Shown: in pieces, positions 1 through 64,000 of the stretch | How the letters are laid out: each line of letters begins with the position of its first letter | Numbering within the stretch: position 1 is the stretch's first letter | DNA from: an uncultured bacterium | GTDB lineage: Bacteria > Oederibacteriota > Oederibacteriia > Oederibacteriales > Oederibacteriaceae | Assembly (NCBI GenBank): GCA_965112635.1 | Contig: OZ218778.1 | Span: forward strand, 960,001-1,024,000 | DNA: 64,000 bases | Direction: 5' to 3' | Translations under genes and position numbers: made by a program | Notes under the pieces: model-generated | Seen by the model: the letters and a program-made list of their open reading frames with translations, nothing else | Databases searched by the model: none | Told to the model about the DNA's origin: nothing

Positions 1-587
1 AAAAGGCGCCGATGTTCCTGGAAGGCACGGGAAAAGGGTGGGTCACCGCGGAGTACGGCATGCTGCCGCGTTCCACGCAGACCCGCAGTCCCCGGGAAGC
101 CAGCCGGGGCAAGGTAGGCGGCAGGACCCATGAGATCCAGCGTTTGATCGGCCGGTCTTTGCGCGCGGTCACGGACCTCAAGGCTGTGGGAGACCATACC
201 CTGGTCGTGGACTGCGACGTGCTGCAGGCGGACGGGGGCACCCGCACGGCCTCCATCACCGGTTCTTTTGTGGCCCTGTATGACGCCTTCCTGTTCATGA
301 AACAACAAGGGGTCATTAAAAAGATCCCCTTACTGGACTATGTGGCGGCCACCAGCGTGGGAATTTTGGACGGAAAAAATATTCTGGACCTGTGCTACGC
401 CGAGGACTCCAAGGCCGAGGTGGACATGAACGTGGTGATGACCGGAAAGGGGCAGTTCGTGGAGGTGCAGGGCACCGCCGAGCGGAACCCTTTCAGCGGC
501 GAGCAATTGCAGGCGCTCCTCAAGCTGGCTGGCAGCGGTATCCAGGAACTGGTCGGGGTCCAGAAAAAGCTGATCGGGGAGCTGTAA
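1..587 (+). CDS. rph: Ribonuclease PH (5' end outside window)
   Basis: Motifs [55 protein letters not shown]; frame is open from the window start. Confidence 0.96.
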
Positions 588-591
588 GGTC

Positions 592-1200
592 TTGAAAAAA
601 ACCGGTCTTGTCCTGGCCACCCGTAATAAGCACAAGGTCTCGGAGATCAAAGCCATCCTCAAGGGGTTTCCGGTCAAGGTCTTTACCACCCTGGATTTTC
701 CCAGGCTTAAAGAGGTTAAGGAAGACGGCAAAACCCTCGAGGCGAACTCGGCCAAAAAAGCATTGAGCGTCGCCAAACAGACCGGGATGATGGCCCTGGC
801 GGACGACACGGGGTTGTTTGTGCAGGCTTTGAAGGAAGCGCCGGGGGTCTATTCCGCCCGTTTTGCCGGGCCTGACTGCGATTACGCGAAAAACAACCAA
901 AAACTTTTAAAGCTTTTAGGAGATCTCCCCTCTTATAAAAGAAAAGCGGTGTTCAGCTGTGTCATCACCCTGGCCTTTCCAGACGGCAAGGTCAGGTCCG
1001 TAAGGGGAGACCTCAAAGGCCGGATAGCCTTTGAGGAAAAAGGGAAGAACGGGTTTGGTTATGACCCGGTTTTCGTAGTACCCAGGTACAAGAAAACTTT
1101 TAGCCAGCTGAGCACTTCATTAAAGAACAGGGTCAGCCACCGCAGCCTGGCTTTAATGAAAATGAAAAAAGTTTTGAAGAGATTGTGCTTTTCAAGATAA
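592..1200 (+). CDS. rdgB: XTP/dITP diphosphatase (RdgB/HAM1 family)
   Basis: LATRNKHK, ADDTGL, PGVYSARFAG, GFGYDPVF and SHR motifs; classic rph-rdgB synteny. Confidence 0.94.
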   Translation: MKKTGLVLATRNKHKVSEIKAILKGFPVKVFTTLDFPRLKEVKEDGKTLEANSAKKALSVAKQTGMMALADDTGLFVQALKEAPGVYSARFAGPDCDYAKNNQKLLKLLGDLPSYKRKAVFSCVITLAFPDGKVRSVRGDLKGRIAFEEKGKNGFGYDPVFVVPRYKKTFSQLSTSLKNRVSHRSLALMKMKKVLKRLCFSR

Positions 1201-1201
1201 T

Positions 1202-1299
1202 GTCGGGGCAGCACGTTGTGCGCCCCTCACCTCGGTTATTATGTTTTTTAAAGAAAGTCGGGGTCAGCACGGTGTGCGCCCCGACTCTTTGGTTATTAT
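1202..1299. repeat. Two tandem imperfect hairpin (REP-like) repeats GTCGGGG..GCAC...GTGCGCCCC..GGTTATTAT
   Basis: Copies at 1202-1242 and 1257-1299; the second folds AGTCGGGG/CCCCGACT with inner GCAC/GTGC. Confidence 0.6.
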
Positions 1300-1334
1300 C
1301 ATCATGCCTACGGCATGATAAACAATGGTAGAGT

Positions 1335-1411
1335 CGGGGCGTAGCGCAGTTGGCTAGCGCACCTGCTTTGGGATTAATGATGTGCCAGTTTAGGGCTGTC
1401 TCACCCGACTA
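1335..1411 (+). pseudogene. Disrupted tRNA-Pro (left att junction): intact 5' half plus decayed tRNA-like 3' half
   Basis: 1335-1373 matches 58791-58829 except T1350/C58806; 1374-1411 aligns without gaps to the 3' half but the anticodon stem cannot pair and the end is CTA rather than CCA. Confidence 0.85.
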
Positions 1412-1443
1412 GACAAAAATCTTTGTCCTGGACAGAGAAATAT

Positions 1444-1494
1444 AGGCCTTTGTTTGTAAGGAGATTTTGATACCTTCAAGCAGAGGCCTTTTTC
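1444..1494 (+). terminator. Probable intrinsic terminator downstream of the tRNA fragment
   Basis: AGGCCTTTGTTTG ... CAAGCAGAGGCCT stem followed by a T run. Confidence 0.55.
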
Positions 1495-1548
1495 TTTGTG
1501 ATGGGTAGTAATGGGTAGTGACGGGAAAAGATGGTAAAAAATGGAAAC

Positions 1549-1569
1549 GAATGACACGGATATGACACG
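1549..1569 (+). promoter_or_regulatory. Putative integrase arm-type sites (left)
   Basis: GAATGACACGGATATGACACG (2x ATGACACG), identical to 58698-58718. Confidence 0.7.
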
Positions 1570-1822
1570 CTAACGCACCTGACTTTATGTCATTTGCACA
1601 AGCAAAGAATTATGTAGAGAGAAAATTTATGATTATGGTGATCATAAAATGGACACCTCTTTATTTGATCCCTTACTAACCTGGAAAGGATTTACGTAAT
1701 AATTCTCTGGAATTTGGTTCATTTGGTTCTGTTGATTCATTCTTCTTGATCTATAAAGGTTTAATGAATGAATCAAACCTTGAACTAAATTTACTTGCTT
1801 ACTGCTTTGAAAAACCTCCCAT

Positions 1823-1857
1823 TTGACAAGGCCTTATTTAGGTATTACAATGTAATA
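1823..1857 (+). promoter_or_regulatory. Sigma70 promoter with overlapping palindromic operator for the higBA-like operon
   Basis: TTGACA(1823)-17 bp-TACAAT(1846); palindrome TATTACA-A-TGTAATA at 1843-1857. Confidence 0.75.
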
Positions 1858-1878
1858 GTAGGTTAGAAAGGACTATTT

Positions 1879-2214
1879 TTGGAAAATTTATATACTTTCA
1901 TTGAAACACCTATTTTCAGCAAACAGATAGACAAGATGAGAGACAAAGGGCTCCTTCTAGCTATTCAGGAGGAACTGGCAAATAACCCGGAATGTGGAAC
2001 TTTAATCAAGGGTGGAATGAGGAAGGTAAGGATTGCTTCTCCGGCCCGTAGAGAAGGTAAAAGGGGAGGTTACCGCTCTTGGTTTTTCTTCCATAGGGGC
2101 AAAGATACTTTTTACCTGTTGTTTCTTCTGGATAAGAAGGAAGCAGGGAATTTAAGCCATGATCAAGAGAATATTGTTGAGCAAGATTTGAGGGAAGTTT
2201 TAAGGCATCTATAA
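1879..2214 (+). CDS. higB: RelE/HigB-family toxin
   Basis: FIETPIF...NPECG.LIKGGMRKVR...GKRGGYR...K.E..NL pattern; toxin-first order. Confidence 0.85.
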   Translation: MENLYTFIETPIFSKQIDKMRDKGLLLAIQEELANNPECGTLIKGGMRKVRIASPARREGKRGGYRSWFFFHRGKDTFYLLFLLDKKEAGNLSHDQENIVEQDLREVLRHL

Positions 2215-2230
2215 CAGACAAGGGGGAAAT

Positions 2231-2554
2231 ATGGCTAACCGTAAGATGAGTGATAAAGATTTCAATGGATTAAGAGAAAGTATTCATCAGTTTGGTGAAA
2301 TACTTAAGGGCAAAAAGCTTGCTGGAATGAGAGCCAGTATCCATCCCAAGCCTTTGACGCCAGAGGAGATACGAAAAATCAGAACAAAGGTTCTACATGT
2401 TTCTCAAGAAGATTTTGCAGGGATTGTAGGAGAAAGCCTGAGTGCTGTTCGTATGTGGGAGCAAGGGCATCGTAATCCAAGTGGTGCTGTATCGAAGATT
2501 GTTCGGTTGCTGAAAGTACATCCAGAGCGAGCACGTGAATTAATGTTAGTTTAA
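2231..2554 (+). CDS. higA: XRE-HTH antitoxin (HigA-like)
   Basis: IRKIRTK..VSQEDFA...SLSAVRMWEQGHRNPSG; follows the toxin. Confidence 0.85.
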   Translation: MANRKMSDKDFNGLRESIHQFGEILKGKKLAGMRASIHPKPLTPEEIRKIRTKVLHVSQEDFAGIVGESLSAVRMWEQGHRNPSGAVSKIVRLLKVHPERARELMLV

Positions 2555-2647
2555 TATTTACAGTGTTACCTGTGATCTCCTTCTAATCTACAGCAGCCGG
2601 AATGCTATTTTTATTGGACTAGCGAATGTAATAGGTACCGTATTGGG

Positions 2648-2836
2648 TTAACTATCAACCTTATCTTTTTCCTGAGTACAAGAACTTTGTTCTCTCGCCA
2701 CTGTCTTACAAACTACCTCAATAAATCTAATTAACGCAGATCCACTTTTATAAGCCTCTTCCTTACTTATTTCTACTCCATAATATTTTTTATGAATTTC
2801 CTGATACTTCGCTATATCTTCATCACTTAATATCAT
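2648..2836 (-). CDS. Small hypothetical protein
   Basis: 62-aa helical ORF with ATG start filling an intergenic gap. Confidence 0.55.
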   Translation of the reverse strand: MILSDEDIAKYQEIHKKYYGVEISKEEAYKSGSALIRFIEVVCKTVAREQSSCTQEKDKVDS

Positions 2837-3001
2837 TTTTTACCTTTCTTAACCTAGTTTTAAGAACTAATTATGATTAAGGATAGCAAGTATTTCAAAA
2901 GGCCTTCATAATTATTCCGGTAGTATTCATAAAAACCCATGTTATACTTTACTTATAGAAAGTAAAACATTTACAATTATTGTAATACTAGGAGGTGGGC
3001 G

Positions 3002-3250
3002 ATGTCGGCGGTGAAAATATCCACTAAAGGACAGGTAGTCATACCGTACGGGCTTCGGGAAAAGTACGGATTTAAGCCGGGTGTCATGGTTGAAATCATG
3101 GACGGAGAAGGCAAAATAGTACTCTATCCCAAGTTCAAGGACCCGATTCAAAAAGGGCGGGGTATGCTGAAGGGAAATGACTCTTTACTGGAAGCCTTAA
3201 AAAGGTCAAGAGAGGAAGAGAAAAAGCGTGAAGAACGTTATTCTAGATAG
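3002..3250 (+). CDS. vapB: AbrB/MazE-type antitoxin (VapB)
   Basis: KISTKGQVVIP..LREKYGFKPG; RBS AGGAGG; upstream palindromes at 2948-2985. Confidence 0.88.
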   Translation: MSAVKISTKGQVVIPYGLREKYGFKPGVMVEIMDGEGKIVLYPKFKDPIQKGRGMLKGNDSLLEALKRSREEEKKREERYSR

Positions 3251-3629
3251 CTGGGCGTTGATCTCTTTTTTTGAAAATGATAAATATGCATTATTGGTTG
3301 AGCACATCCTCCAAAAAGCCAAAAACAAAGAGATACATGCCTCAATGTGTTCGGTCAATATGGGAGAGGTATATTATATCGTGGAAAACCGCAGGGGCGT
3401 TGATAGCGCCGAGGAAATGCTGGCGATTTTGGAACAATTACCCGTTGAAATAGTGCCCGCTGATTATCAGGTTTGCTTGGATGCCGCGAGAATCAAGGCG
3501 AGATACTCATTGCCGTACGCGGATTCTTTTGTTACTAGCTTGGCCAGGAGCAGAGAGGGACATATCTTGACCGGCGATCCAGATTTTAAAAAGGTAGAGC
3601 AAATCGTTAAAATCGATTGGTTAAAATAA
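3228..3629 (+). CDS. vapC: PIN-domain toxin VapC
   Basis: ILDSWA, NMGEVYY, YADSF, ILTGDPDF; overlaps the antitoxin. Confidence 0.9.
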   Translation: MKNVILDSWALISFFENDKYALLVEHILQKAKNKEIHASMCSVNMGEVYYIVENRRGVDSAEEMLAILEQLPVEIVPADYQVCLDAARIKARYSLPYADSFVTSLARSREGHILTGDPDFKKVEQIVKIDWLK

Positions 3630-3709
3630 TATCCGCCTAGGGCGCACTTCATTGTTGGTTTATGGCTACGGCCTTTTGAATATTGTTACTCCGAAGGAGG
3701 TCATGGGCG

Positions 3710-3901
3710 GTGAGTAAATTAGCGGTAAAAAAGAAATTTGATTGCATTGATATGAAAAGGAAAGCTCAGGAGAGAATTTACAGGGATACAAAAGACATGA
3801 CCCCCAAGCAGGAAATGGAATATATCCATAAAATGGCAAGAGAGGGAAGTGCGGGGAAAATATGGAGAAAATTTGAGGGGACCTCAGTTTTAAGCAAATA
3901 A
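3710..3901 (+). CDS. Small hypothetical (KKKFDCIDMKRKAQERIY), possibly an orphan TA-associated protein
   Basis: GTG start with AGGAGG RBS. Confidence 0.55.
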   Translation: MSKLAVKKKFDCIDMKRKAQERIYRDTKDMTPKQEMEYIHKMAREGSAGKIWRKFEGTSVLSK

Positions 3902-4030
3902 AGAGAATAAGAAAAAGTACCCATGGATGATTCCCTCTGATTTGTATCTAATTTCCTTACCTTTTTAACCTGGATAATTTAACCGAAGGCCTTCATAATT
4001 ACCTTTATAAACTTTAATAAAGCCTAGAGT

Positions 4031-4777
4031 GTGCTAAAGGGGGTTCTTATGCTGGATCAAGATCAAACCCTTCAAAAAGTTGGGAAATGGGTAAAAAAGA
4101 CTTTGGAGGAGAGAGGCATTGAGAAAGTAGCTAAATGGGATGGGCTTGAGTATTGGGCACAAGTGGAATTATACCGATCTTTGACATGTGGAGAGCTTAA
4201 GGGTTTTAAAGGTCTTGGTGGGGGAGAAGTCCGTTACTATACAAACTATTCGTACCGTTCTAAGGATAAAGCTGGAGTTAAAGGTGCTGATTTATTAGCC
4301 ATAAGCGAGGATGATAAAGAAGCATTATGGTTTGAGCTTAAAGATTTGATGCGCTTGAGAAATAGAATAATGGCAAACTGTGCGGGGGTGGGAAAGGATT
4401 TGATGGCATTGGCTGCTTTTCATGCCAAAAAAACTTTTGATGCACTAGAAAAACCAAATGTATTTGCAAAAAACAAGGGAACAGACGGAAGAATGATAGA
4501 TGTTAAAAATGTTTTTGAGAAAGGCAAAACTCACCATAATGGTTTGATCTTAGCCCTTCAGTACAATAAACCAGATCAAAATGGAGAAACAGTATCAGGT
4601 GAAACATGCCGTATGCTTATTCAATTAGCTTACGAAAATCAAATAAAAAATCAACATCTTGAAAAATATAATTTCCCTTCTTCGCCTAAGATGAACATTG
4701 ATTATCAAACGGGGCCATTCAATATTTTATTAGGCATTGTTGAGATTGGGGTTAATAAAGCCATCGAAGGAACTTAG
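4031..4777 (+). CDS. Putative PD-(D/E)XK nuclease-fold protein
   Basis: E.WAQVEL...GADLL...WFELK spacing typical of the restriction-endonuclease fold. Confidence 0.55.
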   Translation: MLKGVLMLDQDQTLQKVGKWVKKTLEERGIEKVAKWDGLEYWAQVELYRSLTCGELKGFKGLGGGEVRYYTNYSYRSKDKAGVKGADLLAISEDDKEALWFELKDLMRLRNRIMANCAGVGKDLMALAAFHAKKTFDALEKPNVFAKNKGTDGRMIDVKNVFEKGKTHHNGLILALQYNKPDQNGETVSGETCRMLIQLAYENQIKNQHLEKYNFPSSPKMNIDYQTGPFNILLGIVEIGVNKAIEGT

Positions 4778-4779
4778 GT

Positions 4780-6219
4780 ATGGATGAAGATATTAGTCTA
4801 AAACATCAGGAAATAGCTTCAACTAGGCTTTCTCCTTCTCGTCTTGTGCAAGCTAGCATATGCCCTCACTTTGCCTACCTAGAAAAATTCGGTAACTCAA
4901 AACTAAAGATACCTGAATCCGCTGGCAATAAACGCAGAAAAGAACAGGGTAAGGTTTGGGAATCTCAGCTTGTTTCAACTATACCTGGCATTGCTGAACC
5001 GGAATGGGACATGAAAAACCTTTCTGCTGGTTTCAAAGCCACTCTTAGCCTCATGACTCAGGGAGTTCCTCATATACATGGTGCCGTACTCATGGGCTCA
5101 GCTTTGGCAGGTATCGCGGATGTGCTCAAAAAAGTCCCTGGTCATTCTAACCTGGGGGACTATGCCTATCTGCCTATTGAGATTAAAAGCCATAAAGAGG
5201 CATCTCTTACAGATATGCTCCAAGCTACTGCTTACAGTGTTCTGTTGGAGAAAGTAATTGGAACTTTTCCTAAGCAGGCAGGCATCTGGCTAAATACAGG
5301 AAAAACTTTCTACTTTGACCCGTCTGAAAAAATAGACTATTTCAACCAAACCCGTGACCAGCTTCAGGATATCTTGGATAACAAGGTTCCGACTGAACCT
5401 ATTTGGTGCAGGATTTGTGTTAACTGTTCCTGGCTGAAGTATTGTAACCAAGCTAGAAAAGATATGGATCACCTTTCCCTTCTCCCTAGCGGTGGTAAGG
5501 GTACGGTGACAAAGTTATATGACGCAGGTATTAAGACTGTTCATCAGTTAGCTAGGATGAAATGGGATGATTTAAAAGGGAAGACTGCTATCAGCGATTC
5601 ATCTCTTGAAAAGCTATGGCTTCATGCCAAGACTAGGGTTGCTGGTAAACCTCTTATGATTAAGAAGCCTGAATTTCCTACCGGTAAGCCGATTATCTTT
5701 TACGACATCGAAACCCTTGAAGATTGCGTGATCTTACATGGGATGATTGTTTTAGATAAGGACGGTGCTAAAACCTCAAAGTTTTTCTTAGCCGAATCAC
5801 CTTCAGATGAAAAGCAGGCTTGGTATGAGTTCCTTGATTTTATGGCCTCATATAAAGACTGCGTGGTTTATACCTGGACTACCTTTGAAAATGATTACGT
5901 AGAGAAATGCTGGAAGCAGTATGGCGGTAACAAAGAAGGTTACAGTAACTTAAAAGGTGGACTTACAGATCAACTTATATGGGTTAAAGAGAGCTTCGCT
6001 TTTCCTGTGAGGAGTTATTCTATCAAAGAGGTAGCTCCTGTTTTTGGCTTCCACTGGGCAGCTGAAGATGCAGGAGGCTTGAACTGTGAGGCGTGGTACG
6101 AAGAATGGCTCGAATCACATGATGAATCATTAAAACAAAAGATTTTGGATTATAACAAGGATGATGTTGTAGCTATGGTGGTGATATATGAAGGATTGCA
6201 GAAATTAAGCCACGAATAA
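4780..6219 (+). CDS. TM0106-family RecB/Cas4-like nuclease with C-terminal RNase H-like domain
   Basis: CP..., D.LKK..Y.PIEIKS, Q.TAYS, C..C..C....C; C-terminal FYDIET...YNKDDV. Confidence 0.85.
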   Translation: MDEDISLKHQEIASTRLSPSRLVQASICPHFAYLEKFGNSKLKIPESAGNKRRKEQGKVWESQLVSTIPGIAEPEWDMKNLSAGFKATLSLMTQGVPHIHGAVLMGSALAGIADVLKKVPGHSNLGDYAYLPIEIKSHKEASLTDMLQATAYSVLLEKVIGTFPKQAGIWLNTGKTFYFDPSEKIDYFNQTRDQLQDILDNKVPTEPIWCRICVNCSWLKYCNQARKDMDHLSLLPSGGKGTVTKLYDAGIKTVHQLARMKWDDLKGKTAISDSSLEKLWLHAKTRVAGKPLMIKKPEFPTGKPIIFYDIETLEDCVILHGMIVLDKDGAKTSKFFLAESPSDEKQAWYEFLDFMASYKDCVVYTWTTFENDYVEKCWKQYGGNKEGYSNLKGGLTDQLIWVKESFAFPVRSYSIKEVAPVFGFHWAAEDAGGLNCEAWYEEWLESHDESLKQKILDYNKDDVVAMVVIYEGLQKLSHE

Positions 6220-6220
6220 C

Positions 6221-6391
6221 CTAAGGTAAATTTTGATATAGCCCTTTACACCCAGATGTACCTTTTCTTTTATCTTTACATTCGGCGGCACCGGTATTCT
6301 TACAATTTTCACATAGAATCTTTTTACATTGGCTACATTTATAAGCTGTGGTTGTATTATTTCCGCAACCTTGGCATTTATAATCAGGCAT
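6221..6391 (-). CDS. 56-aa protein with 8 Cys, putative zinc finger (absent from ORF track)
   Basis: MPDYKCQGCGNNTTTAYKCSQCKKILCENCKNTGAAECKDKRKGTSGCKGLYQNLP; AAGGAG RBS. Confidence 0.7.
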   Translation of the reverse strand: MPDYKCQGCGNNTTTAYKCSQCKKILCENCKNTGAAECKDKRKGTSGCKGLYQNLP

Positions 6392-6733
6392 TTTTTATTC
6401 TCCTTGTATTTTATTTATGATCTATTAATCTTACCACTTCGGCAAAGGACTTCATCAATTTGAAGATAAGAATGTTCATACCAGATGGAATCTTTTGAAT
6501 TCGCATATGGTTCCCAAAGGAATACCTATATAAATTGCTATGGCTTTAAGTTGGTTCGTGGGTGTCTGCCGGATTATCTCTAATAATGTAACTTTTTACT
6601 TACCGTTAGCTACTTCCTTAAAAACCACTCTTTCCTTACCCTTACTTTAGGGCTAGACTCTAAAGTTAAGCCATTCTAAGATTTTTATATATGAAGCTTT
6701 GGCTCTATTAAATTTAGCGGATCAGGAGCGTTT

Positions 6734-9244
6734 ATGCTAAGAGGTAGAACAAAAAAATTAAAAAACATAACGGTTGATACTTATGCCCATAAAGGGAAAA
6801 AACGCATAAATAATCCTCCAGTGGGGTTGGTTTCTAGCGCAACGGATAAACTAAATGGTCGGACAAAATACCAACATGATCCTCATATAGACCCTTTTTT
6901 GAGTTGGACAGGTAAAGCCGAAGGTATGAGTTTTGAAGTTCAAAACGTGAGCCTGCATATTCATGAAAGAATTGAACCGGAACGTATCATTAAGTCTTTT
7001 TTAAATCCGTTGAAACAGAATTCTCAGCTTTCTTTCTTTGATCAACCAGAAAATAATCCTCCATTGACAAAAGCTATTGATTTTTATCGACACGAGCAGG
7101 ATTGGACAAATCGTTTGATTGCTGGTGATTCTCTTCTGGTTATGAATTCACTTCTTAAAAAAGAAGGAATGGCTGGTAAAGTTCAAATGGTTTATATCGA
7201 TCCGCCCTATGGAATTAAATACAATTCGAACTTCCAGCCCTTTGTAAATAAGCGCGATGTTAAAGATGGGAATGACGCTGATATTCCTGCAGAACCTGAG
7301 ATGATTCAGGCCTTTCGTGATATATGGGAGATTGGCATACATAGCTATCTTACCTACCTTCGCGATCGGTTACTACTTGCTAAAGAACTGCTTCATGAAA
7401 GTGGAAGTTGTTTTGTACAGATAAGCGACGAGAATTTACACCATGTTAGGGAGATTTGTGATGAAATATTTGGCAAAGAAAATTTTATTGGTCTAATTTC
7501 CGTGACCAAAACGGCAGGTGGTCTCACTACAGCAAATAGAATTCCTTCAAGATTAGATTACTTAGTCTGGTACTCTAAAGAAATAGCTAAATTGAAATAT
7601 CATCAACTCTATTTTGAACGACCGGATGATATTGAATCTGGATTTAATCAACTTCTGTTGAAAAATGGGGCTGTACGTCGATTAACACTAGACGAGATTT
7701 CTAACCTAAACATAATTCCAAAGGGTTCAAAAATATTTAGATCGGATAGCCTTACAAAACCTGGGCCAGGTTCAAAATATACTATTGAATTAAATGGTCG
7801 AAAATACGACTCGGGTAATAGGTGGTGGGGATCGCCTAAAGAATCAATTCAGAAATTGATAGAAATTGGGCGGGTTAAACCTTTTGGTAATACGCTTAGA
7901 TATTTAAAATTTATTGATGATTTTCCTTTAAAACCTTTAAATAATCTTTGGGATGGGCTAGCTGGCGCAAAAGATATTATCTATGTTGTTCAAACTAATG
8001 ATGAAATAGTAAAAAGATGTCTTCTCATGACCACTGATCCTGGCGACCTTATTATTGACCCAACCTGTGGTTCTGGTACATCTGCTTATGTCGCTGAACA
8101 GTGGGGACGCAGATGGATTACTTGCGATACCTCTCGTGTTGCAATCACTCTTGCCAAACAAAGGCTTATGACTGCAAAGTTTGATTATTACGAGATTGCT
8201 CATCCAACAGAGGGTATTCGTAGCGGTTTTAAATATAAAATTGTACCTCATGTGACCCTTGCCTCTATTGCAAATAACGAACCTTCTAAAGAAGAAACTT
8301 TATATGACCAACCCTTTATTGAAAAGGGTAAGATTCGTGTAACGGGGCCTTTTACAGTTGAGGCAGTGCCGAGTCTCAGAGTAAAACCATTTGACGGACA
8401 TGAGCCAAAAATTGAGGCTGTGAGTGAACAGCTTAGCCGAATAGGTGAGACTGGTAAGCAGTCTGAATGGCGTGATGAGTTAAAATCTACTGGTATTCGT
8501 GCAATTGGTGGAAAAGTCATACAATTTACGCACCTCGAACCTATGGTAGCTACAAGATTTTTGCATGCTGAAGGCGAGATTATCGATTCAGATGGTGAAA
8601 ATAAGCGAGCATATATAAGCTTTGGTTCAGATTTTGGACCGCTAGAACAAAGACAGGTAGAAGAAGCTATAAAGGAAGCGCGGGTACTTAAGAATAAGCC
8701 ACACTTTGTAATTTTTGCAGCGTTTCATTTTGATCCTGAGGCAGCTAAGGATATTGACCAGATAAACTGGCCAGATGTAAAAATCCTTAAGGCTCAGATG
8801 AGTGTTGACCTTTTGACTAAAGACTTGCGTAAGAATCGTTCATCAAGTCACAGCTATTGGCTTATCGGACAGCCAGATGTAGAGGTGAGTAAGATGAGGG
8901 ACGAAAAATTTAAAGTAAAAGTGCATGGGTTTGATTATTACAATCCACTTACCGGTGAGATCGAATCTAAAGGCACAAAACATATTGCTATGTGGTTTTT
9001 GGATACGGATTATGATGAGAGAAGTCTTTATCCGGATCAAGTCTTCTTCCCGGAGAGTGACTCAAAACGAGGTTGGACAAGACTAGCAGATGCTTTGAAT
9101 GGAGAAATTAATGAGGATTTACTTGAAAAATTCTCTGGCGTTGAATCTCTGCCTTTTCTCGGTGGTGAAAATAAAAGGATAGCAGTTAAAATTATTGATA
9201 ATCGTGGAATTGAGTCTTTTGTGATTAAAAAATTGGAGAAATAA
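6734..9244 (+). CDS. mod: Type III RM methyltransferase (Mod-like, beta class)
   Basis: YIDPPYG catalytic motif precedes the IDPTCGSGT SAM-binding motif. Confidence 0.9.
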   Translation: MLRGRTKKLKNITVDTYAHKGKKRINNPPVGLVSSATDKLNGRTKYQHDPHIDPFLSWTGKAEGMSFEVQNVSLHIHERIEPERIIKSFLNPLKQNSQLSFFDQPENNPPLTKAIDFYRHEQDWTNRLIAGDSLLVMNSLLKKEGMAGKVQMVYIDPPYGIKYNSNFQPFVNKRDVKDGNDADIPAEPEMIQAFRDIWEIGIHSYLTYLRDRLLLAKELLHESGSCFVQISDENLHHVREICDEIFGKENFIGLISVTKTAGGLTTANRIPSRLDYLVWYSKEIAKLKYHQLYFERPDDIESGFNQLLLKNGAVRRLTLDEISNLNIIPKGSKIFRSDSLTKPGPGSKYTIELNGRKYDSGNRWWGSPKESIQKLIEIGRVKPFGNTLRYLKFIDDFPLKPLNNLWDGLAGAKDIIYVVQTNDEIVKRCLLMTTDPGDLIIDPTCGSGTSAYVAEQWGRRWITCDTSRVAITLAKQRLMTAKFDYYEIAHPTEGIRSGFKYKIVPHVTLASIANNEPSKEETLYDQPFIEKGKIRVTGPFTVEAVPSLRVKPFDGHEPKIEAVSEQLSRIGETGKQSEWRDELKSTGIRAIGGKVIQFTHLEPMVATRFLHAEGEIIDSDGENKRAYISFGSDFGPLEQRQVEEAIKEARVLKNKPHFVIFAAFHFDPEAAKDIDQINWPDVKILKAQMSVDLLTKDLRKNRSSSHSYWLIGQPDVEVSKMRDEKFKVKVHGFDYYNPLTGEIESKGTKHIAMWFLDTDYDERSLYPDQVFFPESDSKRGWTRLADALNGEINEDLLEKFSGVESLPFLGGENKRIAVKIIDNRGIESFVIKKLEK

Positions 9245-9245
9245 A

Positions 9246-11948
9246 ATGCCAAAAAATATTGATAAATTAATTATCAATAAGCCATACGAGGAGCCACAAG
9301 AGCATTGGCTTTATATTAGAGAGACACAAGATTTTGAACTGAAGTCTGGAAGGCGGAAGTCAGGTTATTGGAGAGCAACTACAAGAAATATAACTAATTT
9401 TGACGATCCTGGTGAATTTGTTGAAATTGAATTGGTTAATAAAATCAGACCGCGAGTTAAGAAGTGGAAAGAAAATGATTATCCAAATATTACTGGTGTG
9501 ACTCGAAAGCTTTTAAGATTTTGGAATGATCATTCTTTAAGGCAACAACCTCTTTTCTGGTGTCAACTTGAGGCCATAGAAACAGCTATTTGGCTTACTG
9601 AGGCTAGCTTAGCCGAAAAGCAGGGTATAAATATTCTTAATGATGGTAGTGCATGGGAAAGGCAGTGTTTAAAACTTGCAACCGGAACTGGTAAAACTGT
9701 CATTATGGCAATGCTGATTGCTTGGCAGGCCCTTAATAAAATAGCTAATAATAAAGATTCTAGATTTTCTCGAAATATTTTAGTGGTTGCTCCTGGATTA
9801 ACAGTGCGCGATCGCTTACAGGTCTTAAAGCCGGAGAACGAGGACAATTTTTATCAGAGTTTCTTACTTGTTGATTCCACAATGTGGCAAGAGCTTTTAC
9901 AGGCTAAAATTATTGTGACTAACTGGCATACATTAGCGCCGTTTAATGAGAATTATGGTCCTAAAGTTGTTAAAAAAGGCCCAGAAAGTGAAGAAGCTTT
10001 TTTCCGTAGGGTTATTTCCGATTTTGGAAATGCTAAAAATATACTTGTTATTAACGATGAGGCTCATCATTGTCATAGGCCTTCTTCTGATGAAGATGAG
10101 GAAGAAAAAGATAAAGCAACTATATGGGTAAGCGGCATTGATCGAATCCATAACGCACGCGGCGTATTAAAGGCATACGATCTTACAGCTACGCCTTTTA
10201 AGCCTACAGGAATGAATAATTTGGGTGAACAACTTTTTACTTGGATTGTTAGCGATTTTGGACTGAATGATGCTATAGAGAGTGGACTTGTAAAAACCCC
10301 TAAAGTTGCTGTGCGGGATGATTCTAATGTGGGTCCTGATTTGAAATCAAAATTATTCCATATTTATCCCTCCGTAAAAGAGGATTTAAACCGTAGGGCT
10401 GAGCCACATGAGGGTTTACCTGATCTTGTGAGAAACGCTGTAAATATATTAGGTGGTGACTGGCTGAGAGAAAAAGAATCGTGGGAAAAGCAAAACCCTC
10501 CTAGAGAAACGCCGCCAGTTATTATTGTTATTTGCAATCGCACTGAAACAGCGGCTCGTTTGGAATATTCGCTAGAGAATGGATATTTTTCTATTAATGA
10601 ATTAAGTGACAAAAATAGATTTATTCGTATTGACCAGGATGCGTTAGATAAAATTGAATCTGGCGATGAAGATAAATTGATCGGTTCAGGAAAAGATTTG
10701 GTAAAAAAGGAACGTGATAAATTCAACACTGTTGGAAAAAAAGATCGACCAGGTGAGCAAATACAATGTGTTATTGGCGTAAACATGCTTTCGGAGGGAT
10801 GGGATGCTCGAACGGTTACTCACATCCTTGGTTTGCGTGCTTTCACAAGCCAACTTTTATGTGAGCAGGTTATAGGACGAGGTTTGCGCCGTATTTCTTA
10901 TGACGTTAATGATGATGGTTTTTATGAACCAGAATATGTGACTGTATTTGGTGTTCCTTTTACATTCCTTCCTGCTGAACAGAAAATCGGTGTGCCAAGG
11001 ATTGAGAAACCTAAAACAAAGATTGAACCTGTTGTGGATAGAAAGGAACTAAAGATTGATTGGCCTCATGTATTAAGAGTGGAATACAAACTGAGTTATT
11101 TTCTTGATCTTGATTGGAATAAATTAGAAAAACTTACCCTTTCCGCGGAAGACGCACCTACAATTGTAGAGGTTGCCCCTGTTATTGATGGTAAACCAAA
11201 ATATGACCAACTAAGTGAGATAGATTTAGAACGTCTTGCCGAAGAACATCGTTTACAACAACTAAAACTGCAGGCTGCAGTTAGACTACATGAACAATTA
11301 GGTAAAAACTGGGAGGGGGATGCCGGTAGTCATATTAGCCAACTGATGCAATTATTTGATGACTTTTTAATATCAAACAAACTTGATATTAAAGTCCCTC
11401 TATTTGCGGGTACGGAAAAGTTAAGAAATATTGTTATTGCTCTGAATGCTCAACGAATAATAAATCATATCGGCAATTTCATTCGCAGTTCTAGTAAAGA
11501 AATTCCAAATCTAGTTCTTGACCCTGTTAGACCAAAAAGAAGTACATCAACGGCTATGATCTGGTATACAACAAAACCTACACAGCCGGTGAAAAAGAGT
11601 CAAATAAGCCATATTGTTATTGATAGTGGTTGGGAAAAGGTTGGGTTTGAATTTGAGCGCAATAGGATTTCTAGTTTAATTTCTTGGGTAAAGAACGACC
11701 ACCTTGGATTTGAAATTTACTACCTTTGGCAAGGGCAAGCTAAAACTTATTATCCGGATTATATTATTAGATTTAATGCTGAACGCTACATGGTTCTTGA
11801 AATTAAAGGTCAGATAAAAGAACAGGATAAGGCAAAGTGGCAAGCTGCTAAAGAGTGGATACAGGCAGTTAATGCAAATGGTTTGTTTGGAACGTGGGAG
11901 TTCAAGGTACTAGATGATCCGAGATTGCTTTTTGAGGTTATTAAATAA
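9246..11948 (+). CDS. res: Type III RM restriction subunit (Res-like SF2 helicase-nuclease)
   Basis: KLATGTGKT, DEAHH, LSEGWD, EQVIGRGLRR; C-terminal YYPDY...LEIKG. Confidence 0.9.
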   Translation: MPKNIDKLIINKPYEEPQEHWLYIRETQDFELKSGRRKSGYWRATTRNITNFDDPGEFVEIELVNKIRPRVKKWKENDYPNITGVTRKLLRFWNDHSLRQQPLFWCQLEAIETAIWLTEASLAEKQGINILNDGSAWERQCLKLATGTGKTVIMAMLIAWQALNKIANNKDSRFSRNILVVAPGLTVRDRLQVLKPENEDNFYQSFLLVDSTMWQELLQAKIIVTNWHTLAPFNENYGPKVVKKGPESEEAFFRRVISDFGNAKNILVINDEAHHCHRPSSDEDEEEKDKATIWVSGIDRIHNARGVLKAYDLTATPFKPTGMNNLGEQLFTWIVSDFGLNDAIESGLVKTPKVAVRDDSNVGPDLKSKLFHIYPSVKEDLNRRAEPHEGLPDLVRNAVNILGGDWLREKESWEKQNPPRETPPVIIVICNRTETAARLEYSLENGYFSINELSDKNRFIRIDQDALDKIESGDEDKLIGSGKDLVKKERDKFNTVGKKDRPGEQIQCVIGVNMLSEGWDARTVTHILGLRAFTSQLLCEQVIGRGLRRISYDVNDDGFYEPEYVTVFGVPFTFLPAEQKIGVPRIEKPKTKIEPVVDRKELKIDWPHVLRVEYKLSYFLDLDWNKLEKLTLSAEDAPTIVEVAPVIDGKPKYDQLSEIDLERLAEEHRLQQLKLQAAVRLHEQLGKNWEGDAGSHISQLMQLFDDFLISNKLDIKVPLFAGTEKLRNIVIALNAQRIINHIGNFIRSSSKEIPNLVLDPVRPKRSTSTAMIWYTTKPTQPVKKSQISHIVIDSGWEKVGFEFERNRISSLISWVKNDHLGFEIYYLWQGQAKTYYPDYIIRFNAERYMVLEIKGQIKEQDKAKWQAAKEWIQAVNANGLFGTWEFKVLDDPRLLFEVIK

Positions 11949-11960
11949 AGAGGTGTCTAA

Positions 11961-12755
11961 GTGAGTCAATTTTTGCGCGATGAATATTTACGAAATCTTA
12001 CAATAACAGAAGATTGTTTAAAAAGAATAAACGATGATCTAGAGGAAATAATAAAAAAGCAAAATGAAACCTTAAATTTACAATTTACTGGACAGGATTT
12101 GATTGATCGGTTACTCATGCATTCATACATCATTAGATTTGATGGAAAAGGTTTTCGCTTGTTTGACTTTGAAAGTGCAATTAAATATTTTCAAGATGCT
12201 AAAAGGGTTGAACGATTTATTATTGTGGTCGATTCAATAAAAAGCATTAATCGGATTCATGGGCAAAGTATTGATTTGCGGCTAGATGCTATGGATATAA
12301 ATAACTGTTCAATTGTAGTTCAGGATGACAATGACACTTGGGTTGGTGCTACATTCAGTAGATTAAAGGAAAGATTAGATAAATATCATAATAAGAATTA
12401 CATGCTACAAAATAAATTTACTCCCTTTATACTTCAAATGGTGGGTGTTATTGTAGGCTTTTTTATAAGCTTTTGGATTGCTAGTGCAGTATCTCCTAAA
12501 TTAAATATTGATAATCCTTTTGCAGTATCATTTATTATTTTATTTATTATATTTTCAAACTGCTGGGTATGGATGTTCGACTTATCAAAAAGGATTATTA
12601 ACTATCTTTGGCCTAATATAGAATTCAAAAAGCGAGGCGAAATCCCTTGGCCTTTGAAAGGTATAATTAATTCAGTCATTGCATTATTTGTCCTCTATAT
12701 TTTTGGAATTATGCTATCAAAAGTATTGATATTCGTTAAATTGATATTGAAATAA
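11961..12755 (+). CDS. Hypothetical protein with 3 C-terminal TM helices
   Basis: Hydrophobic C-terminal segments; 12 nt after res. Confidence 0.7.
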   Translation: MSQFLRDEYLRNLTITEDCLKRINDDLEEIIKKQNETLNLQFTGQDLIDRLLMHSYIIRFDGKGFRLFDFESAIKYFQDAKRVERFIIVVDSIKSINRIHGQSIDLRLDAMDINNCSIVVQDDNDTWVGATFSRLKERLDKYHNKNYMLQNKFTPFILQMVGVIVGFFISFWIASAVSPKLNIDNPFAVSFIILFIIFSNCWVWMFDLSKRIINYLWPNIEFKKRGEIPWPLKGIINSVIALFVLYIFGIMLSKVLIFVKLILK

Positions 12756-12826
12756 ACCTTATCAAATATAGTGTGGTAACAAGGTTTATGCATAGTATTT
12801 GTTGAGAATAAAAAAGGAGAAAAAAC

Positions 12827-15226
12827 ATGATCGATCCTAAAATAATTTCAATTCACAAGAAGTACTCTTTCTTGTTAAGTATGTCTGAAGATGATTTTCG
12901 CGACAAAGTTGTACGCCCTTTATTTTTGCGCATGAAACTTACTGATGGAAGGGATTTGTGTGGCGTAAATGAAAATGGAAGGGATACTCTTTTTATAGGA
13001 CAAAACAGTCTTAGGCAGGAAGAATTATATTATATACAAACAAAGAAAGGTAAATTGAATAAAACAGCAAAAGCAGCACAAAATGTGATTACTTCTATTA
13101 CACAATTAATAACTGCATTACAAACATGTTATATTTTTGTGACAAATAAAAGAAAGGTTTACCCTAGTCATGTGTTGTTGTGTGCAAGCGGAACAATTAA
13201 TGATGAGGCTCGAAAACATATATACGATACGGTTAAAGATCCGAGAGTTAAATTTTATGACAGCGATGATCTAATACCTTTAATTGACGAGTTGTATCCT
13301 GAATTATGGTTGGGTATTGATGCAGATAAATTACCTTATTTAAAAAATTTGAAAAAATGTTTAGAACAAATTAGTGAAAGTTCATTTTTAACAGATTTAG
13401 TGGCTGTAGATTCGAAATCCACAGTTGTTACAAATGAATTGTATGTTACGTTAAAACTAAATTTTTCTGAAGAAGCTACTAAGCAATATAGAGGCAAGAC
13501 GATTCATGAGCCCAAAATCGTTGAAATTCCAGCAGAGGCAATTTTAAGGAAGCCGCAAAATAATATTCTTATTTTGGGCGGACCAGGATCTGGGAAATCA
13601 ACAATTATTAAACGAATAGCTTATGTTTTGTGTGAGCAGCTTATAAAAGATAACCTTTCAGTAAATTTACCTGTTTTATTACGTGCGATTGATATCGTAG
13701 ATTCTCAAGATGATCTGATGAGCATTTGTAATAAATCAATGCAAGAAATCGCTTTATCTAGCAAACCATGCTTTTCGGTAGATGACTTACAAAACGGTAA
13801 CTTAACAATTTTAATTGATGCGCTTGATGAGGTCGCTGATGTAGATAAAATTAAAAAGATATTAAGTAAAGTTGAGGAGTTTGGCCAAAAGTTTATTAAG
13901 TGCAAGATAATTCTTACCTCTAGAGAATATACATATATTAAAAATTTAGAAGAACTGAAAAAATATGCAGAATACAGGGTAAGTAATATTGATTTTACTC
14001 AGGCAATGAAAATAATTGAGAAATTAAGCAAAAGAAAATCTTGCCCCAGAGGTGTTTTGCAGGAAACGATAAGACGGCTACAGGATATTCATGGAGTAAC
14101 CCTTAGTCCTTTGTTGGTAACAGTATTTGTAGCAACCTCAGACTATTCACGAAAAGATATACCAGCCAATATTACTGAGTTGTTTAAAAAATTCACTGAA
14201 ATGATGCTAGGAAGGTGGGATTCAACTAAGGGTCTTAGCCAACAATATCATTCCAATTTAAAGGATTTTCTTTTGAGAAGGTTGGCCTATGAAATGCATA
14301 AAGATGGAAAAGTTATTATTGATGAGAAATATTGCATAGAATTTTTTACTCAAGAATTAGAAATAAGGGGACAAAGACATAGTGATATTGCAATATTAAT
14401 ACAGGAAATATTACATCGTTCCGGTCTTTTCCGTTGTAATGAGGGAAAGGTTGAGTTTAGACATCTATTGCTACAAGAATTTTTTGCGGGAAGAGGTATC
14501 CAAAATCCTTCCGAAGTTATTGAATTGATTAAAGCACAATGGTGGCAACGTGCAATAATATTTTATTTTGGCGAAAATCCAGGTGATAGCAATACGCTGG
14601 AAAAGACAATTTCCGATTTAAATACAGTGAATGTTAATGAAAGATTTATAGCAACAGTTACATTAGGATTAGCTGTCCAGGCGTGTTATTTAATACATGT
14701 TTCCCATAAATATAACTTTTTACGTTGGATAATATTGGGATTAGCTGAAATTAAGGATGATTTACTTAAAGAAATATTAAATCAAGGGCACAAATATCCT
14801 ATTACATTATTTATTCTATATTATTTATTTGGGAGAGATTCAGTCGCATTTGATATTTTAGATAGGTGTTCACCAACCTTTTTAGAAGAAATACTCCAAG
14901 AATGCAAAAATGAAAACAGCAAAGAAACGGTCAGGTTTTGGTTTATTGTTGGATTATTTGAGTGTGGTTATTTAAAAGAGGCGCAAATACAATTAAAAAA
15001 TTTCAGGCCAAAAGATGAAAGGTTATTATTAGCTTTGCATTTGGGTTGTTGTTTGATAGAAAATGTTAAAGTAATTGATGGAGAAAAACGAATTCTAGCT
15101 CGAAAAATACGGGATGGTTTCACACCAAGAATTAACCATTTAATACTTCAGGTGAAAGATGAATATAAGTCGGATCTACTAGAAGTAAGGAAAAATAAAA
15201 TTGAGGCTATAGAATATAAGCAATAA
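12827..15226 (+). CDS. NACHT/STAND NTPase with N-terminal Mrr-like nuclease (probable antiphage protein)
   Basis: GGPGSGKS, ILIDALDE, ILTSR, PLL, FRHLLLQEFFA; N-terminal E...GRD...IQTK. Confidence 0.82.
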   Translation: MIDPKIISIHKKYSFLLSMSEDDFRDKVVRPLFLRMKLTDGRDLCGVNENGRDTLFIGQNSLRQEELYYIQTKKGKLNKTAKAAQNVITSITQLITALQTCYIFVTNKRKVYPSHVLLCASGTINDEARKHIYDTVKDPRVKFYDSDDLIPLIDELYPELWLGIDADKLPYLKNLKKCLEQISESSFLTDLVAVDSKSTVVTNELYVTLKLNFSEEATKQYRGKTIHEPKIVEIPAEAILRKPQNNILILGGPGSGKSTIIKRIAYVLCEQLIKDNLSVNLPVLLRAIDIVDSQDDLMSICNKSMQEIALSSKPCFSVDDLQNGNLTILIDALDEVADVDKIKKILSKVEEFGQKFIKCKIILTSREYTYIKNLEELKKYAEYRVSNIDFTQAMKIIEKLSKRKSCPRGVLQETIRRLQDIHGVTLSPLLVTVFVATSDYSRKDIPANITELFKKFTEMMLGRWDSTKGLSQQYHSNLKDFLLRRLAYEMHKDGKVIIDEKYCIEFFTQELEIRGQRHSDIAILIQEILHRSGLFRCNEGKVEFRHLLLQEFFAGRGIQNPSEVIELIKAQWWQRAIIFYFGENPGDSNTLEKTISDLNTVNVNERFIATVTLGLAVQACYLIHVSHKYNFLRWIILGLAEIKDDLLKEILNQGHKYPITLFILYYLFGRDSVAFDILDRCSPTFLEEILQECKNENSKETVRFWFIVGLFECGYLKEAQIQLKNFRPKDERLLLALHLGCCLIENVKVIDGEKRILARKIRDGFTPRINHLILQVKDEYKSDLLEVRKNKIEAIEYKQ

Positions 15227-15498
15227 TAAATTGTAAAACTGAACGTTCTATTGCTAATGCTTTTTTGATTGCTTCGGCGTTTCTGCTCTTTTGTATCTAA
15301 TCTTTCCTGTTTTATCTTCCAAATAAAAACTCGAGTTATATCTCTTTTATTCTTATCAAATAATCCTTTGGAGATAGGGATGCCTTTTCTTACCTAAACT
15401 TCCTTTATAAATCTGTTGAGGGTCTGAGTGTCGGTATTTTAGTTACAAAGATGTTTGTGCTATTTTTGTTTTCCTTCAGTTATTAAAACCTCAATGAT

Positions 15499-15546
15499 TC
15501 TTACCTAAATCTTACCTATATATCCGTGGATGGCCTTACCTCTAAG
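15499..15546 (+). promoter_or_regulatory. CTTACCT direct repeats upstream of the HTH-primase operon
   Basis: TCTTACCTAAA-TCTTACCTATA (11-bp period), with further copies at 15535 and 15388. Confidence 0.45.
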
Positions 15547-15594
15547 TTCATACAATATTTCTATGTCTAAAAAGAATAGAGAGGAGGGTTTCAA

Positions 15595-15849
15595 ATGGAT
15601 CCAAAACACAAGTTAGTTGAAAGCATTCTCATGCGCTACAAAAACAAAGTAAAAGAGTGCCGTCTAAGGGCACTTATTGATAAGCAAGAAGATCTAGCTC
15701 GTTTAACCGGAATTAACCGCAGTACTATTAACGCCTTAGAAAAAAACAGACTCTTTTTATCTTCTGCTTACGCTCTTCTGTTAGCTGAAAAATTAAACTG
15801 CAAGCTTGATGATCTTTTCGAAAAGGTAAATCAAGAAAAAACGATTTAA
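15595..15849 (+). CDS. XRE/Cro HTH regulator
   Basis: QEDLARLTGINRSTINALEK..LDDLF. Confidence 0.85.
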   Translation: MDPKHKLVESILMRYKNKVKECRLRALIDKQEDLARLTGINRSTINALEKNRLFLSSAYALLLAEKLNCKLDDLFEKVNQEKTI

Positions 15850-15861
15850 AAGGGGTTAACT

Positions 15862-17745
15862 ATGGGAACAACCCAGGTTATTAGCCGAGACTATGACATA
15901 TTCAAGAAATATGTAGGAGCTTTAAAAGAAACAAACCAGCCCGGACAAGCTATAGGATTATGCCCCTTCCATGAAGATACTATTCCTTCTCTTAGCGTAA
16001 ACAGCCTAACAGGTGAGTGGTATTGCCATTCCTGTAAAGAGGGAGGTAATCTTCTCGGATTTTACATGAAGCTAAAAACTGGTATAGATCAGGAAACGGC
16101 TGTTAAAGAAATTGAGGAGCTGTATAAAGAAAATTCAATTAAAGCTCTGGAAGGTGATCATAAAGAAATACTAGAAACTCCAAAAGCATCTTGCGCAATA
16201 ATGCAGCAAATAGCCGCTTACATCTATACAGACCTGCAAGGTAATCCTTTACGCCGCGTTATCCGATATGAACCTAAAACTTTCAGACAGCAGCACTTTA
16301 AAAATGATAAATGGGTTTGGGGTAGGGGTAATACTGAGGATGTTTTATATAACCAGCCTGAAATTGTTCAAGCTGAAACCGTATTTATTGTTGAGGGTGA
16401 GAAGGACTGTGAGAGCTTAAAGAAATTTGAATTGGTTGCTACTACCTGCATTAATGGGGCTGGTAAGTGGAAAGATTCATACAATGCACAATTTAAAGGC
16501 AAAAAGGTAATTATTCTTCCTGATAATGATGAGCCAGGTAAAGAACACGCGCTTATGGTTGCTCAGAGCGTAAAAGGGATAGCTGAATCTGTAAAGATCG
16601 TGGAATTGCCAAACCTACCTGATAAGGGTGATGTTTCAGACTGGATTGCACAAGGTGGTACTAAGGATAGCCTGCTTTTTATCGCTGAAGTAACTGATGA
16701 GTGGAAGCCTAATTCGACTACGTTCTCTGTTCCGCTTACTAATGCAGAAATATGTAAAACGGAAACAGAGGTAACCTTACCTCAGATTAAATCCTTAGAG
16801 GATTCCTTACCTAGCGATTATGAACTCATTTCTCAAAATATTCAGATTGAATGGTTAGTGGAAAAATTAATTGCAAAAAAGGCCATTACAGTTATTCATG
16901 CAAAAGGTGGCACTGGAAAAACAGGATTTATTGTTGGTTTGGCTAAGGCGGTAACTCAAGGAAATTATTTCTTAGGTCTAAAGACGCAGCAGAACAAGGT
17001 TACTTATTGCGATTTCGATAACCCGTTAGATGTACTGATCTCGAGGATCAAACAGGTAGGTGCTTCTGGGGTAAAGGTATGGCATAGATCAAATCTTGAA
17101 ATTAAACTTCCTAAAATTGATTCAGAAGGATGGGAGCAATTCAAAAGCTTACCTCAGGACAGCCTTTTAATCTTTGACACTCTTAGAGCTTCACAGAGCT
17201 TAGATGAAAACGATGGCCGACATATGGCTATTGTTATGGAAAGGTTCAGATCGCTCTGTGACGTTGGTTATACGGTAGTTCTTCTGCATCACAATCCCAA
17301 ATACAATGATCGGGTTTATAAAGGTTCTTCATCAATTTCTGACTTGGCTGATTGTGTTATCAGTTTAGAGAAAAGGAAAAAGAATAAGCCGGACGAAATC
17401 CTAGATGATAGCGACAAGGCGGGTGAGTTCTGTTTCTGGATGGGCACGGACAAAACAAGATATGCTCCTTTTCAAATATTTCTTAAATATGATCAAGAAA
17501 ACGGTTTTTCTCTTGCCACTGGTGGACCTAATGAAGATTGTCTGTTAGCTATTCAAGAAATAATTAAGAAGTTTAACGCTGAAAATAATAAGTGGCTTAA
17601 TCAAAGGGAATTGGTGGAAAAGGTTGTTCAGGAAACGGTAATTAAGAAAGCTAAGGCTTATCACTTATTAAGTGAGGGGAAAGAAAAGTATTGGTCTTTT
17701 GAGAAAGGTGAAAGTAATTCAAAGATCTATAGGGTTAAGGAATGA
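15862..17745 (+). CDS. Primase-helicase A: CHC2 zinc finger + TOPRIM + AAA_25/RepA-type NTPase
   Basis: CPFHED...CHSC; VEGEKD, PDND; AKGGTGKT, LIFDT, LLHH. Confidence 0.87.
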   Translation: MGTTQVISRDYDIFKKYVGALKETNQPGQAIGLCPFHEDTIPSLSVNSLTGEWYCHSCKEGGNLLGFYMKLKTGIDQETAVKEIEELYKENSIKALEGDHKEILETPKASCAIMQQIAAYIYTDLQGNPLRRVIRYEPKTFRQQHFKNDKWVWGRGNTEDVLYNQPEIVQAETVFIVEGEKDCESLKKFELVATTCINGAGKWKDSYNAQFKGKKVIILPDNDEPGKEHALMVAQSVKGIAESVKIVELPNLPDKGDVSDWIAQGGTKDSLLFIAEVTDEWKPNSTTFSVPLTNAEICKTETEVTLPQIKSLEDSLPSDYELISQNIQIEWLVEKLIAKKAITVIHAKGGTGKTGFIVGLAKAVTQGNYFLGLKTQQNKVTYCDFDNPLDVLISRIKQVGASGVKVWHRSNLEIKLPKIDSEGWEQFKSLPQDSLLIFDTLRASQSLDENDGRHMAIVMERFRSLCDVGYTVVLLHHNPKYNDRVYKGSSSISDLADCVISLEKRKKNKPDEILDDSDKAGEFCFWMGTDKTRYAPFQIFLKYDQENGFSLATGGPNEDCLLAIQEIIKKFNAENNKWLNQRELVEKVVQETVIKKAKAYHLLSEGKEKYWSFEKGESNSKIYRVKE

Positions 17746-17757
17746 TGAATTTTATTG

Positions 17758-17977
17758 GGTTTTCCGTTTCCGCTCCATATATAGGTGTGAAAAACCAGAA
17801 AACCATATCTCTAAAGGGAAAAGGGTGTTTTTTATTTGGTTCGTTTTTTACTGCATATCTTAAAGAGCATAAAACTTAGCTTAGGCTAAGAAAGGGGTGT
17901 TCCACAAGTCACTATGACTTGTGAACTAAGGTTTGTTGGTTTCCTAACTGTATATATGGACTCGAAACCGGAAAACC
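17758..17977. repeat. Inverted iteron-like repeats (putative origin) after primase A
   Basis: GGTTTTCCGTTTCCGCTCCATATATA (17758) is an imperfect inverted repeat of 17951-17977; GAAAACC copies; internal palindrome 17903-17923. Confidence 0.5.
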
Positions 17978-18080
17978 TTCTCTTCCAAGGGAAATATTGG
18001 GAAATATAAAGTTGTTGGTAAGAACCAAAGAAAATATGGTTTCTCATCAATCAGCACGGAAATACGGTTAGTAGTCAGGG

Positions 18081-18557
18081 TTGGTTATGAAGTTACGGGA
18101 GACAGCAGGAGCTTATGGAATACCTATATTCAAATTAGAGTTAGTAAGAGATTCAACGGTCCGAATAAGGGATCGTGAAAGTATTACTAGCTCTTATGCT
18201 GCTATCAAACTGGCTAGAAAATTACTAAAGGGTTCGCATTGTGAACATCTATTTGCCTTCTTCTTAGATAACCAAAATAGGTTTATAGGACTTAGACAAT
18301 TTGAAGGAACGGTTAATCAGGTAGCCATTTATCCTCGCGAAATATTTCTTCCCGCATTGCTTTGCAATTCAACCTCGTTGATTTTGTTGCACAACCATCC
18401 TTCAGGGATTTTAAAACCAAGTAATGAAGATTTCAGGTTGAACGAATCTCTCAAAACTGTATCGAAACTATTACAACTGGCATTGTTAGATCACATCATC
18501 TTGGGAGAGGAGGGACAAAGCGAATATTACAGTTTTCATGAATCCAGAACGCTCTAG
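18081..18557 (+). CDS. radC: RadC-like JAB domain protein
   Basis: E...LD.QN...YPREIF...HNHPSG...PS.ED...LLDHII. Confidence 0.9.
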   Translation: MVMKLRETAGAYGIPIFKLELVRDSTVRIRDRESITSSYAAIKLARKLLKGSHCEHLFAFFLDNQNRFIGLRQFEGTVNQVAIYPREIFLPALLCNSTSLILLHNHPSGILKPSNEDFRLNESLKTVSKLLQLALLDHIILGEEGQSEYYSFHESRTL

Positions 18558-18571
18558 GAAGGAGGTGTTAA

Positions 18572-19063
18572 GTGACTGATTTAGCAGTTTTAGAAAAGGT
18601 TGAAGCTGATGAAGGGATTAAGAAAAGACCTTTACCTGATCCTAAGCAAGAACTCTCAGCAAAGGATGCTGTAGAAGGTAAGTGGTACTTTACTAAATCT
18701 CCTAACAGATCGGATTATTCGAGGGGTTTAAAAAACGAGGGGTATTTAGTCGTTAAGGTTGTTAAGAACGACATTAACGGCCTGACTGTTTACCTACCCT
18801 CTACGGATCATAATATTTCGTTACCTTTAAACCATACCTTATACCCGGCCTCGGAACCTATTGCCCAGGGTGAACCTACTCTTAAGAGGGGTAGGAAGCG
18901 TCAAGGAGGCTCACGTCGGGCAATTATCCTTAAAGGTATGAGAGAGGGTAAAACCGATGAAGAGATTTTAGAAGAGGTTCTAAAAATATTTCTGGATGCA
19001 CCTAAAGATCGCGTGAAAGGTCAGATAAGCGGTAATAGGAGTTGGATCAAAAATCATTCATAA
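18572..19063 (+). CDS. Hypothetical protein
   Basis: GTG start with AGGAGG RBS, in operon. Confidence 0.65.
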   Translation: MTDLAVLEKVEADEGIKKRPLPDPKQELSAKDAVEGKWYFTKSPNRSDYSRGLKNEGYLVVKVVKNDINGLTVYLPSTDHNISLPLNHTLYPASEPIAQGEPTLKRGRKRQGGSRRAIILKGMREGKTDEEILEEVLKIFLDAPKDRVKGQISGNRSWIKNHS

Positions 19064-19078
19064 AGGAGGTGAAGGGTT

Positions 19079-19690
19079 TTGGGATACACACATTATTGGA
19101 AAAGGAAGCAAGAGATTGACTTAGCTATTATGACGGCAATCGTGGCTGATTTCAGAAAGGTACTGCCAGAGATTCAGAAGCATGTTGATCTGGCTGATGG
19201 TATGGGAGAGGGTGAGCCAATTATCAAAAATGATTGCGTGTGTTTTAACGGGAAGCATAACTGCGGACACCCGGTTAACCACGAGATAGTAATTCCTTGG
19301 CCGAGTGATGAGGCGGGAGGAGTTGCCAATCCTTTTGTAGAAAAAACTGTAAGTGATACCTGGTACGCAGGAGCCGTAATTGATAAGAGGTGTTGCGGTG
19401 GAAGTTGTGATTATGAAACTTTTGACTTCCCTAGAGTATTGGAATTAGAAAAATGGCAGAAGCCAGAACAAGGTAAATATTTTCAGTGTTGTAAAACGGC
19501 TTTCAGGCCGTATGACTTGGCGGTTATTGTTTTTCTGATAATAGCCAAACAGTATTTGAAAGATCAGTTGGTAGTAAATAGTGACGGACGCCAACAGCAT
19601 TGGTTTGACGGTCAGATGATGTGTCATACGGTTCTTGGTTATGGATTGGGATTTAAGCTGTCTGTAGAAGGAAAGGAGGTTAAAGCATAA
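19079..19690 (+). CDS. Hypothetical mobile-element protein (MGYTHYW...CKT.RPYD type)
   Basis: Strong RBS; motif pattern seen in phage/ICE accessory proteins. Confidence 0.7.
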   Translation: MGYTHYWKRKQEIDLAIMTAIVADFRKVLPEIQKHVDLADGMGEGEPIIKNDCVCFNGKHNCGHPVNHEIVIPWPSDEAGGVANPFVEKTVSDTWYAGAVIDKRCCGGSCDYETFDFPRVLELEKWQKPEQGKYFQCCKTAFRPYDLAVIVFLIIAKQYLKDQLVVNSDGRQQHWFDGQMMCHTVLGYGLGFKLSVEGKEVKA

Positions 19691-19904
19691 CGGTTACAAA
19701 TCTGTTTCTGAAGGATGTGGTGGAGTGATGAACTATTTAGATTTTAGAAGCGGGGCAATGCAAGCAAGGACAATTATTCCAAGAAAGCCAGGCGATCCGG
19801 TAATGAACAGGGATGAAATAGAGCAATGGATCGCAGGTGAGTATCGAAGGCATTACGATAAAAACGGTAAAGCTATAAATCTGGAAAGTAGGGAGGTGAA
19901 TAAA

Positions 19905-20282
19905 ATGGATGAATCCAAGGTTGAAAAACAGACGGATTCAGAAAAAGTTGGGAAGTTAAAGAATATTTATTACCAATCGACAGGTACTGAAACCTGGACA
20001 AAACATTGGGCTGGATTTGGAACATATACCGATGGTGTAAGGGCGATTGCTGAGACCGCCGAAGCGTTCTGGCTACTCGATGCTATTTTCAGCTATCGCA
20101 GGAAAGAACAGTTTCAGTTATGGGTACTGAATGTCGTTGATGGAAAAGCCATTCTGACTATGCAAGAAGATTCGGACTTGGAACCAGTGGTAACTCAGGA
20201 AATCAATTTTACGGATTTTCCAACAGGGAGGTGGGAGTTTTATCTAGAGAATGAGGTGCTTTGTTTACCGGACGAAAGGTAG
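19905..20282 (+). CDS. DUF6876-like protein
   Basis: YTDGV..IAE...AFWLLDAI...QEI.FTDFP...LP.E; start moved to the ATG after GGAGGTG. Confidence 0.7.
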   Translation: MDESKVEKQTDSEKVGKLKNIYYQSTGTETWTKHWAGFGTYTDGVRAIAETAEAFWLLDAIFSYRRKEQFQLWVLNVVDGKAILTMQEDSDLEPVVTQEINFTDFPTGRWEFYLENEVLCLPDER

Positions 20283-20343
20283 TTAAAGAGGTAAGAAAGA
20301 TTTTAAATGGTCGGCGGACTTTAACCGCAGGGAGGATTTAAAA

Positions 20344-21156
20344 ATGTTAACAGTAGAACAGGTTTTGGATAAGGTCAGTTTTCCGGTAGGGACTGAAAGA
20401 TTGGTAACAGTAGATGGCGGGATAGTCAGAAAGACTCTTGCAGTGGTTCGAAAGGACATTAATGAGGTGGTAGGTATCGTAAGCGAGCGGTACAAGCTAA
20501 TTCCTCACGCCTTAGTTCTTGAAAAACCTTTACAGGAAATGGAAAGAAAGGGTTTTCAGTTTAAACGGGTATTGATTAAAGGCAATGGTGAGGTAGTTAT
20601 CGTTGAGGCTATGGGCACTCAAGCCTTCCACGTTAATGGAGATGAGATATTTCAGCGGGTTTTAATCGCTAACAGCTACGACTGCACAAGGGCATTACAG
20701 TTCTATGATGGAGCGTTCAGGATTGCCTGTTCAAACGGCCTGGTCGTTCCTTACCAGATGTTCCGCAACTTTAATCTAGCTCTTAGGAGAAAACACATAG
20801 GTGATATCCAAAATGATCTGGATACTATTCTCAACAGGGTAGGTGAATTTGGAAAGATATTCAGCCAGGTAATAGATTTTTATCAGAATCTTAGTGATAG
20901 GAAGGTTGATTTTGATACAGCTAAAAAACTGGTAAAGGAAGTTTATGCATCAAATAAAACAGTAACTTCTATCCTTAACTTATGGAAAGCAGGGGACGGA
21001 CATCAAGGTAAAAACTCGGCCTGGGAGCTTTATAACGGTCTGGTTCAGTTCCAGAGGGATAAGGAGAGAGGCGGTAAGGAAGACGGTTTAGCAACTAAGG
21101 TATTAAGGCATACGGATATTCAGATGAGGTTCTTAGAGCACCTAGCAAAAAACTAG
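20344..21156 (+). CDS. DUF932-like protein
   Basis: VGIVSERYK, NSYD, R..CSNGL, AWELYNG. Confidence 0.8.
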   Translation: MLTVEQVLDKVSFPVGTERLVTVDGGIVRKTLAVVRKDINEVVGIVSERYKLIPHALVLEKPLQEMERKGFQFKRVLIKGNGEVVIVEAMGTQAFHVNGDEIFQRVLIANSYDCTRALQFYDGAFRIACSNGLVVPYQMFRNFNLALRRKHIGDIQNDLDTILNRVGEFGKIFSQVIDFYQNLSDRKVDFDTAKKLVKEVYASNKTVTSILNLWKAGDGHQGKNSAWELYNGLVQFQRDKERGGKEDGLATKVLRHTDIQMRFLEHLAKN

Positions 21157-21168
21157 GAGGTTTTAGAA

Positions 21169-21345
21169 ATGAACGCCTTAGACGGTAAGACCGTAAACGA
21201 TATTCAGAAGGTTATTGATTATCTTTGGCAAGATGAAGAACGGCACTACCAAGAAGAGCCGTGTAAGGGTCATATCTTTTTAGTTATGAAAAGGTTAGCT
21301 AAGAAAATAACAGCAAGAAAAAAGGCTGTGAATAAAAAGAAGTAG
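21169..21345 (+). CDS. 58-aa hypothetical (absent from ORF track)
   Basis: MNALDGKTVNDIQKVIDYLWQDEERHY...; AGGAGG RBS; fills the operon gap. Confidence 0.65.
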   Translation: MNALDGKTVNDIQKVIDYLWQDEERHYQEEPCKGHIFLVMKRLAKKITARKKAVNKKK

Positions 21346-21358
21346 AGGGGTTTGGAAT

Positions 21359-21826
21359 ATGAAACTACAGGTAACTAGGCAACTGTTTAATACTTGGATC
21401 AAGAAGCTGGGAGCTTTGGGTTGCGTTGAGTGTAAGAGGGACTTTGAAGTAAGGAGAAGGTTCTATAAGCCCTTTATACTTTCTATTGAATGCCCTTACT
21501 GCCAGAACTGCTTAATTGAGGTTGAGGACTTATGCAAAGCGGAAGATATGAATATCGGTGAAAGGGAGCTGTTTGAATTTGAGAAGGAGGTTATTAAGAA
21601 AAGGTTTAAGAAATTTACTATCCATCCTAGAGTGATCAGGTTTACAGGAATCAATAAGCTTAGCAGTCTCGCTTACGATCAAGTATTGTTTTTGGATATA
21701 AACCTTCGCATGAAATATAACCGTAAAGAAATTAAGAGAGTTATTTACTATGGGCTTCTAGATTACTTAGAATGGGAACAGCGTAAGGCAATATTTAAAA
21801 ATTATTGGCAAAGGAAGGCTTGCTAG
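21359..21826 (+). CDS. Hypothetical with CxxC...CxxC zinc ribbon
   Basis: CVEC and CPYC pairs. Confidence 0.6.
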   Translation: MKLQVTRQLFNTWIKKLGALGCVECKRDFEVRRRFYKPFILSIECPYCQNCLIEVEDLCKAEDMNIGERELFEFEKEVIKKRFKKFTIHPRVIRFTGINKLSSLAYDQVLFLDINLRMKYNRKEIKRVIYYGLLDYLEWEQRKAIFKNYWQRKAC

Positions 21827-21931
21827 CAATATGAAATTTCAAAGGGAACCATATCAAATTTAACAGTACCAAGCAGTTCTATTGATAAGGGTTTATAATC
21901 AGGTGATTATTACCTGTAAGGAGGTTTATTA

Positions 21932-22375
21932 ATGCATAGTTTAAACAAGGTTGATCTAAAAAATAATAAAAGCCAGATTATTACCACATTACTTAAGGGC
22001 TGGCTGGACCCTATGGGAAAGTTCCACAATATGGGTAAAGATGCCCATGTGAGCTGGATGCAGAAACATATGGGCATAAAGAATGTGCTTCCTCATCAAA
22101 CTGAAGTCTGGGATAAAATTATGAGAAAGGCTTATGGGGATAGCTGGGTACGTATTGGAGATTCCGGGGAAATATCTATGTATTATTCCGATCTATCTAT
22201 TTCAAATACCGATAAATATATTAAGAAAAACTTTCCAAAGAATATGTTTGTCATAGTTAATTTAGAAGATAAGCATGTTTACTGTAACCTCAAGATGGAA
22301 GATGTTTTAGCTAGTGGATTAAGGATGGCTTTGGATTTTAGCATGAGATCGAGGGAGAAGGAATTTAAGAGCTAA
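21932..22375 (+). CDS. Hypothetical protein
   Basis: AAGGAGG RBS, 147 aa. Confidence 0.6.
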   Translation: MHSLNKVDLKNNKSQIITTLLKGWLDPMGKFHNMGKDAHVSWMQKHMGIKNVLPHQTEVWDKIMRKAYGDSWVRIGDSGEISMYYSDLSISNTDKYIKKNFPKNMFVIVNLEDKHVYCNLKMEDVLASGLRMALDFSMRSREKEFKS

Positions 22376-22531
22376 GAACACCTGCCAGTTAACCTACCTG
22401 TTGTAAAAAACCAACTAAAAGTAACCTCTGACCGAATATTCTACGCAATTACAAAAGAATATTTTCACGCTGATGTTTTCAGTTTACCTATGGGCAGTAT
22501 AATTTAAAAAACATTCAAGGAGTAATGATAA

Positions 22532-22747
22532 ATGGAATTTAATAATAACCCTTACATAGCAGATCAGATCACCGCTCATCTATTTATTGTTAAAGAAGAA
22601 TTACAAATATTACTAGATGCGGAACCTTTAAATGAAAGTTACCGGGTAGGTATTTTAAGGGTAAGCCAAGCTATAACGGCTTTGGGTTTAGATCGAAAAG
22701 CTAAACTGTTAGCTGAAGAAATTATTAGGCATAGGCTTGCTTCTTAA
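22532..22747 (+). CDS. Small hypothetical
   Basis: AAGGAG RBS, upstream TATAAT. Confidence 0.55.
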   Translation: MEFNNNPYIADQITAHLFIVKEELQILLDAEPLNESYRVGILRVSQAITALGLDRKAKLLAEEIIRHRLAS

Positions 22748-22891
22748 GGAAACAAGCTCACAAACGACATCATTGAAAAAACATCGATTGTTGAAAGAAC
22801 CGACACTATTGAAACTTAAAAATTAATAAAGCGTTGGATTTATTGAAATGTTGAAGTATCGATAATTACGATAGGACTGGGAAGAGTAACG

Positions 22892-23158
22892 ATGAAAACT
22901 CATAATTTCATGGTAACGAAAACTGATTTAGCAACCTACCTAACAAACATAGCAAGCAGTTTGGAGATTAACGGTATGGCACTCAGGGGAATGAATGTCG
23001 AAACTTCTGATGTAGGTTCTATTGAAGGCATTGCTACTTCACTGGAAAAGACCGCTGATTTAATTAAGGGTATAAATGCTCAGCTTTGTACTTCGTGCAG
23101 AATGATAGGGGTGGAAAGCAAGGTAAGTTTGAAAAGGGTAAAAACAAATAAAGAGTAA
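22892..23158 (+). CDS. Small hypothetical
   Basis: 88-aa ORF converging on the XRE gene. Confidence 0.5.
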   Translation: MKTHNFMVTKTDLATYLTNIASSLEINGMALRGMNVETSDVGSIEGIATSLEKTADLIKGINAQLCTSCRMIGVESKVSLKRVKTNKE

Positions 23159-23159
23159 G

Positions 23160-23396
23160 TTATATCTTTTTGATTTTTATCAGCCCTTTTATAAGCTTAC
23201 TTGGATCAGCTTTGAACATCTCTGCAACCTTAAAAAGGGTTGAAAGTGAGTGTGCCCTACCAGCTTCAAGCTGCTGATAGTGTCTTACTGAGAAGCTATA
23301 ATTAAGTACATTCGTTTGTACCATCTTTCTTTTTAAACGTAACGCTCGATACCTAGTTCCTAGTTCACGAAATTCTTTAAGGTATTCATCTTTCAT
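23160..23396 (-). CDS. XRE-family HTH regulator, divergent from the glycosylase-like array
   Basis: LG.R.RALR...SVRHYQQLEAG...SLSTLFKVA. Confidence 0.8.
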   Translation of the reverse strand: MKDEYLKEFRELGTRYRALRLKRKMVQTNVLNYSFSVRHYQQLEAGRAHSLSTLFKVAEMFKADPSKLIKGLIKIKKI

Positions 23397-23547
23397 GGCT
23401 TTATCCCTTTCCTGTGTTTACCTAAGAGATAACGCCTTACGAGCAAAAAAACCACGAGCAGAAAGGCGCAAAAAGTATTGCGGTGGTTATTTATGGGTGA
23501 TAAGCTCAATTATTAGCACGTGCGAAATGACGCAAGGGGAGGGTAAT

Positions 23548-24264
23548 ATGGGCAAAGTGTTTATAGAGGGTTTCTATTCAGATTTCAGTACCAAGATAAA
23601 AGATTTCAAGAAGAACGAAGATCGGGCATTTGTGTTTGATCTTTGTAGGGAATTCATCTTAACAGCCAAGAAAAGTGGTAATGAATGGTATAAAAATGAA
23701 AAGGTTTACCAAGCGGTTATCTTAATAATCTATTGCTGGAACTTTGCAGCCCAGAAAACTAAGAATACAAAGAAGGGTGCAAATATATTAATTAATAAAT
23801 TATCTGTTCGTAATGCGTTAAAGAGAAACAATAAACTGTTTTCTTCGCTGGAAGGTAAGCGGTTACACGACAGTTTGACAGAAGAAGATTATAAAAATAT
23901 AACGACTATATATTCTGACTTTAAAGATATATTCGACCAAACCGGCGCATCAAAAGTCCTTAGTGTTTTTAATCCCAACATATTTGTTATGTGGGATACC
24001 GGTATTAGAAGGTATTTAAAGAAAATGTATTTTAAGGATGAGAAAGGTTCGGCTGTAAAGGTTTTTAGGGATTTTACTAATAATAAGGCAAAAATTAATT
24101 CTGATGGCATTAAAAACGGTGAAAATGTTAGGAACTATTTAAATTTCATTAAGGGATTAAAGATAGTAATTGATAAATGCCACTTAAAACAATTTGATGA
24201 GAAAAATTACCCTCTTGCAAAAAAATTAGATGAATTCCATTACGCAAAAATAATTGGGGGATAG
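23548..24264 (+). CDS. HhH-GPD/DNA-glycosylase-like hypothetical #1
   Basis: TGASKVLSVFNPNIFVMWDTGI...YLNF...LAKKLDEFHY; start moved to the ATG after GGGGAGGG. Confidence 0.55.
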   Translation: MGKVFIEGFYSDFSTKIKDFKKNEDRAFVFDLCREFILTAKKSGNEWYKNEKVYQAVILIIYCWNFAAQKTKNTKKGANILINKLSVRNALKRNNKLFSSLEGKRLHDSLTEEDYKNITTIYSDFKDIFDQTGASKVLSVFNPNIFVMWDTGIRRYLKKMYFKDEKGSAVKVFRDFTNNKAKINSDGIKNGENVRNYLNFIKGLKIVIDKCHLKQFDEKNYPLAKKLDEFHYAKIIGG

Positions 24265-24266
24265 CT

Positions 24267-25109
24267 ATGGTAGGCAGAGGGAATACGGATATGGAACTGG
24301 TGTCTAAATCATATTGTGTTGACGTTGAAATCCTTGAGAAGGATATAGCTAAGGAACTTAAAAAGTGGGAAAAAATATATAAATACTATAAAGATGCTGA
24401 TGATGTTCTTTATTCTATTGGGAAAGAAGATTTTAAAACTACAGAACATTTAGTTTCAAAGTTATGGATCATTGGTAGAAGTTACGCAACACAACTGGAC
24501 AGGCATTTCGACAAAAAGAAAGTCATTAATAATAAGCCAAAGATATTGTGGTTTGCTAAGGCAATCGGAAAGCAGGATCAGAGGGAATTATTAAACTACT
24601 TAAATAAAATTAAGAATGTTAAGAGCGTAAAACTTACCAGCAAAGTGGTAGGCGATAAAATAAAGGTCACAATTAACGATAATGAATTTAAAAAGTTGGA
24701 GTTGATATTTAAGTGTTTGGTTCTGTTTGTTGATTTGCTGGGTAAAACGGGATGGATTAGAGTAAAAAGAAACTCTTCATATTTATCATTGGTTTCCTTC
24801 TCTTCAAAAATATTACATTTTTATAATCCCTTAATTCCAATATTTGACAGTTTAGCTTCTAAAAACATCGGGAAAGCCATTAAATTAACAAAACATAAAG
24901 GTATGTCTAAAGGGTATTTGAAAATGCTGGATGATAAATTTAAAATTAGAGTTATTCAAGGAAGAAAATATATCCCTATAGGGAAAAGGTTGTTCTGGAT
25001 TGACAAGAAAAAGAAAGACTATGAAGGGTATGTTTTTAAGGTTTTTGTTCTATGTAGTGTTTTAAGAAAAAAGCCAAGACTGGTCGATTTTTATCTATAT
25101 TCAAAATAA
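24267..25109 (+). CDS. HhH-GPD/DNA-glycosylase-like hypothetical #2
   Basis: KLWIIGRSYAT...SFSSKILHFYNPLIPIFDS...RLVDFYLY. Confidence 0.55.
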   Translation: MVGRGNTDMELVSKSYCVDVEILEKDIAKELKKWEKIYKYYKDADDVLYSIGKEDFKTTEHLVSKLWIIGRSYATQLDRHFDKKKVINNKPKILWFAKAIGKQDQRELLNYLNKIKNVKSVKLTSKVVGDKIKVTINDNEFKKLELIFKCLVLFVDLLGKTGWIRVKRNSSYLSLVSFSSKILHFYNPLIPIFDSLASKNIGKAIKLTKHKGMSKGYLKMLDDKFKIRVIQGRKYIPIGKRLFWIDKKKKDYEGYVFKVFVLCSVLRKKPRLVDFYLYSK

Positions 25110-25125
25110 TGAGAAGGAAGATTAG

Positions 25126-25848
25126 ATGTCTAAAGGGATAACAGACAAACTAAACAAGAGTGTGGGGCTGGAACTAAATTGGGGTAGGTTAAAAGCGGCA
25201 CAAAAGGATTACCAGGAGAAATTTGCTTTATTAGATAAGAAACTTTATGAATTATGCGAGTTTAATGCCGAGTACAACCGAATTGATGGTATTGTTGCGC
25301 GATTATGGATCATTGCAAGATCTTACATGACGGGTTTGGAACGTCAGATAGATACTGGTAACAGGAGTGAGGATAATGGGAGGGCGTTGAGAGTATTTCT
25401 ACATTACTATATGAAACGCAGGTTGGATTTTAATAAAATATTGAATAAGGTTAGAAGTATTAAAAAGTTAACAAGGACATCTTTATCTGATATTTGTGAA
25501 TTTCAAAGTAATTTATTCCATTTGCTTTCACCAGTACTAAGAGAGAAAAAGTTAGGTGGTAGTAGGTCGCCTCGCTCATTCATTTCCAAATATTTCCATT
25601 TTCATAATCCTTGTATACCTATAATAGATACTGTAAGCCAAAAAAACCTAAACAAAATAGTTACTAGAAATAGATCATTTTTTAATAAGAAGTTATCAGG
25701 TTTGAGAAAAGCAATTCCACTTCAAAATATAGACAAGACTTATTACCTTCATTCTCTTAAATTATTGTTGTTTGAAGCTATAAAAGAAAAGAAAGAATTT
25801 AAGGATATAACAGTAAAGGAGTTGGATTATTTTCTCTTAACGCATTGA
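25126..25848 (+). CDS. HhH-GPD/DNA-glycosylase-like hypothetical #3 (homolog of #2)
   Basis: RLWIIARSYMT...SFISKYFHFHNPCIPIIDT...KELDYFL. Confidence 0.55.
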   Translation: MSKGITDKLNKSVGLELNWGRLKAAQKDYQEKFALLDKKLYELCEFNAEYNRIDGIVARLWIIARSYMTGLERQIDTGNRSEDNGRALRVFLHYYMKRRLDFNKILNKVRSIKKLTRTSLSDICEFQSNLFHLLSPVLREKKLGGSRSPRSFISKYFHFHNPCIPIIDTVSQKNLNKIVTRNRSFFNKKLSGLRKAIPLQNIDKTYYLHSLKLLLFEAIKEKKEFKDITVKELDYFLLTH

Positions 25849-26064
25849 TTTAAGTTGTCTGGCAATTCTCGCAATTATCCTATTTATTTGTTCATTCCCG
25901 ATTCCTTCACCAAGTAACCTCTCTAATAGCCTCACTTAGGAAAAACCTAAAAACAACGGGAAAGGCACGTGCAGATTAGCGTATTAAGCTGTGGTAATGG
26001 TAATGGTGAGTGATTATAATAAATGCAGAGGACGAGCAGATAAGCGTAAGGGGAGGTGATAAGC

Positions 26065-26223
26065 ATGGAAGTCAGCTTTACTTGGGTTTGCCAAAAATGC
26101 AGGCAGCAAATAACGATAGCTAATACTAATACTCCTCCTAATCAGCAATCAGGAGGGAATTGCCCAAAAGATACATCCGGAAAACATTCTTGGTCATTCG
26201 TAAGAAAGGATGAAAGGAAATAA
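26065..26223 (+). CDS. 52-aa zinc-ribbon microprotein (absent from ORF track)
   Basis: MEVSFTWVCQKC...GNCPKDTSGKHSW...; GGGAGGTG RBS. Confidence 0.7.
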   Translation: MEVSFTWVCQKCRQQITIANTNTPPNQQSGGNCPKDTSGKHSWSFVRKDERK

Positions 26224-26244
26224 AACAATAAAAGGGAGAATAAA

Positions 26245-27090
26245 GTGGACCTATATGAAATGATTAATACAAGGAATCTGGATGAAATGATTAAAGAGGC
26301 TGAAATTAAGTTTAATAATAATGATTTTGAGTCCTCATTTAGGTTATCAGCTTTATTTCTTGTTTTTGCCGAAACACCAGGGCCGGTTGTATCCGATAAA
26401 GATAGAGTAATGGCCATATCTTACGAGACACTCAGCCTAACTAAAATTACCCCTATTGATTTAAAAGAAACAGAGAAATTACTTAATAGACTCTTCAAAG
26501 ATGAGAGAAAAGATGAAGGAGGAGAATTAATTAGAAAGTTATTAACAAGCAAAATATATTTAAGACAGGCCCAAAAATGTTCTTCTTACATTTTTGTAAT
26601 GAAAGGGGAATTAGAACCTTTAGATGAACCTGATCCTTATCTCGATTTTCTAAAAAATAAATCAGTGGAAGATGTTGCCAAATATCTTATAAAAATAGTA
26701 GATACCGGTTTAAAAGTTAAATCTGACTATCTAGCATTGCTGGAAGAAAGGTGTGTTGCTGCTCGGTTTTTAGAAGATAACGCTATTTTAGAAGAAACAA
26801 AGAAAAGGATTGCTGAAATTGATCCTAATAATGGGTGGCTTAAGGCTAAAAGCAGTTCTTCTTGTTTTATTGCTACAGCTGTTTATGAATCACCTTTTGC
26901 ACCTGAAGTGATGTGGCTACGGGAATGGAGAGATCAATTTTTATTAAAACATTTATTGGGAAGGGTAAGTGTCAGAGCTTATTATTTTATTAGCCCATAT
27001 TTTGCTAATTGGATATCAAAGTCTGAACTCAAAAAAAGGGTTATACGAAAACTATTAGATAGATTAATAAATTTGTTAAAGAGGAAGTAA
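26245..27090 (+). CDS. Helical/TPR-like protein with CFI-box-CTERM domain
   Basis: SSCFIATAVY.S..APEV..LR.WRD..L...LGR....YY..SP. Confidence 0.8.
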   Translation: MDLYEMINTRNLDEMIKEAEIKFNNNDFESSFRLSALFLVFAETPGPVVSDKDRVMAISYETLSLTKITPIDLKETEKLLNRLFKDERKDEGGELIRKLLTSKIYLRQAQKCSSYIFVMKGELEPLDEPDPYLDFLKNKSVEDVAKYLIKIVDTGLKVKSDYLALLEERCVAARFLEDNAILEETKKRIAEIDPNNGWLKAKSSSSCFIATAVYESPFAPEVMWLREWRDQFLLKHLLGRVSVRAYYFISPYFANWISKSELKKRVIRKLLDRLINLLKRK

Positions 27091-27093
27091 ATT

Positions 27094-27531
27094 ATGAAAG
27101 CTGTTGAAAACCTTTTTAAGTTATTTGGAGCTTTATTTGGGCTACTCAGAGCTTTATTTTTGGTCTTTGTTATTGCACTAGCCTTTCCTTTCATTTACTT
27201 GATAAATCAATTACCTTCTGAATGGATCGTGCTAAAAGGCGCACTTGTAGTTGGAGTTGTTATCGGTGTTATTTTTGGTTTAGTAGCTTTAACAGATCAT
27301 AAAATTAGAAGAAAAGCCCATGTAGTAAGTATTTTGGCTGCTGTTTTTACGGCAGTTATTTGTTATGTAGGTTATTACATGGGAGGGTATGGACTTGATC
27401 TTAGCCATTCTAAATCCACGGAGATATTTGGTGCTTTTCTGTTTATTTTCACTATTTTAGGAAGTTTACTAACCTGGGTTGCAAGCTTATTTTATGTTTA
27501 CCATTATGTTGAATATGAAAGATTGAGATAG
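27094..27531 (+). CDS. 4-TM membrane protein
   Basis: Four hydrophobic segments. Confidence 0.7.
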   Translation: MKAVENLFKLFGALFGLLRALFLVFVIALAFPFIYLINQLPSEWIVLKGALVVGVVIGVIFGLVALTDHKIRRKAHVVSILAAVFTAVICYVGYYMGGYGLDLSHSKSTEIFGAFLFIFTILGSLLTWVASLFYVYHYVEYERLR

Positions 27532-27690
27532 CTTATGAAAGAATACTAATGAAATGCAAATACTGTAATGGTGAAGACTTTGTTTTGGTTGGAAGGGATA
27601 CTGTTGAGGATTTTCAATCAAAAACTAAAGCTGTTTTTGAGGATCTGCAATGTGTTAAGTGCGGTGCAATAAACTTTGATAAGAGGAAGA

Positions 27691-29125
27691 GATTATGTCA
27701 AGTTTTCGGGTGTAAGTTGTTAAGTCCACGGGTAGTAGGTTAAGCAACATTTAGCAAGCCTTCCTGAACCAGATCACCTCCTTGAGATTTCCAGAGTTTT
27801 CTTTTAGACCAATTATCTTCCTGAGTGGTAGAAACAGACCAGACGATCTTAGCGACCTCCAATTCGGAGTGCATGGTGCCGGCAGCACGGGTGCGCCGTT
27901 TGATCTCGGCGATAAAGCGTTCGATGAGATTGCTGGAGCGGAGAGTGCGCCAGACATGCTGGGGTTCGTTCATGAAGGTGGTGAGGTTGTCGAACCTATC
28001 GAGAGCCATAGCCGTAGCTCTAGGATAGAGTTTCATCCAGCGAGCTTGGAGGCGGCCAAAGGCCTGGAGAGCCAGTTTGCGGGAATCGGCCCAATAGATA
28101 GCTTTGAAATCGTTAAGGAAGGCACCCCAGTCACGGCGAGGCATAATGGCTCTGAGGTTTCGGATCTTGTGGACCAGGCAGAGCTGGTGAGGGACAGCCA
28201 GGAGGTTTTTGACGGCCTGCTCAATGGCCTTGTGTTCATCGGAGATGACGAGCCTGAGGGTGTTGCGGTTAAGGCCTCTTTTGAGGAGGTCATTGATAAA
28301 AGCCTGCCAGGAGTCCAAGGACTCTCTATCGCCGAGAAGGAAACCCAGGACATGGCGATTGCCAAAGGAATCCATGCCTAGGGCGAGCAATAGAGCTTGT
28401 TTGGAGGTAAAACCAGGTCTTCTGACAGGCAGGTAGGCGGCGTCCAGGAGCAGGTAGGTGATGTTGGGAGGAATGGGACGATTCATCCACTGACGGATGG
28501 CTGGCTCCAAGGCGTTGGTGAGAGTGGAGACGGTGGAGTGAGAGAGCTTTGTGCCCAAAGCGGCATTTATCTCAGCGGCGGTAGAGCGAGTGGCAGCGCC
28601 TTTGAGCCAGAAGCGGATGGCGAGGAAGGAAGCCAGGCCTTTTCCAGCTTGTTTGAGGGCGGTAAGCAAGGGCGAGTGAAGGGACCCCTGGCGTAGAGCT
28701 GGTTTGTGCAGAAAAAGTCTGCCAAAAAAGCCGGGGACAGAGGTGGATTTAAAACCGTTTCTTTTAGGGCTGTTTTCAAGGCGTTCATAAGGCTGACGGC
28801 CCAAAAACTCGTCCCTTTCAGCCTCCAGTTGAATATCTAAAGCCTGGGCAATGATGGCATTGACCTCCTGGCCAATTACTTCCAGAGCGACACCGGGCTG
28901 AGCGATCTTCCTGACTTTTTCTCTGATTTTCTGGTTCGTATAAATCTCAATTCTTTGGGATAATGACTTCACGGGTGTAGACCTCCTTTTAGTTTGGGTT
29001 TGGTGACCTAGACAATCACCTAGTCTACGCCCGTGGACTTATTTTTGGGGCCGCAAGGTTAGATTGCTGCAATCTAACCTTGCCTTTCCCCTCGTTGAAG
29101 TTACACCCAGGAATGGTACACAACC
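27691..29125 (-). mobile_element. IS256-family element copy 1 (1435 bp)
   Basis: Imperfect TIRs GATTATGTCAAG..GGGTGTAAGTT / GGTTGTGTACC..GGGTGTAACTT; 8-bp TSD GAGGAAGA. Confidence 0.95.
27740..28972 (-). CDS. IS256 (Mutator-like) DDE transposase
   Basis: RNGF, YLLLDA, VISDEH, QLC.VHK.RN, RSSNLIER...EIKRRTR. Confidence 0.95.
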   Translation of the reverse strand: MKSLSQRIEIYTNQKIREKVRKIAQPGVALEVIGQEVNAIIAQALDIQLEAERDEFLGRQPYERLENSPKRNGFKSTSVPGFFGRLFLHKPALRQGSLHSPLLTALKQAGKGLASFLAIRFWLKGAATRSTAAEINAALGTKLSHSTVSTLTNALEPAIRQWMNRPIPPNITYLLLDAAYLPVRRPGFTSKQALLLALGMDSFGNRHVLGFLLGDRESLDSWQAFINDLLKRGLNRNTLRLVISDEHKAIEQAVKNLLAVPHQLCLVHKIRNLRAIMPRRDWGAFLNDFKAIYWADSRKLALQAFGRLQARWMKLYPRATAMALDRFDNLTTFMNEPQHVWRTLRSSNLIERFIAEIKRRTRAAGTMHSELEVAKIVWSVSTTQEDNWSKRKLWKSQGGDLVQEGLLNVA

Positions 29126-29203
29126 GAGGAAGAGTGATAATGAACGGGAGTCTCCTTTTTTGGGTAGATAAACATTAAATACTTATTAGAGAAAAAGGTA
29201 ATT

Positions 29204-29860
29204 ATGTTTGATGAAGTAAAAGGAAAAGTGGGTTCAGTTAAAATTAAGAAAAATGATATTTTAAAAGACGGTCTAAAGTTGTTATCTCTATCAGGAATTA
29301 TTACTTTTAATTCGGAAGGTAAGAAGGCAGGCCAGGCTTATAAATATTACAACAGGGATGGCTCCTTTAAAGAAAAGGTAGTTTGGATATTTGACCTTAA
29401 GGGTAATGAGATTGAATGTGCTGTTTATGATAAGGATAATTCTCAGGTTGAAAGAAGGACTGAAAATATTAAAGGAAATAAAACGGAATCAGCTTTTTAT
29501 GATAAAGAAGATAAGGTTGTTCATAAAACCGCAGTTGTTAAAGATTTCAAAAATAAGCTTTTAGATGTAACTCACCTTAGTTCTGATGGTTCTATTTTAG
29601 AAAAAGAGGTTATTAAAATTGATAAGGCTGCTGTTGGCGAAAATGCAAACGCTGATAAGGATTGTGCTTTTGAACACGATGAATTTAACAATGTAAAAAG
29701 TATCCGTTTCTTTTATGAACAAGGAAATACTTCTTTAGAGCAAGAGTTTCTGTATAAGTATGACCAACAAGGTAACTGGATTGAACAGGCTGAGTATAAG
29801 GTAAAAGGGAATAACACTGAACCTGTTTCAATCACATACAGAACTATTAAGTATCTTTAG
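29204..29860 (+). CDS. Hypothetical with YD-like repeats
   Basis: KGKV.SV..., YD..GN..E repeats, YKYDQQGNWIE...RTIKY. Confidence 0.65.
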   Translation: MFDEVKGKVGSVKIKKNDILKDGLKLLSLSGIITFNSEGKKAGQAYKYYNRDGSFKEKVVWIFDLKGNEIECAVYDKDNSQVERRTENIKGNKTESAFYDKEDKVVHKTAVVKDFKNKLLDVTHLSSDGSILEKEVIKIDKAAVGENANADKDCAFEHDEFNNVKSIRFFYEQGNTSLEQEFLYKYDQQGNWIEQAEYKVKGNNTEPVSITYRTIKYL

Positions 29861-29933
29861 CGGAATTCAGATGATCTATAGTCTGATGATAAGAATACTC
29901 ATGAAAGGTGAAATTATTGAAATGCGAGCGTGC

Positions 29934-29984
29934 TCCTAAGGAAAACCATATAGGATTTGCTATGGCATTGAGTTGTTTTAGTAA
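29934..29984 (+). promoter_or_regulatory. Conserved upstream element with sigma54-like TGGCA-N5-TTGT
   Basis: About 40/51 identical to 51703-51753. Confidence 0.45.
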
Positions 29985-30037
29985 AAGCTATTGGATTACC
30001 TTTAAAAACACAATTTCTTATTGAAGGATTAAAAAAC

Positions 30038-30865
30038 ATGAGATTACTTTCTATTAAGTTTGATAGTTTTATGCAATTTAAAGGTAAACAAGAAATAACG
30101 TTTTCTGAAAAGAATGGAATTACAGTTATTAGAGGTGGTGGCGGTAGAGGAAAAACAGGGATATATAGAGGTTTTGTTTTCGGTTTATTTGGTGAAAAAA
30201 CATTAGTTCAGGATGTAGATAAAGGCAGTGACGTTATTTTTACAAATATTTCTAGCGTTGAGGAAAACAAACAAGCAAAAGCTTCTGTTAAGGTTGCTTT
30301 CGAACATTCTGGTGACAGGTATGTAATTAAGAGAGGGTTAGCCTGTATAAAAAATGTTAATGGATATAGTGAACAAAAAGATAGTGCAGTTATGAAAATA
30401 ACATCTAAAGATGGGGAAGTTAAAATAATTAAAAGTGAAGATGCAATAGCAAGCAAAATTAATAAAATTGTCGACCGGAAATTAAAGGATTCCTTTTTTA
30501 TTGACGCAGAAAACATTGAAAAGATAAGGAAGCTACCTGAAAAGGAATTCATTACGGCACTTGCTCAGTTAGCAGTAAGGTCATCAGGCGCGTTGGAAAT
30601 GCCGTTATTTATGGATAGTCCGTTTGGGGGATTGGATGACAAGCATAGGTTAACCTTTATAAATACTATTCCGGAATATGCTTCTCAATTGATATTAACA
30701 ATAAATGCCGAGATGGGTCAAAGAGAGGCAAGTTATCTTACGAAAACCAATAAATGGGAGAAAGCTTACGATTTAATTGCTGATGGTAAGAATACGGTTA
30801 TCAAAGAAGTTGCAGTATCAGAATTTATCAGAAGTTTAGGGAAGGGAGAGGTTAAATGCCATTAA
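30038..30865 (+). CDS. Rad50/SbcC/DndD-like ABC ATPase head lacking the coiled coil
   Basis: GGGGRGKT, FFIDAE, PLFMDSPFGGLD..HR; only 275 aa and no LSxGE signature. Confidence 0.7.
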   Translation: MRLLSIKFDSFMQFKGKQEITFSEKNGITVIRGGGGRGKTGIYRGFVFGLFGEKTLVQDVDKGSDVIFTNISSVEENKQAKASVKVAFEHSGDRYVIKRGLACIKNVNGYSEQKDSAVMKITSKDGEVKIIKSEDAIASKINKIVDRKLKDSFFIDAENIEKIRKLPEKEFITALAQLAVRSSGALEMPLFMDSPFGGLDDKHRLTFINTIPEYASQLILTINAEMGQREASYLTKTNKWEKAYDLIADGKNTVIKEVAVSEFIRSLGKGEVKCH

Positions 30866-31623
30866 ATTGTAAACCTATAAAAAAAGCTGTTATAAATTAT
30901 TATACTCGAAGACTATTCGAAGAAAAGACGCTTGCAGATTCTTTTGTTGGATTTATAGAGCTGTTAAAGGGAAAAGATGAATATCAAATTAAAAAAGAGA
31001 TATTAATCAGAACTTCTTTACTTGGCTTAATTTTTACAAAGGATTTTTCAACTCATAGCGGAATGTGTGAGTGTGATGCACTTACAAGCTTTGTAGGAGC
31101 TATCTACACATTCAAAAATGACATTATAAAAATTAGCAATCCAGGGATGCATTCATTAGGAGAGAGAATAAAGTTAATTGGAAAACTTTTAAAATACCAA
31201 GAAAGGCCGGGACACCCAGAACGTCCAGATGCACTGTTAGATTTTTACTCTTTATTCTTGAATTATTGTTTTCCTGATTTGTTTCCTTTCTATAATGATC
31301 ATATATCGGTTGGAGCTTTGGAAATGTTTAGAACCCATCCTAAAATAGCGTCTAGATATCCTCTTATTCCAAAAATCAAAATCGAAAATTCATGCGAAAA
31401 TTATCTTAAGATATTAAAGTTCTACAATTTTCTAATAATTAATTGTTTCACGGACCTGGATGAAGTTGGAAAAGAATGTGAATCGATTTTCAAGAAGAGA
31501 GGGTTAAATATAAAACTATCGAAATTAAGGATGCTAGATAAATATTTCATAAAACAAGGTTGGGATGTATTTACAAAGAAAACTGAGAAAAAAAGGAAAT
31601 GGGTAGAATTGGTGGTTGATTAG
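30856..31623 (+). CDS. Degenerate homolog of the glycosylase-like family (#4)
   Basis: DFYSLFLNYCFPDLFPFYND...NYLKI...LRMLDKYF..QG; overlaps the ATPase stop. Confidence 0.45.
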   Translation: MPLNCKPIKKAVINYYTRRLFEEKTLADSFVGFIELLKGKDEYQIKKEILIRTSLLGLIFTKDFSTHSGMCECDALTSFVGAIYTFKNDIIKISNPGMHSLGERIKLIGKLLKYQERPGHPERPDALLDFYSLFLNYCFPDLFPFYNDHISVGALEMFRTHPKIASRYPLIPKIKIENSCENYLKILKFYNFLIINCFTDLDEVGKECESIFKKRGLNIKLSKLRMLDKYFIKQGWDVFTKKTEKKRKWVELVVD

Positions 31624-31764
31624 GTTATTCAGGCTGATAGTGGGTATTCTGACCGTTCTTTTTTAATAAAAAATAGACCCTGTATTTGGTGATATAATTA
31701 CTGTCAGTAGATACTTTTTGGCTATTGGATAAACCACATAATTATATTAGAGAAATTGTAACCA

Positions 31765-31840
31765 ACGAAAGGGCGACCCGTGGCGAAAGTCCGGGGGGCA
31801 AAGCTTCCGCCTAAATATATGGCACAGGAGCATACCGAAT
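31765..31840 (+). ncRNA. c-di-GMP-I (GEMM)-like riboswitch, variant or degenerate
   Basis: CCCG(T)GGC-GAAA-GTC-CGGG stem, GCAAAGC, CCTAA/TATGG tetraloop receptor, GCTTC/GGAGC stem; weak P1. Confidence 0.6.
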
Positions 31841-31993
31841 GGATAACTTTATTTCTTTAATTACCATCTGTTTCCGTCCAATTAGATCAGTCTTTCAATC
31901 CTATGACGGTATAATGAGAAGTACTAGAAATATTTATGCTATTGAGCAAACCACATCTACATCTATCACCCAAGTTAGAAAGAGGGTGAACAA

Positions 31994-32359
31994 GTGGATG
32001 CAATAAAAGGCATTGATATTTCTATAGAGAAAGTACCTTCCCAAGCAATCAACTGCTGGAAAATAATAATCACGGGGTATGTTGATGCTGATACTGTAGA
32101 GCAGTTAATAGGTGAGTTAATGGTTTTGACCCGCCAGAAGTCAGTCAAATTGATAGTGGATTTAAAAGGGGTTACATTCATGGGTTGCGCTGGCTGGTCT
32201 GCCTTAACACAGATAGCGGAAGAACTCTTCAAAGCTCAGGGAAAGATCGTTATTTTAAATATGACACCTAATATGGAACGCACTTATAAGTTATTAAAAC
32301 TGGAAGCTACTCTGCCGTCTTTTACCAATGAAGATGACGCATTACACTATCTATTATAG
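31994..32359 (+). CDS. STAS anti-sigma-factor antagonist #1
   Basis: GYVD...IVDLKGVTFMGCAG...LKL. Confidence 0.85.
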   Translation: MDAIKGIDISIEKVPSQAINCWKIIITGYVDADTVEQLIGELMVLTRQKSVKLIVDLKGVTFMGCAGWSALTQIAEELFKAQGKIVILNMTPNMERTYKLLKLEATLPSFTNEDDALHYLL

Positions 32360-32539
32360 ATAACCTCCCTTTGGGTTTTAGACGCTTAAGCCGTTTTAAA
32401 TAATGATAGATACCAACCCTTACTATTTTTAGGGATTAGGTCATTACCTATGGTGTATAATTAAATTTAATAAATGTGGTTATGCCATTGAACAAGCTGC
32501 ATATTTATTTATTACTCAAATCAGAAAGAGGTTAAATAA

Positions 32540-32926
32540 GTGAGTGAAACAAAAGGGGTTGATATATCTATAGAGCAATTCACCCCCCCCCCCCCCCGCG
32601 CGAATTCTCTTCAGCCAATTAACTGCTGGAAAATAATAATCAAAGGCTATCTTGATGCGAGTACCGCAGGGCAGCTAATGAGGGAGTCGAAAGTTTTAAC
32701 CTGCCAGAAATCAATCAAAGTGATTGTGGATTTAAAAGGTGTTACCTTCATGGATGCTGCTGGATGGGCTATTTTAATACATGTAGCTGAAGAAATCTTA
32801 AAGACTCAAGGGAAAGCTGTTATTTTAAATATGACACCTGCTGTGGAAAGTGTTTATAAGTTATTGGAACCAAAACATCTACCGTCTTTTTCAACTGAAG
32901 CTGATGCACTGCACTACTTGGGCTAA
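32540..32926 (+). CDS. STAS anti-sigma-factor antagonist #2
   Basis: GYLD...IVDLKGVTFMDAAG; poly-C insert near the 5' end. Confidence 0.85.
   Translation: MSETKGVDISIEQFTPPPPRANSLQPINCWKIIIKGYLDASTAGQLMRESKVLTCQKSIKVIVDLKGVTFMDAAGWAILIHVAEEILKTQGKAVILNMTPAVESVYKLLEPKHLPSFSTEADALHYLG
32583..32597 (+). repeat. C15 homopolymer inside STAS #2
   Basis: 15 consecutive C in AT-rich DNA. Confidence 0.9.
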
Positions 32927-33057
32927 AGATTCTGGCTAACCAACCTTCTAAATTTCAGTGAATCAAAAAACGTCCGAGTAATAAACCTATATGTTTGACA
33001 TGAGCAAAAGGGAAGAGCAGAATTAGGAAGGTGTTTTAGTAATTCTAAAAGTGTAAC

Positions 33058-33396
33058 TTGAGGTTCATCGTGGATGCCAAAAAACCATATCCCAATGATT
33101 CCACTAAAAAGAAGATTGAAGCTTTTTTCCTAACACCGATACCAGACAAAGTTCGTAATGAAGTGGTGGAATGCCAAGGAGGTTTTATTCTCCAGGAAGT
33201 CAGACCTCACTGGCAGAGGCAAGGAGAGTTTACCCGTCATCTTTTTGCTAAGATGGTTTATGTGTCTAAGACAGATGAATGGAAAGTTTATTGGCAACGG
33301 GCAAATGGAGATTGGAATCTACTTCATATGCTTAAGACTTTGGACGAGGTTCTGGTGTTTATCAATTCCAATCCTAATGGTTGCTTTTTCGGATGA
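33058..33396 (+). CDS. DUF3024-like protein
   Basis: E.RP.W.......AK..Y......WK.YWQRA...W...GCFFG. Confidence 0.8.
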   Translation: MRFIVDAKKPYPNDSTKKKIEAFFLTPIPDKVRNEVVECQGGFILQEVRPHWQRQGEFTRHLFAKMVYVSKTDEWKVYWQRANGDWNLLHMLKTLDEVLVFINSNPNGCFFG

Positions 33397-33614
33397 ATAT
33401 GACGTTACTGACAAAAACACTCCCTCGCTGGCCCAGACGGTCGCTTTCAGCGGAATTTCCAAACTATTATAACCAGAAAATAAGATAGATTTATTAAGAT
33501 GACTGAAATTTATTAGCCCTGTCGATTGTTATTACTAATAGGGGTTTGTTGGCTTTATATGTAGTTATATTTAGGAAGAAATATTAAAAGATACTATTGG
33601 AGGGGGTGAAAATA

Positions 33615-33950
33615 ATGAAAATTACCAAAATATTGTTATTAGTAGTTCTGGTATTTGCTTTTAGCGGAGTGTCTTTATTGATGGCGCAGACCGCAGCTGT
33701 TACTCCAGCTGTGAATAAGACAGCCCTCGATGCAGATAAAGCTGCCCTGAAAAATGATAGAGCAGCTATGAAGACTGATATGGAAAAGCTGAAAGCGGAT
33801 AAGGCAGCCAACAATGCCACCGCTGTTACGGCAGACAAAGCCCAACTCGCGAAAGATAAAGCCCAGATGAAAGCTGATATGAAGAAGTTCAAGGCTGACG
33901 GAGGAAAGGGATTCGGGGGAGAAGGTAAAGGAAAGGGAGGAAAAAAGTAG
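33615..33950 (+). CDS. Secreted Lys/Ala/Asp-rich small protein
   Basis: Signal peptide; ADKA-type heptad repeats. Confidence 0.7.
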   Translation: MKITKILLLVVLVFAFSGVSLLMAQTAAVTPAVNKTALDADKAALKNDRAAMKTDMEKLKADKAANNATAVTADKAQLAKDKAQMKADMKKFKADGGKGFGGEGKGKGGKK

Positions 33951-33977
33951 CCCAGTAACTTTCCTTAGAAAATAGAG

Positions 33978-34013
33978 AAAGGGGGAGGTGATTTATCACT
34001 TCCCCTTTTTTTT
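33978..34013 (+). terminator. Intrinsic terminator
   Basis: GGGGAGGTGAT/ATCACTTCCCC stem followed by T8. Confidence 0.8.
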
Positions 34014-34163
34014 GTGCCCATTACCAATTTCAATCTAGGCTATCCCAGGAGAGATTCTAAAAAGGAATCCATTAGGAAGTGCCTATGGTGGTATAATTAA
34101 ATTAAGCAGATATATTTGTATTGAGCAACCCACAGACACCCATCACCCAAAATAGGGGGACTC

Positions 34164-34535
34164 GTGGATGAAACAACAGGCATTGATATTTCAATAGAGA
34201 AAATACCCTCCCAGACAATCAACTGCTGGAAAATAATCATCAAGGGATATCTCGATGTTGATACCGCAGGCCAGTTAATGAGTGAATCAATGGTTTTGAC
34301 CTGCCGGAAATCAGTCAAAGTAATAGTGGATTTAAAAGGTGTTACTTTCATAGACAGTGCCGGATGGGATGCTTTACTACGCATAGCGGAAGAGCTTATC
34401 AAAACAAAAGGGAAAATCGTTATTTTAAATATGACACCTACTGTGGAACGCGGTTATAAGTTATTAAAACTGGAATCTACTTTGCCATCTTTTCCTACTG
34501 AAGCTGATGTGTGGAAAAAATCGCAAAGAGTATAA
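34164..34535 (+). CDS. STAS anti-sigma-factor antagonist #3
   Basis: IVDLKGVTFIDSAG (canonical Ser). Confidence 0.85.
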   Translation: MDETTGIDISIEKIPSQTINCWKIIIKGYLDVDTAGQLMSESMVLTCRKSVKVIVDLKGVTFIDSAGWDALLRIAEELIKTKGKIVILNMTPTVERGYKLLKLESTLPSFPTEADVWKKSQRV

Positions 34536-34572
34536 GTTATAAGTTTGCTACACCAAGCAGGGGAGGGTAATT

Positions 34573-35622
34573 ATGAAAAAGGATGAGGAAAAACAAAAAA
34601 ATTTAAAACAAGGAGCAGATAAAAAAGGTCTGAAAAAAACAGGAGTGATCAAGAAAATTAAAGATGGCCTTATCTCAACGATTAAAAGGACTGTTTCAAG
34701 AAAGACCAAGGATGTTGCCCTAGTTACTCCTGGGAAGTCAGAAACAGCAGAACCTACCAAAGAGAAATTTGTTGAGCAAAAGATGATGAATCAACTGGGC
34801 GGGCCTGTAGTGATGAGAGTGGATGAACGCTATGTTCTCCCTTTGGGCTATGGGGATAATAAAATAGTGCTCATGGCTAGAGACCCTTATTGGGCCTTTG
34901 CTTACTGGGAGATCACTCCGGAGAAGGACGCAGAAGTGAGGAACCAAATAGATGAAAAATTACGGCAGGGTCTTAAGTATATCCTTAGAGTTTATGATGT
35001 TACGGATATTAATTTTAACGGCAGCAATGCCAACCGGTATTTTGATATTGAGTTAACCAGTGTCATCAATAATTGGTATCTCAATGTAGGGGTAGCCAAT
35101 AGGTCGTATTGCGTAGATATAGGTATCCTGACCGCTGATGGTCGGTTCTTTATGATAGCCAGGTCCAATTTTATCACGACCCCTAGCGATGTTATTTCAT
35201 CCGCCGTGGATGAGGAATGGATGGTAGCCAGTGATGACTTTAATGAAATATTCCGTTTATCCGGCGGCTTGCAAAGAGGATCTGCCTCAGGGGATATATC
35301 CAAGCTGTTGATGAAAAGACTGCAAGAGGAAACATCTTCAGGTTCCATGGGCAGCCTGTCCAGTCCGGCTGGCCGAGAAGTCAGAGCCAAGGACTTCTGG
35401 CTAGTCGTGGATGCCGAACTCATTATTTACGGGGCCACTGAACCTGATGCGACGGTGACAATACAAGGCCGACCACTCACATTAAATGCGGATGGAACTT
35501 TCAGTTGCCGTTTTGCTTTACCTGATGGGAAACAGGTTTTTCCTGTAAAAGCCGTGTCAGTGGATAAGACTGATGAACGGATCATTACGCCTACGGTGAC
35601 ACGAAGCACTACTAAAGGATAA
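34573..35622 (+). CDS. DUF4912-domain protein
   Basis: LP.GYG...IVLMARDP.W.FAYWE...LRVYDVT...FWLVVDAELIIYGATEPDA. Confidence 0.85.
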   Translation: MKKDEEKQKNLKQGADKKGLKKTGVIKKIKDGLISTIKRTVSRKTKDVALVTPGKSETAEPTKEKFVEQKMMNQLGGPVVMRVDERYVLPLGYGDNKIVLMARDPYWAFAYWEITPEKDAEVRNQIDEKLRQGLKYILRVYDVTDINFNGSNANRYFDIELTSVINNWYLNVGVANRSYCVDIGILTADGRFFMIARSNFITTPSDVISSAVDEEWMVASDDFNEIFRLSGGLQRGSASGDISKLLMKRLQEETSSGSMGSLSSPAGREVRAKDFWLVVDAELIIYGATEPDATVTIQGRPLTLNADGTFSCRFALPDGKQVFPVKAVSVDKTDERIITPTVTRSTTKG

Positions 35623-35827
35623 GGGGCTGGAAAAAGATACCTTTAGGGATCGGATGGCTGGAGCTATGAAATGAATACAGTAAAAAGGTACAAAGTAATA
35701 AAGAAAGGTTGGGTCTGGCTGGTTGAGGAAAAAGGGTTATCGGTCAAGGTCATTAAAACCATCAAATCAGGTAAAAATGAAAAAGGGGTAATAATAAGAA
35801 ATAAAACTAAAAGACGAAGAGGTAAAA

Positions 35828-35992
35828 GTGTTTAGAAAAGTTGTTGCTTCTCTGCTTAGAAATATCACCCAGAAACCTTACTCTACCTGCTTGAAGTGCG
35901 GCAGAATTACTTTTGACTCAACGGGCATTAAGAGTAAATACTGTGACAACTGCAAGAATGCTTTAGAGAATAAAAAGAAAACAGAAAAGTAA
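35828..35992 (+). CDS. 54-aa zinc-ribbon microprotein (absent from ORF track)
   Basis: ...CLKCGR...KYCDNCK...; GTG start after AGAGG. Confidence 0.55.
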   Translation: MFRKVVASLLRNITQKPYSTCLKCGRITFDSTGIKSKYCDNCKNALENKKKTEK

Positions 35993-36050
35993 TTTGCCAT
36001 AGCCATAGCTCATGGATATCTATATGTACCCTATTCAAAGGAGAGTCTTT

Positions 36051-36329
36051 ATGACCCCAGTGGAAAAAGTTGCAGAGAGTTTAAAGAATGAAGCCAAAAG
36101 GCTTTGCCCCATAGCCTTCGTGAATACAGTTTCAGAGAGTGATCAGGTGGCTGATGTCTATGTCTATGCGCCTCGTAAGTATGCCGATATGCTACAAGAC
36201 AGGTTAAAGGTTTTGAGGACACAGATTTTTAAGACAATGACTGGTTCAATGGAAGTGAGGATTATCATGGACGATATGGAAAATATGACACCTAAATTAA
36301 AAGAGCAGATGGCAAAGGAGAATAGGTAG
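36051..36329 (+). CDS. Hypothetical protein
   Basis: AAGGAG RBS before ATG 36051. Confidence 0.6.
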   Translation: MTPVEKVAESLKNEAKRLCPIAFVNTVSESDQVADVYVYAPRKYADMLQDRLKVLRTQIFKTMTGSMEVRIIMDDMENMTPKLKEQMAKENR

Positions 36330-36413
36330 GAGTTTAAAGGGGTAAAAGCCATCTTAGAATTACAATGGCTAAACACTAAGTGGGTTTATTAAGTTTTAAG
36401 GAAGGAGGTTGCG

Positions 36414-37079
36414 ATGGGAGAAAAAGTAAGAACAATTAAGCTTGGTTTTGTGAACGCATTTTTAGTTGAATCGAGGAACGGTTTTATTTTGATAGATACA
36501 GGTATGGCTAACCAGTGGGACCAATTGGAAAGCCGATTGCTATCCTTTGGTTGCCTTCCCGAACAACTGAAACTCGTGGTGATCACACACGGTGACCCTG
36601 ACCATACAGGAGGTTGTGTAAAGCTTCAGCAGAAATACAAGGTTAGCGTAGCAATCCATCAGGGAGATGCTTCAATGGTGGAGAACGGCATCATGCAGAA
36701 AAGGAAAATACGGGGTTTAAAACGTAAGGTATTTATTTTTTTCAGGAGATTGATGATGCCAAAACTAAGAATGACCAAGTTCAAACCAGATATGCTTTTA
36801 AGTGACGGGCAAAGTCTGGAACAATACGGATTGAAAGCAAGGGTATATCATCTGCCAGGACACACCATGGGTTCTATCGGTATTTTAACCGATGAAGGGG
36901 ATTTCTTTTCTGGTGACACTCTGGTGAATAACAAAAAGCCCGATACTGCTACTTACATTGAAAATTCACAGGAACTACAGAATACAATTGATAAGTTAAA
37001 GAAATTAGGGATGAAAAAGATTTTTCCTGGTCATGGCAAGCCATTCTTAGCAGAAGAACTTCCGTGGATGAAAAAGTAG
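36414..37079 (+). CDS. MBL-fold metallo-hydrolase
   Basis: LIDTG, THGDPDH, PGHT, GD, PGHG. Confidence 0.9.
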   Translation: MGEKVRTIKLGFVNAFLVESRNGFILIDTGMANQWDQLESRLLSFGCLPEQLKLVVITHGDPDHTGGCVKLQQKYKVSVAIHQGDASMVENGIMQKRKIRGLKRKVFIFFRRLMMPKLRMTKFKPDMLLSDGQSLEQYGLKARVYHLPGHTMGSIGILTDEGDFFSGDTLVNNKKPDTATYIENSQELQNTIDKLKKLGMKKIFPGHGKPFLAEELPWMKK

Positions 37080-37209
37080 GACAGAGAAGAAAAGAGTTTC
37101 TTTTCCACTGGTCAATTCAAAATATCATAAAAAAACTTAACATACCAAAATAGGGTGTAAATTCAAGGTCACGAGTTCAATAAGACTGAGGATGCCCTCT
37201 GCTAAAACA

Positions 37210-37238
37210 AAAAGGCCTCTATTTTATAGAGGCCTTTT
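37210..37238. terminator. Bidirectional terminator
   Basis: AAAAGGCCTCTAT-TTT-ATAGAGGCCTTTT between convergent genes. Confidence 0.8.
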
Positions 37239-37259
37239 GTCCTATTTCTTGATGTAATG

Positions 37260-37991
37260 TTACTTTGCTGCTGGTGTTACCGGTGTCGTATTAGGCACAA
37301 CTGGGGTGGTGCTTACCGCTCCCTTGCCTGAAAGATCAAAATAATAGGCAAGGCTGACTTTAAGCGCTAACCCGCTAAAATCAGCTGCCGCATCTGAGCC
37401 GCCACTGGTCTTCCAATTTCCGCCAGTAGATGTTGCGATAGGAGATAAGCTGGCATAACGATAACCTAAATCCAAACTTGCTGAAAACTGGCGAGTAAGG
37501 AAATATTCTGCACCCACAGTTAACAGAACACCCACACCTGAACTGGTATAGGTTGGTGATGGGTAACCCGGAATAGTTGTGCTCATGCTACCATTCAAGG
37601 ATTCATAAGCAATGCCTAGATTGACCTTTAAATCCAAGTTTTGAGTAACGTCCGGCCACACATACCCGCCTGTGACTGCGACTTCGAGTAATGGCGCATT
37701 CAAGGTAAGGTTGTAAGTTGAACCTTCAATATTTGAATTGGTGCTGCCGGAATAAATATAATCAACAGCTAAACCACCTTCAATATTTGGAGTAAAACCG
37801 TAGGTAACAGCACCGCCTCCACCTAAAGCTTGGCTAATCGAGTTCAGAGGGCTTAAAGTGCTATTAACATCGCTCATTGATACTGTTGCGTAATCAAAAA
37901 TGCCGTGAATACCTAACTGACCATCACGACTCCCTGCACTGGCGCTAACAGCGATCAAAAGAACTGTTAAAACAATAACTAATTTTTTCAT
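37260..37991 (-). CDS. Outer-membrane beta-barrel protein
   Basis: Signal peptide; amphipathic strands GAEYF, LGYRY, LAYYF. Confidence 0.75.
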   Translation of the reverse strand: MKKLVIVLTVLLIAVSASAGSRDGQLGIHGIFDYATVSMSDVNSTLSPLNSISQALGGGGAVTYGFTPNIEGGLAVDYIYSGSTNSNIEGSTYNLTLNAPLLEVAVTGGYVWPDVTQNLDLKVNLGIAYESLNGSMSTTIPGYPSPTYTSSGVGVLLTVGAEYFLTRQFSASLDLGYRYASLSPIATSTGGNWKTSGGSDAAADFSGLALKVSLAYYFDLSGKGAVSTTPVVPNTTPVTPAAK

Positions 37992-38100
37992 AATATTTTC
38001 ACCCCCTTTCTTTCTAAAATTTAAATGTTAGCGTTATGTTAGGGTGAGCAAACGGTTTTGTCAATAGTTGACATGGATAAATTATTGATTTATCATAGAT

Positions 38101-38123
38101 GTTGATATAGTAGATATATCAAC
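38101..38123. promoter_or_regulatory. Palindromic operator of the MarR gene
   Basis: GTTGATATA-N5-TATATCAAC. Confidence 0.65.
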
Positions 38124-38145
38124 TATATTTTTATAGGAGACAGTA

Positions 38146-38559
38146 ATGGAAACAAAAGATATTTTAAAAAAAATCATATTTTTATACCGCGCTGTCGGCA
38201 GATTGTCCGCGCGTCATTTTGAACCCTTGGGTTTAACCCCGATTCAGGGTGGACTTATCGGCTACCTTTTCCGGCACAGCAAAATATCCCAAGCGGATCT
38301 ATCGCGTTTAGCTGGGAGCGACCCGGCAGCTACGGGAAAAGCCATTGACAGCCTTATAAAAAATGGCTGGGTCGTCAAACACGAACATCCTACCGACCGC
38401 CGGCGCTGGATCATTTCTCTGAGCTCTAAAGGTAAAAAGGCGGGGTCTAAGGTCACAAAATATTTCGTCAATGTTTCCAAAGAAATTTTGTCACCACTCA
38501 ATCAGAGAGAAAGCAAAGTTCTACTCTCTTTACTCGATAAGATTATTAATAAACTATAA
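38146..38559 (+). CDS. MarR-family regulator
   Basis: LTP.Q...SQADL...L...GWV......DRR...I.LS.KG. Confidence 0.9.
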   Translation: METKDILKKIIFLYRAVGRLSARHFEPLGLTPIQGGLIGYLFRHSKISQADLSRLAGSDPAATGKAIDSLIKNGWVVKHEHPTDRRRWIISLSSKGKKAGSKVTKYFVNVSKEILSPLNQRESKVLLSLLDKIINKL

Positions 38560-38644
38560 GTCTAACCAACGACTTTTATCTGAAAGGAGCTATTATTTCT
38601 TTGGAAAGAAAAATTATTTTAAAAATCAATATTAGAAAAGGGGT

Positions 38645-38926
38645 GTGAGTATGGCATTTGATAATAAGAAAAAAGTGACCAAGCATGTTTTTGTCCTAAA
38701 CTGGAAGGGAGCAAAACAGATTAAGGTTTGCGGGAGCTTCAATAGCTGGGACAAAGCTGGAATTCCGATGAAAGACAAGGGCGGATTATGGACCGCAGAG
38801 GTTGATTTGGCACCGGGAAGATATGAGTATAAATATATCGTGGATGGGAAATGGCATGCTGATCCAGCTACAGAGCGGGTCTGGAATGATTTGGGTTCGG
38901 AGAACTCGGTAGTAAATATTAAATAA
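38645..38926 (+). CDS. Glycogen-binding (CBM48/AMPK-beta-like) domain protein
   Basis: GSFNSWD...W...L.PGRYEYKYIVDGKW..DP. Confidence 0.88.
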   Translation: MSMAFDNKKKVTKHVFVLNWKGAKQIKVCGSFNSWDKAGIPMKDKGGLWTAEVDLAPGRYEYKYIVDGKWHADPATERVWNDLGSENSVVNIK

Positions 38927-38960
38927 TTCTTTTTGTAAGGTAAAAAGTCAGCAAGGAACA

Positions 38961-39179
38961 ATGATATTGAAAAAATTAGTATTTTCATTTTCAGCACCCT
39001 TAAATAAATTGGATTCGATAAAACAAACTTACGGTTGTAGGCATAGCAACCCTGGATTTTGTTACAGGAATTTTGTAGTGGGTAAATGTGCTTTTATTGA
39101 GCCAGACAAGATTTGCAAAGCACCTTCAAATGCTTGGCCTAAACAGTTCCTGAAGCTAAAATCAATGAACTCTTTGTAG
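38961..39179 (+). CDS. Small Cys-containing hypothetical
   Basis: GCRHSNP.FC......CAF...KIC..P...W. Confidence 0.6.
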   Translation: MILKKLVFSFSAPLNKLDSIKQTYGCRHSNPGFCYRNFVVGKCAFIEPDKICKAPSNAWPKQFLKLKSMNSL

Positions 39180-39247
39180 TCAAATTACTTCAGTTACACT
39201 CTGAGCAAACAGTGTGGGGTCAAACTTTATGACAAGAATGGGTTGGG

Positions 39248-39421
39248 TTAGGAAGCTTTAGTATCACCATGTTTCTGGACAAATTTTTTAATATCATCAA
39301 TGTGCTCTAAAATTAATTTAGCTTTCCTTAGTCCAAAATTAAAAGGAAATCTGTCTTCCTCCATTGCCTTTAAAATAAGTACCGGGCTTCCTTTATATTC
39401 TGATTCTTCAACAATTGGCAT
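39248..39421 (-). CDS. 57-aa hypothetical (absent from ORF track)
   Basis: MPIVEESEYKGSPVLIL...FPFNFGLRKAKLILEHIDDIKKFV; GGAGG RBS. Confidence 0.7.
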   Translation of the reverse strand: MPIVEESEYKGSPVLILKAMEEDRFPFNFGLRKAKLILEHIDDIKKFVQKHGDTKAS

Positions 39422-39588
39422 GACAATCCTCCCTTTAGTTATATAAGTTTCAAGATAATCATATCATTGGGTATAACTAACATTACATTGCCCTTTGGGC
39501 ACACCGCCTGACATAACATGATAAATACCTTTTAGTCTTCAAATCTCATGGTTTTCTCTTGTTATTCTTTGGAATTGAACCACCCCGG

Positions 39589-40401
39589 TCAAGGGGGTGC
39601 TAATACAGGAAGCGTGGGATAGAGCCTGGTCGCGATGGCCAGCACGCCCGCGGAGCAAGCGGCCAACACGGCGATATCTTCACCCACGCTGTAAAAGACC
39701 GGCTGGAGCAACAAGCTGCGCAGGCCGTCCACCAGGTAGCTCATGGGGTTGACCGCGGCAAAAACCTTGAGCCAGTCCGGCATCATCGCCACCGGGTACA
39801 GGGCGTTGGAGGCGAAGAACAAAGGCATGGTCACGAGCTGGCCGATGCCCATCATGCGTTCGCGGGTGCGCACGATGGAGGCGATGATCATGGAAAATCC
39901 CGTGAACAGGGTCGACCCGAGCACCGTCAGCAGGATCAGGAACAGGACCCGGTCCAGGCCCCACTGCAGATGGATGCCCAGGAGCGTGGCCAGAGTCAGG
40001 ATGACGATGAGCTGGCTGAAGGAGCGCACCGAGCCGGCCAGCATCTTGCCCAGCACCAGGGCGGAACGCTGAATGGGCGTGGTCAGCATTTTTTGCAGCA
40101 CCCCCATGTCCCTTTCCCAGATGATGGACAGGCCGTTGAAAATAGAGACAAAGGTGATGGACTGCGCCAGGATGCCCGGTGTCAAAAAAGCCAGGTAGCT
40201 GACGTCGCCTGTCGGGATGACGCGCATGTGGTTGAAAGCCTCCCCGAAGAACAGCAGCCACAGGGCCGGTTGCAGGCTGCGCGAGATGACCTCGGTGGGG
40301 TCCTTGAAAATTTTCAGGGTCTCCATCTCCACGATGACCCACAGGTGGTAAACATACATGAAAGCCTGGTTGTTCTTTTTAACCGAGTCGGTTGGCAACA
40401 C
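39589..40401 (-). CDS. ABC-2 exporter permease (DrrB-like)
   Basis: QP.LWL..FG, Y..F..PG, PLFFASNALYP, NPMSY. Confidence 0.9.
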   Translation of the reverse strand: MLPTDSVKKNNQAFMYVYHLWVIVEMETLKIFKDPTEVISRSLQPALWLLFFGEAFNHMRVIPTGDVSYLAFLTPGILAQSITFVSIFNGLSIIWERDMGVLQKMLTTPIQRSALVLGKMLAGSVRSFSQLIVILTLATLLGIHLQWGLDRVLFLILLTVLGSTLFTGFSMIIASIVRTRERMMGIGQLVTMPLFFASNALYPVAMMPDWLKVFAAVNPMSYLVDGLRSLLLQPVFYSVGEDIAVLAACSAGVLAIATRLYPTLPVLAPP

Positions 40402-41182
40402 GCCTGCTCCTCTTTACGGTCCGCCAGTCCCCTTCTTCGAGGTCTTTATGGCCCGTCAACTGGATGAATATCTGCTCTAAACTGGCCTTGGGATTATGGA
40501 CCCTGCGGCGCAGCTGGGACAGGGTCCCGATGGCTGTGATCTTGCCTTTATGCATAATGGCGAAACGGGAGCTCAGTGCCTCCGCCTCCTCCATGTAATG
40601 GGTGGTCAGCAGGATGGTCATGCCATGGTCCCGTTGCAGCTCCTTGATATGCTTCCACAATATCTCGCGGGAAACGGGGTCCAGCCCCACGGTGGGCTCG
40701 TCCAAAAAAACCACCTGCGGCTGGTGCAGCACGGCCTGGCCTATTTCCAGCCGCCGGATCATGCCTCCCGAATAACGGGACACTGGCCTGTCCGCCGCCT
40801 CGGTCAGGTCCAGCATGTCCAGTATCTTGGGAATGCGCTCCTGCCGTTCGTCCGCGCTCAGCCCGAAGAATTTGCCGAAAAAGGAAAGGTTCTCCCGGCC
40901 GGTCAGGGTGCCGTCCACGGACACGGACTGGGGCACATAGCCAATGGACTCTCGCACCCGCGCGGGCTGCCGTTTGACAGAGAAACCGTTGATCTCCACC
41001 TCGCCACTATCAAAAGGAAGCAGGGTGGTCATGATCTTGATAGTAGTGGACTTGCCCGCGCCGTTGGGGCCCAGCAGGGCAAAGCTCTCGCCGTGCTGCA
41101 CGTCAAAATCTATGCCGTCCACGGCAACTACTTTGCCGTAATGCTTGACAAGTCCGCGTACTTTAATAATAGGTGTTGGCAT
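40379..41182 (-). CDS. ABC exporter ATP-binding subunit (DrrA-like)
   Basis: GPNGAGKS, YSGGM, LDEPT, TTHYMEEA. Confidence 0.92.
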   Translation of the reverse strand: MPTPIIKVRGLVKHYGKVVAVDGIDFDVQHGESFALLGPNGAGKSTTIKIMTTLLPFDSGEVEINGFSVKRQPARVRESIGYVPQSVSVDGTLTGRENLSFFGKFFGLSADERQERIPKILDMLDLTEAADRPVSRYSGGMIRRLEIGQAVLHQPQVVFLDEPTVGLDPVSREILWKHIKELQRDHGMTILLTTHYMEEAEALSSRFAIMHKGKITAIGTLSQLRRRVHNPKASLEQIFIQLTGHKDLEEGDWRTVKRSRRVANRLG

Positions 41183-41192
41183 GAAATCCTCA

Positions 41193-41226
41193 CTGTCATT
41201 CTGAGCCCGTAGGGAGAAGAATCTCT
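41193..41226. repeat. Short palindromic repeat of TGTCATTCTGAG...GAAGAATCTC type
   Basis: Matches a recognisable intergenic REP-like pattern; single copy in the window. Confidence 0.4.
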
Positions 41227-41250
41227 CTTTTAATCTAAAACCTAAGCGTT

Positions 41251-41451
41251 CTAAACGGAATTTATTTTCTTTAACTTACCCCATCCATGATAGCAAAAAA
41301 TTGTCTTATCTAAACGCCTGATCACGCATTGGCCGCATTGGGGTTTTGCCCGGCAGACCGAGTTGCCATGATGGTCTATCAGGGCGTGGAACTCATTGTA
41401 CAGATAACTGATATCCGTTATATCAAAGCCAACTGTCTCTATTTCTGTCAT
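41251..41451 (-). pseudogene. C-terminal fragment of an endonuclease III-like protein
   Basis: YNEFHALI..HG...CRAKPQCGQC (FCL-like motif); N-terminal domain missing. Confidence 0.6.
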
Positions 41452-41564
41452 TATTTTACCTCGAAATTCGTCCGGTTAAAAAAATATCCTGTTCTTGTGA
41501 ATATTTTCCCCCTAAAATGAGACAAAGAATCCCGCTGGTCTGTTTAGGACACGGGCATACATGT

Positions 41565-41618
41565 TGATACAAATTGGTACATTATTGATAAGTATTCCAC
41601 ACAGATTCCTTATAGAAT
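41565..41618 (+). promoter_or_regulatory. Regulon promoter 1: tandem 10-bp operator plus -10 TAGAAT
   Basis: TGATACAAAT-TGGTACATTA; TAGAAT at 41613. Confidence 0.65.
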
Positions 41619-41698
41619 TCAGGAACAGATAAAGCATTTGAGGAGGTGAATTAGATTAAAAAATTAACTGTAGAAAAAATCATCCATAGGGAGGGAAT

Positions 41699-42190
41699 AT
41701 GAAAGGTATCAAGGGTTTATTATTGATAGGGGTTTTAGTTTTAACCTTATTTTTATCAGCTGGATTTGTGTTGGCTCAACAAAACATTCCTGGCGACCAA
41801 GGTGGTAATGGTGAAAAGGGTAAGTGGGCAGATAAGCTAGGGCTGACCGCAGACCAACAAAGTAAGGTGGAGGCTTTACAAAAAGATATACAGGGAAAAA
41901 TGAAACCTCTGAGAGATAGTGATATGGACCTTCTAAATCAATTAAAAGTGTTAGTTGATAGTACAGGTAGTGATAGTGATATCAACGGTGTGCTGGATAA
42001 ACTGGCCAGCAATAAAACACAAGAGCAGGATTTGGAAAAACAGCGTTCTGATGGAATGAAACAGATATTAACTCCCATTCAGCAGGCTAAAATGGTTTTG
42101 GGAATGGCCAAGAGAAAATTGGATGAGATGAAAAAACAGAAAGATAAAGATGATAGTGCCGGCAATAAAGACCAAGGTGAAAATAAGTAA
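41699..42190 (+). CDS. Spy/CpxP-like periplasmic protein
   Basis: Signal peptide; LGLTADQQ and ILTPIQQ motifs. Confidence 0.8.
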   Translation: MKGIKGLLLIGVLVLTLFLSAGFVLAQQNIPGDQGGNGEKGKWADKLGLTADQQSKVEALQKDIQGKMKPLRDSDMDLLNQLKVLVDSTGSDSDINGVLDKLASNKTQEQDLEKQRSDGMKQILTPIQQAKMVLGMAKRKLDEMKKQKDKDDSAGNKDQGENK

Positions 42191-42262
42191 AAGGTTTTTA
42201 AGCAAATATAAATATTAATATTTAATAGAATTTATATTCAAACAGATCAAGCATTAAAGGAG

Positions 42263-42475
42263 GTGAATGACATGAAAAAACTTATCTCAGCATTTCTTGG
42301 GCTGTCTCTTCTTTTTGGTAGTCTAACTTTAGTATCAGCACAGACTTCCGCTCCCACAGCTCCTGTTTCCAAGGTTCAAAAAGTTAAAAACCATAAGAAA
42401 CAGAACTGTAAAAAGGGTTCTAAGAAGAGCTGTAACAAAGGAGCAAAAAATGGAGTAACACCTACAGCAAAATAA
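42263..42475 (+). CDS. Small secreted Lys-rich protein
   Basis: Signal peptide; AGGAGGTG RBS (likely ATG 42272). Confidence 0.65.
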   Translation: MNDMKKLISAFLGLSLLFGSLTLVSAQTSAPTAPVSKVQKVKNHKKQNCKKGSKKSCNKGAKNGVTPTAK

Positions 42476-42518
42476 CCATTGATGCTGGAAATATAGCAAC
42501 TAAGAAAGGAGAGCGTTT

Positions 42519-42905
42519 ATGGTAGCGATGAAGTGCTTAGGTTTCATGTCATTTGTTCCAGCCACATTGTTAGTGACTGTCAGTTTTTTTGTACTGATTG
42601 TCTTGAAAAAAGCTGACACCCAATGGCTCAGAATATTTGGTTACTGTGTGGCGGTCTTGCTCTGGATAGCAGCCGTGCTGGTTTTCACGGCTGGGATTTT
42701 CCACTCAGGCTGTGGTTTCAACCATCACCGGCAGGGGATGCAATGGCAGGGCGGGGATCAGAGGCACGGACGATTTATGGACTGGCAGCACAATGGCGGA
42801 AATTGGGATAAACAGAAACATCAATGGATAATGGATAATAAAGAAGGCAATGAACAAGGCAGTGAGCAAGGAAAGGAAGATGTAAAAGGCAAAGGGAAAA
42901 AGTAA
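42519..42905 (+). CDS. 2-TM membrane protein
   Basis: VSFFVL...FGY..AVLLW, then a polar tail. Confidence 0.7.
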   Translation: MVAMKCLGFMSFVPATLLVTVSFFVLIVLKKADTQWLRIFGYCVAVLLWIAAVLVFTAGIFHSGCGFNHHRQGMQWQGGDQRHGRFMDWQHNGGNWDKQKHQWIMDNKEGNEQGSEQGKEDVKGKGKK

Positions 42906-42938
42906 GGATTAATGTGTGAATAGGTAGCCCCTATCCTT

Positions 42939-43760
42939 TTGGGGTGGGGGTTGCCTTTTCTTCAAGGGGTGTGGAAAATTAAAAATTTCATTCTCCTTTT
43001 ATTCATTCTGGTTTGTATCCTAATCCCGTCCCTTATTATCACTAATAATTCGTTCGCCGAGGCAAAAGACTCCTTTTATTTAGGCCTGAACTGGGGTTCT
43101 AAATTAAGTTCTGATTCTAATCTAAGTCAATATGCTGTCCCTGATACCAGCGGCTCGGATTCAAATTATTTAACTGACCTAAAAATTGGTTATCAATTTT
43201 CTAATCCTTTTGGATTGGAACTAGGTGCGGAAATTGGACCAACTGGCAGTTTTAGCGGTAGTGATGCAGGCGGGCCTGTTTCTTCTTCTGAAAGAATTTC
43301 CACCGTATTTCTTATGCCGACCTTTAGACTTCCAATACAGGATAATGTGTTTGCCGGAATCTTGATCAACACTTTTGGGTTCCGTCTGGGAGAATCATTT
43401 TTGCGGGATAATATTTCGATTCCTGGTGGTTCAGCAGGAGCAGTTTCTCTCAATGGCAACACAGAGGACTTTAATTTTGGTCTAGTTTATCGGCTGGAAC
43501 AATTTATAGTTGGTCATTTTAGTCTTGGTTTTGAGTTATCATATGATTTTAATAAGTTCAATGGTTTGAATATCAGTAATGTTTCTGGCAGTGGAACCAA
43601 TATTATTGCGCAAACACCCCAAGCTGATTTGTCAGGGCTATCACTAAAAATATCTTTAACCTATTGGTTTTCCTTACCTTTTGATTTGGATAAGTCAAAC
43701 TCGAAACATGATGATTTTAAATGGTGGAACCCCAAAAAATTCTTTAACTGGAACTTCTAA
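42939..43760 (+). CDS. Outer-membrane beta-barrel protein
   Basis: Signal peptide; ADLSGLSLKISLTYWF resembles ADFSGLALKVSLAYYF of 37260-37991. Confidence 0.7.
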   Translation: MGWGLPFLQGVWKIKNFILLLFILVCILIPSLIITNNSFAEAKDSFYLGLNWGSKLSSDSNLSQYAVPDTSGSDSNYLTDLKIGYQFSNPFGLELGAEIGPTGSFSGSDAGGPVSSSERISTVFLMPTFRLPIQDNVFAGILINTFGFRLGESFLRDNISIPGGSAGAVSLNGNTEDFNFGLVYRLEQFIVGHFSLGFELSYDFNKFNGLNISNVSGSGTNIIAQTPQADLSGLSLKISLTYWFSLPFDLDKSNSKHDDFKWWNPKKFFNWNF

Positions 43761-45358
43761 TTTCTATTGGGCAAAACTACTATATAAAAACTTGGGGATA
43801 AAACGGTCGGTTGATTTCAAGAGTGAGATGGAATGGGCAAGATGATAAATCAAAATATATTTACTTTGCATCTAAAGAATGATCTTAAAATATTGGCGAT
43901 ATTTTTCATGGGAATTTTCTTCATGCCAAGGAGTGTTTGTGCTTTAGGTACTGCTACGGTTTCCAGCTCTGACATCTTTCTTTATTCCGATGACTATTTT
44001 CCAAACCTATATCTGGATACTTCGAGTACCTACAGCCCTGCCAATGCCGATTTTATCTATAGAAGCAATCAAGGCTGTGAGGATGATTACGGCCTTAATA
44101 TTAGTGATGCCTGGTCCAGCAACATCGTCCTCAACGTTGACGGGACAGTGACCGGTGCTTCCTATGACTTTCCAATCGTTTCTAATATGACCGCGACCGG
44201 CTCCGGCCTCGGTGCTAGTCTGGACACTGTGCTCTTAGGTGGCCAAAGCTCCCCAAGCAGCGACATTCAGGTCAGTCTGCATTACGAGATCGTCGCCAAC
44301 CCGCAAACCGGAGCAGGACCAGATACGGCCATGATCAGGATCACGCTAAAGAATAACGGAAGCGTTTCCCACAATGTCGGGTTGCGGTTTGAGGCCGACA
44401 CTTTGGTCAACGGGAATGATGGGGCCAATATCTCGGTCAATAACGGCGGCTCCGTCATCTCGACCAACACGATATGGAGAGCGAACTCCGGTGGAATTCC
44501 CGCGAACTGGTGGGATTATGATATCCCTCCCCCTGGGACGCCGAACCTGATCGGCCGGGGGTCTATTTTGGGGAATCCCTTTGGCGTGGCGGCCACGCCT
44601 CCGGACGCCTTGGAAGTGGCTCTCTGGGATGATACCAACGGGGAAACTCAATGGACCACAGCAGCGCCGGGGCATACCATCACAGATAGTTCCGTTGTTT
44701 TCTGGTGGACCGGAAGCGGGTCGGAAAGTTCGGTAAACCAGGCGCTGGCGCCGGGCAGTAGCAAAAGTTTTGTCACCTATTACGGCATCAATCAGGGAGC
44801 TCTTTTGTCAACACCCACGGTCACCTCCACCCCGACAAGATCTGCAACCGCGACGCCAACCATAACTGCCAGCGTGACCGCGACCCAGACCTATACACCT
44901 TATACCTCTACCTATACCATTACCACCAGCCAGACATTCACCCTGACCGAAACTCCTATTCCCTCTAACACCCTGACCCTAACTTCAAGTCTGACTTTTA
45001 CACCGTCCTTTACCGAAACCAAGACGCAGACAGTGACCCTGACCCCTACCTCCAGCCTGACTTATACAACGTCATTTACCCAGACTCAGACACAGACAGT
45101 GACTCTGACCCTTACCTCCAGCCTGACTTTTACGCCTTCGTCTACACCAAGCGAGACCTATACCTCTACCTACACCTTGACCTCTAGCCAGACATTAACT
45201 TCATCCCAAACTCTTACTCCCTCAAAGACCCTGACAGCTTCATTCACACTAACTTCCAGTCCGACCTCTAGCGCTACTCCCACCTGCACTCCTACTCCTT
45301 ATGGGCTTTTGCAGATATTGGAACATATTCCCTATCCCAATCCCAGCGGACCTGAAGG

Positions 45359-46793
45359 GGTTGTGTACCATTCCTGGGTGTAACTTCAACGAGGGGAAAG
45401 GCAAGGTTAGATTGCAGCAATCTAACCTTGCGGCCCCAAAAATAAGTCCACGGGCGTAGACTAGGTGATTGTCTAGGTCACCAAACCCAAACTAAAAGGA
45501 GGTCTACACCCGTGAAGTCATTATCCCAAAGAATTGAGATTTATACGAACCAGAAAATCAGAGAAAAAGTCAGGAAGATCGCTCAGCCCGGTGTCGCTCT
45601 GGAAGTAATTGGCCAGGAGGTCAATGCCATCATTGCCCAGGCTTTAGATATTCAACTGGAGGCTGAAAGGGACGAGTTTTTGGGCCGTCAGCCTTATGAA
45701 CGCCTTGAAAACAGCCCTAAAAGAAACGGTTTTAAATCCACCTCTGTCCCCGGCTTTTTTGGCAGACTTTTTCTGCACAAACCAGCTCTACGCCAGGGGT
45801 CCCTTCACTCGCCCTTGCTTACCGCCCTCAAACAAGCTGGAAAAGGCCTGGCTTCCTTCCTCGCCATCCGCTTCTGGCTCAAAGGCGCTGCCACTCGCTC
45901 TACCGCCGCTGAGATAAATGCCGCTTTGGGCACAAAGCTCTCTCACTCCACCGTCTCCACTCTCACCAACGCCTTGGAGCCAGCCATCCGTCAGTGGATG
46001 AATCGTCCCATTCCTCCCAACATCACCTACCTGCTCCTGGACGCCGCCTACCTGCCTGTCAGAAGACCTGGTTTTACCTCCAAACAAGCTCTATTGCTCG
46101 CCCTAGGCATGGATTCCTTTGGCAATCGCCATGTCCTGGGTTTCCTTCTCGGCGATAGAGAGTCCTTGGACTCCTGGCAGGCTTTTATCAATGACCTCCT
46201 CAAAAGAGGCCTTAACCGCAACACCCTCAGGCTCGTCATCTCCGATGAACACAAGGCCATTGAGCAGGCCGTCAAAAACCTCCTGGCTGTCCCTCACCAG
46301 CTCTGCCTGGTCCACAAGATCCGAAACCTCAGAGCCATTATGCCTCGCCGTGACTGGGGTGCCTTCCTTAACGATTTCAAAGCTATCTATTGGGCCGATT
46401 CCCGCAAACTGGCTCTCCAGGCCTTTGGCCGCCTCCAAGCTCGCTGGATGAAACTCTATCCTAGAGCTACGGCTATGGCTCTCGATAGGTTCGACAACCT
46501 CACCACCTTCATGAACGAACCCCAGCATGTCTGGCGCACTCTCCGCTCCAGCAATCTCATCGAACGCTTTATCGCCGAGATCAAACGGCGCACCCGTGCT
46601 GCCGGCACCATGCACTCCGAATTGGAGGTCGCTAAGATCGTCTGGTCTGTTTCTACCACTCAGGAAGATAATTGGTCTAAAAGAAAACTCTGGAAATCTC
46701 AAGGAGGTGATCTGGTTCAGGAAGGCTTGCTAAATGTTGCTTAACCTACTACCCGTGGACTTAACAACTTACACCCGAAAACTTGACATAATC
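45359..46793 (+). mobile_element. IS256-family element copy 2 (1435 bp)
   Basis: Same TIRs as copy 1; TSD CCTGAAGG. Confidence 0.95.
45512..46744 (+). CDS. IS256 transposase
   Basis: Protein identical to 27740-28972. Confidence 0.95.
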   Translation: MKSLSQRIEIYTNQKIREKVRKIAQPGVALEVIGQEVNAIIAQALDIQLEAERDEFLGRQPYERLENSPKRNGFKSTSVPGFFGRLFLHKPALRQGSLHSPLLTALKQAGKGLASFLAIRFWLKGAATRSTAAEINAALGTKLSHSTVSTLTNALEPAIRQWMNRPIPPNITYLLLDAAYLPVRRPGFTSKQALLLALGMDSFGNRHVLGFLLGDRESLDSWQAFINDLLKRGLNRNTLRLVISDEHKAIEQAVKNLLAVPHQLCLVHKIRNLRAIMPRRDWGAFLNDFKAIYWADSRKLALQAFGRLQARWMKLYPRATAMALDRFDNLTTFMNEPQHVWRTLRSSNLIERFIAEIKRRTRAAGTMHSELEVAKIVWSVSTTQEDNWSKRKLWKSQGGDLVQEGLLNVA

Positions 46794-47153
46794 CCTGAAG
46801 GCACCATGAAATTTTACGTCCTAATAAACGATATCCCGGACTGGGTGACTTTTAAGATCTACACCACATCCTTCAGGTTGGTTAAAATTCTTTTAGTGGA
46901 GAGTCTGCAAAACAGCGGATTGATGCAGTTGTTCTATGACAGGGGATTGCTGAATTACAGGTTTGACATACCTTACGATATTAAGGATTGGTACGGGAAA
47001 CCCTTGGCAAATGGTTTATATTACTACGCTTTAGATGCAAGTAAAACATATGCCACCAAATCAAATGTACTCTATAGGGTTATCGGAAAGTTCGTGGTAC
47101 GGAGATGAGGTGGATTGTAATTCTTCAATGCTAATAAATTAGGCTAATTGTTT

Positions 47154-47217
47154 TAATACAAATTGGTACAAACTGATACAAAAGGGACAATCATTAAAGT
47201 TTGGATAATTGTAGAAT
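47154..47217 (+). promoter_or_regulatory. Regulon promoter 2
   Basis: TAATACAAAT-TGGTACAAAC-TGATACAAAA; TAGAAT at 47212. Confidence 0.65.
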
Positions 47218-47241
47218 TAAATTACTTTTTGTAGAAGGGTA

Positions 47242-49377
47242 ATGAGTTTGATGGTTACAGAAACACCCATAACAACTTTAAAAGCTGAAGAACCACGCTC
47301 AACCTTTTCCCAAAGCCACTGGGAGTGGTTTGGGCTGGCCATGATCGTTCTTGTAGCAGCCGGTATGCGCTTATGGAAGCTTGGCCAGAATAGCTTTGGC
47401 AACACTTACTACTCCGCGGCCGTGCGCAGCATGTCTCAAAGCTGGCACAATTTTTTTTTCGCTTCCTTTGACCCGGCGGGATATGTGACTGTGGACAAAC
47501 CTCCTGTGGCGCTATGGGTGCAGGTGGCCAGTGTTAAGCTTTTCGGCTACAGCAGCTTTATCGTCCTTTTGCCGCAGGTTCTAGAGGGATTGCTTTCCGT
47601 GGTATTGGTGTACTACCTGGTTCGCCGCCGTTTCGACACCTGGGCAGCTCTTCTGGCCGGCTTGGCCATGGCCGTCGCACCTATTTGCGTGGCCATTGAC
47701 CGTTATAACAATGTGGATAGTTGTCTGGTGACCGTATTAATGCTGGCGGCGTGGGCGGTCAGCCTTGCCGCGGAGACCGGCAGCCTGAAGCTTTTACTGC
47801 TGGCCCTGGGGCTGGTGGGTGTAGGTTTTAATGTCAAGATGATGGCCGCGTTTGTCGTACTTCCTGTTTTTTATATATTGTATTTTACTGGAGCGCCTGT
47901 TACTTGGAAAAAACGGTTGATGGATCTGACCCTGGCTTCTGTTGTCTTGGTCACAGTAGCCTTGTCCTGGCCCTTGTTTGTGGACTTGACCCCGCCTGAC
48001 CTACGGCCGTTTGTCGGAAGCACCCAGGATAACTCCATGATAAGTCTGTCCCTTGGCTGGAACGGTTTTCAGAGACTGTTGTCCCGGCGCCGCGGCAATC
48101 TGGCAGGTCTTGAAGAGGAACGGGTCATCTCTCCGGTGCCCAGGTCGACCCCTGCTGCCCAGGGATTCCGAAATTCCGGCAACCGCAATTTTAATAGGCG
48201 GGGCGAATTTATGGGATCCGGAACTCCAGGCCCGCTCCGGCTCGTTGAAAGACAAATGGCCGGACAAATATTATGGTTCTTTCCCCTTGCTTTGGTTGGA
48301 TTCCTAGTGGCATTACCGCAGACACGCCAGACTTGGCCTCTCTCGCCAGCGCATCAGGCTCTGTTGTTATGGGCCGGGTGGTTCCTTACTTACGCGCTCG
48401 TGTTCAGCTTTATGCGCGGGGCCATGCACACCTATTATCTGGTCATGCTCGCTCCGCCGTTGTCCGCTCTGGCTGGTATTGGCACCAGGTCCATCTGGCT
48501 TTCTTTCAAGAATAGTCGCTGGCTCTTGATGCCGCTCTCTCTCTTATTGACCGCAGTCTGGCAGGTGTATATTTTAATCCAATATCCGTCCTGGATGGTT
48601 TGGCTGCTACCTATACTGGTCGCGGGAACCGGCATCGCCGTAGTCTGTATGATAAGGCAGTGCCTCCTGGTCAGGAAGCAAGGCTCCAGCCGTTCCCTGT
48701 GCCCTGCCCTTTCCGTGGGACTCATCACTTTGTTCCTCTGTCCTGTGGCCTGGTCATTGACCCCGCTCCTGGCTAAACATGCCTCTCCGGAAGCCAACCC
48801 CGATCTGCTGGCCCAGAACCAGCCGCAGAATGCTCCTGGCTTTGGCTTTGGCAGTACGGAAATGAACAATGAAAAATTGGTGGCCTTTCTGCAGGCCAAC
48901 CGGCATGGGGAAAAATATATCATGGCGGCCCAGAGCGTCCAGCCGGTCGCTCCGATCATCATAAAAACCGGGGAACCGGCGGTATCGCTTGGCGGCTTTA
49001 TGGGAGGGGATCCTGTGGTCACGCTGGAACAGTTCATCCAGATGATCAAAAACCAACAACTCCGCTATATGATGCTTTCGGGTTTTGATCGCAGCAATAG
49101 GCCGGGCAACCAATATACCGCCCAGCCCCGTCCTAACGGCCAGAACAACTGGGGTTATGGAATGCCGAATGGTTACGGCGTGGATATTTCCAACTGGGTG
49201 AGAAAACACGGCAAACCGGTCAACCCCAAACTATGGCGGTCAGGGGAAGAAAATGCCAGGATCGCCGCTCTCATGGAAAAAGAACCTTTAAATGCCTCAA
49301 ATCCGTTCTTTGGGTCTCGGGGCGGGCGCCGGGGTGGAGGCACGCAACTTTATGACCTGGCGGGTGCCAGACCGTGA
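47242..49377 (+). CDS. GT-C membrane glycosyltransferase (ArnT/PMT-like, YkcB type)
   Basis: N.YYSAAV.SM.QSWHNFFFASFDP.G.VTVDKPP; many TM helices; GGF.G.DP. Confidence 0.88.
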   Translation: MSLMVTETPITTLKAEEPRSTFSQSHWEWFGLAMIVLVAAGMRLWKLGQNSFGNTYYSAAVRSMSQSWHNFFFASFDPAGYVTVDKPPVALWVQVASVKLFGYSSFIVLLPQVLEGLLSVVLVYYLVRRRFDTWAALLAGLAMAVAPICVAIDRYNNVDSCLVTVLMLAAWAVSLAAETGSLKLLLLALGLVGVGFNVKMMAAFVVLPVFYILYFTGAPVTWKKRLMDLTLASVVLVTVALSWPLFVDLTPPDLRPFVGSTQDNSMISLSLGWNGFQRLLSRRRGNLAGLEEERVISPVPRSTPAAQGFRNSGNRNFNRRGEFMGSGTPGPLRLVERQMAGQILWFFPLALVGFLVALPQTRQTWPLSPAHQALLLWAGWFLTYALVFSFMRGAMHTYYLVMLAPPLSALAGIGTRSIWLSFKNSRWLLMPLSLLLTAVWQVYILIQYPSWMVWLLPILVAGTGIAVVCMIRQCLLVRKQGSSRSLCPALSVGLITLFLCPVAWSLTPLLAKHASPEANPDLLAQNQPQNAPGFGFGSTEMNNEKLVAFLQANRHGEKYIMAAQSVQPVAPIIIKTGEPAVSLGGFMGGDPVVTLEQFIQMIKNQQLRYMMLSGFDRSNRPGNQYTAQPRPNGQNNWGYGMPNGYGVDISNWVRKHGKPVNPKLWRSGEENARIAALMEKEPLNASNPFFGSRGGRRGGGTQLYDLAGARP

Positions 49378-49417
49378 CTTTCCCAGAATGAAATATAAAA
49401 GCAAAGGAAAATAATTA

Positions 49418-50266
49418 ATGCAGTTAAAAAAAATTGTTCAACTTACCTCTTTATTTTTTTTATGCGCTTTTTACGCCGGTTGCGGCGGAATGGAAATCCG
49501 CAGCCAACGGCCTCAGCAGGAACTTAACCTCGATGGTAAAGACGGGGCCTGGGCCAAAGTGGACGGCCGTGAAGAAAATGACCTGACTATCAAGAGCGCG
49601 AACGACGATAAATTTTTGTATCTCTACCTATCCACGATAGCCTGGCGGGTAAAAACCCAGCTCCTGGGAGCATACCGGCAGAGCTTGACGGTTTGGTTTG
49701 ACCCGGATAACCAGGGGAAGAAGGCCAAAGGACTCCGTATCACCTTCCAGCCTCCTCTGGAAACTCCCTTTCCCAAGACCGACGAGGAAGAACGGCATTA
49801 TCTGGCTTCGTCTACGCGCACTGCCGAGGTATTGTGGATCGATGAAACCACTTACTCCAGCCCCCTTTCTTCTGGATCCGGGGAAACGGTCCTAGCTACG
49901 GGACTGGACCGTGGCGAGCTAGTCTATGAATTGAAAGTGCCGCTCCAGGCCGGGCATGACCATGCGTTTGCCGTGAATTCCCGGCCAGGAGGCACTCTCG
50001 GTGTGATCCTGGAAACCTCCCCGATTGATCCTAACTCCCAGCATCAGCAGGAAACGCACCATCAGCCAACAGCGGGCGGAGGAGGATATGGAGGAGAAGG
50101 TTCAGGAGGAGTTGGTTTTGGAGGTAGTGGTGGAGGTTCGGGAGGTGGTGGCGGCAGGGGTGGTCATGGAGGCAGACACGGGGGAGGCAAGGGCGGCGGT
50201 AAGGGCGGAGCATCACCTCTACCTGATCCCTTTGTAATTCATTTTTCCCTGAAACTGAACCCATAA
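49418..50266 (+). CDS. Lipoprotein with Gly-rich C-terminal region
   Basis: Lipobox YAGC; YELKVPL; Gly-rich tail. Confidence 0.7.
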   Translation: MQLKKIVQLTSLFFLCAFYAGCGGMEIRSQRPQQELNLDGKDGAWAKVDGREENDLTIKSANDDKFLYLYLSTIAWRVKTQLLGAYRQSLTVWFDPDNQGKKAKGLRITFQPPLETPFPKTDEEERHYLASSTRTAEVLWIDETTYSSPLSSGSGETVLATGLDRGELVYELKVPLQAGHDHAFAVNSRPGGTLGVILETSPIDPNSQHQQETHHQPTAGGGGYGGEGSGGVGFGGSGGGSGGGGGRGGHGGRHGGGKGGGKGGASPLPDPFVIHFSLKLNP

Positions 50267-50274
50267 AATCATCA

Positions 50275-50328
50275 CGATACAATATGATACAAAATTTTTA
50301 ATGCTTTAAACGATTTAAGTACTAAAAT
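50275..50328 (+). promoter_or_regulatory. Regulon promoter 3
   Basis: CGATACAATA-TGATACAAAA; TAAAAT at 50323. Confidence 0.6.
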
Positions 50329-50334
50329 TAAAGA

Positions 50335-50465
50335 CAGGTAGGAAAACGGCTGGACTGCTATGCAGAAGCCACGGATCGCTGAATGAATGAGGCGATCCAA
50401 AAGAGTGTACGTACGCTTTTAAACCGTTATCCTTACTGGTTTTATGACCGGTAAGGATTTTTTAT
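50335..50465 (+). ncRNA. Structured leader or sRNA ending in an intrinsic terminator
   Basis: Three hairpins, terminator 50429-50458 plus T run, alternative pairing 50338-50349 with 50424-50436. Confidence 0.5.
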
Positions 50466-50557
50466 TTTTAAGAAAATTTGGTGAAGTAACGATTCAATAC
50501 CGGAGCTGGATGAGGGGGATCACCAACTAATTAGTTTAGGAAGGGAGGTGAAAAATA

Positions 50558-51043
50558 ATGATTTCTCCGATCAATTCTTCAAATTATTTAAATAGTTTGA
50601 TCACACAACCGTCACAAAGTAAGTCGGTCAACAATACCGGGACTGGAGCGAATGATTTTGCAGACCTGTTGCTAAGTCAATTATCTAGCCAGGCGGGAAC
50701 TGGGGCTACTGGTACTACGAGTTCTACCCAGTCTGCGAATAATGGAACCGCTAATCCTGCAAATGCTGCCCAGGCTAGCTCTACGCAACCCAGCAAGGAG
50801 CAGCAGATCCTGGCCATGCTCAGAGAGATCGTGTCCGAGTTAGGGATCAAACATCATCACCACCATCACCACGGGGGAGCGAAAGGGGCCGAGTCTGCAA
50901 CCAATACTCAGACCCAGGGTTCCACGTCAACCAATCCAATTGCTACCAACACCCAGGGTTCAACCACGAGCAACACGGTTGCCTTGAATATAGTTAATAG
51001 TATCCAGGGGGCGGCAGGCGGTCAGTTGAATTCCCTGGTATAG
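50558..51043 (+). CDS. Low-complexity Ser/Thr/Gln/Asn protein with His7 tract
   Basis: GGGAGGTG RBS; KHHHHHHHGG. Confidence 0.7.
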   Translation: MISPINSSNYLNSLITQPSQSKSVNNTGTGANDFADLLLSQLSSQAGTGATGTTSSTQSANNGTANPANAAQASSTQPSKEQQILAMLREIVSELGIKHHHHHHHGGAKGAESATNTQTQGSTSTNPIATNTQGSTTSNTVALNIVNSIQGAAGGQLNSLV

Positions 51044-51262
51044 GTTTTTAACAGGACGGCTAGGCAAGGCAAGCTGGTGATACCCCTCACCCGTTCCGGT
51101 AATATGTATTTATAGTCAATGCAGTGGAAGAAAGCAGCAAAGCGATAGAACTCCGTTTTGCATAACCGGTAAAAGGCCAACAAGCTGGCGAAGATGACTG
51201 AGTAAGGGGACTTACTCACTTATAGGATTATTTTGAGAGTATTTAGGAAAGGGGAAATAGTA

Positions 51263-51397
51263 ATGAAAAATATTTTTAGAAATAAGTATTTGGTAGCGAT
51301 TGAGTTGTGTTTTATGCTTATCTTATCTTGCTCCAGCGCTTTTGCATGGCGTGGAGGACATGGGTCAAGGTATTACTGGCACGGGGGCAGATGGTGA
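51263..51397 (+). CDS. Small secreted Gly/Trp/His-rich peptide, possibly truncated
   Basis: Signal peptide ..SSAFA then WRGGHGSRYYWHGGRW-TGA; AGGGG RBS. Confidence 0.45.
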   Translation: MKNIFRNKYLVAIELCFMLILSCSSAFAWRGGHGSRYYWHGGRW

Positions 51398-51449
51398 TAC
51401 AGGGGAGGCTGGGAAGAGATGGAAAAACATATTTTATAGGAGGTAGGCT

Positions 51450-51605
51450 ATGGAAAATTATTACAATGTTATTATTGGAACTTTAATTATAATTCCTATT
51501 TTAATAGTAATTTTTCTTTTACTTCGGGAGTTCTGGTGCTGGTATTTTAAGATCAATAAAATTGTTACTTTACTTGAAAAGATTGAAAAAAATACCTCAA
51601 AGTAA
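51450..51605 (+). CDS. 51-aa single-TM microprotein
   Basis: ..IFLLLREFWCWYFKINKIVTLLEKI; AGGAGG RBS. Confidence 0.7.
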   Translation: MENYYNVIIGTLIIIPILIVIFLLLREFWCWYFKINKIVTLLEKIEKNTSK

Positions 51606-51702
51606 TATCTAGGAAAACCAAGAGAGATAGCTAGAGATTAACTTAAAATGATCAGAAGATAGAATATCTGTACCAAGTGAAACATTTTAAATTAGAACAG
51701 CT

Positions 51703-51753
51703 TCCCAAAGGGATCCTTATAGGAATCGCTGTGGCATGGAGTTGTTTTATTAA
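51703..51753 (+). promoter_or_regulatory. Second copy of the sigma54-like upstream element
   Basis: TATAGGAATCGCTGTGGCATGGAGTTGTTTTA, similar to 29934-29984. Confidence 0.45.
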
Positions 51754-52176
51754 GACCTTAGGATATATTTAAAAGTGAACCGGGTAGGCGTAGAAAAGTT
51801 GGTAACAACCACTAAAGTTACTAGTTGATGTAACGGGTATTATAGGAAATTTCGACCGTCTGTAAGCCCTACCCTTTCTCCGCACGCAATTTCTTATGTA
51901 GAAAATATGTATATTCGCGTAGTTTTGTTGGTAATAAAGTTATGTTTAGGCTCTTCCTCTTTATTAAGTCTTCTAGTATCCTTTTTATAAATCCTTAATA
52001 AATTATCTTGTATTTGAAAGGTTGTTTTTATGGAAGATATTAGGAAAATTAAAAAAGATATTGATGATGTAACTAATTTTTTTGAGAGTCTAAAAAGGGA
52101 AAGGGATATGACAATTGAACAACAGTTTAATAGAAAAAATGCAACTGAGGAATTAGAAAAATTAGGGGTGCTTAAT

Positions 52177-53611
52177 GATTATGTCAAGTTTTCGGGTGTA
52201 AGTTGTTAAGTCCACGGGTAGTAGGTTAAGCAACATTTAGCAAGCCTTCCTGAACCAGATCACCTCCTTGAGATTTCCAGAGTTTTCTTTTAGACCAATT
52301 ATCTTCCTGAGTGGTAGAAACAGACCAGACGATCTTAGCGACCTCCAATTCGGAGTGCATGGTGCCGGCAGCACGGGTGCGCCGTTTGATCTCGGCGATA
52401 AAGCGTTCGATGAGATTGCTGGAGCGGAGAGTGCGCCAGACATGCTGGGGTTCGTTCATGAAGGTGGTGAGGTTGTCGAACCTATCGAGAGCCATAGCCG
52501 TAGCTCTAGGATAGAGTTTCATCCAGCGAGCTTGGAGGCGGCCAAAGGCCTGGAGAGCCAGTTTGCGGGAATCGGCCCAATAGATAGCTTTGAAATCGTT
52601 AAGGAAGGCACCCCAGTCACGGCGAGGCATAATGGCTCTGAGGTTTCGGATCTTGTGGACCAGGCAGAGCTGGTGAGGGACAGCCAGGAGGTTTTTGACG
52701 GCCTGCTCAATGGCCTTGTGTTCATCGGAGATGACGAGCCTGAGGGTGTTGCGGTTAAGGCCTCTTTTGAGGAGGTCATTGATAAAAGCCTGCCAGGAGT
52801 CCAAGGACTCTCTATCGCCGAGAAGGAAACCCAGGACATGGCGATTGCCAAAGGAATCCATGCCTAGGGCGAGCAATAGAGCTTGTTTGGAGGTAAAACC
52901 AGGTCTTCTGACAGGCAGGTAGGCGGCGTCCAGGAGCAGGTAGGTGATGTTGGGAGGAATGGGACGATTCATCCACTGACGGATGGCTGGCTCCAAGGCG
53001 TTGGTGAGAGTGGAGACGGTGGAGTGAGAGAGCTTTGTGCCCAAAGCGGCATTTATCTCAGCGGCGGTAGAGCGAGTGGCAGCGCCTTTGAGCCAGAAGC
53101 GGATGGCGAGGAAGGAAGCCAGGCCTTTTCCAGCTTGTTTGAGGGCGGTAAGCAAGGGCGAGTGAAGGGACCCCTGGCGTAGAGCTGGTTTGTGCAGAAA
53201 AAGTCTGCCAAAAAAGCCGGGGACAGAGGTGGATTTAAAACCGTTTCTTTTAGGGCTGTTTTCAAGGCGTTCATAAGGCTGACGGCCCAAAAACTCGTCC
53301 CTTTCAGCCTCCAGTTGAATATCTAAAGCCTGGGCAATGATGGCATTGACCTCCTGGCCAATTACTTCCAGAGCGACACCGGGCTGAGCGATCTTCCTGA
53401 CTTTTTCTCTGATTTTCTGGTTCGTATAAATCTCAATTCTTTGGGATAATGACTTCACGGGTGTAGACCTCCTTTTAGTTTGGGTTTGGTGACCTAGACA
53501 ATCACCTAGTCTACGCCCGTGGACTTATTTTTGGGGCCGCAAGGTTAGATTGCTGCAATCTAACCTTGCCTTTCCCCTCGTTGAAGTTACACCCAGGAAT
53601 GGTACACAACC
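52177..53611 (-). mobile_element. IS256-family element copy 3 (1435 bp)
   Basis: Same TIRs as copy 1; TSD TGCTTAAT. Confidence 0.95.
52226..53458 (-). CDS. IS256 transposase
   Basis: Protein identical to the other copies. Confidence 0.95.
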   Translation of the reverse strand: MKSLSQRIEIYTNQKIREKVRKIAQPGVALEVIGQEVNAIIAQALDIQLEAERDEFLGRQPYERLENSPKRNGFKSTSVPGFFGRLFLHKPALRQGSLHSPLLTALKQAGKGLASFLAIRFWLKGAATRSTAAEINAALGTKLSHSTVSTLTNALEPAIRQWMNRPIPPNITYLLLDAAYLPVRRPGFTSKQALLLALGMDSFGNRHVLGFLLGDRESLDSWQAFINDLLKRGLNRNTLRLVISDEHKAIEQAVKNLLAVPHQLCLVHKIRNLRAIMPRRDWGAFLNDFKAIYWADSRKLALQAFGRLQARWMKLYPRATAMALDRFDNLTTFMNEPQHVWRTLRSSNLIERFIAEIKRRTRAAGTMHSELEVAKIVWSVSTTQEDNWSKRKLWKSQGGDLVQEGLLNVA

Positions 53612-54654
53612 TGCTTAATAGAATTAAGTTTGAAGAAACACATCATCAAATGATGTTAAAAATAATCGGAGTCGTACAGTTAGAAAAGTTAATAAAATTA
53701 CCATTTGCAAACGAACTTAATAAAATTGCATTGGAAAATATAAATGTAGATCTCTACCATGGAGGGAAGTATTTTGTCTTATCTAATTTGGTCGATTTTC
53801 TTAAAGGGTTTAGTGAAGCTGTTAATGAATGGGGCAAAGAAGATAAATCTGGTGAAGAGCTTTCAGTTAAAAGCGAGGTTGGTCCCGTAAAAGAAAAACA
53901 CAAAATAAATGATGAAATCGTGTCGGAAGTTATTTATTACAAAAAGCAAGGGCAATTAGTAATGAAGAGAAAAAATAATAAAGATATAGTATATGATTTT
54001 AGGGTGGGTAAAGGAAGCAGAATTATATTTGATTTTCTTGTAGAGAATCAGGGACAGTTTGTATCAATCCAAAGTCTTATTGATTGTTATAAGGCAGGAT
54101 ACAAAAACACAACAGAATATGCAAAAGGTGTGAAATCTGAAGCAAGTGAAAAGGATGAAGTGAAAGATAAAAATGTTTATAAGAAAACCGTAGAGAGGAT
54201 AATCAAGGAGGTAAAGTCCACGCTAGAAGAAAAAAAATTTCCAGAAATAATTGTTTCTAAGAATGCTAACCATAAACTTGATAGTTCAGTAAAATTAAGT
54301 TAAGAAGCTAATAGAAATTTTTATAAATAATAAGTCATGTAGATCTGTAACCTAAAGGTGTATTAAGTTAAGGCAATAGCTAATTCCTACCCATTCCCTA
54401 CCTAAAGTTAATAAAAATAATTTTATCATCACTATAAGCATTGCTTTAACAATCCTTTTATTACTTCTCGAATAAAACCCCTACCGGTTCTCTAGCCGAT
54501 ATTTGTTGCTCTGTTTGAAAAAATGATCCTTAGTTTCGCATGAGGAACAGAGCGGAACACCATAAACGATAATGGGTTTTGGTATTAAAGATTTATACCA
54601 TTTAGATCACCCACTTTTCGGTTAATGGATTCACGGCATTGAAAGGGTAAATAT

Positions 54655-57336
54655 ATGAAAAACAAAAACGGTATTAAAGGAGAAATAAATGACGGTGATC
54701 TGTTCAAGCAGATTGATATAAAGAAATTTTTTAGTGAAAGGGTAAAAGGTTTTAAGACAAACGGAAACGGACAAGCTACGGGTCACTGCCCGTTTCATGA
54801 TGATACTAACCCTTCTTTTAGTGTAAATATTATTGACGGTCTATGGATATGTCACGCTTGCGATGCCAAGGGAAATTTTTACCAGTTCGAAATGAAGCTT
54901 AGCAGCGTTGATTTTAAGACCGCTGTTAATAATGTTGAGAAATGGCATAACACCTCAAGCGCCAATTCTCAACCTAAACCTGTAATTAAAGCAACGTATG
55001 ATTATACAGATGAGAATGGGAACTCTTTATTTCAAACCGTCCGTTACGAACCTAAAGCATTCAAACAGAGGCGGTCCAATGGAAAGGGTGGCTGGATTTG
55101 GAATCGTAAGGGCGTTAAGAGCGTGCTCTATCACCTGCCTCAAATCAAAGCTGCCGATACCGTATATATAGTGGAAGGCGAGAAGGACAGCGAGACTCTA
55201 AGCGGTTTAGGATTAACTGCAACAACAAGCCCAATGGGTGCTGGAAATTGGAAGCCAGATTACAACTGTTATTTAAAAGACAAAAATATTGTCTGCCTCC
55301 CCGATAACGATTCAAAAGGTAAAAATCACATGGAAGAAGTAGCCGGGCAATTAAAGGGTGTTGCAAAGTCAGTCAAAGTTGTTCTCCTGCCAAACCTACC
55401 AGAGAAAGGCGACGTAACGGATTGGTTAGGCAAGGGTGGTACTAAAGAAGCTCTTGTTGAGCTTGTTCAACTAACACCAGAATGGGAGCCATCTGAAGAG
55501 CAACAAGGTGAAGAAACTAAGGTAGAGAAATCAAAGTTCAAAATACTAATGAAGATTGGGGAAAATCTTTCACTATTCCATGACCAATACAGAATTCCGC
55601 ATGGTTTTTTGGACGGAAACACAGTGCCTTTGACGGATATAGACTTTGGATGTTGGTTAAGCCATCAGTTCTATAAAAAAACAGGTCTAGGTTTAGGCAG
55701 TGAAACACTAAAACAGGCAATTAATACTTTGTCTGGAATTGCAATATTTGACGGAAAAGAATATGTCCTTGAAAATCGGGTGGCAAGTGACAAAGGTTGC
55801 TGTTGGTATGATATGGGCGATGATAGAGCTATAAAAATAACTGGCACAGGTTGGAAAATAGTTAAAGCACCAATACTATTTAAGCGGTATATGCATCAGA
55901 GGATTCAGGTTGACCCTATACCAAATGGAAATGTTAACCGGCTATTTGAACTGGTAAAAATTAATAAAAACGATCAACTTCTTTTTATTGTTTACGTAAT
56001 CACTTGTTATATCGCTGACTTTCCTCACCCAGTAATGCATTTGACTGGAGCGCAAGGAGCAAGCAAATCTACCGTTTGTTGCATATTAAAAAAGTTAATT
56101 GATCCATCCAAAGTTGAATTGCCAGAAATCCCTCGAGATAAACAGGAGCTTATCCAAACACTTTCTCATCACCATGTGAGCTACTTCGACAACCTTTCCG
56201 AGATTTCGGATTGGTTGTCTGACCTTCTTTGCCGTGCTGTTACTGGACTTTCTGCTGCTAAGCGTACGCTATATACAAATGATCAGGATTTTATTCTAAG
56301 TTTTAAGCGGTGCGTAGGTTTGAGTGGAATCACTGGGCTAATAAATAAACCGGATCTTTTGGATAGGGCTATCCCATTTTATCTAGAACCTATTACTGAA
56401 GAAGAGCGGATGGAGGAGTCTGTTTTATGGGAAAAGTTTGAGCAGATTCGACCTGAAATATTAGGGGGTATATTTGACTTAATATCTAAGGCCATCCAAA
56501 TTCATGCAACGATTAAAACGTCTAAGTTGCCTCGTATGGCAGATTTCGCTAAATGGGGCTTCGCAATAGCTGAGGCTTTGGGAGTTAATGGCGAAGTGTT
56601 CCTTAAACAATACAGAGCTAAGATTGAGACTCAGAATAACGAAGTATTGGAAGGCCATCTTCTAGCTAAAGCTGTCACGAATTTCATGGCAGATAAAACG
56701 GATTGGATAGGAACAGTCAAGGGGGCCTTGGAGGAATTAAAAAAACTGGTTGTAATTGAGAAAGGGGACGAGACATTTCCTAAAGCTTACAGGTCATTAA
56801 GGCCTTACCTTGAAACTATCAGAACAAACTTAATGGCAGTTGGAATTACTTATAAAATTAGTGATAAGCCAACTTCAGAGGGTTATCGAATTTGTTTTAA
56901 GAAGAACTTTTTTGGTTCAGAAATAGATTCATCTAAAAAAGCCTTGGAAACCAATAGTAATCAAGCAAATGAACTAAATGAACTAAATTCTTCTATATCT
57001 ATAGGTGCAGCAAAGAGCTGTGAGCAATTAGCTAGAGAGGAGATAGTTCTCCAAACAATGGTAGATGAAAAAAGGGCTGTTTGTTTTTGGTATATAGAAA
57101 ATATGGTTAAGAGCAAGGGCATTGATACAGAACTATTAAAAACTATTTTAAATCAATTGTTATTGGAGAAGCGAATATTAAGCAGGGATAATTTACTAAT
57201 TCAATATAATAATTGTTCGCGATTAGTTTATGGTCCATTTTATGAATACAATAAGACCTTTTCTCCCAAACCTGTTATACCTTCTCCTAGTCCTGTTACT
57301 CCACCCCTTGATCCTAACAGTACAATTAAGTTTTGA
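54655..57336 (+). CDS. Primase-helicase B: CHC2 zinc finger + TOPRIM + P-loop (SF3-like) domain
   Basis: CPFHDD...CHAC; VEGEKD, PDND; GAQGASKS, YFDN, DLLDR. Confidence 0.85.
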   Translation: MKNKNGIKGEINDGDLFKQIDIKKFFSERVKGFKTNGNGQATGHCPFHDDTNPSFSVNIIDGLWICHACDAKGNFYQFEMKLSSVDFKTAVNNVEKWHNTSSANSQPKPVIKATYDYTDENGNSLFQTVRYEPKAFKQRRSNGKGGWIWNRKGVKSVLYHLPQIKAADTVYIVEGEKDSETLSGLGLTATTSPMGAGNWKPDYNCYLKDKNIVCLPDNDSKGKNHMEEVAGQLKGVAKSVKVVLLPNLPEKGDVTDWLGKGGTKEALVELVQLTPEWEPSEEQQGEETKVEKSKFKILMKIGENLSLFHDQYRIPHGFLDGNTVPLTDIDFGCWLSHQFYKKTGLGLGSETLKQAINTLSGIAIFDGKEYVLENRVASDKGCCWYDMGDDRAIKITGTGWKIVKAPILFKRYMHQRIQVDPIPNGNVNRLFELVKINKNDQLLFIVYVITCYIADFPHPVMHLTGAQGASKSTVCCILKKLIDPSKVELPEIPRDKQELIQTLSHHHVSYFDNLSEISDWLSDLLCRAVTGLSAAKRTLYTNDQDFILSFKRCVGLSGITGLINKPDLLDRAIPFYLEPITEEERMEESVLWEKFEQIRPEILGGIFDLISKAIQIHATIKTSKLPRMADFAKWGFAIAEALGVNGEVFLKQYRAKIETQNNEVLEGHLLAKAVTNFMADKTDWIGTVKGALEELKKLVVIEKGDETFPKAYRSLRPYLETIRTNLMAVGITYKISDKPTSEGYRICFKKNFFGSEIDSSKKALETNSNQANELNELNSSISIGAAKSCEQLAREEIVLQTMVDEKRAVCFWYIENMVKSKGIDTELLKTILNQLLLEKRILSRDNLLIQYNNCSRLVYGPFYEYNKTFSPKPVIPSPSPVTPPLDPNSTIKF

Positions 57337-57350
57337 GGCGGGTGACTATT

Positions 57351-57632
57351 ATGGCAAAACTCATCAATTTACCTACCCGTCTCGTTCCTGAAGGCGAAAA
57401 TAATGACAGACTGTTATCGGATCAACAGGTCGCTGAACTGGCAATCGTATCTATCAACACTGTGCGTTATTGGCGGCAAATTGGTAAGCTGCCTTTTGTC
57501 AAAGTGGGTAAGCATCCTCAGGTATGGCTGTCTGTATTTAATAAAGTATTTGGAAAGCCTGTATTTCAGGGTGGCGTTAATTCTGATAACATGAAACCTG
57601 TCCAGGACATTAGGAGGATTTCAAATGGGTAA
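57351..57632 (+). CDS. xis: Excisionase-like HTH protein
   Basis: LLSDQQVAEL...SINTVRYWRQ.GKLPFVKVG; overlaps the integrase start. Confidence 0.75.
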   Translation: MAKLINLPTRLVPEGENNDRLLSDQQVAELAIVSINTVRYWRQIGKLPFVKVGKHPQVWLSVFNKVFGKPVFQGGVNSDNMKPVQDIRRISNG

Positions 57633-58779
57633 ACCTAATGCCAAGAATTTACCTCCCCATCTGAGGAAAGATGATGGGGGTTATTTTATAGATTATTTTG
57701 TTGAAGAACTGGGGGTGAAGAAAAGAAAGCGCGTGCGTCTTGGGCATGTTCCTTTGGTTCAAGCAAAAAGCGTTCTGAGCGATCATATGCAGGCCATTGT
57801 TAAAGGGAAATTTTTGTTGGAGCAAAAACCAAAGATTACTTTTAATGAGGCTGCGGATAATTTCTTGGCTTTTTCTAGAGCGAGAAGGAAGCGGTTTGGG
57901 GATGATGAGCGGATGGTAAAAAACCTTAAAAGCTTCTTTGACAAACGTCCTCTGGAAAGCTTGACACTTGATCAGGTTGAGGAATATGTGTCTTTTAGGC
58001 GGAATGAAGCCAGGAAGGACAAAGAAATATGCGGGGTTTTAAGGAAGGGCATTGAGCTTAAAGCAGCTTCGCTCAATAGAGAACTTGCTTGTTTGAGAAC
58101 TGTTGTGAGACGGGCTATTTTGAACAGGCAAATTGATCGTAACCCAATTGAGGGATTAAAGTTATTTAAGGAAACTTTCAGGGATAGAACCCTTACGCCT
58201 GAGGAGTACCAGCGGCTTTTAGCCGCCTGCGCACCACATCTCAAGATTATCGTACAATTGGCGTATGATTCTGCCATGAGAAAAGGCGAGATTCTTGGAT
58301 TGAAATGGGAGCAGATAAACTTTAGGGAAGGGGTTATTATCCTGGATGCCGCTGATACTAAAACCCAGGAAAAACGGGAGATTCCACTGGATGAGAAGCT
58401 CGTCAGTTTATTGCAGGGACTCCCAAAAGTACCTGGCTGTCCTTTCGTGTTCACGTACCAGAAAAGAGGGCTGGTGACTATCATGACTGCTTTCAAAGCT
58501 GCATGCCGAAGAGCCAATATTAAGGATCTACATTTTCATGACCTTCGGCACTGCTCAATTACTAATTTTCGGAAGGCAGGGGTTAGTGATAATACTACCA
58601 TGTCTATTTCTGGGCATAAGACGCATGATGTTTTCAAAAGGTACGACCGTATTGACAGGGGAGATCGCCAAAAAGCATTGGAACAGGTTAGAAAAATGAA
58701 TGACACGGATATGACACGAACAACATTTGGCGCACCTCTTTCAAAGGAAGAAGTGGTAAAATCGTTATCCTGTAACTAA
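57625..58779 (+). CDS. int: Tyrosine recombinase/integrase
   Basis: MRKGEI, KT, FHDLRH, ISGHKT, RYD catalytic set. Confidence 0.95.
   Translation: MGKPNAKNLPPHLRKDDGGYFIDYFVEELGVKKRKRVRLGHVPLVQAKSVLSDHMQAIVKGKFLLEQKPKITFNEAADNFLAFSRARRKRFGDDERMVKNLKSFFDKRPLESLTLDQVEEYVSFRRNEARKDKEICGVLRKGIELKAASLNRELACLRTVVRRAILNRQIDRNPIEGLKLFKETFRDRTLTPEEYQRLLAACAPHLKIIVQLAYDSAMRKGEILGLKWEQINFREGVIILDAADTKTQEKREIPLDEKLVSLLQGLPKVPGCPFVFTYQKRGLVTIMTAFKAACRRANIKDLHFHDLRHCSITNFRKAGVSDNTTMSISGHKTHDVFKRYDRIDRGDRQKALEQVRKMNDTDMTRTTFGAPLSKEEVVKSLSCN
58698..58718 (+). promoter_or_regulatory. Putative integrase arm-type sites (right)
   Basis: Identical 21-mer to 1549-1569. Confidence 0.7.
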
Positions 58780-58790
58780 AATTGTTCAGT

Positions 58791-58867
58791 CGGGGCGTAG
58801 CGCAGCTGGCTAGCGCACCTGCTTTGGGAGCAGGGGGTCGCCCGTTCAAATCGGGCCGCCCCGACCA
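58791..58867 (+). tRNA. tRNA-Pro (TGG)
   Basis: Full cloverleaf: CGGGGCG/CGCCCCG, GCGC D-stem, CCTGC-TTTGGGA-GCAGG, TTCAAAT, encoded CCA. Confidence 0.97.
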
Positions 58868-58920
58868 AAAAATTATAATTTCACCGCATAAGGATAGTCA
58901 GCTCCTCTTTGGAGACTTGA

Positions 58921-60249
58921 ATGATCGACGATATGCTCTTTGGAACGAAATTACCCCAAAAGGTCTGGAAGCCCGCCCTCAGAAGAGTTTTGACCGGCAC
59001 CTGGAAGCCTATGGTGATGCAAACCGGTGCAATTGAGCAACCTCAGGCCCTCAAAGAGCTCGGCCTTTACCTGCACGTCCCGTTCTGTAAAAAACCATGT
59101 CCTTTCTGTCCTTACAACCGCGTGCAATACGAAAAAAGCCTTTATAAAAAGTTTGAACAGGCGGTTCACCAAGAGATAGACCTGTACCGGACAAACCTCC
59201 AGAAAATTCCAGGGTATAGTGTTGGCCAGACCCGCATCAGTTCCCTTTATATAGGGGGCGGGACACCGACCTTAGAGCCCCAAAGCCTGGCAGGGATCAT
59301 CAGCCATCTCAAGGAGGTTTTTGGCCAGCCTGAGGACATCTGCGTGGAGCTCCATCCCGCGGCCATGGATGAGGCCTGCCTGGATGTGCTGCAAACAAAC
59401 GGGGTCAGCATGGTTTCCATCGGCGTGGAGAGTTTTTGCGACCGGCATCTGGAACTTATCGGCCGGTCCCACAACGGCCAGGAGGCCAGAGAAGCGCTCC
59501 GCCGCGCTGTGAAACGGCGGTTCAAGACGGTCAACGTGGACCTCATGTTCGCCCTGCCCTTACAAACCTTAGCGGACCTGGACCGCGACCTGGAAACAGC
59601 GCTGGAGTCCGGTGCCGACCAGATCTCCGCTTATCCCATATTCGGGTTTCCCTATAGCGATCTCGGAAAAAAACTGGGGATCAGGGAGATCAAGAGGCCC
59701 AAGGGCAGTTTGATCAGGAAAATGCTGAGCCGTATCCGTCAGCGCTCGCTGGAGCACGGTTTCAGCCAGTGCGCTGTCTGGTCTTTTATAAAGCCGGGTA
59801 AGAAAAAATTTAGCTCGGTCACCCGGCACCATTACCTCGGGTTTGGGCCGAGCGCGGCCTCTATGACAGGAAACCAGTTTTATATTAATACCTTTGATGT
59901 CGAAGAATACAGCCGGCGTTTGCCCGGGCATTTACCGGTGGCCCTGGTGGCGCCTATGGACCAGAAGCTGGAAATGGCCTACTGGTTCTACTGGAAAGCC
60001 TATGAAATGCGGTTCAGCGCCCTGGAATTCCAGGACTTATTCCACCAGGGACTGGATACGGTTTTTGGCCGTGTCCTGAGAGTCCTAAAAACACTTGGTC
60101 TTGTCGTTAAAAAGGGAGATGATTATATCGTGACCGATAGCGCGTCCTATTGGATCCACCGCCTGCAGAACGAATATGCGCTGAACTATATCGACCGGTT
60201 GTGGGGAACCTGCAAGGCAGTTCCGTGGCCAGAGCGGGTAGTATTGTGA
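58921..60249 (+). CDS. HemN-like radical SAM protein
   Basis: LYLHVPFCKKPCPFC, YIGGGTPT, VNVDLMF. Confidence 0.88.
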   Translation: MIDDMLFGTKLPQKVWKPALRRVLTGTWKPMVMQTGAIEQPQALKELGLYLHVPFCKKPCPFCPYNRVQYEKSLYKKFEQAVHQEIDLYRTNLQKIPGYSVGQTRISSLYIGGGTPTLEPQSLAGIISHLKEVFGQPEDICVELHPAAMDEACLDVLQTNGVSMVSIGVESFCDRHLELIGRSHNGQEAREALRRAVKRRFKTVNVDLMFALPLQTLADLDRDLETALESGADQISAYPIFGFPYSDLGKKLGIREIKRPKGSLIRKMLSRIRQRSLEHGFSQCAVWSFIKPGKKKFSSVTRHHYLGFGPSAASMTGNQFYINTFDVEEYSRRLPGHLPVALVAPMDQKLEMAYWFYWKAYEMRFSALEFQDLFHQGLDTVFGRVLRVLKTLGLVVKKGDDYIVTDSASYWIHRLQNEYALNYIDRLWGTCKAVPWPERVVL

Positions 60250-60295
60250 CCATTCATCGGCTAAAATTTTAAAAAAGAAAAAAGGGAGGCTGTAA

Positions 60296-61801
<1,506 letters not shown>

Positions 61802-61821
61802 GGAGTAAACAAGAGGAGGTT

Positions 61822-63867
61822 GTGATGAGCGTCAAACAAATCCTGACCAAGACCACTTTGGAGGATATGGAAAAAAGCCGGCAAAGAGTGGGACATTTCC
61901 TTAGCGCTCCGCAAAACATCCCAGTTGCTTTTACCTATGGCGGGAAAAAAATATCAGGCATACCTTTGGACTGGCATCCGATTACCCAAAGACGGCGTAT
62001 TGACGCCAACATGGTGGAAACAGTGTTCATGGGACAGGAACCCAAGACCGGCCTGGAGATGCGGGTGGAGTGTTTAGAATACGCGGACTATCCGGTGGTG
62101 GAGTGGACAGCCTGGCTGACCCAAAAAGGAAGCCAACCCACGCCCCTCATCGCCGACCTGCTGGGTTTGGACGCGGGGTTTCTTGGCCAAAAACCGGTGT
62201 TGTGGCATTGCAACGGGGATTATTGCCACGAGGACGGTTATGCCCCGAAGGAAACTCCGGTCGGCGACAAAGACAGTTTAAAATTCGCGCCGGTAGGCGG
62301 CAGGCCCTGCGACCAGGCTTTTCCCTATTTCCGTATCCTGTTCCAAGGGAGCGGGTTGACCCTGGCCATAGGCTGGCCCGGGCAATGGTCAGCCAGCTTC
62401 CAAGGAACCAAAGACGGGGTCTGGGTCAAGGCCGGACAGGAACAGATTAGCCTGAAATTAATGCCCGGAGAAACTATTCGCACGCCCCGTATCACACTGC
62501 TGTCCTGGACAGGAAGCCAAGAACGGTCGGTTAACCTTTGGCGCAGGTGGTATCTGGCGCATGTGCTGCCCAGACCTGACGGCCAGCCTTTACAGCCTTT
62601 GCTGGCGGCCACGGGCACAGACCCGGGCGAGGGCGGTGAATACACCGGAGCTACCGAGGAAAACCAGCTCCGCTACCAGGACCTGGTCCATAAAATAGGT
62701 TTGGATTTTGACATCTGGTGGATCGACGCGGGCTGGTATCCCTGCAAAAGTCCCCAGGGAAAAAGAGAGTGGCCGGTGACCGGTTCGTGGGAGCCTGACC
62801 CGGAGCGTTTTCCCAGGGGTTTAAAGCCTATTTCCGACCATGCCGCCCAGTATGGGGCGAAACTTCTGCTCTGGTTCGAGCCGGAAAGAGTGCGCTTTAA
62901 CACCCGGCTGGAGACCGAACATCCGGAGTTTTTACTGCGCTCGAACCGAAAGGACTGGGCGGGGTCTGAAAACAGCCTGCTCAACCTGGGCAACCCGGCC
63001 TGCCGGGCCTGGCTTACGGACCATATCTGCAGGTTAATAAAGGAAAACGGCATCAAGGTTTACCGCCAGGATTTTAATTTTGAGCCGCTGAGTTACTGGC
63101 AAGAGAACGAGCCGGCTGACCGGCAGGGCATCAATGAGAACCTGCATGTGCAGGGATATCTCCAGTTTTGGGACGATCTGCTGGCCAGGAACCCCGGCCT
63201 GTGGATAGACTCCTGCGCTTCCGGAGGACGGCGCAACGATTTGGAAACCATGCGCCGGTCCGTACCCCTGCATTATTCGGACTATGCCTATGGCATCAGC
63301 CGGGTCAAGACGGCTTTTCACCATACGCTCTTTGCCTGGATACCCTATTTCAAGGACGTGGCCCTGAACTGGAATTTGGAGAAGTTCAGCTGGGGCCCCG
63401 GTGAAGTGCTGGTCACTGAGCCCTTAGACAGCTTTGCCTACCATTGCGGGATGGCCGGAATGTTTTTCCCGAGTTTTGACGCCAACAAGACGGACAACGA
63501 TTACGCCCTGATGTTAAAGATGGTGAAGATCTGGCGCCGGGCCGTGAAACTGATGCTCTACGCCGACTACTATCCCCTGACGCCATTCAGCAAGAGCGGA
63601 GAAAAGTGGGTGGTCTGGCAGTTCGATTGTCCGGAAAAAGGAATGGGATTGATCCAGGGTATAAGGCTCAAGAACTGCCCGGAGGGAAAAATTACGGTCA
63701 AGCCCAGAGGCATCAGTCCGGAAACTGAATATGTTCTGGAAAACCAGGAGACCGGCCAGGTATTAAAAGTGCCGGGGAAAACGCTTGTGCAGGATGGGTT
63801 CACTTTTGAGCTCCCCCAGCGCAGCGGCGCTATCTGGTTCTACAGAGTTACTTACACGGGTAAATAA
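61822..63867 (+). CDS. Alpha-galactosidase (GH36-like)
   Basis: WIDAGWY, LWFEPE, RQDFN, IDSCASGGRR.D. Confidence 0.85.
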   Translation: MMSVKQILTKTTLEDMEKSRQRVGHFLSAPQNIPVAFTYGGKKISGIPLDWHPITQRRRIDANMVETVFMGQEPKTGLEMRVECLEYADYPVVEWTAWLTQKGSQPTPLIADLLGLDAGFLGQKPVLWHCNGDYCHEDGYAPKETPVGDKDSLKFAPVGGRPCDQAFPYFRILFQGSGLTLAIGWPGQWSASFQGTKDGVWVKAGQEQISLKLMPGETIRTPRITLLSWTGSQERSVNLWRRWYLAHVLPRPDGQPLQPLLAATGTDPGEGGEYTGATEENQLRYQDLVHKIGLDFDIWWIDAGWYPCKSPQGKREWPVTGSWEPDPERFPRGLKPISDHAAQYGAKLLLWFEPERVRFNTRLETEHPEFLLRSNRKDWAGSENSLLNLGNPACRAWLTDHICRLIKENGIKVYRQDFNFEPLSYWQENEPADRQGINENLHVQGYLQFWDDLLARNPGLWIDSCASGGRRNDLETMRRSVPLHYSDYAYGISRVKTAFHHTLFAWIPYFKDVALNWNLEKFSWGPGEVLVTEPLDSFAYHCGMAGMFFPSFDANKTDNDYALMLKMVKIWRRAVKLMLYADYYPLTPFSKSGEKWVVWQFDCPEKGMGLIQGIRLKNCPEGKITVKPRGISPETEYVLENQETGQVLKVPGKTLVQDGFTFELPQRSGAIWFYRVTYTGK

Positions 63868-63871
63868 TAAA

Positions 63872-63958
63872 TCCTCCCCTTTGTAAGGGGAGGAAAAAGG
63901 TGGGGTAGAGCGCTAGGCCGTTCTACCTCCCCTTTGTCCCCTCCTCCCCATACGGGGA
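63872..63958. repeat. CCTCCCC-type palindromic REP-like hairpins
   Basis: TCCTCCCCTT-TGT-AAGGGGAGGA followed by further CCTCCCC/GGGGA units. Confidence 0.55.
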
Positions 63959-64000
63959 CTATAAAGAGTTACAAAGGAGGGGAGAGTTTCATTGGTCGAA

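Follow-up and report, generated by a model that had tools for sequence, protein, structure and literature searches.

Which half of a tRNA gene does an integrated island rebuild, from what DNA is the rebuilt gene then transcribed, and does its host come to depend on the island? These questions are raised by a stretch of 64,000 nucleotides from an uncultured bacterium (the window), in which an island sits within a tRNA-Pro gene and supplies its 5' half. Restoration of the 3' part is the norm, as the earlier note stated: of the 3919 islands counted by Islander, 3760 have a 3' fragment and 159 have a 5' fragment (Hudson, Lau, Williams; PMC4383910, Table 1).

Junctions of the island and the rebuilt tRNA gene

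The junctions and their neighborhood comprise the following features.

12..587, + strand: rph (RNase PH), host gene; TIGR01966 above cut-off; 5' end probably before the window
592..1200, + strand: rdgB (XTP/dITP diphosphatase), host gene; NF011397/TIGR00042; upstream of the native tRNA-Pro site
1332..1373, + strand: left junction; host-derived tRNA-Pro 5' half, broken copy; loop at 1367-1373; no ARAGORN or Rfam call
1374..1411, + strand: P' arm of the island begins; in-register match of 19/38, possibly a decayed 3' half of tRNA-Pro
58788..58829, + strand: right junction; 5' half contributed by the island, with the overlap; loop at 58823-58829
58791..58867, + strand: intact hybrid tRNA-Pro(TGG); 5' half from the island and 3' half from the host; called by ARAGORN and Rfam
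58921..60249, + strand: HemN-like radical SAM gene; first gene past the island, host-like GC

The island is bounded by a direct repeat (1332-1373 and 58788-58829, offset 57,456 nt) that is identical at 41 of 42 positions. It consists of the 3 nt preceding the tRNA, the 5' half of the gene, and the 7-nt anticodon loop, and it ends at the last base of that loop. GC content is 0.40 within the island versus 0.55 and 0.54 on its flanks. The duplication of the 5' half as far as the anticodon loop, the broken copy behind rph-rdgB, and the intact tRNA 11 nt past the integrase stop (the integrase gene ends at 58779 and the tRNA starts at 58791) had all been claimed before and are all borne out. Integration almost certainly produced a dead 5' half after rdgB, together with a functional hybrid gene next to the integrase gene. 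The hybrid gene, which scores 63.6 bits with Rfam, is the single tRNA found in the window by ARAGORN and Rfam alike.

That the native site lies behind rph-rdgB is supported by the related loci described below. The pair is present in three of them (L052, L053, and L055), and in all three an intact Pro(TGG) gene directly follows rdgB, so that the geometry survives the check on relatives that the earlier note had set for it. The gene after Pro(TGG) in these relatives is Arg(TCT) and not a hemN-like gene, and no homologues of the HemN-like, arabinofuranosidase, and galactosidase genes were found in the 77 related loci. The best named relatives of RdgB that carry a phylum label belong to Elusimicrobiota and Firestonebacteria, at approximately 56%.

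The sole mismatch in the repeat is T1350 versus C58806, and the difference itself agrees with the earlier note, which took C58806 to be a D-loop variant contributed by the island. That assignment follows if the crossover is placed in the anticodon loop; alternatively, T1350 could be a later change in the dead left copy. An assembly artefact or a chance repeat is another conceivable explanation, and the window does come from a single assembly. However, the GC step, the putative integrase arm sites at clade-standard spacing from both ends, and the same geometry in other genomes make this explanation barely credible.

The island has the features of the Islander 5' class, in which a 5' fragment lies upstream of an intact tRNA in the same orientation, with a tyrosine integrase gene in between, a length of 2-200 kb, and an anticodon-centered site. 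Its left fragment is intergenic, outside coding domains and other tRNAs, and lies upstream of the intact gene in the same orientation; the 57,456-nt offset falls within the length range; and the integrase in the interval matches PF00589 at 88.7 bits, with the Xer and integron models all below cut-off. The identity block is bounded by the 7-nt loop, and a pair of putative arm-type sites lies to either side of the core, as expected of an anticodon-loop (A) site in a sublocation scheme reportedly due to Williams in 2002. There is no difference in kind between this island and the Islander 5' class, and it exemplifies cleanly a minority already described, approximately 4% of tRNA islands. The geometry is therefore not novel, and the earlier note's idea that such a gene might be transcribed from a promoter in the element is also already in print. 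PMC4383910 goes no further than a count of the 5' class; neither promoters nor switching among the integrases of one clade are discussed there.

Integrase, attachment-site arms, and cargo

The genes and sites within the island that are relevant to its integration and stability are as follows.

1444..1500, + strand: terminator-like hairpin and U-tract in the P' arm; hairpin 1444-1489, -23.7 kcal/mol, z -5.06
1549..1569, + strand: putative arm-type site pair, P' arm; 21 bp, identical to 58698-58718; distance to the loop 185 nt
1879..2554, + strand: RelE/HigB-like toxin and HTH antitoxin pair; PF06296, PF15731/PF01381
3002..3629, + strand: VapBC-like pair; 82-aa ORF (AbrB-like by eye) and PIN protein (PF01850)
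6734..11948, + strand: type III restriction-modification (mod, res); PADLOC MTase_III and REase_III, Pfam
54655..57336, + strand: DnaG-like primase; PF01807, phrog_239; heads the primase-xis-int run
57333..57632, + strand: excisionase-like HTH gene; PF12728 below cut-off, weak phrog_66; overlaps primase and int
57625..58779, + strand: tyrosine integrase (int), 384 aa; PF00589; catalytic residues intact
58698..58718, + strand: putative arm-type site pair, P arm; inside int, at its 3' end; loop 122 nt downstream
58754..58762, + strand: extended -10-like motif TGGTAAAAT; candidate promoter, inside int, without a -35 element

The integrase retains its catalytic set (R219/K246/H305/R308/H331/Y340), and its homologues, in the best 120 listed with itself excluded, are 52-61% identical. 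The primase, the excisionase-like gene, and int form overlapping ORFs (54655-58779), and the excisionase-like gene has a homologue match in 59 of the 77 related loci. Each copy of the 21-bp repeat comprises two units 11 nt apart, and we read the repeats as putative arm-type integrase sites, for which the lambda-like integrases provide the comparison model. The P-arm copy encodes the DTxMT C-terminal tail, which is conserved in most of the aligned integrase homologues, and the P' arm-to-loop distance is 176-188 nt in five relatives versus 185 nt in the window. The P' hairpin is missing from the output of a simple scan; with a pattern drawn from these same sequences, all 10 of the complete islands show it, whereas none of 71 integrase-side arms does.

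Besides the two toxin-antitoxin pairs and the restriction-modification system, the island carries a second primase, RadC, DUF932, a STAND NTPase, three identical copies of an IS256-family element, and assorted other cargo. Neither virion nor T4SS/relaxase families were found in 59 ORFs searched with Pfam or 23 searched with PHROGs, a negative that leaves aside ORFs shorter than 90 aa and many unassigned ORFs and is compatible with divergent genes. No internal tRNA fragments were found within the island. A tblastn search against phages and plasmids gave only matches below 60% identity, those listed being 24-31% identical, and yielded no free attP for comparison. In gene content alone, which includes an integrase, an excisionase-like gene, a primase, cargo, and a tRNA target, the island resembles the PICI-like elements and tycheposons, whose targets, in the part of the preprint consulted, include tRNA Pro-TGG and Ser-TGA (bioRxiv 10.1101/2020.12.28.424599). 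It differs from the elements described there in being 57 kb long and probably composite.

The best overall explanation, and in our judgment a probable one, is that an integrative cargo element rebuilt the 5' half of tRNA-Pro(TGG). The 57.4-kb element, with its tyrosine integrase, Xis-like gene, and primase, would have recombined with the host gene at the 7-nt anticodon loop, and the predicted reversal by Int and Xis would restore the native gene.

Arrangement and its apparent switching among related integrases

A scan of GTDB genomes with a 34-sequence integrase alignment gave 228 matches, of which the best-scoring 80 were kept. These correspond to 77 loci in 25 genomes, mostly of candidate division FCPU426 (FCPU426/Firestonebacteria), and each locus was classed from the DNA that follows the int stop. 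Within this set (best 80 of 228 matches), int is followed by an intact tRNA on its own strand in 21 of the 77 loci, classed as 5' replacements, at Ser-TGA (nine loci), Ser-CGA and Phe-GAA (three each), and Thr-CGT, Arg-TCG, and Leu-CAG (two each). The 3' arrangement accounts for 49 loci: 37 with a canonical 3' fragment, and 12 in which a convergent tRNA or fragment follows int, the canonical form with the strand flipped. One further locus is doubtful (L068) and six are unclassified. The far end is visible in four of the 21 5'-type relatives (L013, L021, L026, and L011), the other 17 being classed from the int end. A 5' fragment that stops at or within approximately 3 nt of the loop lies at the far end in three of the 21 (L013, Ser-TGA; L021, Ser-CGA; L026, Arg-TCG), and L011 has the P' arm and lacks the fragment. 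L017 is followed by the P' arm of another element and is ambiguous; it could be a whole-tRNA tandem. Finders restricted to 3' fragments would miss more than a quarter of the elements of this clade (21 of 77 loci, best 80 of 228 matches).

In canonical relatives (L061, L042, L053, and L054) identity begins at the 5' base of the anticodon loop, and in the window the repeat ends at its 3' base. The distance from P arm to loop is 122 nt in the window and 122-126 nt in 20 of 22 5'-type ends; it is 121-125 nt in 21 of 36 3'-type ends, 100-102 nt in another 11 of the 36, and 102 nt in 10 of 12 flipped ends (in this set L024 was left out and separately gave 123 nt, L030 had no arm call, and the loops of L038 and L076 were misassigned). 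These distances point to a crossover in the anticodon loop that is common to all forms. The attP of the clade is likely to be laid out as in lambda, and the attP of the window island to hold the 5' half of the tRNA on the integrase side and not the 3' half on the far side.

Other elements use the 5' end of a tRNA gene. In the part of the report seen, the Mycobacterium abscessus MabA1 prophages at attB-5, in tRNA-Met, are described as one exception (Dedrick et al. 2021; PMC8092301). Those are prophages of Actinomycetota, whereas the element here is a cargo island without phage character, in tRNA-Pro of an uncultured lineage, and one of many in its clade. In Klebsiella, islands enter arg2 at its 5' end with a crossover assigned to the D-loop, through a mostly dedicated subclade, I.d, according to the portion of the preprint used (bioRxiv 10.1101/2020.11.02.365908). 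Like the island in the window, they lie upstream of the tRNA with a 5' repeat, and one tRNA may bear islands on both sides (compare L017). The crossover described there is in the D-loop, whereas here the identity runs through the anticodon loop, a site shared with sister integrases that restore the 3' half.

The earlier note had proposed setting the phylogeny of the integrase against att geometry. In a careful tree of 78 integrases (22 5' rows, 49 3' rows, and seven unlabelled), the 5'/3' label needs seven changes, with a bootstrap range of 7-8; the count gives no direction and rests on the int-end class for 17 of the 21 5'-type relatives. Assignment of the 5' labels preceded sight of any tree; once the first tree was available, seven rows of unknown label were reassigned to 3' on the evidence of their sequences. 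At least five changes are forced by starred branches, no bootstrap tree has a single change (0%), and a single clade of the 5' rows is rejected (AU p 1e-26). Both geometries occur in sister lineages at Thr-CGT (L017 and L056, 5', versus L027, L028, and L045; support 100/99) and at Phe-GAA (L032 and L033, 5', versus L024; support 99/96), with the 5' class of these loci read at the int end alone. The flipped form is one group nested among the Asp-targeting 3' forms, and the integrase of the window sits on a long branch with no starred placement. The integrase family thus appears to have swapped between the 5' and 3' arrangements several times, and we consider it likely that the clade adopts the 5' arrangement recurrently, as a state that can be switched, and that the arrangement is not a one-off. 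We found nothing on 5'/3' switching within one clade, or on this clade, in the open-licence papers searched. The clade is valuable because close relatives within it show both the common and the rare geometry, which allows two points to be tested: how an element shifts from restoring one tRNA half to restoring the opposite one, and how transcription of the rebuilt gene is achieved.

The P' arm bears on the first of these points. Positions 1374-1411 match the 3' half of tRNA-Pro in register at 19 of 38 positions (shuffle p 3e-4; 18 of 57,379 island 38-mers match as well), and the P' side of L026 likewise shows an in-register match of 19/38 to the 3' half of its tRNA. No such relic was found in L013 or L021, so that two of the four fully seen 5'-type islands keep one. 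The P' side carries a relic in one of four strand-flipped islands, where it is marginal (p 0.044), and a decayed 5' half was significant in none of 15 integrase-side arms of the 3' type (L024 was tested one base out of register). These matches might suggest that attP carried a whole tRNA-Pro, so that both junctions were intact at first and the left copy then decayed in this host. Such a history is highly improbable, because the decay is one-sided, with one difference in 42 positions of the 5' half versus 19 in 38 of the 3' half, and because the relic is missing from L013, L021, and all 15 of the tested 3'-type integrase-side arms. The near identity of the 5' half indicates instead that the relic arose in the attP lineage, earlier than the present insertion. 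The pattern, noticed post hoc in two of four cases, is compatible with an ancestral attP of the 3'-restoring type, which would have acquired a 5' half and whose 3' half then decayed.

More tentatively, the whole clade may toggle among 3'-restoring, 5'-restoring, and flipped 3'-restoring forms, with crossover and arm spacing constant, through a whole-tRNA attP intermediate in which the redundant half decays. About half of the sampled genomes would then transcribe housekeeping tRNAs (Ser-TGA with Ser-GCT behind it, Phe, Leu, and Pro) from mobile DNA without a conserved dedicated promoter. Such transcription would couple the transcription of int, or the processing of its mRNA, to tRNA supply.

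Transcription of the rebuilt gene and retention of the island

The host promoter region is 57 kb away from the hybrid tRNA, and the terminator-like hairpin lies approximately 70 nt into the island. If the hybrid copy is used, it would therefore be transcribed from island DNA, and to this extent the earlier note's claim of expression under island control is supported. We consider it very likely that transcription from rph-rdgB stops at the P' hairpin and that the hybrid gene is read from the island. The transcript could start at the extended -10 at 58754, come by read-through of the terminator-less primase-xis-int run, or start at an unrecognised promoter, and it would then be trimmed by RNase P, an established step of tRNA processing. 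Read-through is possible because there is no strong hairpin between the P arm and the tRNA (z -1.63).

The earlier note had singled out TGGTAAAAT as the source. The motif is indeed present, and several features favor it: it lies 28 nt ahead of the tRNA; it is one of only two such sites in the 5.2 kb upstream and belongs to an uncommon class (0.012 per 56 nt on the island + strand); and a similar site occurs at -31 in L006 and L010. However, most 5'-type relatives lack it, and a consensus promoter scan of 57200-59200 listed neither TGGTAAAAT nor any other site ahead of the intact tRNA. A GGT(A/C)AAA motif is also found in the P' arms of eight of 10 complete islands, including that of the window at 1533, so that the motif may be an att-arm site. 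The promoter role claimed for TGGTAAAAT is thus doubtful, although it may yet prove correct.

Nor did scoring of the related loci single out a promoter. A score of at least 9 within 60 nt was reached by three of the 22 5'-type ends, by three of the 36 3'-type ends, and by 7.8% of windows taken at random from the island; the method has low power, as only four of 54 native tRNAs reach that score. The mean score was higher at 5'-type than at 3'-type ends (5.1 versus 2.9, p 0.009, the loci not being independent) and was 5.2 in random island DNA. When the range was extended to 400 nt, five of the 22 5'-type ends had promoter-like sites, compared with 15 of the 36 3'-type ends, where most of the matches take the arm repeat as their -35 element. 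Our own scoring found no promoter motif specific to the 5'-type ends (22 versus 36 ends).

The lack of a convincing strong promoter could mean that the hybrid tRNA is silent or a minor copy and that the host relies on another Pro(TGG) gene, with no dependency; a repressed xis-int operon also seems a poor source for a housekeeping tRNA. We regard this as unlikely, because the hybrid gene is perfectly intact. Moreover, 13 of the 25 genomes have the 5'-type arrangement at tRNAs in high demand, a recurrence that is easier to understand if the rebuilt gene works.

The earlier note went on to propose that dependence on a rebuilt tRNA would favor hosts in which the integrase end is retained. In its full form, a dedicated promoter at TGGTAAAAT drives the only Pro(TGG) gene of the host. 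CCA codons, which need a UGG tRNA under the wobble rules, are in use (seven of 104 Pro codons in five host ORFs), and L011, without its 5' fragment, may be locked in. Yet precise excision would restore the native gene, and 5' sites show no excess occupancy: among the 25 genomes (best 80 of 228 matches), Ser-TGA (5') is occupied in nine, Asp (3') in 12, and Leu-CAA (3') in seven. Two toxin-antitoxin pairs and a type III restriction-modification system offer a more ordinary route to stability. We therefore consider selection for retention through the tRNA rather unlikely. Because excision by Int and Xis would rebuild the native gene, the arrangement would amount to no addiction, and selection would act solely against losing the integrase end imprecisely.

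A stronger, tested dependency is found in tRNA-dependent lysogeny, in which, in the part of the paper drawn on here, the core is approximately 10 bp, no junction tRNA is rebuilt, and a separate phage tRNA complements the loss (Guerrero-Bustamante and Hatfull 2024; PMC10865867). As would be the case in the window, an essential tRNA is supplied from the DNA of the element, and related integrases differ in how they restore the tRNA. The island in the window differs in having a 42-bp core, an intact tRNA at the junction, and no second tRNA in the window. For practical use, attP-integrase vectors derived from this clade would have to supply transcription for the target tRNA.

The integrase tail and promoter-like arm repeats

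At 384 aa, the integrase of the island exceeds most of its relatives by about 15 aa (they are mostly 356–371 aa among the homologues listed), and its extra tail (58735–58779) covers DNA that in the relatives is the noncoding att arm. At the 3' ends of the integrase genes of the related loci L004, L022, L029, L038, L041, L051, and L070, the arm repeat (a putative arm-type Int site) matches the -35 hexamer perfectly, and a weak -10 lies at the correct spacing from it. This combination is present alike in 3'-type elements (in which the island supplies the tRNA's 3' half) and 5'-type elements (in which it supplies the 5' half), and it could represent an outward promoter that overlaps the Int arm site and is regulated by Int.

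Junctions and neighboring tRNAs

All nine 5'-type loci at tRNA-Ser(TGA) (L003, L005–L010, L013, and L020) carry a Ser-GCT gene 171–511 nt past the integrase stop codon, and therefore this second tRNA may also have been deprived of its host promoter. The far-side arm (4690–4830) of L011, a 5'-type island in tRNA-Ser(CGA), lacks the 5' tRNA fragment; the island may be locked in, or the locus may represent a nested insertion. In L017, an intact tRNA-Thr lies between two arms, the integrase-side one upstream and the far-side one downstream of it (about 11127–11420); this arrangement may reflect either islands on both sides or a whole-tRNA tandem. Finally, the tRNA-Arg(TCT) island of L055 has a 3' half at each end (6664–6708 and 11132–11208), and these two differ at many positions, which indicates that the island exchanged the host 3' half for a divergent one.

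At 58868–64000 of the window, beyond the rebuilt tRNA-Pro, lie a HemN-like gene and genes for arabinoside use. In the relatives in candidate division FCPU426, this place is taken by a tRNA cluster, Arg-His-Arg-Lys; the region downstream of tRNA-Pro may carry an older change, either an insertion or a rearrangement. At the left flank, between rdgB and the broken tRNA copy, lies a related pair of REP-like hairpins (1202–1300), each followed by an identical 9-nt tail. The second has a fold z of -3.72, and the pattern has no other occurrence in the window or the 77 related loci.

Cargo and possible composite structure of the island

Features of the island (window coordinates)
4780–6219 and 12827–15226: TM0106-family RecB-like nuclease and STAND NTPase, on either side of type III RM genes
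15862–22375 and 54655–57336: two separate DnaG-like primase genes
27688–29125, 45359–46796 (inverted), and 52177–53611: three IS256-family (Mutator) copies
30038–31623: N-terminal part of a PbeC/DndD-like ATPase, then an overlapping, unassigned ORF
31994–34535: three STAS-domain paralogues, adjoining a DUF4912 gene
43833–45383: unassigned 516-aa ORF with 66-nt Thr/Pro/Ser-rich repeats

Its two primase genes, one of them with RadC, DUF6876, and DUF932 behind it, suggest that two elements may have combined to form the island, although a search of the island for internal tRNA fragments found none. The IS256-family copies are 100% identical to one another and have apparent 8-bp target duplications, which suggests that transposition within the island was recent, and inverted pairs could allow inversion of island-internal segments. 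The 516-aa repeat ORF extends into the end of one copy. The nuclease, type III RM genes, and STAND NTPase form a possible defense cluster. The PbeC/DndD-like gene, which has no recognized partner genes, looks like a split phosphorothioation-type gene. The STAS-domain paralogues share 66–80% DNA identity.
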